This document shows, one piece after another, positions 1 through 64,000 of a stretch of DNA of 64,000 bases. The translations under genes were made by a program, and so were the position numbers. The stretch is from Leptogorgia sarmentosa. Its lineage: Eukaryota. Positions within the stretch are counted from its first letter, which is position 1. Every line of letters starts with the position of its first letter. The notes beneath the pieces are model-generated. The model was not told where the DNA came from, did no database searches, and saw only the letters and a program-made list of their open reading frames with translations. The DNA is taken from positions 13,702,001 to 13,766,000 of the forward strand of contig OZ210885.1 of assembly GCA_964658305.1 (NCBI GenBank). The letters are read 5' to 3'.

Positions 1-491
1 TTCAACATTCCAAAGCTTCACAGACCCACCGATAGACCCCGATGCAAAGCGACGTGAACTATCATGACCTCCTACCTCGCCTTTAACTTGAGAAATGGCA
101 TCCTCGTGTGCTAGGAATTTCAACTGCGATTTATTGTTAAAATGGAAGCATAACAGTTCTCCGTCATCACAACCAAGAAATGCATATTGTGACCCAAGAG
201 CAGTAATGCAAGTGACTTTAACATCTGGTTGACTCAAATTAATGCTGGTCTCGATATCATTAAGAGTTCTTAGTTCGATCCTGTTTACCTCGTCAACAAA
301 AACGAAACGGACATCATCACTTAATACGCAGACAAAACGTATGGCGACTCCAGATTCGGTCTTTGCGAATTGAACTATTTTAGAACACTCTATGTCGACC
401 AGCGACAATGTTCCCGAACTGCTTCCAGACAGAGCAAATTTCCCATTTGATGTCATGTCAATTGCTGTAACTATCGAGTCGTCAGGGTGAC
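1..491 (-). CDS. Copy A exon 14 (partial): WD40
   Basis: atgcag|GT CAC CCT GAC; colinear with the paralog exon at 61209-61702 apart from one 3-nt deletion; no stop seen. Confidence 0.85.
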
Positions 492-3400
492 CTGCATGAA
501 GGAAGTAAAATTTTTATTTGAAGTATTCAAGTATGCGACGCTTCAGCGGTGTAGCCTGCCAATTATTGAAAAATATCGTTCAGACGACAATTAATCTTCA
601 TAGGTGCAGCAATAGAAATTTTCTTCAAATCCGGGTAGTAAAATGCATCGCTGATATCGAAAACGCAAAAATAAGTCATTCACTGTTGTGAATAAAAGAC
701 TAGTATACTGGAATAAATGCCGTTTTCCATTACAGTCGTTTTGCCCGCGCGGGCGGAGCGAACGATTTTAACTTCGTCAAAAATCAGTCGCGCGGGCACG
801 CCAAGAAAGTTGAACGTAGTTCCACTTCTAAGCGTGTCCGCGCGCGCAAAATTAGACAGAGAACGCTCAGATTAGACACCCATAGCAAAAATTGAAACAT
901 GTTTGCTCTGCCCGTGCGGGCAAAGCGACTGCAATGGAAAACTGCCGTAAATCACACCAATTTCATCCGAAATTCAATCACTTTCACCTGATAAACGGTA
1001 CGCACATTGTACGAACTTTAATTTGAATGGCCATAATATGTTTTTTATTGTTCCCAATCATTGCAGTTATACTAATTAATTTTGACACACTTTTATCCAT
1101 TGTAGCGATGGATTTTTGTTTCTTTACTTATTTTCAAATTTGAAAATTTGACTAGTTAGGCTCGATTTAGGCGTCTAATTTTCAAATTCAAACAATGAGG
1201 GAAGTACTCTCATCTCAATTTGAAAAAGGAAGTTGAAACGAAAGATCTACGAAAGAACGTAGTATAGATCTTTATGTATACACCCTGACCCCATTGACGT
1301 TGGCTGATTTCTACACGGCCGTGTGTCCGAAAATAATTTTACACGGTCGAATAATTTAGAAAACATATTAGAATGTTATTTAAAAAACATAAAAATTTAA
1401 GGAGATATAGGTATCCAAATAGCAACATATTTTGAAAGTTTTAACTACTATAGTTTCAGCGGTTTTACAGCACAACAGTTTTTGAAGTCGTTTTGATTGC
1501 GTTTCACTAAGTACCTTCCTTACTTCACTGCAATAGTCAGTAGTGAATGTACGGACAAACAATAACGTTATATATCAAAATATGTGTATTTTGTTCAAGA
1601 AACGCTTCGACACGAGGAATAGCAGCGATTCATGCTGTTACCTTTTTTGGAAATAATTTCAGTATTATTTTTCCAACACATTTGCAGGTCAATTGTTACC
1701 CGGATTGTTTTGCATTCATTTTGCATTCCGTCAAACTCATAACTGACGGGCGAATAGACCATTGATTTGCGACTGGATTCTGTATTCTTATAAGTATATA
1801 GGATGACCCAGAAGACACAATATAAGCGGCAACGATAAGTAACGTAGTCAGCATAGTTAGTGATTATGCACTAAAAACGACATCTTTCATGTAAATTTTG
1901 TGGGCTTCAAGCGAATATAGAAGAAGACAGGAAACATAACTTGAATTGTCAGTGTTCGATTCGACTATTATTGCGCATTGGACTGGGTTGACTAATTTTT
2001 GGAATCTCGTAGTTTTGGTATTCTTTCGCTACATGCAACACGACCTAAATAGCGGATACAGGTTTGTAGATACTCGTGACGAAACCGCTTTAATTGTATT
2101 CTCCGTAATCCTTTAATACACAAATTATAATCAGAACAGAAAATAGCCTGTAAAGCTAGCCAAGACAATTTCAGAGCTAACACGTAATCGAATTCAATAT
2201 TTGACTCATTCGCGAGTGAATGCAAAGTAAATTTTCGGGAAAAATATATTCTCACTTAAAACGGATATTTCACACATATAAATTATTGTGTGTATGAATA
2301 TAGTAAAAAATCCTGTAGTCGCATCAAAGACTTAAAAGTATTTGGAAGTTTCAAATATTCCTTGATTTACCCACCTGCATTATGGTCGACCCAACTAGCA
2401 GTTGAAAGTTTCCGGTGGAGAAACACATTATTCTGAAGCAAGCCAAACAAAAGATCTTTGCCGTCGGGTGATATTACAGGTGCGACCCTCGGACGTACAG
2501 TCGATACTTGCAAAGAGTCGAGATTGATTTCACAAATATGCATATCAGCGCTGCATGTGTAAACCATGTTGCGATCGCATGCTATTTCCACTGTATAGGA
2601 CACGGGTAAAATGACATCTTTCAAAGACGCATCAGGATTTTGCCAGTCCCAGATGAACACATGGTTATCTTTGCATCCAATTATAACATGCAACCCATCA
2701 GAACTAAAGCGAACAATCTCAGGTGTGCCATCGCTATCAATTCCATTGATCACACTGCCATCAGACAAATTCCACACCTTAAAAAATAAAAGGAAAAATT
2801 AATATTCTGCATGAAGCTTAAAACTTGTGATATAATGATTTATCAAAACTAATTGTGAATATAATAACTAACAAGCAAAATAAGTTTCGTTGCTTATATT
2901 TTGCGTGCTACTCAAAGCGGTTACTGGAAGCCAGTTTTTAAAGATGTAGAAAGAGCATAAAAAGTTAGTTACTCCGTTCCAGATTAGTTTTTACGTTTCA
3001 TTTTGGAAAATATACGTACACTTGAGCAATAATATGACTGAACAAAGCTTCTGTATGCATAAATAAACCAATGGCGGCCATATTGGTCTGAATAAATTTC
3101 CTCCAAAAATGGCGTCTTTTTCCTATTAAATTTGGCCGTGAATAACTAATGAGGTCACACCAAGATGGACGCCGTGTGATTGATGATAAAGCTTTTAAAC
3201 GTTCTAGAAACCACTAGAAAAGTTAAGGCAAGCTCTGTGTATGTCTTAAACTGCAAAAGACATTTTCTTTATAATCCGACCATGCATGTTGTGATACCAT
3301 TTACGGAAATTGCGATCGATTTCACTCATTTTAGTATTTCATCTCATTACGGAACTTCAAAATTATTGACTGAATTGAAAAGGATGATAAATTCAGTACT

Positions 3401-6400
3401 TCGAGATCAGTGGGTTAAAGGGCTCGAACAGCAAGTTTTGCCATTTCATGAAAAGAAGTCGCGCAAAATTCCCAGAAAGCCATCTTAATGAACAACATTT
3501 ACAGTTGTACTGCTTTGTATTACGAGCGACTATTATTGAGATATTTTATACCCTTTATTTAAAAAGTTCTCTTGTTTCAACGCATAACTCGAATAGCAAT
3601 GGATCGAGTTTATGGTAAAATGAAAGGGACATCGTCGAACATGTTTTCGGGCATTTTCAGGTCTGATTTTGTTCAATTGGTATAATCATGCATGATCATG
3701 TGGCAAAAACCTAATATCAGTTCACAACTGTATAAAAAAAATATATTTTTCTATGTTGCGAAAGACAACTAATTCACGACTTCATTTACTTCAGGTGAGT
3801 AGGGGGGGGGGGGGGGGGGCTGCTTTGATCCTAAGATTCAGTACCAACTGCGACGTTAGGAATTAGGCTTATGAGTTTGGAATAAGAAATATATATATAT
3901 ATATATCAAATGTCAATTATACGTAACTATAGATACCGATCTTGAACAATATATATATTGCGTCGCATCACGAATAGGTAAACTCGTACATGACAGAACT
4001 TCAGCATTCAGTAAGTTGTTGCTGGGTCTTCCAGCAAGACAAAATAGGTAGTAAGTACATATGTGTACGTTCACCTGAAACATAGGTCTGAATGAAGTTG
4101 ATGTATAGTTTATCTTAAATCTTGCATGACAATCCATTCCATAACACATGGTAAATTAGTAACTTACTGAATCTGTCGAAATTTAAAGCTGTTTATGAAA
4201 TTGAAAGCCAATGCTTCAATGCTCGTATCCATATACTGATATACAATTTTCCTAGACTATTTTTAATATTAAAATATAACTTACTTCAAACGGTCATTTG
4301 TTACGTTTTCTTATTATATATTATATGTAAATGTACATTTCTTTCGGTTCCGGTTTAGGATATGTCAGTACGAAGTCCTGGAATGGATTAAATGTGAAGT
4401 TACAGGTTTCAAAACAAAGCGCAAAGCGCGGATGTCGTGCAGTATAAGCCAGAGTTTCCAGTCCATGTATGCCTTCGATTATCTAAGGTCTGATACAAAC
4501 CTTCTTTAATTTTAAGAACACATCTGATATAACATCAGAAAATCAAAGTTATAGTTTATGCCAAATCAACCGAAATCTGCGTATTACATATACTGACACC
4601 TGCACCCTGATGATTTCCTCTGTGTTTTCTTCATGAATTATTAATGAGTTTCAGAAGTATATATACCCATGTTTTGTAAAAATTGTATACATTCCTAATA
4701 ATGACTACGCCGAGTCGAAACGTGGAACAAACAATTCAAAAAATTTCTTGTGTTCGGATGTTTGTATTTCTGTATGCACAGTATATGGCTAGTAGCCTTG
4801 TGTACCATACCTTTATCGAGGACTTCTTTGAGAATAAGATATTCCCATCCTTTGAAAGCGACACGACATAGCGATCATCAGCAGAGACTGCAACATGTTT
4901 TGCCCATTCAAGGTCACCTATTAATCAGGAAGGAAAAATAATCAATTCAGAAATTGAAGTAAACATTAAAAGGATATTTTCTGAAACAGTCAGAAATGAG
5001 ATGTGCATGATCAGCTTGGACGCGTTATTAAAATTAATGTAAAAATCTTTGCAATTTAAGGATTTATATACAATGAAAAGGAAACTCTTGAGGAGTGGAT
5101 TAAATACTGTATCTAATATGGCTGGATACTTTAACAAGCAGCAAAATTTCTATTCACCAACTGAACGATAGGCAGTGAATTTGTTTTCTAACGTTTAGGT
5201 AGTAAGTAGAATTTTTGTTGCTTGTTGATGTTATAATATCCGGCCGAACCTTCACGGGTCGTATATTGAACCTTATTTTAGTGGGCTAGACCATAAACTA
5301 TCAAAAGAATGGACTGGAAAACGCACGCTGAAACTGCACAACAACCGTGATACGCTTTATGTGGAACCCTGTAACTTCACATTAAATCCTTTCCAAGACT
5401 TCGTATAGACATATTTCAAACAAGAAGAGAAATGAGTGTGCATCTATCCACGGTTCAAGGCAAAAACTCATTGTTGCAATAAGTGGTGAGAAATTTTATA
5501 TCTTGATATTTTGCTTGCGTTGTGTTTGTCATTGTTGTCTTTCAGTATCAAATATTCCGTATCTCTACACTCTTCTTTATACTCCTGTAATAAACAAACA
5601 ACTTCACAGTTGCTCCATTGTACCGTTATTATTATTTACTCCTTGTGATCGCAAAGCTCACACGGGGTCACTCGATTTCTCACGGGGTCACTCGTTTATT
5701 TTGAGGAGATCGCTAGATGGTATACTCCAAAATAAGATATCCGCGACTGCTGTACCTTCACGTCAGCGGTGATAGAAATTTCTATTGGCGTATTCACAAA
5801 ATAAACCAGTCCCAAACCATAAATCTGACCCTAACCACGAGTACCAAACCATAACCAAAGGTTAGGGTCAGATTTATGGTTTGGGACTGGTTTATTTTGT
5901 GAGTACGCCAATAGAAATTTCTATCACCGCTGACGTGAATGTACAGCAGTCGCGGATATCTTATTTTGGAGTATACCATCCAGCGATCTCCTTTATTTTA
6001 ACGATCCTTCACAATTGGTAAATACAAATCGTATGCACTCGTCAACCGTGAAGTAGCCATCAATCTCTATGTATTGTCTTTCTGTAAACGAGAGGAACTG
6101 TACGAATTTTCTAAAGCAAAGTGTATAAGTAGACAATCGCCAAATCTCATAAAACATTTCCCTTTCGTCAATGATGTAAATAGAGATGTGTACGATTTGT
6201 AAATAATAAAATTCGAATAAACGAGCCAACTGCGCATGAAGTAATTTGTTTATTGAATACAAGGAATAGTGTAGAGATACGGAATATTTGATACACACAG
6301 ATGACAATGACAAACACAACACGAGCGAAATACCAAAATATAAAATTTCTCACCACTTATTGCTTTGTTTTCAAGTTTTATTTCGTCATTCTGCATGAAA

Positions 6401-9400
6401 CTAGTTGAAATTTTGTAATTATGATTGGTTATAAGAATATCAAAGTAATTCTTTTCTTTACATGCAATTATCTTAGGAAATACAAATTAACGGCAATTAA
6501 CTTTATTAATTTACGAAATCCTGCTATCCATTCAACTCTACTTAACCATCGGTTTTCTGTCTTCATATCAGTGCAGAACGTTGCAGACAATATCAATTTA
6601 GTAAAATAAAAATGAATTTAGTCAGTGAAATGAAATGAAAACGAGATCGTCCGCAACCTATTTATAAGAAAGCTGACCCAAATAGACAATTTGAACTATA
6701 CATTTGACAGAAAAGCACTGTGCATGTGTGTGAAGATTCCAAACTTTGAAAGTACCATCATTTGAAGCGGTAACGCATCTAGACTCATCACGAGCGATTG
6801 TGATATCTGTGACGTGATTTGAATGATCAGAGAGACTGTATTGTTCCATGTACGCAGCAATTCCCAGGTTCCAAACCCTGATACTTCCATCCCATGACGC
6901 TGTCAATGCCTTCTTTGCATTGGGAATTATTGCGACACCGCTGAAATATTACAAGTTGATTGTTTATTTCTAATAATAATTTTTTCTACGGAAAAAAGGC
7001 AAAGACGATCTCTGTCAGACCAATGTTATCAAAATATGCTGTATAATTTATTCATACATGATCTGGGAAATATGTCGTATTCATCAAATTTTAGTGCAAA
7101 TGAAAACTACACCTATGGTCACTTTAATTTTTGCAAAAATCTTTCTATTACTATGTCAACAATTAAGAAGATAGATAGATAGATAAAACTTTTATTCACA
7201 TTGGGTAGTCCCGTCAGTAATAAAAATAACTGTTATCAACGGGAGCCCTATAGACATATTGTAGAGTTCAGTACTGCAGAAAATCAACGAAAGCAACAAT
7301 ACAAGATAGGGTAATGAAAGATGTACAACAGGTAAAATTATGTTGCATTGGATGTCATGCGCTTAATTTCCTACGTTTATCCCTCATTAAAATCTTTCTA
7401 AAGCCCAAGTCGTCCATTGCAAATAAGCACGACTATAGCCACAAGCCAATTAGTATATTAGTGTAATAAATAGAAATTCTTGTAGCGTTGCGAACAAATG
7501 GATGACTGAAAATTACTTTGATGGCGTTCATCTTTGCTATCTTTTCAATTCATCAATAACCGATTTCAAGAAGCAGTACGTCTAAGTGTGACTGTTAAAT
7601 ATCGTAATAAATTAATACAATTACACAAAACAGAATGTGTTGTATGTTAAGCTTAATGTTATGTATCGGGTCTTCGTTGTTGCCTTGCCTGCATAACGAT
7701 CCTTTCGCTAAATTAGATATAGCTGCTAGAGTGAACCCACCTGATGTACTTGGTATGACCTTTATAACAGGAAAGGCACTTTCCAGTGTGGAAACACCAC
7801 AACCTCACACTTCCTTCATCGTCTCCAGAGATAATATACTTTTTATCATCGCTCACAGCAATACTGGAAACACGAGATCGAACGTCAAGGGTACGAATTT
7901 CCTGATACGTTTTTAAATCCCAAATTTTTATTATCCCATCGTATGAACCAGACACAAGCATTGGATTGTTTTTTCCTGAATCTAAACGAGAAACGTCGCA
8001 CTTTAGTCGAACTGGCACAAAAAAACAAGGGAAAGCAAAGTACATGATATTCTAAATATATTCAATAACTCGATCGCTGACAGGAGAAATTTTTATATAT
8101 GCATTCTGCATGTCCAGGCAATGGATTCTGCAGTAGTAGAATACCGAAAGTTTATTTTGTTGGTACCGTTAGGATATTGAAGAGAAATTGACGCAAAAAG
8201 AAATTCCAATGTGTCAGGATAAATTTGAAATACTCAAAATATGGGCGAACCGTCTGGCACGTACAATAGTCATGATCACGAATGAATTGTGCAAAGTAAC
8301 ATCATTCTTCCAGTTAGTTTTGCATAATGTTAAAGCTCATCCTGGTTTGTTTGTGAAATATCGAACATCTTGCACAATTGTTTGCCATTACACAAGGAAG
8401 AGATGATTACATTTTGGTTCAATTCGGCTGAGAATCAAGCAAAACATTTATGAAAAAAAACTTTCGTTCCTTTATTTTTTAATGCGTAATGAAGTTAATT
8501 GATATTCTGGATGTGTTGTGTGAATTAGTATATTTACGGTACCAAATTTGGGTGAAAATTTATTAAGCCCCCACCATCTACTTAGTCCCCTCATCAGTCA
8601 AGCGGCCACCTGAAAGGAGGAAAACATAAATATCCCCCAAGGGGCTAAATAGAGGAAATACGGTAGTCTTTCTTGAAGCTGATCGAATAGTTAATTTCGC
8701 AATACGTGTTTAATTGGATTTTATACAAAACAAATTTCCTTCTCGTTTAATAAAAATACATAAGAAATACGCAGTCGTAATCAACATTTAATTTGGGCCT
8801 CAAAGTTCTAAAAGTTTGTTGAAGTTATTTTAAAATTTCAGGATAATATAAGTGTTAAAACTAAGTTTAACTTCTGAAAAGTCTAAAATGTTTTTTCCTG
8901 AGGAAATATCCGAGTACCTAAATTTATAATTGCTATTTCTACCTATATCCATACTATGTACTGTACATAAAGTCACGGAAAAGTCTAATGAAAGATCGTA
9001 AGAACTCTGCGTTGGTGCAATTACTCAAAACCAGAGTGTAACAGTTCTGAACAGTACATACACTGTAGCAAATACCGCAATGGGAAATTTTCATTTCTGC
9101 ATTACATCATTATTAGTTTGCTCATGTATTCATACTTATGTTTGGGAACATAACTGTGTTTAGCTGCTCTTAACTGTTGCCTAACTGCTCTTTCATGTCA
9201 CTGAGCAGCTGTGATAATTGACTGATTAAATCCAATTATTATCACATTTATTCAAGCAACTAACCTACCAAGTTCTAACAGTATAGCACAATGTTTGTCA
9301 CAACAATTATAAAACAGGTCAAACAATATAAATTTTGTCTGTTGGAATAAGAGGGTCTGAAGTCAAGATGGACAAGACAAGTCAAACGACACCTGGCTAT

Positions 9401-12400
9401 ATGTCTTGGCAATGGACAGTATATCTAAAACAATATTACTTTACAAACAACATTCATGTTGGCTTCGATCCATTTGTTACTTTATCTATATAATTTCATA
9501 AGTTAAAAACAAATGGTATAAAATGCTGTCATATTCTGTTGTATTGAATTCTATTATATATTGTAGTTCAATTTGATACATGCGCATTAATTAGATACAT
9601 GTGAAACGGCTAGAATTGTTCTTGGTTGATGTATCCCTATGAAATGCATTTCAGAGCAGTGGCGTAGGATGGTGGGGCACTTTCACCCCCAACTTTCATG
9701 GTTATAAGTGCCGTTTTAAAAAAGAAATTGACCTTCTTTCATGCCTAGGATTTGTACAGCTTTCTGATAGACATGAGAATTTGCCCAAATGTACTAAAAT
9801 ATTTTGTAGGATTCCATCATTCATTAGCTTTTAAATGTTTTTATCCAAGATGCCGCCTTGCTGATTGCAAGTTGCAAATACAGGAACAAGTTTTTATTTA
9901 AAGTTGCAACATTTAATAGTAAAGGTTTGGATTCTGTTGTCCTTGTGCCTCCCCCTCCCCTACAAACTACAACTTGATTCCTATGCCCTTGTTTCAGAGC
10001 TTGCTTTTATTTTTACGGCACACTATTATTACTTACAAGAGGTCTCAACGCTAATAAAGTATACAATACCCTAAATGCCAAGTCTTTTGAATCTACTTGT
10101 ACAGTATCACAATTTATACATTAAAGTCTGCGACACAGGGTAATCAGTTGAAATATACACACACAAGCAAATTGTCTCAAAGTATATTTAGAAAGCTAGC
10201 ATAGATAAATCTAATGGCCATTTTAAAATACTCTTAGCATATACAAATACAACCAGCCTAAAAATTTGAAAGGAATCAGAAAGTCCTAAAATAGTGCTTG
10301 TACATGAAAGCACTGGCTACCACCATACTAACATTAAAGGAAAGACATTGCTTTCTTTTTAGGCATAATTTTTCATTACAATATTAGAATGCTGTTGCAA
10401 GCAGGTATTTTTGTGCAATAATTGGGAAAATTTATTCCAAAACATGATATTCCCCTCCAATCATTGCTTTATTGAACCATTAAGGAAGTTTATAATAAAG
10501 AATATGTTTTATCCGAATGAAATCACAAATATAATTCTGAAGAGACTCTATTGAAGTAAGATCTTCAAAATGTTATGAAATATTAACTCATACAGTATTG
10601 CATACCTGTTGCGACAACACATGTCACAAAATCTGTATGGCCAACCAAACTGGCCTCAAAATTTAGTGTATCGGCTTTCCACAACTTGATAGTCTTGTCA
10701 GGATATGATCCAACACGACCAACATTAGCAATGAACTGTCCATCTTTGGTCGTACACAGCGACCTGACTCCCTCAGGAATACTTGTTGAGAGGTTTTCTC
10801 CGGTAGATACACAATACACTTTCAGCCCTACAACGCATGATGGATACTCGTCAGACTGATGTTTCAATAATGTCTAACCCTAGACGATTTTGTGAAATCT
10901 TGTTTTTAATTGTGTCCTTCTCCGGCGCTGAACATGCTCTGGCTGTAGCTGGCTTATGTTTTTACACTGCGTTTCACTGCCCTCTACACGACGTTTACAG
11001 TTAACCGCTGGTTTGAAGATACGCAGTCGCTGGAATCCTCAAACCAGCTGTTGCAATTATTGTTTAAATATGAACAATTTGTACTTTTGGCGAAGGTTGA
11101 GAGGTGCTACTAAAACAGACGTATCTGGTTTTCCCAGGAAATCATTTTACTACAGCTACGTTGTAAAACTGCTGTTCCTGTCATCAAACACAAAAAGAAT
11201 TAGTGAACATGGTCCAATCACACGATACTATGCCGTTTGTAAATTTCATAAACCAACCCTCTACCATAGCTACATTGTTGTCAAATTGTATGCATTGTAA
11301 AGGGCATCCATACCAGTGGTACTGTTGGTAAAACTTGGTTACAGATCGCGAAAGTTACATCCGTGAAGCAAGGGCCATGTATGGCAGTTGGGCTTCGTTC
11401 AAAATAATGAAAATATACTTTGTTTTCAAATGTAGTCGATCATGTACAACAGGTTACAGGTACGAGTTCAGATAAAATGGTTGAAATGTACGAAGGATTA
11501 ACAACGAGCTCTCTTTCTCTCCAACCCGTTTCCGAAAGTTGAAATACAAATTTTTAATTCTTTTTTTTCCACTAAAATATAGACAAATAAAGACAAACAC
11601 CATTGAAATCCTAGTAAAATGATCTTTCGAACGGTGGGTCGCATGTTAGTTAAACACAACACAAAAAAAAATAAAGATTGATCGTCGGAAACGTAAGGCA
11701 TTAGCATCTATCTGAGAGAAACAGAGTCCAATATGTTGAAATCCATGTCCTTATTTCTCCCTGAAGCAGCATATTCATGAAACCTGTTTTATGTTCGTGT
11801 TATTTGCACATATAAAAACATTTTTACAAGCTTTTCTGTAATTGTCGGAAATTTCCGCACGCGCACGGCATTTACTAAAACAGGATAAATCAGGTTGCGC
11901 AATAGTCTGAAACACGTGGAAAACATGCCTTTGATTACGTAGGGTGCGTATTCGTATGTTTTTCAGTCTTGGATAAACTCACTTCTGGTTTATTCGCACG
12001 CGACAAAAAAAACACGACAGGTGTCCCAGGAATTTCGCCCCCCCCCAGGCAATTATAGTCATTGGGCGAATTCGACCTAAATTAATATGGTGTTGGAGAG
12101 AAAGAGTACTTTTCGTAAGTAATACATTTTTCTAAAATATATTGACGATTATGCTGCACGAATCTGACGAAATGCTTCTGAATTTCACATATTCGTTACG
12201 AAGCACAAGTTGAATACATACAGTGAATATTAAACTCACTGTGATGACTGCGTCGCTATTTAGAGTGTACTCCCACTCAAATATGGAACGTATTTAAAAT
12301 AAGAACTGAAACAATATGCATCAATCCGCTTCATAAACGTTCTTGTATTAAAATGTGAAGCGAATTTTTTTAATAAATAGCGATGTACACAGTGGCGTAA

Positions 12401-15400
12401 CTACTAGGGGCCCAACCTGGCCGGGGGCCCTGGGAAGAGGTTTCTTCAGGGCCGTGGCTAATGTGAAATTCAAATATTTTTTATTGAAACTGGAGATGCA
12501 AAAAAGTTCGAAGTTAACAAAATGTTTGATATCATCCAGTAGCTAGCTGAAACAATTTTGTTGCCTTTTAAATTGTGCTTGGATGTTGACAGTATATTAA
12601 TTGTTGTATATTACAGTCAAACTTTTACTGTTGTCATTGTTTCTGCTTTATAGGAACTTATTTTAGTGTGTGCTTCTTCTTACGGAACGTTTTTGCCTTT
12701 TGGGTATAATTGAAGCTGCAGAAGAGATGTTAAATAGCTATAATATGTTCGATAATAAATAGCAGAATTAAAATGCATATCATATGCAGAATTCAGGAGA
12801 ATATTTCGTAGAGCTAGCATAGTAAAAATGTGAAGCTAAGAAGTATAATTAAGAGGCCATCCACAACAGTTCAACCGAGGGCCGACACTGGAGATTTACG
12901 CCGCTGAATTTGCAACGTAAAACAAACATTTTGTGAACGTACTTCCAAGTATTTTTATTTGAAGAAAAAATAATTATTTTCATTTAATAACAGTATTCCA
13001 ATATTCAATTTGGTACCGGCGGGGTAACATATTTCCGAAAGTATGATCATTTGCGGAGTTATTTGACAAACACAATATGAAAAGGATTTAATTTTTTCTC
13101 CAATGGCATCGTTGCTGGCGTTCCTTCAGAACCGTTAAATCCGTACACGTCAGCAAAATCTTATTTCTTATCGAAACTCGCGCACTTTAATACTAACTTT
13201 TAAGCAGAGCGGAAGTCGAGAAAACGTTTATGCAAATTTTCGTTTACCTACTCTGAACAACATTTTGATATCCTTGTTTGACTTGTGTTTAAGATGCTTA
13301 CCGTCTTCTGTTCCAATAAACACTCGCTGATCATCTGCACTGAAATCCAGGGCATTAACTTCACTCTCCCCTTGGAACACAAAAAGCTGTTCATAACTGT
13401 CCATTCTCCAAAGGATTGTACTTCCAATCCACGACCCCGACGCTAGTATTGTTCCACTTTGTGACACAGCCAAACAGCTAACTTTCACAGAATGTCCCTG
13501 TAGTTGTTGAACTTCTCTACCTGTTTATAAAATAAGATAGCACATATATAAAAGGGTGTAATAGGTAATTTTCACTCACATCGTTACTACACTGGGAGTA
13601 TTGTTCAAAACATTGCGGCGATAAAATAAACTAGGGATCCAAGGATAGTGCAAAGTTTCTAAGGCCTAGGTCGATATAGGCAGTCAACTACGGAGTTTCG
13701 CATGTCAGGAGAATTTGGGACGCTCCGCCCGGAGTTTACACTATGAATGACTGAATGACTACATGACTACATGACTACATGACTACATGACTACACATGA
13801 CTGATGTGAATTTTCGCCACTCATCACAATACTGCAAAGTTTCTTTGAAACTTTGCACTAATTATTGAGACAAGTAACTACATTAACTAACCCATCAGCT
13901 ACACTCTGTTTACACCGCTAACTTCCATTTTTACTATTACGTCCCTATAGCAACTTAAACAGCAATGTAAGCGATAGACAAACACCGAAACGATCTTCAA
14001 TACTAAAAACAAAATAACTGTAATTTTGCGGAATTTACTGTAGCGTGTTTTACAGGCGTGTGTTTTCATTCGTTACTTCTTGGGATTTCATAAAAGTATG
14101 CTCTCATCTTTGTTGTGCAAGTCCATAGATATAGGTATCGAGCCAACTTGAACGCTTGGGTAAGACTCGCTACCGGTCCCTGTTGGCTCGATAACTAAAG
14201 TGGTAGAGTAACGGTCAATGCCGAACAGTTTACTGAAACTTATAATATATTTACTAGTGTTTAAAATTTAGTGGCTGATGTTGGTGGTAGAACAGAAAGT
14301 ATAGATAATTGGAAAGCATGCATGAGGCTATAAACAGGAAATGTTCTATACAGTGAATACCAATGATTGCACAGGAATTTTGTCCTACTTGTATTTGTAA
14401 TTACTGAACTTTCACATTTAAAATTGACATATATCCATTCATTTTATGCACACGATTTCTTAATAATTGTATGTTTTATTGTTTAGAAGAAATATGTCAC
14501 TCTGTCCGAATTAGTTTTTATAGTTTGGTTAATATAATGTTGCTGAGAAAAAGCATTTCCCTTGTGCGGTATTCAGGATTTTTCTCTTTTTACGCAGTAA
14601 ACATTGATTTGTCCAAGCAATGACTGAATTAATTTTGATCCCAGCATAAATCTGGATGAACATGTCTCTCCTAGTATCTAAACCAAATTTCAAATATCAT
14701 CATATGACGACGACTACCGTACATCATTGGCTAATTTTCGAATGAATTATCAATTACTTTGAGTGTAAACATTTGTTCCTCACCCATATTAACTGCATAT
14801 AAACAATATTCTCATTTCAATGAATAATCAAGATTATAGCTTTTGTTTAGCTAAAAAGGCATGACTTGTATGAATATGTTTTAAATAGAGTCATAATATA
14901 TACGCTATAATTCAATTTTTCTGCTTCCAAAACTAAAACTTTTCCCAAAAAACCGGGGCAGTGGCCTACAGGTCTAAAAAATTTGCAAAACTGGAACACG
15001 GATAATTTTCGCTCGAAATTTGGTTTTCTCAAGAAATTTTTACTTAGCTTTGCTTATATTTTGTTGCTGTTGTTGTACATATTCAAGATTAAACCCGCGA
15101 ACATAGTTTCGATAAGGAGAACTAAGATTCTGCAAGGAAAAATCTGCAGTACATTTGAGTTGCCCACTCAACAACTCAAATTTCCCTAAGTAGCGTTGAA
15201 TAAAACATTCTGCTATAATGTGCTATAGCCAGAACTGAGACCAACCGATATATACCATATATCAAGCCACATTACCTAGAGTGATGCGAAGCATAATGGG
15301 ACGAGCCCTGAGGCCATTGGGTTCCAGTGAGCTCCCTGAAATTATAGCGCCGTAAATTTCTGATGTAATCAAGATAGGTCTACTGCACCAAGTCAAACAT

Positions 15401-18400
15401 GTACTTTATTAAAATCTTTCTATCTATTTAGTTCATTATCAGCGCTAAAAACAGGAATTAAAGCTCAAGGCTCGTAAAATTGTTTTTACAAGAGTCATTT
15501 GGAACTGCAAAGTTTTGTCAATTAAAGTGTTACTGCAACGAATTTTACGACCTCATTTTTTTATCCTAAATAAATATTCAGGTCGAAAGATGAAATTTGG
15601 TGTATAGATGACTTGAATGGAAGTAGCTAAATTTCGCCTCCAAACTTCGATATCGGATGCGAACAAAACAGCCGCCATCTTGTCACCTTGTGACGTCACA
15701 AGTGTAACACGTTTAGCGAAGCTACTAGTAAATTCTGTTACGTTAGAGCTATACTCTGTGTTTTTGGTCGGAAAAAAGTTCTTTTGAAACAAAACTTGAA
15801 CATAGGCATTTTAAGACAATATGTTTTGCTCATGTCGAGTAACGAGTCTGGCGGGGACCCGCAATCGTGTGAAAGTTCAAGTGAAACTGACCCGGTGTCG
15901 GATGGCTCAGTTAACTCGGATCAGTCGGGTGGCTCGTTAGTTCATGTCACATCGCACTGCTTTGCGTAAGACGCCGAACCTATATTATTATATATAGCAG
16001 AACCTGGGGAAACGAGTTGTGTTCCAGAAGATCCAGGTGGATTGTTGCCAGCAACTCTTGAACAAAGAAGCGACGGTAGAATATATAACTCTGGAACAGC
16101 ATTCACGTAAATCGTTGCGCTGAAGGTATTTTATTTTGTTTTTCAAACCAGCGCAGGACGTGCATGAACTACAAGTTGTAGAAGTTGTTGTTGTCACATC
16201 GGGCATGTCGTCACTGGGCAAGTCAAAGGGTGTATCATCATCAATATCGTGACTTGTCATTGCTATCTCCTCAACTTTTGCTGGAGAAGACACCAATTTC
16301 ACTGGCGACAATCTTTCACTGCCACGAATTACCTAAAAATATACGAATGATTTAAATATAAAGTGCTTCGCATATTAGTAAAATTTACCATGTGCGTGGG
16401 CGAAGAATTCGCCTTTGCGCGCATGCATAATTATACAATACTCGTGTTATTTACCTGTCTTCGTTTTCGCTCTGTGATCTGCTGTTCGGCCGGTGGTATA
16501 ATTCCAGCTACATCAATCGTAGGAACAACATCTTCTTTCAATCTCCTTTTAATATTTAGCCATTTTGCCAACTCTAGATTCATGTCGTAGCACGAATCTT
16601 CGAAGTGGGCTCAAAAATACCAAGAGGTCGCCGTTGCGTGAAAACCCTGTCTATGTGACTATGTTTACAGACAAATTTCACGCACTTATCCGTCTCTGAG
16701 CATCTGTTTCTTCATTAGGGAATAGATGCATAGATACTCCTTCAGTTTTGCTATCATTGGCGCAGATAACTAAGTTAGGACCGTCAGCAACGCAGCGTTT
16801 TCCTCCGCGAGTAGCTTCACGTCTATTGGAAATATACGCCATGCTGAAAATGTGTTACACTTGTGACGTCACACGGCATTAAGATGGTGGTCGAAAAGTT
16901 CGCACGGAAGTAGCCAAAAATCGGAACTTTGAAAGGCCATAAAATCCGTTTGAAAAGAGCAATTTTAATTCTGTTTGCGATGAACATATTCGGAGAGTAA
17001 GTACTTTAAAATATGCCAATAAAAAGGGGTCGAAAAATTCGTTGCAGTAACACTTTAATAACCAACCACAATATTGTGACTACGTGTCAAATTTTCGGTT
17101 TAACCCAGATAGTAGCAATTAACATCCACTGACAGTTCGATATTAGCCCAGTAGAAATTCAATTCAAATCCATCAAGAGTTGCAAAACAAAAACAGTGCA
17201 ATAGCCAAAAGGGGAAAAAGTTGCAGGGTACAATTGTAGAAACTTCCTAAAATTAAGATACGGATCGAACATCCAAAATTCTACTCGCGCTATGACAACG
17301 ATTGTTTTCTAGTTCGTCCATTCCTTTCCTTACTTCATTCATTATGTAAGAACTAACATCATATCGACTGTGATCATACTCAACGTCAAGAAAATTAACA
17401 AAATTTTCTCTGTGACTACACAGGCTGTATAAAAAACCTGAACAAATTTTAAAAAGCTCTTAACTTCGCGAAGCGACTCGTAGTGCGAAGTTATTGATTA
17501 ACATTCATTGTTTGGGCACTTATAATAATGTAGAATTAACAAAAAAAATGTTGAAATTTAAATTTGGAAAATCGAGGGATATGTGTCTTTTCCAACAAAA
17601 AATGTCTTGCGCACGAAATTTAAACGCTTAAAAGTCATTTTGAGTTGAGAAAATGGAAACTTTGCCGAGTTGTGTATTGCTTTTGAAAGTTTCAAGAACA
17701 CTGGTTGAGTTTAAACCCTCGAAAACGTCGCACAAACTTACGTTTTTTAGAATAATTAACTTTTCGCATGCTTAATTTAGGCTTGCATACCTGTCTCCTG
17801 GTCTAAGACGCTGATTGAACCGTTGTCTAAACCACAAATAGCAAGAGTACAGTCTGCAACATTGGTCGTGGCTAACGAAGTTACGGCCGTATCAAAAGTC
17901 TTTCGCGATATCTCAGAGCCTCCGAGATCCAGACACGAAGATTCCGGTAAAAGATAGCAGGTCTTCGTGCATGTTTCACGGAGTTGCTCTGATATCTTCT
18001 GTATCCTTGGATACTCTTGATACGATAGCAGCCTGCCTGAAAAATAAATATACACAACAGTGTTATGATATATCCTGGCAAAATCATAAAATTAGGCCTA
18101 CATATTATCGTTCTTGCCTTTGCAACTTATTTTTAAAATGGATAGCTTTTTGATAGAAAAAAGTAAAACTGATAAAACAAGTTATGATTTACATTATTAT
18201 ACATTTAAAATTTATTTTCGTTCCTGATTGGTCAGAAAGCACCGGCTAATTCTCAGTATTCGGTATTTATTACGTATTTTCCGCCGATGACGTCATCAGC
18301 GTCCAATAATTATTTTTTTGGATCGAACTTGCATCCAAAAAAAAAATTATTGGACTCTCTCGTGCCCAAGCCCTAGCGCTGTCAAAAGCTTGAAGCTAAA

Positions 18401-21400
18401 AGCCCGCGAAGAAACAAACAAACAATGGCCTGCAGCAGATTTGCTTCGCTGAATGAAAGTGAACTCTCTTTTAAATGTATATCTCTTCTCTGCAATCCAT
18501 AATACCCTTTGAAGAATATTTCTACCGCACGATTGTTTCACGGAACTCAATTACATCATTACTGGTTCTATTATATCGCCACTTGAAACTTCGGTCAAGC
18601 TTCGTTGATAGTTTATGGTTGTAGAAAGCCAGGTTAAGGTGAAGTGATTAGTGCACTCTTTGCCAGACTTGGGCAGATGTTTTCCTTTACCCGAAGATGA
18701 GTACAGTATGGAATTCCCATGATTACGCCGTGTTTGTTTTTTTATATTCAGTCTGTAACCAAATAATACAGGTTCTGGTTGCGCATGACGCAAAGTAAGA
18801 CAAGACAAGGGAAGGGAAGGTAAGACAACGCAAGAAGTGTGCGGGAAGGGGAAAATTACGGGGCAAGAAAGGCCAAGAAAGAGCATTCCATAGCAAGCTG
18901 AGGCATACAATCCTGGACAAAAGTTGTTGTAAATCCAACTCTTTCCTCCAGAATTCAATGTTGCCACGTGAAATCGCAACAAAACATTGCAGGGCTTTAG
19001 CAAACACGAAACACGACGCGAAGTCAGCGGGGACGTGAAAATGGCGTGGCATGGGAGATGTTTTACTTCCCGTTTAGACTAGAACGTCGCACATGTTCTG
19101 TTGAGGACGGCATCTGGGCTGTTTTCACCTCCTCTCCAGAACGTCACATATGAATGCTTGTGTTCAAACATATTTTCCTTGCTAGTTCTGAATTTTATTT
19201 TGATTGACAAGCGTGCGTCTAAATAACTCAACGGGTTTTAGCTGCGTTAATTCTTAGCAAACATTTTAATCGCCATAATAAAATGACCAAATTGTATACG
19301 TCGTTAATCGGTTCAATGTTAGTCGTTTTTTACCAAATGCCACATTTTAGAATACAAAAGTTGGATGAAAACAACCTGACGTTAAAATGAACAAGTAAAA
19401 ATAGAAATAAGATGAATTTGAACCACTTGAACAGAAGAAAACAGATTTCAATCATTTTATTTGCCTTAAAAAACTGTCAATAATTGATACATATTCAAAC
19501 ACACGACGGAAAAGTTGGACCTACATATGGATATTGATATCGAACAGTTTTATTAAACGGAATGAAGTATTTAACTTGTAAAAATTACTTGCAGATTTGC
19601 GATTTCAAAACCGTGAAAAGACCGATAAACTGTCTTTCCAAAGAAACACATTAAGTGTTACTCAAAAATCTTCAGAAAAATCTTCTTGCTCGCTTTTTGC
19701 CTAGTTTATTACAAATTTAAAAAGACATAAACTACGCTTGATCCCAACCCAGATCCCGAAAACCCGAAAAAGAAAAGTCGGGAAAATATTGGGAAAAAAG
19801 TTTTAACTTGAAATCACTATAGCACGAATAAGCGTCTAACCGGGCCTTGAACTATAAAACTGCGACAGACACATCGCGCGCCTAACCGTCTGAGCAAATT
19901 TCGAGCTCGCTGAAATTCTTCGAATGTTTACGAAAAGAAAATAAGCAGCGGCGTACAACAACATTGATTTTGGGGGGTGGGGAGTTACAACGCTTTTGTT
20001 CAAGATTGAATCTTGGACAAACGTTGTTGTAAACCAACGCCCCCCCCCCCCCCCGCAATTCAATGTTGCTACGTGAAATCTCCCACCTTGATTTTGGGGC
20101 TGTTACAAAAAATTTTCTCACGACTGTAGCATGGGGAAAAGAATGGAATGGTAATGATAATGTAAAGGTAAACTAAACTATAGGAAAACTGGATAAAATA
20201 AAGCTCATTATTTTATTACCTAGCAGTTGTGGACAGATTGAATCAACATTCTTCTCGATAACGTGGGAAGAAAACATTAACGATGATTTGAGGAGTTGGG
20301 TTTCCTGTGACAACGAGGCGCCCAAAAAACGAAAATCTGACACTACGGAGGGTAGGTCAATGTGTTTGACTTTTTGTTGAAGCCAGTTTAAATCGAAGAA
20401 CAGTTGAAGTAGTTCGCCATGTTGTTCTGAGGAGGAGATGTGATATGGTAGGAACTTGAAGTAATAGTCTTTTTGCGCGGTAGTTGAATTATCATTCCAT
20501 TCACCGTTCACGCATTGGCCACGAAGTGTCTCCACAAACAAACGCTGAACACCAGTTAGTGAGCCCGTGGCTTTAAGTTTTCTCCGGGCAAAATCCAGCA
20601 GTAAATCATGCACACGGTAGCTTGTCTTCTCTTGAAGTTGAGGTCCTGAAAAAAGATTATTGGGACGTCAAGCATCAATCAGTTACTGACATTGGTGCAT
20701 TGACAAGCGATATCCAACGTACAGTAGGTTTTCGTTTCTCTAGAACTGACTAGTAAATAGTAATACAAAGATAAAAACTATTTTGCAACTTGACTTCTGA
20801 CTTAAAGGACAGTTATTCAATGCACGACTTGCGGATTAGAGTAATTTTAATGTGAGGATTTACTAAAACATGGCTTCCACATAACTTCCTTAAATTAAAA
20901 CTCGCTCGTGTACCTTTTTGAATCATGGATTTTCTTTCAAGAGCATCAAGTATACGTCTTGTTTTCATAGGTTCACACGATGTTCTACCGGCTCCTTCTG
21001 CGGACCAAAATAGCTCCAGTACGTCTGAAGGTATATTTGTATCTTCTGGAAATATACCAAAATCTAGGAACTTTTCTTGTTCCGATTGTTCTAAGCGTTC
21101 AAAGCTAATATTAATGGCGGTAACGATGTTATCATAAGGATAATCGTCGGTGGCAACCATTAAATGAAGTTCTTCCAAATCAGTAGTAAATCCATCTAAA
21201 ATATCTTGCCAAGCCTGTTCCGACCGATTGCCGTTTAAATTTGAGCCAACAAGTGAGAGGGCCAGCGGCAGGCCTTTGCACTGTTTCAATAGTTCTTCAA
21301 TAATTTGCTGCATTTTTGGACTAAAGCTAGGCAGTTCATCTTGCTTAATCCCAGCACTTTGAAAAAAGAGCTCTCGAGATTTATCCTGTTCCATTATATC

Positions 21401-24400
21401 GAGTTCGTAGACAAAACCTCTTGAACCTCGGACAACATTGACATCTCTGGTAGTTATCAATAACTGACATTTTTCAGACAAGGTATCAAACACAGCAACG
21501 TGGTTAACATTCCAAACATCATCAAGAACTACAAGACATTCTTTATCGCTCTGCAATAGATAGAAAAATATTAGATGTAAGATACTGTATGGTCTTTTTG
21601 CTGAGTGTCTTCACACTAGACAGCCTGGAAATGACTTCACCGCAGTGCGACTGGCCCCTTCAGCTTATTAAAACTTTAGAAAGTGTTTAAGGAACGCGCC
21701 ACGTACATTATTAACTGCTATTATGCAAATCCGATTTAAGATATATTAAATAGTGCTTTTAATTCAAGGGTTACACTGCGGAGCCAAGAATCTCGAACAG
21801 TTAACCTATGCAGATTAACACCCTCTGGTACATCTCGCACTGAGTTTATTTAAAATATTTAACTTTCTTTTTTAGAGTAGGAAATGTGTTGCTGCAGGGC
21901 ATTTTAAAAATAACTTGGGCACAAAAACTAAGTTCTTTTCGACTCAAAATATGGAGCATGTTGTACAAGTTATTAAAGTGTTGTGGAATTTGCTGCCCGC
22001 AGTGTTGTCACTGCGAGAACTGGATTTTGCGCTGCTTCCTGCGTGATTACCCATTAATTTAATGCATAATTGGATATTCCATTAATTTTCAATGCGAATT
22101 CCAAGGCCTTAACTACGCGAATAAATCGCGTTAAATCCAGATTTCGGACATCGCGCGTTCGCCTCAGCGAGTGCGTAAGTTACAAACCTCAACGAATGTG
22201 CATAAGTTACAATGTGCATAAGTTGCATGGACGACCCAGCGGCCTCAAACACAAGTTACGGGCAAAGTAATACCATATTATTCAAACAATTATACATGCA
22301 CCTTTTAATAATAATCTAAATAATATGGTAATGCTTTAACCTTAAGCCCATTTTCCACTCCATTATTTCGCGACAGAAATTGACAAGAATATGATGTTTT
22401 ATATTCATTCGCCACTGAAGAAAATTGTTCCACTTCTGTAGTTGTTGAAAATGTTCACTGTTGGCGCGAAAGAACGAAGAATTAGATTTGTCGGTGGCAA
22501 AATTATTCGCGAGCGGCGGCCAAATACGTGAGTGGAAAACAGGCTTTACGCGAGCTTGTCCGGGAAGAATAAAAATAAGGCTTGTTTGAAATTGATTTCG
22601 AACTCAAAAAATTCGAATGCATACATACTGTGTTCTTTTTAATCCAGTCTTGTGCTTCACGGATAACACTGAAAGGTTTTGCTCCACCAAGAACTTTTAC
22701 TAAGATGTTAATCAGTGCTAAACAGTCAGGAGTTTCCCCAACATCAAGCCATATCACTTGACGTGAGACTGAAACTTCCCATGCGACAGCCAGAGCTAAG
22801 ATGGTCTTACCCAGACCCCCCATACCACGGATACCAACGACGTCACCGCTGCAACTTCCCACCACACCAACTTTACTATTTCCCTCCGTAAGTAACTTCA
22901 ATATCTCGTTCACTTCTGATGGTCTTCTCACCATGTCACGAGGTAGACTGCGTAAACCATACCAATCTAAGATAGGAAATAAACGAGTTATGCTGGATGA
23001 GTACAACTGAACCTAAAAAATGTATAGTAAATGCATGGAGATTATTCATTCAAAAGATATCTCTTTACAAGTTTTTAAATAGTTCAACATGACTTGATAT
23101 ACACATGCACAAAACGAACACCAGAACTACAAAACAAAACGTTGTCATGTATTTAACATCGATTTTGGTAAAATATAACTTTCATGGTGATTAGTACAAG
23201 AAGTGTCCTAACTTTGGTTTTTCATTTCATAAACATGACTCATTCTAATACCTCAATGATGGAAATTAACCGCTAATACCTTTGATGGATGGAAATTGCT
23301 GAAAACATAAGGGTGCACTAGAACACAACGCATAGTACAATTGCGCTCTCTCTGTTCCATCAGTTCTCATAATTTGTATATTTGAGCTCTGAATTCGAGA
23401 TCACATGACAATAAAAATAAACGAATTCGGTATTTTCACATAAATGGAAAAATGAAACTTAAATATCTGACATTGCCATTTAAGCACTCTCGTTGCAGTT
23501 GAGCTGGGTTGGCTCTTCACCAGCTTTTTTATTTGGTTGACCACTGATACCGCAGTAATTAGGGAGTTATAGAAAGATTTTAGGAAATCTTCCTAGTTGT
23601 CAATTTCGGCATTTTGTTTATTTTTGTCCATCCAAAACAGGCGAATAGACCCTGTCCTCTGCTCCAATCGGAAATGGCTAATTAAAATACCTTTATTTTC
23701 GGCAATCTCTGAATATTCATGTTTTTCTTCACTATGACACATCGTCCTGATTTTTTCCTCAAGAGCACCAAGTTTCTCTTCAACATTTTCTGTTTTGCAG
23801 CGTAGTTCACGTAACTCTAGACCAATGTTCGACTCTATATTATCAAGTTTTGTTGTCACTCCGGTCATCTGCAGAGATATAAGATTCCTACCGTTACGTT
23901 CCGAAACGAATAGCATAATAGCACAAATATCCTGCGCCATGATCGAAAGGCCAGCTAGTAAGCAATTATAGACGACAAATGGCCGCGCGGTAAGGCGAGA
24001 TATGCTCAGCTTGTAAAAACAAAAATAGAAATTCATCAAACCTTCGTGTCTGTTTCAAGATGCCAATTTTCAATACATCTGCGAAGTTCTGACAAGCTTT
24101 CTTTAATTAATTTTGAGTATCGTCCGTCAACAAAAACGTTTGAAACTATCAATAAAGAATGAATGTCAGCTAATGAAACAAATAGAGATTAGATTGGTCG
24201 AGATATGTATTATACGTCAGCAATTAAAGCAGCTGTGTCACGGTCTGCGCATCTGTTCTGCGCATAATATGTTAACCTCGTAAAATTTCAGAAACTGCCA
24301 GGAAATACTTTATGTGTCATGGTGCCGTCAGTGAACACAGAGATAATGTATATGAATTGATTTTATACTTTAAAACTTTTTGGATTGTTCAACTAATTGA

Positions 24401-26123
24401 AAACGTTGACAAAACGTAAACAAAAGTTTGTGACACAGGTTTGTCAGTCATAGTCTAAAATGTTTCCGTCCGAAAACACGTTTTTGCACCCATGACCGAT
24501 ACAGACCAAGAATTCGAACAAGAAAAATCCGTGCCTATAATGACTGAAGGAAAATGATGGACTATACCAAATGTTTCAAAAGTAAATAACTGAAAATTTG
24601 ATGTGTCAAGTTTATACATTTTAATGTTTTATTTACACGTTTCTTATTAAAACACTTGCACTGTGATTTTAACAAGCAAAGCTAGCCAGAGCTTATAAAT
24701 ATATAAATTGAGAACAAATCTAATAGCAATATTTTGAACCTTATAAATTCCGAAGATTAAAATGTCTTAAAAATCATGCTGGGGAATGAAGTAACTAAGA
24801 TCTTCAAGTACCGATTTTGTTTTGTTTTTAAATGCCATGAACTGACTCAGGGCCGTCGCTAGAACGTTAATTGGGGGGGTGCATATTCATATTTTGGCGT
24901 TCTGCCGACTGATTTCTTTAGAAATTAATTCATAAACAACTGATTTCAAAAGAAATCAGTCGGCAGAACGCCAAAATATGAATATGCACCCCCCAATTAA
25001 CGTTCTAGCGACGGCCCTGAACTGACTTTTATATTTTTGTTAACGACCAACAGCACAAAATACTATTATCAGTAGTTGGTTCTTTTGTGTATTGCTCAGT
25101 ATTACTGTACGGGGGGGGGGGTCAATAAATACTTCATCATGTATTTCTTATCCTTGAAACGTTGGCGCCTGAAGAGGGCGTGTTACGAAATTTAATGATA
25201 TTTTCATTCTTTCATTTATTCCATACAATTATTCTTATTATCATTGTGCATTGGTTTACAATCTTCGAATTTCAGTTTTTGACTTCAAAAGCAAATGAAG
25301 CATTTTCTCGTGTATTCGTAACAATTAGCATACAGTCATTAAACTTCAGCAAAACATAACAGTAAACGCTAAAGAAAGAGTTACATTGCCTGCCAACACT
25401 GCTGTGTTGTGAACACAATCACAACTTATCAATCAGAAACACAATAAATGGTGACATTCCCACGCTGGAAGCTGCAGCACCACACCTTCGAACGATGATA
25501 AAGTATAAGCAACTTAAATCATTACCTTTGTTTTTCCAATCCTCAAGATCATCACACACTTCTTTTTCAGCCGCAGTTGTTAAATTGATATTTTTCACCA
25601 ACGATTGCAGGTGTTGAATCGCGTCATTGAACAAAGCATTGGTCCATTTTGGAAAGTTACAATGGGCCCATTCGTTTCTCACGTTTGACCTTACATTCTT
25701 TGCGTACACTGAGGCACCAGATGTTATGAATGGATCTGCTTCACACATGATAGTCAGTAAAGCAGAAAGATCCATTGTATCGTCAAAACCTGTAAACTTT
25801 GCCATGAAGGGTTGAACGAACAACTTTGCCAAAGACAGAGCATCTTTCACCGCGTAGTCATATGCACGGGGAGATTTATGCACATCATTACCGTTGATGT
25901 TTTTATATTGTAAGGAAAAGGTTGATGGCGGAAGTGTTTTCTTATACTTTCCAGAAGTTTGTCTGTCAATTTCATCAGGTGGTTTACATAAGTCTTGATA
26001 CCAGCTCTTCAATTCTGCATCGACAACTTTCCTCAAGGTGGGAGTGACAACTTTGGTAAGGCAAATACCTGTTACAACCCATCTGGATTCTTCATCTGTT
26101 GTGTAACTGGCACCGCTTGCCAT
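1..26123 (-). CDS. Spliced gene (copy A): HEPN-like effector / coiled coil / NB-ARC (STAND ATPase) / HD2 / WD40 repeats; APAF1/NLR-like; 3' end runs off the window
   Basis: 14 GT-AG-bounded exons join in frame (4497 nt, about 1499 codons in window): 26123-25526, 24169-24042, 23868-23691, 22966-22629, 21550-20914, 20645-20220, 18036-17791, 13520-13302, 10827-10606, 7981-7741, 6940-6678, 4917-4811, 2777-2375, 491-<1. Motifs RNEWAH, GMGGLGKT, LVVLDDVW, LITTRD, CKGLPLAL, VHDLL and many GH..WD-type repeats. Confidence 0.88.
719..945. mobile_element. MITE, PIF/Harbinger-like
   Basis: Imperfect TIRs GCCGTTTTCCATTACAGTCGTTTTGCCCGC...GGGCAAAGCGACTGCAATGGAAAACTGC. Confidence 0.6.
2375..2777 (-). CDS. 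Copy A exon 13: WD40
   Basis: ttttaag|VWNLSDG...IIGCKDNHVFIWDW; donor GCAG|GTGGGT. Confidence 0.83.
4811..4917 (-). CDS. Copy A exon 12: WD40 (not in ORF track)
   Basis: taatag|GT GAC...WAKHVAVSADDRYVVSLSKDG...SIK|gtatgg; phase 1 to 0 fits both neighbours. Confidence 0.75.
5476..6363. mobile_element. Non-autonomous TIR element (about 95-bp inverted ends) hosting a nested MITE
   Basis: GCAATAAGTGGTGAGAAATTTTATA...TCTCTACACT mirrored at 6268-6363. Confidence 0.65.
5704..5992. mobile_element. Near-perfect palindromic MITE with CCCTAACC/GGTTAGGG core
   Basis: About 133-bp arms around a spacer of about 23 bp; TTTATTTT occurs on both flanks (imperfect TSD). Confidence 0.8.
6678..6940 (-). CDS. 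Copy A exon 11: WD40
   Basis: atttcag|C GGT; ALTASWDGSIRVWNL...VTASNDGTFKVWNL. The donor is ambiguous between two phase-1 GTs. Confidence 0.82.
7741..7981 (-). CDS. Copy A exon 10: WD40
   Basis: LVSGSYDGIIKIWDL...ISGDDEGSVRLW...GHTKYI; donor phase 2. Confidence 0.85.
9657..9991. mobile_element. hAT-type MITE
   Basis: CAGTGGCGTAGGA...TCCTATGCCCTTG with 8-bp TSD TTTCAGAG. Confidence 0.75.
10606..10827 (-). CDS. Copy A exon 9: WD40
   Basis: ttgtag|GG CTG AAA; DKTIKLWKADT...LVGHTDFVTCV; donor ACAG|GTATG. Confidence 0.82.
12390..12906. mobile_element. hAT-type MITE (CAGTGGCGTAA ends)
   Basis: Termini CAGTGGCGTAA / TTACGCCGCTG and subterminal GGGCCC motifs; TSD not recognisable. Confidence 0.55.
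13302..13520 (-). CDS. Copy A exon 8: WD40
   Basis: LQGHSVKVSCLAVSQSGTILASGSWIGSTILW; acceptor aaacag|, donor GACG|GTAAG. Confidence 0.85.
13630..13861 (+). mobile_element. HINE/DINE-1-like non-autonomous Helentron
   Basis: 5' subTIR GTGCAAAGTTTC, internal (ATGACTAC)n microsatellite, and 3' hairpin TGCAAAGTTTC-TTT-GAAACTTTGCA. Confidence 0.6.
15526..17054 (-). mobile_element. Kolobok-like DNA transposon remnant with decayed THAP domain
   Basis: TTAA TSD on both sides; TIR AGTGTTACTGCAACGAATTTT; minus-strand THAP relic from ATG 16842 (RCVA...C...GVSMHLFP...HFEDSCY...LKEDVVPTI) with frameshifts. Confidence 0.75.
17791..18036 (-). CDS. Copy A exon 7: end of helical domain and first WD40
   Basis: ttttcag|GC AGG (GRLL...LLPESSCL...GLDNGSISVLD); donor ACAG|GTATG. 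Confidence 0.82.
20220..20645 (-). CDS. Copy A exon 6: MHD-equivalent motif and APAF1-type helical domain
   Basis: ttttcag|GA CCT...YRVHDLLLDFAR...YYFKFLPYHI...FDLNWLQQKV; donor CTAG|GTAATA. Confidence 0.88.
20914..21550 (-). CDS. Copy A exon 5: NB-ARC Walker B to winged helix
   Basis: CLVVLDDVW, LLITTRD, CKGLPLAL, FLDFGIFPED; acceptor ttgcag|, donor AAAG|GTAC. Confidence 0.92.
22345..22546. mobile_element. PIF/Harbinger-like MITE
   Basis: AGCCCATTTTCCACTC...GAGTGGAAAACAGGCT flanked by TTA. Confidence 0.6.
22629..22966 (-). CDS. Copy A exon 4: NB-ARC P-loop
   Basis: tttcctatcttag|AT TGG; VVGIRGMGGLGKTILA (Walker A); donor ACA|GTATGT. Confidence 0.88.
23691..23868 (-). CDS. Copy A exon 3 (coiled-coil linker)
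   Basis: ctgcag|ATG ACC...; heptad-like KLDNIESNIGLELRELRCKTENVEEKLGALEEKI; donor AAAG|GTATT, phase 1. Confidence 0.72.
24042..24169 (-). CDS. Copy A exon 2 (linker; not in ORF track)
   Basis: Acceptor tttcattag|, open frame ADIHSLLIVSNVFVDGRYSKLIKESLSELRRCIENWHLETDTK, donor |gtttga. Converts phase 1 to phase 0 exactly as needed to join exons 1 and 3. Confidence 0.65.
24848..25019. mobile_element. Young palindromic hAT MITE
   Basis: About 70-bp near-perfect TIRs starting CAGGGCCGTCGCTAG; perfect 8-bp TSD AACTGACT. Confidence 0.9.
25526..26123 (-). CDS. Copy A coding exon 1: HEPN-like (DZIP3-HEPN / CXorf38-DUF4559-like) domain
   Basis: ATG at 26123 just inside an acceptor (ttgtag at 26135-26140). 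Encodes ...MDLSALLTIM...VRSNVRNEWAHCNF...WKNK. Donor AAAG|GTAAT, phase 1. Confidence 0.8.
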
Positions 26124-27290
26124 TATTCAGGGATCTACAAATAAAATATACGTGAATTAAGTATACGCAATTTAAAAAGACTTTCATGCAATCAATGAAT
26201 TTCATAACATTTTTATGCCCTTCATATTTTAATATGCAGTTAACATCAAAATACGTGGCACTAAGGGCCCATTTACACTACATAGTGGAAGTTCCATTAG
26301 CTAATATGCATAAGTGAATGAAAGCGTACGAATAGCCTCATTAACTGAGCGATAAACTCCCCTCCAGTCACATAAGCTCTGTTGTTGATTGGTGGAGACG
26401 ACAAAATATGAATTTTCGTCAGACGTATGTGAATGACATGCTGTTCGAAAACAAACTTACTTGTGCAATGATATGCGTAAAACAGGCTTGCTGATTGCAT
26501 GGTTGAGAACAGCATATTAGAATTTTCGTCCATTGATTATAAGTAATATATCATTCTATTGTCTATCGTAGAGACTGTACTGTATATGCCGTACACACAT
26601 GAGTATATAATTAATGTCAGATCGTCATCTGAAGAGTAGCTTTATAATAATTCATACATACAGATCTACAGTACAAGTCAAGGATCAGAATTAGCCTGCG
26701 GTACACGAGAGCTATCAGCTGAGCAACAAGTTACTAGTGTCTGTTAGCTCAGCCGACAGTCGAAATATAGAATTGTCAAACAATATACAGGACGGGAAAA
26801 AGTTGCATGGTACAATCATAGAAACTATTGAGCATACGATGCAGATCGAACATTCAAAATATTTTTCGCGGTATAGCAACGACTGTTTTCTAGCTTGTCC
26901 ATTCCTTCGCTTTCTTCGTTCATTGTGAAAAAAACATCATATTAACTGTGCACAGCAAATTCCTGTCGACTAAGTAATTAACTGCACTCGTGACAAAAAC
27001 AACTGAAGGAACAAACTGCATGATATACGTATGTATGTTACGTACATAGGACAGCGTCGAAAAAGTTTTTCAGGGCAGGAACGTCGCCAGGGAGGGGACT
27101 GGGAGGGGGACGAGTCCCCCCAGTTATTTTATTTTTGTTCTAAATCTGTTCTAAATCTGAAGTTAAAGAGGGCGGGGGTTCGATTATTCAGAATACTATT
27201 TCATATCAGTATATAGAAACATTGCATATAATCGATCTGGTAAGACAGAGAGTTAGCTTTGTTATATACTCGAATGTGTGACCAGTTATT

Positions 27291-28665
27291 ATTAAAACAA
27301 TTATTGAATGAGGTCGAGTAGGATATGAGGAATTATTAAGGCCGAGGTTTCGGTGTTATTTGTCGAAGGCTGAGGCAAATAACACAAACAGAGGCCTTAA
27401 TAATTCAGCATATCCTACGAGAACCGCATTCAATAATTGTTTTATTATTTATTTGTATCTTTATCAGACTTCGGATAAACGCATTGTACACAAGAACCTT
27501 CTTTGAGAAAGCCATTTGTATTTTTCAGCTTTTGGCATACAGTAAGCAGCATAAATTAGTCGACGTCATAATGTCATATAATTTTCAATATACGACATAA
27601 TTACGTCATAATGTCGTATATTAAACAATTATTGAATGAGGCCGAGTAGGATTTGAGGAATTATTCAGGCCGAGGTTTGTGTTATCTGCCGAAGCCGAAG
27701 GCTGAGGCAGATAACACAAACCGAGGCCTGAATAATTCCCATATCCTACGAGGAGCGAATTATTTATTTGTATATAGCGCTTGCAAAAACACGCAATTGC
27801 AAGATACTGGAAATAGAACAATAATATAGTGTTCGCAAGACTAAATAAGCCAATCAGACTACAAGAGAAAATGTTCTTATCGCTGTTGTACATTTCAAGG
27901 TCGCAGTCAGAGCAATTCAGCATAGCTAAACAAAAATTAAATCAAACAAATTTATTTCAACTCAATATAAACGTTTGGAAGAACCTTTCCTTTGAGGAAG
28001 CCATTTGTATTTCCCACAATTTTCCCGCTTTTGGCATATGCAGAATAAATTAGTCGACGTCATAATGTCGTATAATTTTCAATATACGACATAATTACGT
28101 CATAATGTCGTAAATGAGGATTTATTGCACTGCTCTTAACCAATCAAAACTCTTGAATTATTTGAAATAAATAATAATTAACAATTAGATTACGACCTCG
28201 AGATTTCTATGAGGTGATAGTTGATGAGGGCGAAGCCCGAATCAACTATCATCTCGTAGAAATCGAGAGCGAGTAATCTAATTGTTTTAGTAGAATCAGA
28301 GATCAAACATGAAAATATTGCAAAAAATAATTTAAAAACGCGTGTCAGAAGACATTTTCTTGAACGAAAATTCACATATTTTGCTACTCGCTATCTATCG
28401 AGGAATAGATAGCGAGTAGAGTAGCCAATCAAATTGCAGCATTTGCAATAGTATACGAGTATGATTCTACTAATCCTCGATAGATAGCGAGTAGCAAAAG
28501 ATGTGAATTTTCGTTCAAGAAAACGTCTTCTGAGACGCGTTTTTAAATTATTTTTTGCAATATTTTCATGTTTGATCTCTGATTCTTCTAAAACAATTAG
28601 ATTACTCGCTCTCGATTTCTACGAGATGAATTCTCATAGAAATCTCGAGCTCGTAATCTAATTGT
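27291..28665. repeat. Cluster of hairpin-forming interspersed repeats (duplicated units; family unassigned)
   Basis: 27291-27440 resembles 27621-27750; 27490-27620 resembles 27980-28112; 28178-28400 is inverted at 28480-28665 and recurs at 60058-60272. Confidence 0.7.
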
Positions 28666-28668
28666 TAA

Positions 28669-29378
28669 CCCTTTGGGTACCAACAGGGGTCAAAATGACC
28701 CGGTTGTTTTCTACCCTGCTTCAACCCTACATATCCCCAAATATCTCTACACTACACATCTCTGCACATGCGCAATTGAGTTGTTATTCTTGCAAGCTAT
28801 TTTCGAAGGTTATTTCGGCATTTTGACGGAGAAAACTGCGATTTTTTAGCATTTTATGTTCTTGTGTTTGAAAATTTGATACATTTTGGGCTTTAAATGG
28901 CGAGCGAGAGTATATACTTGATTTTGGATGATGTTTTGGACAATATAGTGCACGATTCTGAAGCTGAAAGCGATTTGGCCATTTGGGTGTTGAAGGTTGT
29001 GGATGAACTGAATGTTGGATGTGTGGTTTGTGGTTACCAGAAGTCTCAAGGAAGCAAAATATAAGGACACAAAAACATACACATGTTGTTCAAAATGTGA
29101 GAAGCATATTTGTAAGAATTGCTTGAAATATATCACACTTGCCTTTTACTAAGAAAATAGAAGAACCTGAATAGTGAAAGATGTATGGAAATATTGCAAA
29201 ATTTGACCAACAACCCATTTTATCTCATCTAGTTGTAATATTCAGAAGTGGGACAGTAAAAAGCATGTTTGTTTACGTCATTACTTCTTGCTTCCAACCA
29301 AAATATTTTGACTTCAGTTTGATAAATATATGGATAATTTGATACCATTTTGTTCCAAATTCCATTTGCCTTTGATAA
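28669..29378 (+). mobile_element. piggyBac-derived internally deleted element, left part (interrupted by the BEL insertion)
   Basis: TTAA|CCCTTTGGG terminus, subterminal GGGGTCAAAATGACCC, and a Cys-rich C-terminal relic (CVVC...TKTYTCCSKCEKHICKNC) at about 29015-29135. Confidence 0.6.
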
Positions 29379-29546
29379 TGTTGTGAAATGCGGGGTTCGA
29401 TCGTTAAACAGGAGGAATGGACTACAAATATGAACCTTTTAATCATAGAACCATCATAAACATAAAACACACATGCTAAAGTCAAAGCGCGGGCAAACGC
29501 GCCCGCTATTCTAGTTCAAACTGTACTTTATGTAATATCCATGACA
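29379..29546 (-). repeat. 3' LTR, 168 bp, TG...CA
   Basis: TGTTGTGAAATG...CATGACA on the + strand; preceded on the minus strand by CCCCCCTGGAGGA. Confidence 0.9.
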
Positions 29547-32500
29547 TCCTCCAGGGGGGCGTCAATTATGTTTGTCCATTTCGCTATTTTTCCTAAGGCG
29601 TTCTTTGCGGCTGTTCTGCTACTTCTTCGTTGCTGAACTTCTTTGTCCTTTTCTTCTGTTTCGGTCTTTGGGGCGATATCCGCCCGGATTTCAAGAGGGT
29701 ATAGCCGGGCAATGGGTCTGTTGGTTTGACCGTTTGCTGTACGCACGCTTGCTGCTCGAACATGGCCGTCGTTCCCCTTGACCAGATCTGTTATCACCGC
29801 GAGCTTCCATTTAATCCTTGGAGTATCATCGTGGATCAGCACTACTTCTCCAACTCGGATAGTTTGATCGTTTTTACCGGACGTTCTGTGGTATTCTCGA
29901 AGAGATGTTAGGTATTCAGCCTTCCATCGTAACCAAAAATGCTTGAGGATAAGTGCCAGGGTTTGGGCTCTTTTCGTTACTTCTGAGATGTTTCCAAAGT
30001 TGGGGTCGTTGATTTCATCGTCCTCGACATGTAGATGGGGAAGAGAGGTAATACGCCGTCCGTACAGCAGATGTGAAGGTGTGAGAGGTTCTTCGTCTTC
30101 GATATCGCTGGTTACATAGGTAAGCGGTCGATCGTTCAACACGGCTTCTATTTCAACAACAATTGTTTGAAGACTTGAAAGATTGACATGTGTACGTCCT
30201 AGTACTTTCTTAAGAGCAGTTTTCGTTAGACCAATAAGTCTCTCCCAAAACCCTCCATACCATGGAGCTCGCTTTGGGATAAAGTGCCACTCTACTCCTC
30301 GACGACTCAGTGATTCTCTCAGCGATGTGGACTGAAAGAGATGCTTCAGTTCCTCCGCGGCCGCCAGATAGGTGGAAGCGTTGTCAGAAACCATCTTTTG
30401 TGGGAGGGATTTTCTGCTGGCGAATCGGCGGAACGCCCTTAAGAACGTTTCTTCGGAGAGATCTTCAACAATTTCCAGATGTACGGCTCTGGTAGCCGCA
30501 CATGTAAATAGGCAAATGTAAACCTTTTCCTCATTAGTCGGTGTTTTTACGAACAGGGCACCTGTGAAGTCGACGCCCGTTACTGAAAACGGTGTTGCAT
30601 CTTGAACACGCCATTTGGGTAGGGGTGCGGGATCCGGAATCGTATAGGGCTTCCCACCATGTTTCAAACAGGTGACACACTTGCGTAAAAGCTTCTTGAT
30701 TGCTTGTCTGGCTCTTGGTATCCAGAATTTGTCACGGAGAGCTGTTAGAGTTGAATTGACGCCAGAGTGGAGTTGAGCGATGTGGAGGGAGTGGATGATC
30801 AAGTTGGTGAAAGGGTGGTTTACAGGGAGTAGAATGGGGAATTTGGATGAGTGGTTGATGGGAGCGTTGTGGATTCGTCCTCCACAGCGAATAATACAGT
30901 GTTTATCGAGGAATAACCGTAGTTGTTTCACTAAAGGTACACGAGAACTGTTCTTTGTGCTTAGATTACGAAGTTCGTCAGGGTAGGATGTTTGTTGGCA
31001 GCGCTGTATCCAAAGGTTCTCGGCTGTAGTGTACTCGAAAATGGTTAATGTCCCAATTCGTTTAGGTGATCGCTTGGCCAGGTTGTGAATGAATCGTAGA
31101 ACGTATGCAGTCACGTGAATCAGCCTTTTCAAACGGCTGTATCTCGAAATGTCAATAACGTTGTGTATACCAGTGTCATTAGGAGTTGAAGTGATTTCCA
31201 TTTGGGTGGGCAAATCGACGCGTAGGTGCTGTTCAGCTTCAATGAGTAATGCGGTTGTGGGTGTCCAGGCAGGCCACTGGTCAGCCGATAATGTGAGCCA
31301 TGTTGGTCCGTTGTTCCACAGTACCGATAAGTGCATCTGTGAAGTTGTGAGACCACGCGTCAAGAAATCGGCAGGATTCTCGTGGGTGGGGCAGTAGCGC
31401 CAGTAGTCGGAAGGGAATAGGTCTGTGATGGACTGTACACGATTTGAAACAAACTGTTTGAGCTGCTTGTGACTGTTTAGCCAATGCAAGACGATTTGGC
31501 TATCGAACCATAGGTGAACTTGTAGTGATTCATAACGACCTTTGATTGCGTTGTGAACAAATGCGGCGAGACGTGTGCCGATTACTGCGCCCATTAGTTC
31601 TAATTGCGGCAGCGTCAGTGTTTTGATAGGAGCAACTCGTGTTTTTGCCATTACAAGGGAGATTTGGGAATTCTGTAGGAGGTAGGCCACTGCGCCGTAG
31701 GCCCGCTTACTCGCATCAACGAAAACATGAAGTTGGGGTGGAGTCTGGACGGCAGTGGAACTCGAGTGGTAGCGGCGTGGTAGAACGGTTTGTTGTGCTG
31801 CTTGTAGGTCCTCGGCTATTTTAAGCCATTCTCGTTGGAGTTGTTCGTTGAGGGGTTCGTCCCAATCGAGTGATTGTTGCCACAACTGTTGCAGAAAAAT
31901 TTTGGCTCGTATGGTTACGGGTGCTAAAATACCGAGGGGGTCAAAGATGCTCGAGGAGTGCTGTAGAACTTCGCGTTTCGTGACTAAAGGACAATCAGTT
32001 GGCAAGGATTTCTTGGTTGCAAATCGAATGGTGTCAGTACATGTGTTCCATCTAAGGCCGAGGATATTGATGTCGTTTTGGGGGGTTGTATCAGCTGTCC
32101 CATCTTTGATGATTTGCCGTTGGAGCGAATGGCTGTTAGATGCCCAAGAACGTAGGTTAAACTTGGCTTCATTCATAATAGACCGTGCTTCGTTGTAATA
32201 TTCGATAGCCTTCAATTCAGTATCAGAACCAGACAAAATATTGTCCACGTACATATTGTCTTTCATATCACGTGCAACAGGAGTAGAAAACTGGTCCAGG
32301 TGCTTCTGAAGGGTGGCGTTTAGCATGAATGGTGAACTAGTGGTACCAAAGGGCACTGCCTTGAAACGGTAAGTGTCGAAGGGGCTATCTGGATCGTTCG
32401 GGTCGGACAACCACATGAACCGAGTAAAATCTCTGTCGCCTTCATGGAGATGTAAATGATGAAAGGCCTTTTCGATGTCCGTTGCGATGCCATAGTTGTA

Positions 32501-33628
32501 GGTGCGGAAACGAAGCAAAATAGTCGACAGGTCATTTAGCAAGGGTGGACCAGCTTCGAGACAATCGTTGAGACTTGCGTGGTTTGGTGATTGACGACAA
32601 CTGCAGTCATAGACTATTCTAATTGGGGTGGTTGGCGACATTTTCCTAACTGCGTGATGGGGAATGTAATGCGCATTGCTGGTTGGTGTAGTGTCAGAAA
32701 TCTTCTCAATGAATCCCCTTTCGAGTTGATCATTAATGATTGTCCCATAGGCCTGCAGCAGGTCGGGGCTTCGGCTCAATCGTTGCATGGTGGATCTCGT
32801 ACGTTTTTGACAAACGGAAAAGTTCGAAGGCAATAATGGATGGTCATCTTTCCACGGAAATTTAGCAGTGTAGCTACCGTCATTCTCACGGAATATAGCA
32901 GACTGTTGGTACTCACGCGAAAGACCACTTTCATCGTTGTTGGTGTTTGGTGGGGTGATGCCTAAGGACTCCAAGGCCCAAAACTTCTCGAGTTGTTTGT
33001 CTTCTTCGCCGTGGGAAATCATAACGTTTAGGATGTTGGTCGTGGTTCTATCAGTTGATGCGGTTCTGATGGGTCCAGACAAGAGGTATCCCAACTTCGA
33101 TTGCATGGCAGTGGGGCCATTTCCTCGGATGATATGGTTTTCAACCAGATCCCAGTAATAGTCTACGCCAATTAGAAGTGAGATCTCAAAGTTCTCGTTG
33201 CTGGTTACTGGGTGGGCAAGCTTGAGCTGTCTAAGGTATGGGATATCTTTGATGTTGGCTCGAATCTTATTCTGAATAGGGATAGCTATCTTAGGTACAA
33301 TGAGGACTTCGACAGGGATAATGCCAGATGATTCAGTTTCAATGTTGATGGTGGTGACGGCGAGGCTTCTTTTCGTTGATGTGCTTGCTCCAAATGCTGA
33401 TAGGTTGACGGTTTCTTTTCTGGTGGGACAGAGGCCAAGCTTCGTGGCTAGCGATTGGGTTACAAAGGAGCGTTGAGCTCCTTCGTCGAAGAGTAGGTTG
33501 GCTTCTGCGCGGGCTGTTGCTGAACAAACGGTCGCTATGGCTGTTTTTAGTAGAGATGTTTGCGTATCATATCGTGTGGGCTTGGATGTTGACTGCGTTG
33601 GTGTCAACGTCGTGAGAATTTGATCCCC
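29528..33628 (-). CDS. pol: BEL/Pao pol: aspartic protease, RT, RNase H, integrase
   Basis: LFDEGAQRSF, DIEKAF, YVDN, FVDASKRAYG, LPQLEL, HHCC zinc finger, DFTG/SDNA/ERLI. Confidence 0.95.
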   Translation of the reverse strand, partial: GDQILTTLTPTQSTSKPTRYDTQTSLLKTAIATVCSATARAEANLLFDEGAQRSFVTQSLATKLGLCPTRKETVNLSAFGASTSTKRSLAVTTINIETESSGIIPVEVLIVPKIAIPIQNKIRANIKDIPYLRQLKLAHPVTSNENFEISLLIGVDYYWDLVENHIIRGNGPTAMQSKLGYLLSGPIRTASTDRTTTNILNVMISHGEEDKQLEKFWALESLGITPPNTNNDESGLSREYQQSAIFRENDGSYTAKFPWKDDHPLLPSNFSVCQKRTRSTMQRLSRSPDLLQAYGTIINDQLERGFIEKISDTTPTSNAHYIPHHAVRKMSPTTPIRIVYDCSCRQSPNHASLNDCLEAGPPLLNDLSTILLRFRTYNYGIATDIEKAFHHLHLHEGDRDFTRFMWLSDPNDPDSPFDTYRFKAVPFGTTSSPFMLNATLQKHLDQFSTPVARDMKDNMYVDNILSGSDTELKAIEYYNEARSIMNEAKFNLRSWASNSHSLQRQIIKDGTADTTPQNDINILGLRWNTCTDTIRFATKKSLPTDCPLVTKREVLQHSSSIFDPLGILAPVTIRAKIFLQQLWQQSLDWDEPLNEQLQREWLKIAEDLQAAQQTVLPRRYHSSSTAVQTPPQLHVFVDASKRAYGAVAYLLQNSQISLVMAKTRVAPIKTLTLPQLELMGAVIGTRLAAFVHNAIKGRYESLQVHLWFDSQIVLHWLNSHKQLKQFVSNRVQSITDLFPSDYWRYCPTHENPADFLTRGLTTSQMHLSVLWNNGPTWLTLSADQWPAWTPTTALLIEAEQHLRVDLPTQMEITSTPNDTGIHNVIDISRYSRLKRLIHVTAYVLRFIHNLAKRSPKRIGTLTIFEYTTAENLWIQRCQQTSYPDELRNLSTKNSSRVPLVKQLRLFLDKHCIIRCGGRIHNAPINHSSKFPILLPVNHPFTNLIIHSLHIAQLHSGVNSTLTALRDKFWIPRARQAIKKLLRKCVTCLKHGGKPYTIPDPAPLPKWRVQDATPFSVTGVDFTGALFVKTPTNEEKVYICLFTCAATRAVHLEIVEDLSEETFLRAFRRFASRKSLPQKMVSDNASTYLAAAEELKHLFQSTSLRESLSRRGVEWHFIPKRAPWYGGFWERLIGLTKTALKKVLGRTHVNLSSLQTIVVEIEAVLNDRPLTYVTSDIEDEEPLTPSHLLYGRRITSLPHLHVEDDEINDPNFGNISEVTKRAQTLALILKHFWLRWKAEYLTSLREYHRTSGKNDQTIRVGEVVLIHDDTPRIKWKLAVITDLVKGNDGHVRAASVRTANGQTNRPIARLYPLEIRADIAPKTETEEKDKEVQQRRSSRTAAKNALGKIAKWTNIIDAPLEDVMDIT

Positions 33629-35056
33629 TCATTGGTCATTTTTACCTTGACAAAGACTCGTATGGTGCTTCCGATTACAGTTCTTACATCGGTTTTTGGA
33701 ACGACAATGTGAGGCTTTGTGATGTCCCAAACAGTTAAAGCATAGGTCGGCTTTCTTAACAGTTTCGTATCGTTGCTTAGGGTCACTGATAACCTTGCAT
33801 GTAGTAGGGGCATGACTTTGTTGACAGTATACACATTTTGGGTTGGGTCGTTTAGGAGGTGGTGGTGGTGACCTATCACTTTCTGCACGAGTGTGAAATG
33901 ATGATGTTATTGATGATGTCAGTTGTTGGTTCCCCTTTGTGTTAGAGTTGACAGATTGTCCAGCTTCCAAAATTCTTAATTCCTTTTGTAGAGCATTTCT
34001 AAGTTGATCAATTGTCCAGTCTAAAGTCCCATGCTCTCTTGCTAAGTTCCTTTTGTACTCTGTCGGTATTTTCCCAAGTATGATTGGTATTAGCAGATCA
34101 TCATATGACTCTTGGCTTTTCCCCAGACATGCAAGCCCACGAATGTGCGTTTTTAAGGTGTCATAAAAACTACGAAAACTATCGATATTCTCGTTCGGTG
34201 GGGGAATTTCCAAGAGTGCCTGCATATGCGCGTTAACGATTTTATGGGGCTGCCCAAATCTATCTTTTAGGAGGTTAATTGCTTGATCATAGGTACTGTT
34301 CGTGAGGGGAAATCCTGCTATTGTTTGTAATGCTTCTCCCCTAAGTTGTGCCTTTAAATAATTAAATCGTTGTATGCCAGTTAACGAATGATTGCTGTGG
34401 ACAGCTGCATCGAATGAATCCCAGAAGGACTGCCATTCCAGGGAGTTACCCGAAAATACAGGCAAACTTAGCTTTGGTAGACGACAAACATTTTGTGATG
34501 ATGTACTAGTAGCTGTGTAGGAATTTGGGGGTAATTGGTTCATTTGGTTGTTTACTTGCTCACTGGTGGAATTCGGCTGTATAGGTGCGTTGTCACTTGC
34601 TTCATTTAATGTATCATTTGGATTTGCTGTCGGTATGGCTTCATCGATTTGCGGTGATTGATGTGTTACGGTTGACGTTTCAGTTGGTGTGATTGATGTG
34701 GATGGTTGACTTTCGTGCACAAACTGGTTTGAATTTCTCGAGAATGAACATAGTTCGATGTACTTACGTATGTGATTTAGTCTTTCATCCAACTCGTAGT
34801 TTAGTTCTTCCGACTCATATATTTCCGTTTCAAGCTCCTTTGGATCCGTTGTTTGTTCTGCGATTCTTTCGTCCAGGTCTCGAATCGTTTGTTGTTTCTT
34901 CGACAGCTGTTCCAACGCGGTTTTGAGTGAAGTCAACGTTATTTCGTCTATGCTTGAATGATCTAACTTGAGAATTTCGCTCGCTCTATTTAACACCCTC
35001 GTTAAGTGAGATTTATGTCCTCTTCGTGAAGCTTGTAGTCGCGTTGTTTCCTCCAT
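33629..35056 (-). CDS. gag: BEL/Pao gag (DUF1759-like region plus zinc knuckles)
   Basis: LPKLSLPVFSG...WQSFWDSF; CVYC..H, CFNCLG.H, CKNC..KHHTSLC. Confidence 0.92.
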   Translation of the reverse strand: MEETTRLQASRRGHKSHLTRVLNRASEILKLDHSSIDEITLTSLKTALEQLSKKQQTIRDLDERIAEQTTDPKELETEIYESEELNYELDERLNHIRKYIELCSFSRNSNQFVHESQPSTSITPTETSTVTHQSPQIDEAIPTANPNDTLNEASDNAPIQPNSTSEQVNNQMNQLPPNSYTATSTSSQNVCRLPKLSLPVFSGNSLEWQSFWDSFDAAVHSNHSLTGIQRFNYLKAQLRGEALQTIAGFPLTNSTYDQAINLLKDRFGQPHKIVNAHMQALLEIPPPNENIDSFRSFYDTLKTHIRGLACLGKSQESYDDLLIPIILGKIPTEYKRNLAREHGTLDWTIDQLRNALQKELRILEAGQSVNSNTKGNQQLTSSITSSFHTRAESDRSPPPPPKRPNPKCVYCQQSHAPTTCKVISDPKQRYETVKKADLCFNCLGHHKASHCRSKNRCKNCNRKHHTSLCQGKNDQ

Positions 35057-35072
35057 CCTGGTCACGGCACCA
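35055..35072 (-). promoter_or_regulatory. Primer-binding site complementary to the tRNA-His 3' end
   Basis: TGGTGCCGTGACCAGGAT two bases inside the 5' LTR; its complement ...GTCACGGCACCA is the conserved tRNA-His terminus. Confidence 0.8.
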
Positions 35073-35074
35073 AA

Positions 35075-35157
35075 TGTTGTGAAATGCGGGGTTCGATCGT
35101 TAAACAGGAGGAATGGACTACAAATATGAACCTTTTAATCATAGAACCATCATAAAC
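35075..35157 (-). repeat. 5' LTR fragment
   Basis: Identical to 29379-29461, then switches abruptly to the hAT TIR CAGTGGCGTAACG. Confidence 0.9.
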
Positions 35158-35854
35158 CAGTGGCGTAACGGAGGAACACGGGGCCCTTAGGCATATTTGG
35201 TGCCGGGGGCCTATTTATCATACATGGTTAGTGATGAAACGCGCCGTACGTGTGTCAGACCGCGACCTTCTTAGAGGGGATCGGTCGAGGAGCATGCTCT
35301 CCGAAAATTTTTGAAACCAGAACATGTTGTATATAATATATAATCTGTATAATCAAAACACCATGTACTAATTATTTTTACATCATTTTTACCAAAACTG
35401 GAGAATGTCAAAAAGTTAACAAATTAACAAAACGTTTAATTACGTAAACTGTAAACTTAAACACCTATTCGTTTCTTCCTTCTCGCATTTTCATTGGCGA
35501 ATCGGTGGATCAGCTCGTTCTTGTCAACAGCTTTCGCTTCTTTATTTTCGATGGAAAGTATCGCTAAACCTGAAAGCCTTTCTTGCGATATTTTAGACCT
35601 GAGATACGTCTTTATCAGCTTCAGTTTAGAGAATGAGCGTTCTGCTGTAGCAACAGTAACAGGAATCGTTGCAAATAGGATGAGGAGTTTATACACTTGC
35701 GAGAAAGAGGAACTGACACGGCTTTCAAGCATTAAACGAATCACATCCGTAACAGATTTTCGCTCTGCGATTTCCTTTCTGAATTCGTTGACAAAAGATC
35801 GAAATTCAGACACAAGTTCATCGGTAAAATCAGCTGGATATTCTTCTACAATTG
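35158..35854 (-). mobile_element. hAT transposon right end with C-terminal dimerisation domain (inverted relative to the rest of the element)
   Basis: TIR CAGTGGCGTAACG at 35158; minus-strand AIVEEYP...TIPVTVATAERSFSKLKLIKTYLRS, stop at 35457. Confidence 0.88.
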
Positions 35855-35875
35855 CAGAGGAGGTTGGACAGCAGA

Positions 35876-38322
35876 CAGTGGCGTAACGCACAGTAGTCAG
35901 GGTTAGTTCAAGAACTAAGGGCCCCCGATAGTTGGGGGCCCCCACCAAATTTAGATTAATACGGTCAAGATTTAGATTAATGCAGTTATACGATACCATA
36001 AATAAAAATCGACAGTGGCAACAAACATCGGTATTCGGTAATGGCAACTGACAGTATATTTCATCTCAAATGAACAAAAGTCATTCTAATTAGTTATTAC
36101 ATGAAGTACCTACACGTAAAAATTAAAAATTCAAAACAAAATGTCTGACATGATGGATCGAAAGCGAAAATACAAATCTGGGGCACAGAAGAGAGCCGAA
36201 AAAAAGAAAAAAACGGAAAGTTCTTTATCAAATACACGTTGCATATCAACATATATAAAAGATAATGTCGACGATAATGAAGATCCGTATAATGAAGTCG
36301 AAGACGATTCCTTCAGTTATGACAATGCCGAAAAGGATTTAAATTTCTCGATTTGCCCTAAGTCCAGTCATGGTGAAACTGGTGACAAGGACGAAAGTTT
36401 CACACCTTTGAAACCTTCCAGTTCTACTTTAGCAAATTGGGATAAAAATAAAGATCTGGTGTTTGACACGACAAGGAAGTTCCCAAGCGACCGTGGTCAT
36501 TTTAAGGAAAACATAACTGATTGTGATTTGAAAATACTGATTATGCAGCATAAGTCATGGAGACCAACAGGACCCTTCGAATATGAAAATGACGAAGGGA
36601 ATTCAATAGTGAATTTCAGTGCCAGATACTACAATAAGCATGTTAATAATATGTCAATACAAAGACTTTGGTTATGCTATTCAATGGAACTGAAAAAGGC
36701 TTATTGCGAAGTTTGTTGGTTGTTTGCTGATCGTGCATCATCAAATTATGAAAATCACAGAGGATGGATAAATGGAGTATCTGGTGGCTTGCATAATATG
36801 CTCGAAAAAATTAAGAGGCACGAAGCTTCCAACGTGCATATACAGGCAACCGCAGTCTATATGAGATAGAAATCTGGCAAGATCGCTGTACATGAAGATA
36901 ATGAGAAAGAAATCAGAAACAATGCTCTCTTCTGGGTTAAAGTTCTTGACCGAATCATGACAATAATATTGACTCTTGCCACGCTAAGTCTGGCATTTAG
37001 AGGTCACAACGAGCAGGTTCATGAAAACATTTGTGAAGGTGGAAACTTTCTTGGTATGGTATATATGATGGCTCAGTACGACGAGATTCTTGCAAAAGTT
37101 ATCTCACTTCCCGCCCGTGCAACAAAGTATCTTAGCCCAAAAATTCAAAACGAGTTAATACAACTTCTAGCAAAAACAGTCACGGTTTCTTTGGTTAACA
37201 AGATCAATGCTTCGCCATTTTGGGCTCTCATTTTAGATTCTACTAGCGATATAACTAGAACTGATCAGTTAAGCGTTATAATACGGCGGGTCCAGATAGA
37301 TGGGGACAATTGCAGTATTGAAGAAAACTTCTTGGGTTTTGTACAATTAGATGATGCAACGGCGAATGGAATAGTATCAACCACAAAGGCGTTTCTGCAA
37401 GGTCTTGGTGTTAGCTTTTCAAAAATACGTGGACAAGGATATGACGGCGCAAGCGTAATGAGTGGTATTCATGCTGGCGTGCAAAAGTTGATTAAAAGTA
37501 TGGTTACCACCCCAGTTCCTTTCGTTCATTGCGGCAGCCATAATTTGAACCTGGTAATCAACGATGCTGTCAATTCAGTTGTAGAAAATAATAATTTCTT
37601 TGGGCTATTAAGGGAAATATTTAGCTTTTTCACCCCTTCGTTAAACAGATGGAGAGAACTCGGTCTTGAAGCTGAAAAAGGATCTCTCACACTCAAGAAA
37701 TTATGCACAACGCGATGGAGTTCGCGAATTGATGCTGTACGGGCTGTACCTTACAGGTACCCACATATCATGAAAGTATTAACACGGTTGTCTTTAACAT
37801 CTACATACTAACAAAGCAGAAAGAGATGATGCAAAACAATTGAAAAACAAATTAGATAAACTGGAATTTGTTTTATTTATCGTTATGTGGGAGCGAGTTT
37901 TGCGAGCAATCAACAGCGCTTCAAATGAGTTGCAGTCGCAAAAGATTGATCTGTCTGTTGCATCAAGGCTCTTAAGCTGTGCATTATCGGAACTCGTGAT
38001 CTTAAGAAGTTCGTGGAACTCAGTTCTTTTAACTGCGACAGCATTAGCCCAGTCCTGGAGTTCATCTGTGACGTTTGAGAACAAGAGGAATCGCAAAACA
38101 AAACGGTTTTTTGATGAACTTTCTACTGATCAAAGACTAACTGATCCTGAAGAAGCTTTCAAAATCAACGTATTTTACCAAACGGTTGACAATGCCATTA
38201 TGCAACTCAAACAACGGTTTGAAGGTCAGAAAATGGTCACCAGTCTATTCAGTTGCTTTCATCCACAAAACATGTCTCAGTTGAAGTCACCTCAGCTTGA
38301 AACTGTCGCAGAAGCAATTGTA
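35876..38322 (+). mobile_element. hAT transposon left end and transposase body
   Basis: Second TIR CAGTGGCGTAACG at 35876; GGGCCC subterminal motifs. Confidence 0.88.
36141..38322 (+). pseudogene. hAT (ZMYM1/DUF4371-type) transposase pseudogene
   Basis: TTF-like zinc finger (YCEVCWLF...HE...H), LAFRGH, YLSPKIQNELI, DSTSD, QGYDGA, HCGSHNLNL, TRWSSR. In-frame TAG at 36867, frameshift near 37805, truncated at 38322. Confidence 0.9.
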
Positions 38323-41300
38323 CAGAGGAGGTTGGACAGCTGTCACGTGAATTTCTCGACCAATCAAATCGCGCTAATTTTCCATCGTATTCGCGAAAAT
38401 TTTTGTTCTTTTAATTTGCATTAGACGCATAAAAACTCAAAAAGTATGCATATATATACAAATTTTGCACATAAAATGGAAGCGTGACCAAAGTATTATG
38501 AATGAGCTAGCGATCTATGCAAGAATTTCGCAGGTAAATGCTATTTTTCAATATTATTTTGGTCATTAAAGTTGGCCATGTCGTCTCGGCGTAATGGCCG
38601 AAGTCTGTTTCTGTTTACAAATTTCAAATTAAAAAATCTGGAGTTCCCACGGTTCGATTTTCGTAATTTTTGCAAAAAAGTCAAGACAAATGCCTAAACT
38701 TAAAATCTGCTGGAGAGATCCCCGAGATCCCCCGGCAGATTTTGAGATACTTCGCACTAAACTGACCATAGGCAATTCAACGTTTGTCAAAATGGCGTGC
38801 AATGCTTCGGGACGACATCGCCGCACCAAAGCTTGTTTCTCACAGTTTTAGGCTAATTTTAAAAGAATACTTAGAAGATTCAGGCATTATTTGCCTGTTT
38901 TTTTTTTTATTTAATGCGTGTGCATGTGTAATAACAAGTCTGTTACCGTATCATCTTTGATTGAATGCCAGTATTTTATGTATAAACAGTATGTAGCTAA
39001 TTTTGGCTTCATAATTTCCCAACTGGTCAACATTTGGGAAGAAAGCATGGGCACAAATGCGTAGACCTTTCATATCTATATGTGCATACTGTATTATTCT
39101 TTCACATCATGCCTATGCAAGCTGGCCATTGTTAGTGGTTCATTATATTTTTGTATTATACATGTGTAGGTGCTATTATGTGGAGTGATGAGGATGTCAG
39201 CATTGGACTAGTATATTGTTGTTCTTCTACCTTCACATGAACGAGTTTCTATCTAGTAAACAGCATGTCCTGTAATTGTTCTTGGCAAATTGAGATGTGG
39301 TCCCTCTCCAGGACAAGGGCAAGTACCAGAGCAGCCTCTTGCAGGGAGTGGAACCAGAGGTTCATGAAGGATGATGATGATGATTCAGAACATAAAATAG
39401 ATACATTATTTTATAATTATTTTATTTGTAACACATATGTTGTCTTGCTATGCAATGTGTAACTTGATAGTGTCATTAATAAAACTTTGCTCATTATACT
39501 TAGACAAATTAAAGAGAGGTTACAGTCCCTTTTGCGCATGTGCGAGCTTTGTTTACGTCTGGAGACTCCACCGGATGTGTCAGTATTATTCTCGGTCTAG
39601 TCTCACTTCCGGCAATAATAAAGGCGCGTTTGTTTTAATTGAGGAGTGAGCATATTATTTAAATCGGTGTAATCAGTGTCATATGTCAGTGAGGAAATTT
39701 ACATCTGTCAGGCACAGGCTAGTGAAATTGTTTGGGAGAAATTGTTTTGAGTAAAACATGGCCAGTCTGAAGTTTATTTGTTTGATTGTTTTGTTTGATG
39801 GAGATCGTTGAAGGAAGAGCGCAATTTGAGGACGGACAGAGTGTCGCCAACATGCTTCTCAACGAATATATGGCCAGAAATGTCGAAGTTTGGTACATAG
39901 TAATGTACGAAAAAGTAAAATATTTGATTCTTAATGTAATGTAAGTTAATTTTTACTGTTTCGTACAAATCAAAACAACTCAAAACAATTTCTCCCAAAC
40001 AATTTCACTAGCCTGTGCCTGACAGATGTAAATTTCCTCACTGACATATGACACTGATTACACCGATTTAAATAATATGCTCACTCCTCAATTAAAACAA
40101 ACGCGCCTTTATTATTGCCGGAAGTGAGACTAGACCGAGAATAATACTGACACATCCGGTGGAGTCTCCAGACGTAAACAAAGCTCGCACATGCGCAAAA
40201 GGGACTGTAACCTCTCTTTAATTTGTCTAAGTATAATGAGCAAAGTTTTATTAATGACACTATCAAGTTACACATTGCATAGCAAGACAACATATGTGTT
40301 ACAAATAAAATAATTATAAAATAATGTATCTATTTTATGTTCTGAATCATCATCATCATCCTTCATGAACCTCTGGTTCCACTCCCTGCAAGAGGCTGCT
40401 CTGGTACTTGCCCTTGTCCTGGAGAGGGACCACATCTCAATTTGCCAAGAACAATTACAGGACATGCTGTTTACTAGATAGAAACTCGTTCATGTGAAGG
40501 TAGAAGAACAACAATATACTAGTCCAATGCTGACATCCTCATCACTCCACATAATAGCACCTACACATGTATAATACAAAAATATAATGAACCACTAACA
40601 ATGGCCAGCTTGCATAGGCATGATGTGAAAGAATAATACAGTATGCACATATAGATATGAAAGGTCTACGCATTTGTGCCCATGCTTTCTTCCCAAATGT
40701 TGACCAGTTGGGAAATTATGAAGCCAAAATTAGCTACATACTGTTTATACATAAAATACTGGCATTCAATCAAAGATGATACGGTAACAGACTTGTTATT
40801 ACACATGCACACGCATTAAATAAAAAAAAAACAGGCAAATAATGCCTGAATCTTCTAAGTATTCTTTTAAAATTAGCCTAAAACTGTGAGAAACAAGCTT
40901 TGGTGCGGCGATGTCGTCCCGAAGCATTGCACGCCATTTTGACAAACGTTGAATTGCCTATGGTCAGTTTAGTGCGAAGTATCTCAAAATCTGCCGGGGG
41001 ATCTCGGGGATCTCTCCAGCAGATTTTAAGTTTAGGCATTTGTCTTGACTTTTTTGCAAAAATTACGAAAATCGAACCGTGGGAACTCCAGATTTTTTAA
41101 TTTGAAATTTGTAAACAAAAACAGACTTCGGCCATTACGCCGAGACGACATGGCCAACTTTAATGACCAAAATAATATTGAAAAATAGCATTTACCTGAG
41201 AAATTCTTGCATAGATCGCTAGCTCATTCATAATACTTCGGTCACGCTTCCATTTTATGTGCAAAATTTGTATATATATGCACACTTTTTGAGTTTTTAT

Positions 41301-41406
41301 GCGTCTAATGCAAATTAAAATAACAAAAATTTTCGCGAATACGATGGAAAATTAGCGCGATTTGATTGGTCGAGAAATTCACGTGACAGCTGTCCAACCT
41401 CCTCTG
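38323..41406. repeat. 3.08-kb foldback inverted repeat (arms 38323-39752 and 39978-41406, 225-bp spacer)
   Basis: The arms are reverse complements and the ORF track shows identical mirrored peptides; both ends are CAGAGGAGGTTGGACAGCTGTCACGTG. Confidence 0.95.
39513..40217. mobile_element. Putative TTAA-flanked (Kolobok-like) MITE at the centre of the palindrome
   Basis: TTAA|AGAGAGGTTACAGTCCC...GGGACTGTAACCTCTCT|TTAA. The symmetry is also part of the larger palindrome, so the boundary is inferred. Confidence 0.45.
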
Positions 41407-42032
41407 ATTGGCTTAACAAAGTCACACCGAGCGAACAAAGTTCTTTTCGAATTTTGGGCTTTTGGCGTCTTTTTGTTTGTGTATTTATGTACGTTATAAT
41501 ATTTGGTCGTCTACAGCGATTGTTCATTCAAAATGGCTTTAAGTTGGAGTTTTACAGCTATTATTAAACACGATATATTAAGTTTGAAGCGGGAAAGTCA
41601 AAGAATATAACGTATAAACACGCCGGAAACTCGTGCGTTTTGAAAATATAGCAAAGTCGCAGCCTTTTATTCATTATCGAGGTAACTTCAGTTTACCTCA
41701 AGACAAGTTAGACAACAAAAGTCGATGGTGAGTGTTCGCTTGACTTCTTTTTGTCCGTTGTAGTAAAGACAGTCCCCCCTTTCTGTCACAATTCTCCTTC
41801 GTTAATCCGAAATCCTCATTATTATGTTTTGAAATGTTAATTTATCCGCCGGATAGTGAGTTAAACGGTCTCATGAGACCGTTTAACTTTATCCATCGTT
41901 TAGCCAAAATTTAACCAGTGGATAGCGCTAAACGGGCTTCGTACAACGCAATTTCTCAATCGTTTAAATTTTATCCGGCGGATAGCGAGACATACTACAA
42001 CCGGCCCCTGTAGTTAAAAATGCTCATATGTA

Positions 42033-42108
42033 TGTTTCCGCCGAGGACTGAACTGGGGACCTTGCGTGTGTAAGGCGCACGTGATAACCACTTCTGCACT
42101 ACGGCAGC
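42033..42108 (-). pseudogene. tRNA-Val pseudogene (anticodon reads TAC)
   Basis: Val-like body with a D-loop insertion and broken acceptor and T arms. Confidence 0.7.
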
Positions 42109-42195
42109 GAATTGGAAGAAAATTACAAAACAGAGACAAAGTTTCGGAGATGTGAATCGATGCAACATAAAATATGAAGCAAGTTAAAGGCCATG

Positions 42196-42270
42196 TAGGT
42201 CCAAGCCAGATTTAAACTGAGGTCCTTCCAGTGTGAGACGCATGCAGTATAACCACTGCACTACACGAAA
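42196..42270 (-). pseudogene. Degenerate tRNA-Val(CAC)-like
   Basis: GTAGTGCAGTGGTTAT...CTCACACTGGAAGGACCTCAGTTTAAATC. Confidence 0.5.
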
Positions 42271-42630
42271 TGTAAAGCAATTCCTCAATTTCACCGTCGA
42301 AATCGCTAACAAGATAATACAAAAATAACAGGAACACAGTATTTCCGGTGACCATTTAAAGTGCAACACGGGAATCAGCATAAACGCATTATTCCTATGA
42401 CCATTGAAAATTTGCAATGGTATTAAAATCGTTCGATTTTAACTGCGATTGATTGAAAAAATTCCAATAAAATAATGTGTGCCTCCGTCACGTAAATTGA
42501 TTTTGCTGGTCATGTTTAAAGTGTAACAATTTCCTAGAACTTAATCTGATTTATTAATTGAAGATGTTTGGTGAAAATGGTCGGCATCTTGTGGAATATG
42601 AACATTATTATGAAAATATTGGGCAACTTC

Positions 42631-42701
42631 GCGTTGGTGGTTCAGTGGTAGAATTCTCGCCTGCCACGCGGGAGACCGGGGTTCGATTCCCCGCTAACGC
42701 A
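42631..42701 (+). tRNA. tRNA-Gly(GCC)
   Basis: GCGTTGGTGGTTCAGTGGTAGAATTCTCGCCTGCCACGCGGGAG...GTTCGATTCCC; cloverleaf pairs. Confidence 0.9.
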
Positions 42702-42792
42702 GGTTATTTTCATTTTTTTTGCATTTCAATTTCAACTGCAGCACGATAAACAAACTGGCTTTGTAACACAGGAATAGTGAACAAGTTATCAC

Positions 42793-42864
42793 TCCCATGT
42801 GGTCTAGTGGTTAGGATCTGGCGTTTTCGCCGCCATGGCCCGGGTTCGATTTTCTGGGTGGGAA
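42793..42864 (+). tRNA. tRNA-Glu(TTC), T-arm damaged (likely pseudogene)
   Basis: TCCCATGTGGTCTAGTGGTTAGGAT...TTTTCGC...GTTCGATTTTCT. Confidence 0.65.
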
Positions 42865-42950
42865 CTTTTTCTGAAAATTTCAATCTGAAGCAGCTTGTGT
42901 TTACATTTTCAAACTCGTTCACTGAAATCAAATCATTTTAACAGCGCGAC

Positions 42951-43023
42951 GACCCTGTGGCGCAATTGGTAGCGCGTCTGACTCCAGATCAGAAGGTTAA
43001 GTGTTCAATTCACTTCAAGGTCA
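42951..43023 (+). tRNA. tRNA-Trp(CCA)
   Basis: TCTGA-CTCCAGA-TCAGA anticodon arm; one acceptor-stem mismatch. Confidence 0.82.
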
Positions 43024-43119
43024 AGCACTTCTGGCCACGCTGTCTCTCTAAATATTTTTCGAAATTCAAATTAAAAATATTATCGTTATTTTCACATACC
43101 GAGAAAAGATAAATGTTTC

Positions 43120-43191
43120 TCCCATGTAGTCCACTGGTCAGGATCTGGCGCTCTCACAGCCAAGGCCCGGGTTCGATTCCCAGCATGGGAA
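43120..43191 (+). tRNA. tRNA-Glu(CTC), several mismatches
   Basis: TCCCATG...CTCTCAC...GTTCGATTCCC...CATGGGAA. Confidence 0.7.
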
Positions 43192-43688
43192 TAGGGTACC
43201 ATGACGTCAGAATTTTATTATTAACGGAGTTTTCTCTATAAAATGTATTTTTTTGCGGAATTTTGTGGAAAATTAAGGAATTTTCTGAAATAAAGGAGTA
43301 AAGAAATAAAGGAAGAGCAGAAGAAAGAACCTATTTGTCTAATTGTCTGATATGTTGTGTTTGTAAATTCATTTTTGCCATTTCCGCGCTTGTCCATGTT
43401 TATCAAAAAAGAAAGAAGTATGAACAATCGAAACAAATTTGTCGGAAATTCGCAAATCATAAAGTTAGTTTTGAGAATGCGAAACAATTTTAAAGTGGAA
43501 CTGAGAGTACCGCTTTCTAGCTTGAAATATATTCGATATTATAAATCAATCATAGAATATAAATGGCAACGTTTTGCAAAGAATGAAAACAAGTGCATAA
43601 TCTTAATCAGTCTTATTTTTACCATTTTGAAACATCACATCAGTGCAGGATGGGAAAGTAATATAATTCTACAGCAAGCTTTTGAGTT

Positions 43689-43761
43689 GCCTCATTAGCT
43701 CAGTGGTTAGAGCACTGGTCTTGTAAACCAGGGGTCCAGAGTTCAAATCTCTGATGAGGCT
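43689..43761 (+). tRNA. tRNA-Thr(TGT)
   Basis: GCCTCAT/ATGAGGC acceptor, CTGGT-CTTGTAA-ACCAG anticodon arm, followed by a T-run. Confidence 0.92.
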
Positions 43762-43911
43762 TTGTTTTCTTCGAAAACTTTGAAGAACGTGGAAGACACG
43801 CGCCCAGGTTGTATTCCATGTGCTGTTCAGTGAGTTAAAACTGATGAAATAAAAAAGCTATTGGAAGAGTACTACGTTGGGAAAATCATGCTAGGAAGAT
43901 TTTCGCATGTC

Positions 43912-43984
43912 ACCTCATTAGCTCAGGGGTTAGAGCACTGGTTTCGTAAACCAGGGGTCCAGAGTTCAATTCTCTAATGTGAAT
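43912..43984 (+). pseudogene. tRNA-Thr(CGT), damaged acceptor stem
   Basis: Paralog of 43689 with loop TTCGTAA; 3' strand diverged. Confidence 0.7.
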
Positions 43985-44194
43985 AAGTATTCATTTTGAT
44001 TCATAAGAATTCATCCATTTGTTTTTGTAATTGGTTACAAGATATGCAGTTAACTCTCCAGATTGTATAAGTGCTACCTGAAACAAAATTTTTCAAGTGA
44101 GTCTATTTCATGAAAACACGTGATAATACGGGAAATTAAGTTTAATTAACTTCGTAATTGGATTTATGTTCTGAGTTTCAACAGGGAAGAACTT

Positions 44195-44238
44195 GCCTCT
44201 TTAGCTCAGGGGTTAGAGCACTGGTCTGGTAAAACAGC
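44195..44238 (+). pseudogene. 5' half of tRNA-Thr at an inversion breakpoint
   Basis: GCCTCTTTAGCTCAGGGGTTAGAGCACTGGTCTGGTAAAACAGC, then joins the inverted Glu-Gly block. Confidence 0.65.
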
Positions 44239-44291
44239 AGAGTTTGAGAATGTGAACACAAGCTGCTTCAAATTGAAAATTTCAGAAATAA

Positions 44292-44363
44292 TTCGCACGC
44301 CGGGAATCGAACCCGGGCCATGGCGGTGAAAACGCCAGATCCTAACCACTAGACCACATGGAA
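44292..44363 (-). tRNA. tRNA-Glu(TTC), acceptor mismatches
   Basis: Inverted paralog of 42793 with intact T and anticodon arms. Confidence 0.75.
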
Positions 44364-44453
44364 GTGATAATTTGTTGACTATTTCTGTGTTACAAACCCA
44401 GTTTGTTTCTCGTGTTGAAGTCGAAATTGAAATGAAACAAAATGAAAACATTC

Positions 44454-44524
44454 TGCGTTGGCGGGGAATCGAACCCCGGTCTCCCGCGTGGCAGGCGAGA
44501 ATTCTACCACTGAACCACCAACGC
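44454..44524 (-). tRNA. tRNA-Gly(GCC)
   Basis: Inverted paralog of 42631; acceptor GCGTTGG/CCAACGC is perfect. Confidence 0.9.
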
Positions 44525-44799
44525 AAAGTTGCTCAATTCTTTCGTTATAATGTTCATATAAGAAGCTTGGCGTTGACTTTCATAACTTTTGCAATTCTTC
44601 ACTAATTCACTTCATGTTGCAAAATTATTAAAATAGCAATTATTTCCTTGTTTTCTTTCTTTGACAAACGAGTACTTCCAGACTTTATAGAAGAAACATA
44701 TTTCAATTAAGTGGAATTGATGAGTTCCCCTTTCAAAGTTTTACTACTTTCTCAGAACAAATAGTACGATTTTTCTGAACGGCAGTTGTGATATATTTG

Positions 44800-44872
44800 A
44801 GCCCCATCAGAGATTTGAACACTGGACCCCTGGTTTACAAGACCAGTGTTCTAACCACTGAGCTAAAGAGGC
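44800..44872 (-). tRNA. tRNA-Thr(TGT)
   Basis: Reverse complement GCCTCTTTAGCTCAGTGGTTAGAACACTGGTCTTGTAAACCAG...; a few mismatches. Confidence 0.78.
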
Positions 44873-45073
44873 AACTTGTTTCGGTCTTGAAATTCATAAT
44901 ATAAATTTACTTACCATAATAAATTGACTTATGCTAACGTCTATTTCATTGAAAATATTCTTCAAAAAATTGGCTTCTATTCACACTTCACAATATCGCA
45001 AGAATTCCCTTCACTTCCAAACATGTTATAACACAATTTACAAAAATTTATATTTACCAACATTTATCCTCAT

Positions 45074-45151
45074 AGCCTCATCAGAGAATTGAACTCTGGA
45101 CCCCTGGTTTACGTACGCAACCAGTGCTCTATACCCCTGAGCTAATGAGGC
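45074..45151 (-). pseudogene. tRNA-Thr(CGT)-like with a 4-nt anticodon-loop duplication
   Basis: GGTTGCGTACGTAAACCAG on the minus strand. Confidence 0.65.
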
Positions 45152-45305
45152 GACCTGCAGGTGAAATCTTCTAAGATGCTATATCGTACATAAGGCTCTT
45201 TGATCAGGTTTTTTATTTGAACAGTGTAAAAAGCTTTGATATAGCTCATGCAACATATTCGTGGCAATTGTCTTCACCGTGCTTCGAAGAAATCGAGCAA
45301 TATCG

Positions 45306-45390
45306 AGCCTCATCAGAGATTTGAACTCAGGACCCCTGGTTTACCAGCTGTTTTACTAGAAAAGTGCTCTAACACCAGAGCTAAGAAGGC
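45306..45390 (-). pseudogene. tRNA-Thr-like with 12 extra nt in the anticodon arm
   Basis: CTAGTAAAACAG-CTGGTAAACCAG on the minus strand; 5' anticodon stem mutated. Confidence 0.65.
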
Positions 45391-45695
45391 ACGTTGACAT
45401 CTCCGTGTTGATTTCATAAGGTTGCCTTTGAATTTTATTACCTAATTTACCTTTGCTATTCTTCACTAATTCATTCATATTGCAAAAAGATTAAAATTGA
45501 GATTATGTCCTGGTTTTCTACCTTTGACAAACGATTACTCCCAGAGTCGATAAGTCTGTTAGAAGTTCCTCACTTCCTGTTACAAGTTCCTCGCTTATTG
45601 ACTTCCTGTGTGAAAGTTGTAATTTAAAACCACGAAATGGCACTACAAATTTCGAACAATAATTATCTAAACTGAATTATTTTGCGCGTAGGTCA

Positions 45696-45768
45696 GTTTC
45701 CGTAGTGTAGTGGTTATCACATGCGCTTAACACGCGCAAGGTCCTCAGTTCGAACCTCGGCCGAAACA
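45696..45768 (+). tRNA. tRNA-Val(AAC), some stem mismatches
   Basis: GTTTCCGTAGTGTAGTGGTTATCAC...TTAACAC...GTTCGAACC...GAAACA. Confidence 0.78.
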
Positions 45769-46562
45769 TACATATGACCGGATTTTCTCTTGAGAACTGA
45801 CGTGACCGAATACGTGACAGAGGCACACATTATTTTATCGGAACTTTTTCAATCAATCGCTGTTAAAATCGAACGATTTTAATACCATTGCGAAATTTCA
45901 ATGGTCATCGGAAATACTGTGTTTATGTTGTTTTTGTGTTATCTTGTTAGTGTTTGGGAGGGTGAAATTGAGGGATTGCTATACTTCTCGTGTAGTGCAC
46001 CAAGATGCTGGAGTGGGATTCAGATGCTTTTCCAATTTAGATAAAAAAACATGTTGATAAAAAAACATACATGCACTGGTAAAAGTAACTGCAAGTCGTG
46101 CATCTTTGCAAAATCGTTCGCACGTCCCAGCAATTTTGTATAGGAAATTACGCGGTTCGAGAAGTATTAATGAAAAATTGCTCGCGTGTTTGGCGAAATA
46201 TTTCGCGGTATATCGCCAAACATAAGTGCAATTATTCATTAATACTTCGAGAACACGTGTAATTTCCTTTTAATATCATTGTAGTTAATTTCAGGGCAAT
46301 TTCAATATCAAACAAATGAAAATCCATCGTATAAAATTATACGAGAAACGAAAATTTTACTGTAGTTTTACTTGGTTTTACACTTACCGCTCGCATATCG
46401 CGGGCTCGAAACCGTGGTATTTGAAAAATTAATTACACACTTGTGTAATTAATGTTTAATTCGACCAGTTGTTGAAGCTTTTTAGCCAATCAGCGTCCTG
46501 GAAATTGACTACAATGATATTAAATTGCAAATTTCCCAGCTTTTCTAATGCAGTTCATAGTA

Positions 46563-48897
46563 CACTGTTATTTTAGGGGAGTTATTTTAACTCCAAAAAC
46601 GGTGTCAAATAAAAAGGTTCAGAATAGCACCCTTTTTGGTGTTACACTTAACACCACTTTTGGTGTTAAAATTAACTCCTGTTTTGGAGTTATTTTAACC
46701 CAATATTTGGAGTTAAAAATGTAACACCCTATGTGGAGTTAAAATATAACTCCAAAAGTGGTGTTAAAATAGCACCACTTTTGGAGTTACAGTAAATTTA
46801 ACTCCCTTTCTGGAGTTAAAATTTAACTCCTCTTTTGGAGTTACTTTTAAGCTTAATGGACCTTCTCCCCTTAGACAAATTTTTGAATTGACAAATTTCA
46901 TTAGCAAAGCGGGAAAAAACATCATAAATTCACTAAAATTGCGAAGTTTGGATACAGAAATAAATATCGTAAAATCTGGATAATACAGTCATGTCAAATT
47001 TGTGAATTTTGTTTACTTTTGTATTACGCACGCTAAATTATCATAACATGACTGTATATCCATTTTTACGATATTTTGTAACCAAACTTCACAACTTATG
47101 ATGCTCTTTCCAGCTGGGCTGATGAATTTCTCCAATTCAAAAGTTGGTCTAAAAATATAAAAGAAATATTACTGTAAATTTCAAAAGCACTCACAATTTT
47201 TTTTGACAGCAAAATAAGTGATTTAATTTATAAAAAAATGAATTTACAAGCATAGCCTCAATAGAGTTCATTGATGTTCCTTCATTAGAGAAAATGGCTT
47301 ATCTTTGTGGCATTGTTTATTCGTACAAATCCTTATAATATGTGGCTCAAATCCATGTGTCCAGCAGTTAGTTGAGCAGTATTTATTCCATCCTCAGGCT
47401 TTTGAATCATGTTGTTCATAATCAACCTAAAAATATAATGTAGAAACAATCTTAATTATAGTCATAGTGCATTTTTATGCAATTTAGATGCTACTACTAT
47501 AAATATCTTCAATGTCGTTTTAAAATTAGGCCAAAGTATTGCCATAAAGCAGTTCATATGGTTTATGTTTGGTGTTCAAGTCCCTTGACCTTGTACTGTA
47601 GTGGAACCTGTTGATTTTTAACAAATAATAATATGGATTTACCTACACTTTGTCCTTGAAAATCAGCCATTTGTCCTTCAAAGGCCATTGTCCTTCAAAA
47701 TAGCTTGACAGAAACAGTTTCTAAATACAAAAGATATAGCAGTATAAATATGGCTTTATGATGGAACACAGTGTGCTAAATTCACTTAATTTTCACAGCG
47801 GAGATTTACTTTACGGTAAAACCCAGCAAAAAATAACCAGTGGGTTGTAAACCACCGTCTTAACACGTCTTTCATCCATGAATTTATTTTATCAGAACAG
47901 AAATCAACTTACAGCATAATTCACCTTCGATCATTAATGGACATGTCTTCAATCTTGATATTAACACTCGTTCCTCAGGGCTCAGTAATCATTTTTGACA
48001 GGAAATAAGAACCAGTTAAGAACGACTCCAGTCTGGATATGAACCAGTGAGCCACCTCATCCTGAAGTCAAAATTCGCTGCTGAGTTTTTGAATATCTAT
48101 TTTGTGCATGTAAAAATATCGCTTTATTGTTGCACAAATGCACATAAAATTCGATTAAATAGGGATGTATGAACACTTACTTGCCAAAAAATTGTGTAAA
48201 GCCAAAACAATTGGATCTATGTCTCCTTTCTTCGTCAAAACTTTATCAAAAATTTCTTTCAAAATGTTGTCAAAACGACATTCGCTTTTCAAATTTCAAA
48301 ACTGAAAAACAGACTCGGATATGTTGACTCGGATCATTTCTCTAAGGCGGACGTCTGCGAAAGCACTACTATCTGTAATCGCGCAACCTTATTGGCTTAG
48401 AGTTATCCTTTGGTTATCCTGTATGAATAATTAGCATAATTATCATTCGTTTCGAGTTTTTACTGCATCAATACATCATTTCCCATTTAATTTATTGAGT
48501 ATTCTGACCAGTACAATTAAAACAAAAGGGAAGAAACAGAACCGAAAAGACTAAGTTTCTTTTTTGTCCTTTCTCACTAACAGTTCAGACGAATTACAAA
48601 TTGATTTTAACTGTTTTTTCTCGTTAAATTGAGTTTGTCTCATTCCGGAATCCGGAATGCAGTTGCATTTTAACTCCAAAAGAAGAGTTACTCAGTTTAA
48701 CACCACAAACGGAGTTATTTTAACTCCAGAAAAAGGGTTACTTCGGCTAACCCCCCTAAAGGGAGTTAATTTTTCATGATAATTATATGCCAAAATATTG
48801 TAACACCAAAAAGAGAGTTATTTTAACACCACATTTGGGGTTAGGGAATTTAACTCCACTAAAGGGGAGTTAAAATAACTCCCCTAAAATAACAGTG
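46563..48897. mobile_element. EnSpm/CACTA-like non-autonomous element (CACTG ends)
   Basis: TA|CACTGTTATTTTAGGGGGAGTTATTTTAACTCC...mirror...CAGTG|TA; arrays of GGAGTTA/TAACTCC subterminal repeats at both ends; a nested palindrome at about 46870-47150. Confidence 0.8.
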
Positions 48898-48983
48898 TAC
48901 TTACAGTATAGAGCTGGGAGTGTAGGCCAGTTGTAGATGTCGATGTTTAGTTGAACAACGCGAAACCTGTTGTTTGTAGCAAG

Positions 48984-49065
48984 GCAGTCGTGGCCGAGTG
49001 GTTAAGGCGACAGAGTAGAAACCTGTTGGGAGTTTCCCGCGCAGGTTCAAATCCTGCCGACTACA
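48984..49065 (+). tRNA. tRNA-Ser(AGA), slightly degenerate
   Basis: GCAGTCGTGGCCGAGTGGTTAAGGCG...TAGAAA, long variable arm, GCAGGTTCAAATCCTGC. Confidence 0.78.
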
Positions 49066-49384
49066 TTATGCAAAGCCTTCACGATTTTGGCCTCGAATGT
49101 AAACATGAATTTTTTTTTTTTGGGGGGGGGACTTGATGAGAGGAAATTCTGTTCTCGGTGGTGGTGGCTGAGTGTTTAAGGTGACAGATTCAATGTACAA
49201 GTTTTCCATCTACGAAATCAATGGAAAGAAGTCGTGTTTTTTATTGTATTAAGGTTATGAAACAAATGAAACAAGCCAAAAATGATTTTGTATTTGAATG
49301 TAAAATTGAAAAAACAGAGGTCCGCGAATTGATTATAGCTGCGTTTGAAAGTATATGTACGTAATTAACCTAGTCGAGTGCACA

Positions 49385-49457
49385 GGGAGTGTAGCTCAGT
49401 GGTATGAGCATTCGACTGCAGATCGAGAGGTCGGTGGTTCAAATCCGCCCGCTCCTT
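49385..49457 (+). tRNA. tRNA-Cys(GCA)
   Basis: TTCGA-CTGCAGA-TCGAG anticodon arm; GGTTCAAATCC T-loop. Confidence 0.88.
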
Positions 49458-50340
49458 ATAATCATGCCTATAGACTACAAAACCTTCAAATTCTTTAAAG
49501 GCCTGATGGAAAAAATGCAACCCAAAGGGTTAAGATGCATGTACTACGATTCGTGTTAAATATGTGCACTAATACTTGAAAACGATTAGTCCTGCTGTTA
49601 GTTACTTAAATTTTACTGGAAGATTGAAGATTTATTCTTTTTGAAGTACAAGCCAAGATTAATGCCGGTGGTATAGACGTCAATGTTTAGATGAACGACG
49701 TGAAACCCGTTTAAAAAAGAGAAAATTGATAAAAAGAAGTTCATTAAGAACCTTTTTAAAAAGCAAAGTATTCAACTTCTAACAGGTTTGTATTTTGCAA
49801 AAACTTGTTCTTCGCTTGGTAAGGACGAAGTTCGTGTTTATGTCATGATGTAAACAAAGGTGCAAAATTGATGTACTTCATTTAAAGACAAAATTGACGG
49901 TTTAACCGATAACATTGATTCACTAGAGATTTCACAACTATATGCTTTATAATATACTTTTCGGAAATTACACCAGTATTATCAGAATACTTTTACCAAT
50001 GCTGTAAATGATTAGCCGTTCTGGTCTCAAAAAAAGAGTTGCTGCGAAAGGGCGAGTACTAGCTAAATCGCGAGAAAAATGAGTTTGGTTAGCTTTATTT
50101 CCGTAGCTGTACCTCTTCGACTTATTTCACTGATTTGCCAGAAAACGTTGTACATATTTAGTAATAATATCCTAGAAATACGGGCTGCTATTTTTTTCCG
50201 AATTTTGTTGACGAGACGTAGATTTTTTCGACTTGTTTTCAGGCGTAGTGAGTCATATTATTATTTACTTGCCAACCTTATCATCTGAACGTTATGTCAA
50301 GCGTGTTATACTTTTTTCATTCTCTCCCAAAAATATCTAA

Positions 50341-50411
50341 TTCCCATGCTGGGAACCGAACCCGGGTTTGGCGGCGAGAGCGCCAGATCATGACCACTGC
50401 ACCACATGGGA
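50341..50411 (-). pseudogene. tRNA-Glu(CTC) pseudogene
   Basis: Inverted paralog of 43120 including its 5' flank; T-loop mutated. Confidence 0.7.
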
Positions 50412-51820
50412 GAAACATTATTTTATCTTTTCCCGGAATGTGAGTAAATAAGTAAAAAATTGTGTTAAATTAATAAATGGTTGTCTATATGCCTGTATAA
50501 TAGTACCAGTTTATGGAACATTTAACATGTCATTTATTATGTAAGTTTACTTTAATGATGCCAAAATATTCCACAAAATACGACAACTTTTGAAAAGCTT
50601 TTAATTTTGCTATTTTTCGAAAAAGTATAGAATTTAAATCACCAATTCATATTCTGTTGGTGCCGTTTTTCACCTGGCAATACAGGTTCTCCAACATTGG
50701 GCGAGATATTCAACTCAGCCCAAGACTGTCTTGATGTTGTTGATAAATTAGCTGGAGCAAAAGATGGATCTTGCTGGATCCTTCGGAAGAACCCAAAAGG
50801 TACAAGCTCATGCTTCCGAAGCTGAAATCTACATAATGAATCTTGCAAATAGTTTTTTAAAATTATTTTAATTAGGTTTGGTGTTATATTCATACGGACC
50901 AAGGTGGATTAATTTGTGTTGGTAGGAATGATGAATAGTCCAGTAAGTTGGACAGTCCCATCCGATTCGTCCCCGGTTGACCCACAAGGACCGCCACACT
51001 GGTCAAGTGTTTTGGGCGATATCGCAGTTCTTGATTTTAGAGTCCAGGTCTCAACAAACAAAAGTTTTGATGGCAAAAGAGCAGACTGATAAGAATACAT
51101 AAACTAATAATTTCTTGTTAACCACCGCAAAGTCAGCACCGAGCTCGTCTTTTGTACCGACAGTGCACGTAGTGCGAGTTATAACAGGAAAATGATTATC
51201 TCATACGAACATATGATTGAAACTTTAACACTTTCTATCATATCAGCAACTTTCCAATAAAGAATACCGAATGGTTTTCCGTGCAGGATTGCGTCATCCA
51301 TGCACGTGGGATGTGGCGACTTTCGGAAGCGTAAAAAATCACGAGCCGCAGGCGAGTCACTTTAACGCCATCCTGGACGGAAAAATCATTTGGTAATTGT
51401 TTTATAAAATAACTACAGTGAAACAACGGATAACGTTAATTTCTTTTCCATAAATACGAAAACCCTTGTTTGTTGTTTTCGTTAGCAATTTGTGTTACTG
51501 TCAAATTTTCGTATTTTACTTTAATTTTATTGCCGACATTTTAAAAATCCCGTGACTCGTGAGCATTATGCTCGTGAGTAAGCATTCGGAATTTTCCAAT
51601 CAGGATACTGTGCAGGATTGTCAGATCTTGCAGGACTATTGACCAATCAAATTGCGTGTTTCACAGAAGTTATTATGTAACAGCCTTTCACGGCCGAAAA
51701 CAATTTACTCGATAAGCGTAGTGACGTTATAACGTGCTCAATAAGAGCAGAACTGAGTCATTAGACACTCGAAATATTTTCTTGTCAACAGAGAAAACTT
51801 TTCCCATATCAAGATCCCTT

Positions 51821-52006
51821 AAGGCCCGTACACACGAGAGAGTTTTTGCTGCGATTTTCTCCTTCTGATGGATGTGAACGAGTGGATTAACAAGGAATGT
51901 GCTGAGTGCGTGCTTTCTCACCTGAACATCTGTGACTGATCTACTCGTTCACATCCGTCAAAAGGAGAAAATCGCACTAGAAATCGCAGCGAAATCGCTC
52001 CGGCCT
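51821..52006. mobile_element. Harbinger-like MITE remnant
   Basis: Internal inverted repeat GCGATTTTCTCCTT...GGATGTGAACGAGT / ACTCGTTCACATCC...AAGGAGAAAATCGC. Confidence 0.55.
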
Positions 52007-52009
52007 TTA

Positions 52010-52159
52010 AGCCGGTTTTCCACTAGCGACTTTTGTCGCGCGAATCGATTTTATTCTTTTGTCTTGATGCAATTAGTTCCAGATGGTTCCAGTCGAAAGC
52101 TCAAGAACAATGGAAAATATTCGCTTCGCGCGACAAAAATCGCTAGTGGAAAACCGGCT
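52010..52159. mobile_element. PIF/Harbinger-like MITE
   Basis: TIR AGCCGGTTTTCCACTAGCGA; TTA TSD on both sides. Confidence 0.82.
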
Positions 52160-53359
52160 TTAGTCTGCAAACAAACTTATAAGGATCGATGGTCCAATGT
52201 TGTATCTGTAAAACACTGCTGAAATGAAAAGATTTTAGAAAATACGACTAAGAGATAATGACGTCTGAAGTTCAGTAAGGTTTGCTGATAATGCTGTAAA
52301 TGTGACACCATTGCAAACATCATTGGTAATTTTACTTTTATTGACAAATATTCTATAATAATTCGATATTGTAAACCAGCAAATACAACTAAAAATTTAC
52401 ATTAAGGTTAAAACAAAATCATTTTCAAATATACAGTTGCCTCTTATGTTAATTAGGCGAATTGCTGAACATTTCCAGATATGTTCACCATTTAACTTAT
52501 TCAGTGATACTGTCACACAGCTATTTCCTGCTGAAGCCTGGACAAGTGTATCTTAATTACTGACAGTAGGGATATTGAATAATGAATGAGGTAAAATGTA
52601 GGAAACATTGAATCATAAATGATCTCAGAAAATATGATGCCTGCGTCTACTATCAAATTAATGACTTTCAAAAATTAAGTAACGCACCGATTCGAATGGT
52701 GGTTGTTTTGGTAAAAATAGTCATAGTCGAATATTAGTCTACAGGGTGTCCCAAAAAGCCCCAAAACCTTTGAAATTAGCGCATTGTTTGAATTTGAATG
52801 CCCCAGCACTAAGCTAACCCCTAAGATCCCGTTTACACGGCAGCGGATCAGTTTGGTCACGACATCAAATTTAATTGTTTCAAGACGAGTGTGGCTCTTA
52901 TTTAAATCTATGGTGATATTACAGAATTTAATATTAACAACTAATCATAGAATGTGTGGTTAGAGTAAAAATAACCTAAAACGCGACGAAATCATTGTCG
53001 TGACTACGTGAATCCAGTACCGTGAAACGGGGTCTAAGCTAAGCCAATTTTGCAAGGCATTACTTTAGTCTATATTCAAATTTTGGTTTTAATCAATTCG
53101 GACGCACATTACAAGTATATCTCAATTTCTTAATTACTTTTTACGAATTTTTTCGAGTTCAAACTGAAAGGGATTTCAAATTCCAAAAATGCGTTAATTT
53201 CAATGGTTTTGGTTTTTTGAGTCTTTATTCTACTTTATATACATTTTATAGTATTTTTCATTGCAAGAAATATTGATATTGCTACTCCACATACTGTATC
53301 CTTGTTTCCACGTTTAATATCCATTTCAGACAGAAAATGTTGCAATTTCTCCTAAGTCT

Positions 53360-53691
53360 TCAACCTTTTGGTTGGAGTTCTTTTGAATGCGAGGATAACT
53401 TATTAAGACGAAGGAAGCAGACCCGACCTCCTGCCAGGCCAACATAAACCATTCCATTTGAACCACATGCTATGGCTAAAACATTCCGGTCGAAATGAAA
53501 CTCTTCAACACACTCTCCATTTGGTAGCTTCCACAGTTTCAGCGCCTTCTCATCATAAATATTCGTGCACGACAAAAGTAATTCACTTCCAGGCGCTAAT
53601 GCCAACCTTCTGATACGTTCAGCATCTTCAATTGGAAATCTGTGGAGAATCTTTCCAGTTCTGAAGTTCTCAATCGCCAAAGAACCACGAC
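53360..53691 (-). CDS. Copy B terminal coding exon (WD40)
   Basis: ttttag|GT CGT; LKLWKLPNGECVEEF...VYVGLAGGRVCFL; stop at 53360. Confidence 0.8.
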
Positions 53692-56600
53692 CTAAAAGTG
53701 TGGTTTAAAATTTTTAAATCTGTTAAGGCAATGTTACGCGAGGCAATTAATTTTGCGATCAATTTTGGATTGATAGCCATGGTTTATATTTATAGTGGCT
53801 GTTACGGAAGAAAGATTTTGATCGCAGAGCATACCCAATGTTGATACAACGTGAGACGTATTTTAATTTGGATTTACAGCCATTTTATCGAACCGGCATT
53901 TCACGCGAATCAATTTTTGCCATCACTTGCGAGCTGACCGTGGATTGTTAGCCGTGTTATCTAACGGCTACGTTATACAGAATAATTATTTTGCCAATAT
54001 TTGTGACGCAATTTTAGCTTCATAGTGATTTATGTTGCAGGTCTGTTACTAAAAGGAATTTGTCGCAACTGGCAACTTAATTTCGAATACCGAGCCGCCT
54101 CTTCAACAGTCGCTTTTATGCTTTTAATAGAAATTAGTAATAGGTGCGGGCGTAAATTTAGGGATGCGCGGGTAGTTTTGACACTCCAACTTTCCCGCAG
54201 TATCAAAACTGCCCGCGCATCTCAGAATTTGCGCCCGCAAATTCCTAATTTCTATTAAAAGCATAAAGCGCCTGTGGGGGAGGTAGGGTCCGGAGGACGT
54301 CACGTTATTTAAGTTGCTGTCTCAGAAATTGTTCACATAGACTGCTACACAACTCGCTTTTCACAATTCTTTACATAACATACTAGTTAGGAAATGTTAG
54401 CAGTGTAAACAGGGACTTATCTGCACAAATTTCCAGCGAGTCTCATCTAAATAACATCGCTTCAAATCTGACATTTGGTAAGATGCAGCTAAACTTTTCA
54501 CATGTGAAATAAGGATTTCATATGTGATTGAATTGCACATATGAAAATTTCACATGTGAATTTAAGATTTCACCTCTGATTTAATTTCACATATAACTTT
54601 TCACATGTGAAATATGGATTTCACATGTGATTGAATTTCACATATGAAAATTTCACATGTGAATTTAAGATTTCACATGTGATTTAATTTCAAATATAAC
54701 TTTTCACGTGTGAAATAAGGATTTCACACAAAATTTCATTTCACATGTGAAAATTGCCGATTTCACAGGTGAAATTAGCGTTTCACATGTGAAATTAACT
54801 GAATCACATGTGAAATAAACCTTTCACATGTGAAATTAGCATTTCACTTATATTATATATTTATATTATTTATATTATTTATATATATATTTATATATAT
54901 TTATATATATTTATATTATATATATATTTATATTATTTATATGATCCCACTCACCCGGGATTCAATGAAGCGCAAAATGATTTTGAGGTATTGAAATGAG
55001 TCATAATTTATGATTTGAAGAAATGCTAAACTGTTGGTTGCCTAAGATTTTGTTCTGCTGAAATATCAAACTGGCAAAATGTTGTTGGGCATCAATTTTT
55101 GTAAAATATATCTTTTTTGGTGATTTGTGCTAAAAGTGTCCTAATTTTGGTTGTTTCGTTTCATGAACGTTACTCATTTCAATACCTCAAAATCATTTGA
55201 CGCTTCATTGAATCCCGGTTAAGAGGGATCGTATAAACAGGCCCTTAAAGTGCAAGCTTGACTTTGCAATTGCGTGCTGTACATCACATGTAGGCTCTAT
55301 GTTGATCACATTTTAAGTGTGCCGCGCTGTAATCTTAGAGGTCACTGATATAATGAATGGCCTCAAGTCTCGCCCGGTGGCGCCTTGCATCACAGTAGTA
55401 ATAAATAATTTAATAACACAACATTGTCACGACCCTTTATTACGCGTTTGGTGGAGTTATCCTGGGCGTTGTAGATCATGACAACAATTCTATTTTTGCA
55501 GCATGTGCGCATGCTAAAGTTTTTCTTCTAGTTTTCCAATGTTATTCACTGGAACCCTTCAGCTAATACTCGATGAATTACGCGAGCACACCTTATGCAA
55601 TTGAGATTAGAAAATAAAATAATAACAGTTAAATTATTTACCTAATATAGCCACAAGGTTGCAAGAATTGTTAATCCTTAAAACTTTCTCAGTGTTGAAA
55701 AGATTGGTGCTTTGTTGCTCGTCGCCGTTCAAATTCCACTCTGTGACTTTCTCTCCAGCTGTACCATCAATATATTTGAGCGGATAAACACAAAAAAGGG
55801 AGTTCTGGACCACGCGCATTGTTTCAATTCTCTCCATTATAAGCACATCTTCGTAACTATGCACGACTCCGTTTGCATTTATCCGATCAATCTGTCAAAA
55901 TAATCAAACCACTGCTCAATATAACGTCGCTTCCATAGACAAACTACAATTCAGTGGAATATCTGTATATTTCGAAAAGTTGACGTCTTATATGTCGTAA
56001 AGCAAAGTACAAGCTCTTTTATACCTATCTATGGTTGTCATGGGATCCTTAATGCAGCGCCGGATTAACCCGTCATTGGGCCGGGGACAAACAAAAAGTA
56101 AAGGACCGTAATTTGGTGAATATGAAAACATGAAACATATATGTAATCAAATTGAAAGTCTTGCCCATTGTATAGTCAAAAACGATAATATGCATGAACA
56201 TACGGAATAGCATTTTAACGTGAAAGTGGCATTTACCAGCCACTTCGACATTAACTTAAGTGAGTCTAGTATTTCGTGTTCAATGCTAAGCATAAGCGTA
56301 CGTGGTAAATTTTTTCAGAGGGGGGCAGAAAGTTTATCTTTGCCCGAATTTGAGGGGAGCGAATGTCACGAGGCGCCACCATGGTTGGCGCCGAGCGAGA
56401 AATTTTTGAACTTTTACAAACTCGGATTGCCGGAAACGGCGATTTCAAAGTCTTAACTCCACTTTCTTGGTACGCTCGTTCAGGTGAACGACTGGAGGAT
56501 TGTTGACATTACATTATTCCTTCAACCTATTCCTCATGTTGCCCGAATTATGCTCAAAATCAGTGCCCGAATTTTCCAATTTGAATTTTTTTGGGGCCGC

Positions 56601-59600
56601 CCGCCTGGTACGCTTATGATGCTAAGTAGGTTGAAGTTTGCAATCTTATCGTTGTCTATAGACGCAGATAATTCTTGAGTAATTTAGGACTCTAGAATTT
56701 CCTGGCTTTCAACTGACCAATTTTTAATCAAAATTTGTTTTTTCGAAACCAACAGTAACTGAAATTTTTTATACATTGTTTTTCTTGGGCCGGTAAACAA
56801 GCTTTTGAGCTGGGGCCGGGGGCAAATGCCCCCATTGCCCCCTACATAATCCGGCACAGCCTTAATGGATCACTCTAATTACTATATTTTGTTCTTTTCA
56901 TAATTATTATAATTAGTCCTATTATACCTATAAACAAAATGCTATTAATATTCTATTCTATTCTGTTCTTAACAACGTCTTTCCATTAAATACTTTCCCC
57001 ACAAAATGATATGAACGCCAATCCAGTTATAAAAGCTTATTATTACGTATTTTAAATTCGAGAATTCCTTTCAAACTATTTTCTATTATTCTTGCTTGGT
57101 TACGTCAAACAGCTCATAAAGTAGCAAAATGAACAAAAAATCAGCCGTCAGAATCGAAGTTCTTGAATTTATAATATGTATTTAAAATGAATGAAGGCAA
57201 GAGGTAAATCGTGGAGGGGGGTGACACAAGCATATCATCGAGAGGGAGGGGGATGACACAAGTCACCAACTGTTTTGGCTGAAAGGATGAATATTGTGTC
57301 GTCCCCTAACGTTTTAACAGACAATTCACCGAGGATTTGCATTTATATTTATCAAGTATAATGTACTTTATGTGCAGGAAACATTGTGTGTAAATCTAAT
57401 TGAACTCTTGCGTTTAGCAATTACAATGCATCTATATTTCAGCAGTCACGTTCACTAAATTACAGTTAAATTACTGCAATACGTGTGGAAAATGATTAAT
57501 AAATGAACATGAAGGTTAATTCTCAGAGGAGGTTGGACAGCAGACCGCAAAGCACCATGGGTAATGAGCGTCTAATTACACGTGCGGCCTCATTCATACT
57601 TTGACTGCCGCGATGTAAACATCTCTGGTCCAATTAATAAATGGACGCGTTTGGAGTTTGACTTCGATACTTCTTGAATATAGCGTGGCAAAACTTTATT
57701 GTTGTGATCCTTACGATGGTTGCTGTTTACTATTCCAAGTTTACCGTTTTTAAATTGCCTGGCTTTCTTAGTAACCGTCTTTATTGCCGAGTCGCCATGT
57801 ATGATCAAAGTGTATATTAATATTTAAACTACAATGCATTTATTTTAATATATTTATTATTTATTTTAGTATTTACGATTGCATGTAAAAAGAATTTACT
57901 TGTGATATAATTGCCAAGTTATGTATGGCTGTATAAATTTTCCTTTGTATCAGACGATCAGGTAGTGAATTTCAATACTTCATCTATTCATTCTATTGCT
58001 TACATAATATTCCTGAATTGCATGTATATCTGGATCACATGTAACTTAGTAATTCTATTTTTGAGAAAAAGACTTTCTGTTGTGGTTTTGTGGAAAGAAA
58101 TTTGCTTAGACATATAAAATTGGTTGGCTGATTTTGAACTTGGGCAAGGTGGCAATGACCAGTTAAAAGGAACTAAATATAGTGGAAATGCTACAGCAAG
58201 CTACAGTTATTGAATGGCAAGCATATGTATTGGGTATACTGTATTTCTACTAAACTAAGTACTGACAGGATATACATGTACAAATTTGAAAATGTGCTTT
58301 TAATAAAAACAACATTACACAAGACACTTGGTATAAACAAGGTAACATATGTGGTATGAATAAATTAATAAATTTGTGTAACTGTGTAATTATCTTGAGC
58401 ACTTGACTAATTATATAATAGGAATGGGAAATCTGAGTCATCCATGGTTGTGTACTAAAAGTCTGTAACTTGTTGAGTCTGCCGATGTTGTCACCTTTTT
58501 TATAATAAGACAAACAACAGACAACAATTACATGTTATTGGGTAATTACAATATTAATATCAATAGCTTTGGCCAATTGCTATCACCCCAACAATCTGTA
58601 TCTCTACAGTACATATAATTATATTTGTACATTTTGTGCTCTGCTCAGTTGCTGGTAATTCTTCTGCTGGATTGACTGGACTGCTAAAGCAACTCAGCTG
58701 CTAAAGCAACAGGTGGCCCTGTTGAAGGTCACTTTGCCATGAACAACCCCCAGGATCAGCTGTTGTTCAACAGGTGAATGAAAAGAGCATTACACTTAAT
58801 GCTGCCACACATTATGCACCTGTAATAAGTAACAATATATGAATAACACAAACAATAATAAGTAGAGCATTCTATGCATAACCAGAAGATAAAAAAACAG
58901 TAGCCCTAACTATTATGTGTAGGAACTCCTAACTGATCCAAAATATACAACACCCATGAATAGCAATAATATTAGGTTGCCCTGGGATGAGTAGATGGTT
59001 TCAATAAGGCCTTTTTGGGGACACTAACCATCTGAAAGACCCATAATAATTTGGCTGTAACACGACATGAGGTTTGGGTCGTAAAACTTGCGTGAGGCGA
59101 CAACTCATGTCAAAAGGCAACATGAAAGTAACAACCCAAAATTATACTATACATAAAGCCTAAGAAAACATTGTTTTAAATGTTCAAATATTCCTGTGAA
59201 ACTAATTGAACACCTAGTGTAATAAATAACTTTAAACCTCGCCACTAACTTCACAAATTATTCAACAAAATAATATTTCTTGGTAACAAAGCGAAGCACC
59301 ATTCTTGGCAAATGTCAAAACGAGTCATGTCGATTCAAAGTGAAATTTCTATATCGCGCGGCCGGGTAATTCGGGGTAATTCCGTAGGTTTTTAGTTCAT
59401 ACATTTGTGCTCACGTTGACAAAAAATCAAAGAAATCGAACCACGGGAATTCGAGATTTTCCATTTTAAAAATCGTAAACAGAAATATAATTTAGCTGTC
59501 GTGTTAAAATGACCCTCCAACATTTGATGATAAAAATGAAGCAGTAATTAACGTTTACCTCACTTAAAATTCCAGATATCAGAAGTTCAACTCTTCCTTT

Positions 59601-61702
59601 CACAGAATCCTAGCAATTCCAGCATCAAACTTGAATAAAAATACCCAAAATTTGAATAGTTTTGTGCGCTATGCAAATTATTTTGTTCAAAATCCTCGCA
59701 AAAGCAATGTCAAAATGACGCGATTTGATTGGCCGAGAAATTCACGTGACAGCTGTCCAACCTCCTCTGGTTAATTCTATTCAAATTGCTGTTTTTGCGT
59801 TACGCACATGGTTAAAAAATCTTCATTACGCTGTTAATTTGCTTCACATGCAATGAAGGTTACAATTGAACAATTAAACAGATTTATTTAATTGATGTAA
59901 TTCGCCTGATAATCAATGTCACATGATCAAATACATGTGGGATGTGGACTCTGACAATACTAAATCATTATTGAATGATTTGAGGCATTTTAGATTGTCT
60001 AGCTACGTTCTTATCCATACGAATAACTGCAAACAATGATGAACAATAGTATAGCGTTAGCGAGTAGCAAAACATGTGAATTTTCGCTCAAGAAAATGTC
60101 TTCTGAGACGCGTTTTAAAATTATTTTTCGCAATATTTTCATGTTTGATCTCTGATTCTACTAAAACAATTAGATCACTCGCTCTCGATTTCTACGAGAT
60201 GATAGTTGATTCGGGCTTCGCCCTCATCAACTATCACCTCATAGAAATCTCGAGCTCGTAATCTAATTGTTAAATAGAAATCTCGAACTCGTAATCTTAT
60301 TGTTAAGTAGGAAACAACCTTTGCGAATAGAATCGAGCAAAACCTCGCCAATTTACGACAGCTTTAGGACTTGGCAAATTATTTTACTGTTCTGAAAATG
60401 TATTTTATACAAAAAGCACATGATGGTGGGAAAAAGAAGTTGTAGTGCTTTAGCATCTCGAAATTTGTTTGGTGTATGCCTTGACATAGAGGCTTTTTTC
60501 GGAAGAAAATATTCCTGAAATAGAGCATTTTTTCCGCAGAAAATGTTATTTATCACGACCATTATTAACTAATGTAAAATACATTGCAAGCTGTTAGACT
60601 TTTGTTCAAGGACGAGATTTAATTTAATTTAATTGTTTTAACCTGATCGCTCGATTTCTAGCCCATGTTATTCGCAAATATATATTTTAATAAAAACTGC
60701 TTTCGCATACTTTAATTTTAAAGGTTTCGCCGTCTTATACAAAATAGTATGGAATTTTTCATATTCATTTTAAAATTATAGCTTAGGGTTATTGCGTCAT
60801 CGCGGCTCGCACATTTCTGGTAATGAAACAAAAATCCAGCAAGAAAAAAAACTATTAATTTGGTTGATTTCTTCCTGACATGGTGTGAACAATGGGGATT
60901 TATTCCGAATTTGCTTCCCAATTTTCAAAATGAAGATTGGGGCGAAGTAAATTTGCAATAATTCTAGAAACGCGCTTCATAACGTGTATGTGCATGTGCT
61001 GTTTTACATCATGAAATTTGAATTACAGCTCAACCTACAACAAGTAACACGCCCAAAAATAACATTTGAAAATCTCGTTCGGAAATGATACACATACCTT
61101 TTTGCCTGAAGCAATTATGATATCATCCGAGCAGGGCACGAATTGTAACGCGGTAACGGGATCAGAACAAGTGTTGTCATGTGACCATATTAACGTCGGC
61201 AAGTTTTCTTCAACATTCCAAAGCTTCACAGACCCACCGATAGACCCCGATGCAATGCGACGTGAACGATCATGACCTCCTCCCTCGCCTTTAACTTGAG
61301 AAATGGCATCCTTGTGTGCTGGGAATTTCAATTGCGATTTATTGTTAAGATGGAACCATAACAGTTCTCCGTCATCATAACCAAGCAATGCATAGTTTGA
61401 ACCAAGAGCAGTAATGCAGTTTACTTTAACTTCTGGTTGACCCAAATTAATGCTGGCCTCGGTATCAATAAAAGTTCTTAGTTCGATCCTGTTTGCCTCG
61501 TCAACAAAAACGAAACGGACATCATCACTTAATAAGCACACAAAACGTATGGCGACTCCAGATTCGGTCTTTGCGAAGTTTTGAACTATTTTAGAACACT
61601 CTATGTCAACCAGTGACAATGTTCCTGAACTGCTTCCAGACAGAGAAAATTTCCCATTTGATGTGATGTCAATTGCTGTAACTATCGAGTCGTCAGGGTG
61701 AC
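53360..61702 (-). CDS. Tandem paralog (copy B), last three exons of the WD40 region; 5' part lies beyond the window end
   Basis: Exons 61702-61098 (phase 1 to 0), 55891-55642 (0 to 1) and 53691-53360 (ends TGA) splice in frame. The first is highly similar to 1-491, and intron segments near 62636, 63060 and 63890 match 1690-2150. Confidence 0.85.
54095..54285. repeat. Imperfect palindrome (MITE-like)
   Basis: ATGCTTTTAATAGAAATTAG...CTAATTTCTATTAAAAGCAT with paired inner arms. Confidence 0.65.
54496..54848. repeat. Minisatellite of palindromic TTTCACATGTGAAA units, followed by an AT microsatellite (to about 54942)
   Basis: About 20 degenerate units with short spacers. Confidence 0.85.
54937..55245. 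mobile_element. MITE with about 65-bp inverted ends
   Basis: CCGGGATTCAATGAAGCG...GAGGTATTGAAATGAGT mirrored at 55172-55218. Confidence 0.6.
55642..55891 (-). CDS. Copy B penultimate exon
   Basis: tttgacag|IDRINANGVVHSYEDV...VTEWNL...VAIL G|gtaaat. Confidence 0.72.
56055..56859. mobile_element. hAT-type MITE containing a second nested hAT MITE (56291-56618)
   Basis: Outer TSD CCTTAATG with ends CAGCGCCGGATTA / TAATCCGGCACAG; inner TIR CATAAGCGTAC with TSD ATGCTAAG. Confidence 0.8.
57524..59769. mobile_element. Intact non-autonomous DNA element with 18-bp TIR CAGAGGAGGTTGGACAGC
   Basis: Perfect TIR; TSD GTTAATTCT; right end homologous to the palindrome arms at 38323 and 41406. Confidence 0.85.
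60058..60305. repeat. Second copy of the hairpin repeat at 28178-28665
   Basis: Near-identical sequence (ORF track peptides at 28190 and 60076 match). Confidence 0.75.
61098..61702 (-). CDS. Copy B WD40 exon (equivalent to copy A exon 14)
   Basis: GHPDDSIVTAIDITSNG...IASGSIGGSVKLWNV; donor AAG|GTATGT. Confidence 0.86.
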
Positions 61703-63236
61703 CTGAAAGAAGTAAAACGTTTAAAGTCATTTGAAGTTGTCAAGTATATCAATTAATATTTTGTAAGTTCAGCAAGTCAGTGAATAACACAAATTACCAT
61801 AAACTTTTACGCCGGGCTCCGCTTTTTGCGAGTAATACTCAAAGAAATAAACTTATAATTTTGATGGGGGAACAACATATTTTTCGGAAAGATAAGCTTG
61901 AAATTCAAATTTCAGGATACTTAGACAACAATCGATGAAATCTTTTAGCTTGAACGAGTGGCTTTTGAATTGGTTTCATCATCTTGGATGTTTTAGCGAT
62001 CTATAGCCACTCTGCTTTTTCAAGTTACCATGTCCATAAAGTCCATTGTGTTATCGGAACAATCGTGTACGTTTAGTATTGAACTGAGGTTTATCGTTCA
62101 CCAATATGTCCCAAGAGTAAAATGCATACTATGCCGTGTTTGGTACCAAAATGTGGAGCGAGAAAGAATTTTTCCCGAGGTGCAGCCTTTTCCTATAGAT
62201 ATGCCGTGAGTCCGAGACTCTATTCATCAGCAAACGCGCATTGCCAAGAAGCAACGCGTGAAAATTTAAATTCAGAATGGCTGAGACTGCTCACGAGGAG
62301 AGATGCGTATTGAAAAAAGTCGGATGATTTAGATGGTTTCGACAGTTGGACTATGTTTCTCAGTACCAGCTGTTTTTGGCATTTTGATTTTGATGAGAAA
62401 ACGCTGAGGGATATCGGGGGGTATTGATGAATTCTGAGGACATTGATCGTACAGCCGCTGGGAAGATTGCGCGGGCTGAAATATCCGCGAATTCTGGCTA
62501 TGGTGCGGACTATAACAATAGCGTTATATATCAAAATAAGGATATTGTGGTAAAGAAACGGTTAGCCAGCAGTAATTCACGCTGTTACCTTTTGCCAAAT
62601 AGTTTCAGTTTTATTTTTCCAAGACAACTGCACGTCAATTGTTAACCGGATTGTTTTGCATTCATAAACTTGTTTGAGATGTTTATATTCAATGAAAATA
62701 ATGTCATGGAATAAGAAATACTTCTTAATATAGGTTTGGAGCCAATTTATATAAAATCTGTACTAATAGTCCATCTTGTCTATATATAAAATTTTATATA
62801 CTTGGTTTTGTCGTGAATTATTGCATGCCGAGCAGGTTCAGACAAATACACTCTGTTACACCCAGATCTTTAACAATTGGGACAAATTACATACAATTAC
62901 GTTTTTTCTTTTTTTCCAAGATCGCATTGTTTTCAGTAGCAGATCGTCATCATGCAGTTTTACGAACAATGCAGTTTTAGGATTAAGGTATAAGTTGTGC
63001 GATAATGGAAATCGTAGATGGTCAAACTCATCACTGACAGTCGAATGGATAATTTATTTTTGACTGGATCCCGCATTTTTAACAGCAGGATGACCCAGGA
63101 AATACAATATTGGCGTCAAAAATGACTGGAACTACAGAATTGGGGCTCGTAGTTGGGGTCCTTTATAGCACTTCCAAACAGTGAGATAACTGAACTAATC
63201 TTGATAAGGTCAAAATTAAATATACATAACATACAT

Positions 63237-63752
63237 TATTATATGGCAAGTGTTCTGAGCGGTCTGTCTGCTAAAATACAGCATCCTGATTGGTTCCTGA
63301 GCGGTCGGTAACCTGCAGTACGGACCGCTCGCGTTTAGCGACGTCGGTTGTTTATTGAATCAAGCGACAACGAAGACGAAATAAGTTAAAAACATGTTTG
63401 AACATTCTGTTCTTTTTTTGTTTCAACATTTTGTTCTTTTTTTGGTAGCCAATAACATTTTAGAGAACAATTTTTAGCGAACTTCTTCAGCTGTTCTTAT
63501 ATTAATTAGCCGTTTACCGGCTTTGTTCATAGTATTGAATTGTTGTAAACGAGTTTTGTTTATTTTTTGCCATATAATAAATAGCTTATTGACTGAGTTT
63601 GTTCGATCCGCACTGGAGGATACTGCACGGTCTCGTTCTTTTCTCGCTTGTTTATGGACCTCGCCTTCGGCTCGGTCCATAAACAAGCGCGAAAAGAACT
63701 CGACCGTGCAGTATCCTCCAGTACGGACCTCACACTCAGTCAATAACATATA
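63237..63752. repeat. Interspersed element with short inverted ends and a terminal hairpin, apparently absent from the copy A intron
   Basis: TATTATATGGCAA / TTGCCATATAATA inverted pair; hairpin ACTGGAGGATACTGCACGGTC...GACCGTGCAGTATCCTCCAGT. Confidence 0.5.
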
Positions 63753-64000
63753 TGTATAATGCAAATAAATTGAAAAGGATGACGGGAAAAATTCTTGATC
63801 AGCTAAAAATGCATTGAGATTTACATTCACCGCAGCAACGATGTGCTGCAAATCCTATAGGATTTCTATATACCACAGCAATCTTGTAGTTTTGGTATTC
63901 TTTCTCTACATGCAACACGACCTAAATAATGCATATCAGCTTGTAGATACTCGCGATGAAACCGTTTTCATTGTATTGTTCGTAATCAGAAAATAGCATG

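Follow-up and report, generated by a model that had tools for sequence, protein, structure and literature searches.

An expressed APAF1-like receptor of an octocoral with a predicted HEPN RNase head

What does an APAF1-like sensor do when its N-terminal domain resembles none of the usual signaling adaptors? The question is raised by a gene of the octocoral Leptogorgia sarmentosa, read here in a window of 64,000 nucleotides (the whole stretch of contig OZ210885.1 that was analysed, to which all positions refer). We lean towards the view that the gene encodes an expressed APAF1-like STAND receptor in which a predicted HEPN RNase likely took the place of a DED or Death head, so that the protein, once on, would likely act as a self-contained RNA-cutting sensor.

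Gene structure, expression and the APAF1-like body

The gene is real. Fourteen minus-strand exons join into one open frame of 1483 aa with zero stops, consistent phases and GT-AG borders at 13/13 introns, and the spliced model aligns end to end with P0001 (1709 aa, from a 5604-base contig) at 56% identity across 1504 alignment columns, which bears out the 14-exon NB-ARC gene of the original prediction. In this frame the motifs lie at residues 118 (DLSALL), 149 (RNEWAH), 341 (GMGGLGKT), 412 (LVVLDDVW), 438 (ITTRD), 499 (GLPL) and 630 (VHD). The 3′ end of the gene falls beyond the window edge; the full protein had been put at about 1730 aa, a figure that we correct to about 1714 aa on completion with the tail of the upstream tandem paralog. 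The last three exons of that paralog, also on the minus strand (span 53360..61702), occupy 61702-61098, 55891-55642 and 53691 to the stop at 53360-53362, and its first exon in the window, with the flanking intron, is 91% identical to window positions 1-534. Three probes for an upstream untranslated exon gave zero matches in the window at up to three mismatches. A tRNA cluster is found near the gene for the predicted RNase, proximity being the sole support for any link.

Exon 1 (25526..26123), coding throughout for the HEPN-like head of 199 residues, ends at a phase-1 donor and holds the codons of D118 (25770-25772), R149 (25677-25679) and H154 (25662-25664). Exon 2 (24042..24145) encodes a helical linker that can be aligned with the one following this head in receptors of TPR type, and exon 3 (23691..23868) a predicted coiled-coil linker, heptad-like by eye. 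The NB-ARC domain starts in exon 4 (22629..22966) with the Walker A motif GMGGLGKT (first codon 22824-22826) and continues through exon 5 (20914..21550), which carries Walker B (LVVLDDVW), ITTRD, GLPL and the start of the winged helix and has Apaf-1 as its best solved match (E 1.5e-15). Exon 6 (20220..20645) contains the MHD-like VHD and the APAF1 helical domain (PF17908, 44.9 bits against a cut-off of 22.8), followed in exon 7 (17791..18036) by a linker and the first WD40 blade. Further WD40 repeats are encoded by exons 8 (13302..13520), 9 (10606..10827), 10 (7741..7981), 11 (6702..6940), 12 (4811..4917, a single repeat), 13 (2375..2777) and 14 (1..491, truncated by the window edge), with exons 10, 13 and 14 placed by the frame and their WD40 matches.

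Contigs from three runs of one study (X4-X6), whose kind is unrecorded, were taken as RNA because their joints skip introns. Introns 1, 2, 4 and 5 are skipped exactly in 3/3 runs, the joint 24145/25526 behind exon 1 among them, and intron 3 in 1/3. The head exon and the NB-ARC exons, whose linkage in transcripts had been named as decisive, are therefore joined in spliced contigs, and the gene is expressed, the RNA nature of the contigs being inferred from these intron-skipping joints. Mapping of all 13 junctions succeeded in part: beyond the exact joints at introns 1-5, junctions 6-7, 7-8 and 11-12 have indirect support from loose contig ends running into the next exon and junction 8-9 from a slightly shifted joint, while none was seen for junctions 9-10, 10-11, 12-13 and 13-14 among the matches listed (one search span, 6400-26300). 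Read depth differs between exons, and no copy-number reading is drawn from it.

By its motifs and profiles, the body is APAF1-like, as predicted. NB-ARC (PF00931) scores 79.3 bits against a cut-off of 23.5, the Walker A, Walker B, sensor-1 Arg, GLPL and MHD-like motifs are all present, PF17908 is followed by WD40 matches, and Apaf-1 is the best solved match also of the NB-ARC-helical region of P0001. The switch motifs of the human APAF1 apoptosome are all intact in the gene, which differs from human APAF1 in having no CARD match and, in P0001, a longer WD40 tail of about 940 residues. The model of that tail (pTM 0.45) has 82 predicted strands in about 20 blades, which likely form three propellers, against 15 blades in two propellers in APAF1.

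Related bodies and known receptors

The strongest point of the case, absent from the original prediction, is that bodies closely related to this one bear DED or Death heads. Cnidarian paralogs of APAF1 whose heads are DED, Death or paired CARD domains are described in the available part of PMC2246300, and a stony-coral DEATH-NB-ARC-WD40 orthogroup, OG0002938, in that of PMC10236652 (additional file 17). The cnidarian paralogs have the NB-ARC domain, APAF1 helical domain and WD40 repeats in common with the gene, but their heads are protein-protein adaptors, whereas the gene's head is a predicted enzyme. DED-headed “APAF1-like” proteins of Dendronephthya are 52-53% identical to its body over about 1200 residues, and the closest bodies to its own carry DED or Death heads. 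In a tree of 18 bodies (window, P0001, P0139-P0147 and P0149-P0155, with vertebrate APAF1, P0148, which lacks Walker A, and the other listed matches omitted), the three copies with a HEPN head group together in a single clade (98/98) that lies within the DED- and Death-headed cnidarian copies; given this nesting, an adaptor head was likely exchanged for a predicted enzyme.

For P0140, whose body is sister to that of the window at 77% identity while their heads group apart in the head tree (head trees were built on 61 and 25 chosen rows), the HEPN exon might have been swapped in a second, independent event. We do not claim it, since the AU test was compatible with the two heads grouping together (p 0.22).

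The general plan of the protein is known, and its novelty had been overrated. Receptors with RNase heads are already catalogued in invertebrates including corals and oysters, in the portions available of PMC10236652, PMC8260672, PMC9646362 and PMC8662601, and in corals HEPN-headed NLR-like proteins rank among the most frequent types of intracellular receptor (PMC8260672, in part). The accessible coral table of PMC10236652 assigns 112 of its 180 WD40 rows to DZIP3-HEPN-NACHT-WD40 and also tabulates HEPN-NB-ARC-TPR receptors for stony corals; among the same 180 rows, all five NB-ARC-WD40 entries have DEATH heads and none is HEPN-NB-ARC-WD40. Invertebrate DZIP3/hRUL138-like HEPN-NACHT and HEPN-NB-ARC receptors, as far as these sources run, share both the HEPN-STAND-repeats plan and the RNase hypothesis with the gene, which differs in its HEPN subfamily (no HEPN_DZIP3 match in 110 members) and, from the DZIP3-HEPN-NACHT receptors, in having an APAF1-type NB-ARC instead of NACHT. 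No earlier mention of the HEPN-NB-ARC-WD40 architecture was found in a search whose scope ended short of bioRxiv supplements and most subscription papers. What appears to be new here is a predicted HEPN head on an APAF1-type NB-ARC-WD40 body, while the HEPN-STAND-repeat plan is not.

The CXorf38/Swt1-like HEPN family shares the RNxxxH motif with the head (RNEIMH in CXorf38), and its fusions with NACHT, ankyrin and Death domains are reported in cnidarians; NB-ARC-WD40 fusions are absent from the text available of the two sources (PMC3710099; 10.64898/2026.05.28.728550). A conserved upstream Asp lies 33 residues before the His in CXorf38 (D134) and 36 before it in the gene (D118), the two being matched by spacing only, in the portion of the source at hand. 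The gene's head differs from this family in lacking the zinc-ribbon insert and the dsRBD and in profile scores below the cut-off.

STAND-type sensors with a built-in enzyme also occur as functional analogues in SAMD9/SAMD9L and in bacterial Avs and Apaf-1-like STANDs, as far as the sources available describe them. To our knowledge, SAMD9 has neither a HEPN nuclease nor a sensor of WD40 type. Human SAMD9, which cleaves tRNA-Phe, is an animal STAND-like protein that carries an RNase of its own and has been tested (PMC10246899, in part), and some bacterial Apaf-1 homologues have a protease in place of the CARD (PMC13581612, in part). TIR-like heads sit on the bacterial bodies that we found, whose identity is about 25-27%. 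In the literature searched, most subscription papers lying outside its scope, we found no experimental test of any HEPN-headed NLR-like receptor.

Head motif and proposed mechanism

The head sequence R149-N150-E-W-A-H154 fits the HEPN consensus R-phi-xxx-H given in the available text of 10.64898/2026.05.28.728550. As the word R[NDH]xxxH occurs in 1.4% of shuffled 199-aa exon sequences, the case rests on conservation and not on the word itself. R149, W152, A153 and H154 are each conserved in 137/138 close relatives and N150 and D118 in 136/138; R and H occur together in 137/138, which upholds their expected conservation in homologues. The pattern extends to 149 distant representatives of the head (median identity 37%), where R and H are both kept in 122 of the 131 that span the motif and R[NDH]xxxH is matched by 117/131. 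In the subset of 110 representatives below 40% identity, H154 is found in 101/105, R149 and N150 each in 98/105, and position 118 is D in 97/109 and E in 7/109. The structural residues L101, N79, L123, N77, W15 and W160 equal the motif in conservation, so conservation alone is no proof of catalysis.

The same head recurs on NB-ARC–TPR, NACHT–LRR, ankyrin, Roc-COR, AIG1 and kinase–RNase-L proteins. Its family comprises 259 near-length protein matches, of which the 120 listed are 56-73% identical, and 540 clusters at 50% identity. Among 35 head-bearing proteins scanned (32 of at least 600 aa and three shorter), 16 have ankyrin and/or nSTAND3 scaffolds, seven are of NB-ARC/TPR/beta-helix type, four NACHT, two Roc-COR, and one each AIG1, kinase-RNase L and PARP14-RRM, with three showing no family. 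Some relatives contain a second RNase-type domain, a DZIP3-HEPN in P0010 and the RNase L KEN in P0357.

By analogy with APAF1 and with other STANDs, we expect the WD40 propellers to hold the NB-ARC module shut until an intracellular ligand, likely derived from a pathogen or from damage, binds; nucleotides could then be exchanged and a ring assembled. In this ring the heads, carried on a helical linker of about 100 residues, would be crowded together in such a way that, as HEPN enzymology suggests, two R149-N150-x-x-x-H154 motifs may combine into a single active site, in which the conserved D118 is a candidate partner of H154. Host tRNA, rRNA or mRNA, or viral RNA, would then be cut, leading to translation arrest and to cell death or dormancy without a caspase. 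APAF1 rings are heptamers, and since this number is odd, HEPN pairs would not fill the ring evenly, which counts against the mechanism.

The head could instead be a HEPN fold that binds RNA or protein without catalysis, the receptor signaling through a recruited partner as its DED- and Death-headed relatives presumably do. This would suit its position, where sister proteins carry adaptor domains, and the closest solved HEPN, that of Swt1, is classed as inactive; in P0010 and P0357, the DZIP3-HEPN and the KEN domain could be the real enzyme. However, HEPNs classed as inactive have lost the motif (both statements from the accessible part of PMC3710099), whereas R, N and H occur together in those 117/131 distant relatives, and we regard this alternative as unlikely. 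We judge it improbable, too, that the head is an active half-site working mainly in trans, by pairing with the same head on TPR, LRR or ankyrin receptors, such that two different sensors must fire. The 259 near-length proteins that match the head and the many scaffolds on which it occurs would favour this, and an odd-numbered ring like the APAF1 heptamer would leave one head unpaired, but within a ring built from one kind of subunit, partners of the same kind are locally far more concentrated.

Family assignment of the head and biological meaning

The head probably belongs to a HEPN subfamily that falls below Pfam cut-offs, an assignment partly supported by motif conservation, sub-threshold Pfam matches and language-model neighbours. 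No Pfam cut-off is reached by the head, HEPN_Swt1 (PF18731) scoring 13.9 bits where 27.5 are needed. In an alignment of 109 of the 120 near-length matches plus the window (110 members), HEPN_Swt1 is found at E<=0.1 in 81/110 (best E 2.4e-4) and DUF4559 (PF15112) in 37/110 (best E 1.2e-5); the Pfam match on the head spans the motif (residues 138-179), and two head relatives have a precomputed PF15112 annotation. The CXorf38-like context of the original prediction has sub-threshold support in those 37 members but none in the window itself, which has no DUF4559 match, nor is there a zinc ribbon, as the head shows no conserved cysteine pairs (Cys 21, 46, 127, 155 and 190 are conserved but isolated). 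The suggested DZIP3-HEPN context was rejected: PF18738 matches 0/110 members at E<=0.1, and comparison of the profile with one DZIP3 domain was non-significant (probability 0.17%, E 0.36). The noted lack of CARD, Death or TIR resemblance was confirmed, and extends to DED, by scans of exons 1 and 3 and of the 110 head homologues, the 35-aa exon 2 lying outside the scan.

The AlphaFold model of the head is all-helical (pLDDT 88.8), with the motif closing helix 137-153, and searches with it do not single out HEPN. VIA-align against 48161 chains ranks the yeast Swt1 HEPN fourth (Z 6.8, rmsd 3.3, 114/136 aligned), a score in the range below about 13 that is uninformative for helical bundles, and unrelated bundles such as acyl-CoA dehydrogenase (Z 8.3) outscore it. 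At least five chains in the top 50 of 48161 (Swt1, Csm6, AF_0298, SO_3166 and the AbiA C-terminus) are what we take to be HEPN domains. Foldseek gave no match at E<=0.001, re-alignment of 376 Foldseek matches had MOB1 as best (Z 6.6), and a profile search of PDB sequences returned nothing at E<=10. In the ESM Atlas, the neighbours of the head (0.93-0.97) are clusters in which 11-38% of the members carry DUF4559/HEPN_DZIP3, at a recognition score of 2011 (a high score is strong only from 2300) and with family or clan agreement in three of the ten best matches with a family. The predicted HEPN N-terminus stands on its conserved motif, weak Swt1/DUF4559 matches and ESM neighbours, but not on Foldseek or VIA-align, which lack a specific HEPN signal. 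None of the findings that the original prediction had named as refuting it turned up.

These fold results, together with the missed Pfam cut-offs and the DZIP3 probability of 0.17%, would suit an unrelated helical bundle bearing R-x4-H by chance. We consider this quite improbable, because three separate weak signals (Pfam HEPN_Swt1/DUF4559, ESM features and the HEPN chains in the top 50) point to HEPN and the Pfam match overlies the motif.

The HEPN enzymes IRE1 and Las1 act on narrow sets of targets, and spliced contigs in 3/3 runs of one study are consistent with routine expression, but a non-immune stress or housekeeping sensor that processes few RNAs like IRE1, with no cell shutdown, is very doubtful here, as tandem paralogs, a large diverse family of 540 clusters and fusions to NLR, AIG1, Roc-COR and RNase L scaffolds fit immune genes. 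Both enzyme families are listed in the available part of PMC3710099.

For the preferred reading, a receptor armed with a HEPN RNase, bodies about 52% identical that bear either a DED or a HEPN head represent a natural experiment. Since the head is predicted to cut RNA, the receptor alone would likely be enough to shut down an infected cell. In its widest form, which we put forward tentatively and at somewhat less than even chances, the gene would encode an octocoral RNase apoptosome: an APAF1-like sensor would have exchanged its caspase-recruiting head for an active HEPN encoded by a portable exon, its ring would cut RNA directly and kill or silence cells, and the RNxWAH head would represent a large effector family missed by standard annotation and present on at least six other invertebrate scaffold types. 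Receptor inventories built on Pfam cut-offs would then undercount RNase-headed receptors, because the head falls below them. Should the head prove to be an active RNase, a caspase-free, enzyme-armed relative of the apoptosome would have arisen in animals, in parallel to SAMD9 and to the Avs systems of bacteria, and coral immunity would have a direct effector arm that can be named.

Gene structure and genomic surroundings

The receptor locus is a real, spliced gene. Fourteen minus-strand exons, running from 26123 to the window edge, encode 1483 residues without a stop and are separated by 13 introns, all GT-AG. The guide for this model was P0001, a 1709-aa relative retrieved by a search with the head exon, whose 5604-base contig is probably an assembled transcript; the two are 56% identical over 1504 columns. 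The window DNA is animal and likely comes from an octocoral, since the nearest relatives with names are the octocorals Dendronephthya, Paramuricea and Xenia. Contigs skip introns 1, 2, 4 and 5 in all three sequencing runs (X4-X6) and intron 3 in one of the three, a single 517-base contig spans part of exon 1 and all of exon 2 into exon 3, and four further junctions are backed by loose ends or joints of contigs; these exon links come from overlapping contigs of a single study rather than from a single molecule, so that alleles or paralogs may be mixed among them. Together, open frame, introns and spliced contigs bear out the 14-exon, single-frame gene of the original prediction. Exonic differences, among the 36 listed, leave D118, R149, N150, H154 and the NB-ARC motifs unaltered. 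Completed with the last exons of the upstream paralog in the same window (last three, 53360-61702, minus strand), the protein would reach about 1714 aa.

A splice acceptor lies at 26134-26136, 11 bases ahead of the start codon. Contigs there show loose ends of several differing sequences, which places an untranslated first exon elsewhere, one that varies from copy to copy; three probes for it found no match within the window.

About 3 kb upstream of the start codon lies a Pao/BEL-type LTR retrotransposon (29377-35157, minus strand), with a gag-like frame (33632-35134, minus strand; DUF1759), a pol-like frame (29531-33628, minus strand; peptidase, RT, integrase) and identical 85-base terminal repeats (29377-29461 and 35073-35157). 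Adjoining its terminal repeat are hAT-type transposase pieces on both strands (35460-38421; DUF4371, hAT dimerisation domain), followed by a 1430-base inverted repeat of 99.6% identity (38323-39752 and 39978-41406, spacer about 225 bases), which could be a foldback-like element or could stem from misassembly. Between both receptor copies, 15 tRNA genes (Gly, Glu, Trp, Thr, Val, Ser, Cys) occupy 42631-50411, some of them in inverted duplicated blocks.

The head domain and its carriers

The head is very probably a HEPN domain of a Swt1/CXorf38-related subfamily, not DZIP3. The predicted R-x4-H signature is retained: of 138 close relatives, 137 conserve R149, W152, A153 and H154, and 136 conserve N150 and D118. 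A profile search, yielding 540 clusters at 50% identity, added 149 listed new sequences; 131 of these cover the motif, and 122 of the 131 retain both R and H. Pfam matches of the head family, all below cut-off, were to HEPN_Swt1 (81/110) and DUF4559 (37/110). The DZIP3-like identity originally proposed was rejected by direct comparison with DZIP3 and by the absence of HEPN_DZIP3 from all 110 members scanned. In the ESM Atlas, most neighbours (0.93-0.97) are clusters from molluscs, a minority of whose members carry DUF4559 or HEPN_DZIP3; the low recognition value makes this weak evidence. The structure model is confident and helical; Foldseek returned no match to it at E<=0.001, and VIA-align ranked Swt1 HEPN fourth (Z 6.8), after unrelated bundles. 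For human CXorf38, a His167-Asp134 dyad is proposed in a preprint (10.64898/2026.05.28.728550), and D118 is a candidate counterpart of Asp134 by spacing match only.

The head exon looks portable. Glycine directly follows the domain in 117 of the 120 near-length matches listed, most of which are open frames predicted on contigs of genomic DNA, and in all but one of 42 listed a short unrelated sequence comes next, as expected for read-through of a shared phase-1 donor. The linker encoded by exon 2 is similar to the one found in TPR-type receptors, so head and linker were likely acquired together from such a gene. The head also occurs on NB-ARC-TPR, NACHT-LRR, nSTAND3/ankyrin, Roc-COR, AIG1, kinase-RNase L and RRM proteins; among 18 search matches, octocoral-type head-NB-ARC-TPR-beta-helix-MYND finger receptors (P0002, P0004, P0005, P0007, P0016) were the commonest long carriers. 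P0357 fuses it to a kinase and an RNase L/IRE1 nuclease domain, P0010 adds a second, DZIP3-type HEPN, and in P0265 two separate stretches match the head; all three are possible intramolecular HEPN pairs.

The APAF1-like body and the origin of its head

The motifs Walker A, Walker B, ITTRD, GLPL and VHD all fall in exons 4-6. Two Pfam domains score above their cut-offs there, NB-ARC and the APAF1 helical domain, and Apaf-1 is the best solved match of exon 5 and of the NB-ARC-helical region of P0001. The modelled P0001 tail (82 strands, about 20 blades; pLDDT 74.7, pTM 0.45), which has Apaf-1 among its top structural matches, likely forms three WD40 propellers.

A search with the NB-ARC region recovered a cnidarian group at 39-59% identity, of which 43 proteins were tested; only P0001 and P0140 carry the head of the window gene. 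Five other heads were scanned, giving DED matches in Dendronephthya (two), Nematostella and one further protein, and a Death match in one Xenia protein. The three HEPN-headed copies make up a 98/98 clade within a 100/100 group of DED/Death-headed proteins, outside which fall Nematostella and bacterial TIR-like-headed proteins; in this tree, rooted by distant outgroups and with only three HEPN-headed sequences, a single replacement of the adaptor head by HEPN is the simplest reading. The P0140 body is sister to that of the window gene (77% identical), yet its head clusters with another clade. This may reflect a further exchange of the exon or a chimeric assembly; an AU test did not reject grouping the two heads (p 0.22). 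The P0140 linker contains a repeated seven-residue unit.

Proposed mechanism and relation to known systems

From the observed sequence, splicing, motif conservation and tree placement we infer a receptor autoinhibited by its WD40 tail, in which ligand would trigger ring assembly, heads would pair into composite RNase sites, and cleavage of host or viral RNA would lead to caspase-independent cell arrest or death. We lean slightly towards this mechanism as a whole. Among the alternatives, a non-catalytic adaptor head is unlikely, pairing in trans with other receptors slightly more so, and a non-HEPN bundle improbable; a narrow stress RNase is the least probable.

Proteins in which HEPN is fused with NACHT, ankyrin or Death domains are already described from cnidarians (PMC3710099), as are DZIP3-HEPN-NACHT expansions in anthozoans (PMC8260672), pearl oyster (PMC9646362), amphioxus (10.1101/2025.07.21.665930) and other invertebrates (PMC8662601). 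Additional file 17 of PMC10236652 lists DZIP3-HEPN-NACHT-WD40 in 112 of 180 WD40 rows, as well as HEPN-NB-ARC-TPR rows; its five NB-ARC-WD40 rows (of the 180) are all DEATH-headed, whereas the window gene has a predicted HEPN head on such a body. Earlier work also describes exchanges of CARD, Death, DED and TIR heads between paralogs of APAF1 (PMC2246300), a protease head on some bacterial Apaf-1 homologues (PMC13581612), and SAMD9 as an experimentally tested animal STAND-like tRNase (PMC10246899). Neither the HEPN-NB-ARC-WD40 combination nor any experiment on the function of an animal HEPN-STAND was found in the literature searched, which left out most subscription papers. HEPN-headed STAND receptors are known as a kind, and what appears new is the predicted HEPN on an APAF1-like NB-ARC-WD40 body. 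That predicted RNase activity and swap both hold is somewhat short of an even chance; the value of the gene lies in the likely replacement of an adaptor by a predicted enzyme on an APAF1-like body, and in a family of effectors scoring below annotation thresholds.
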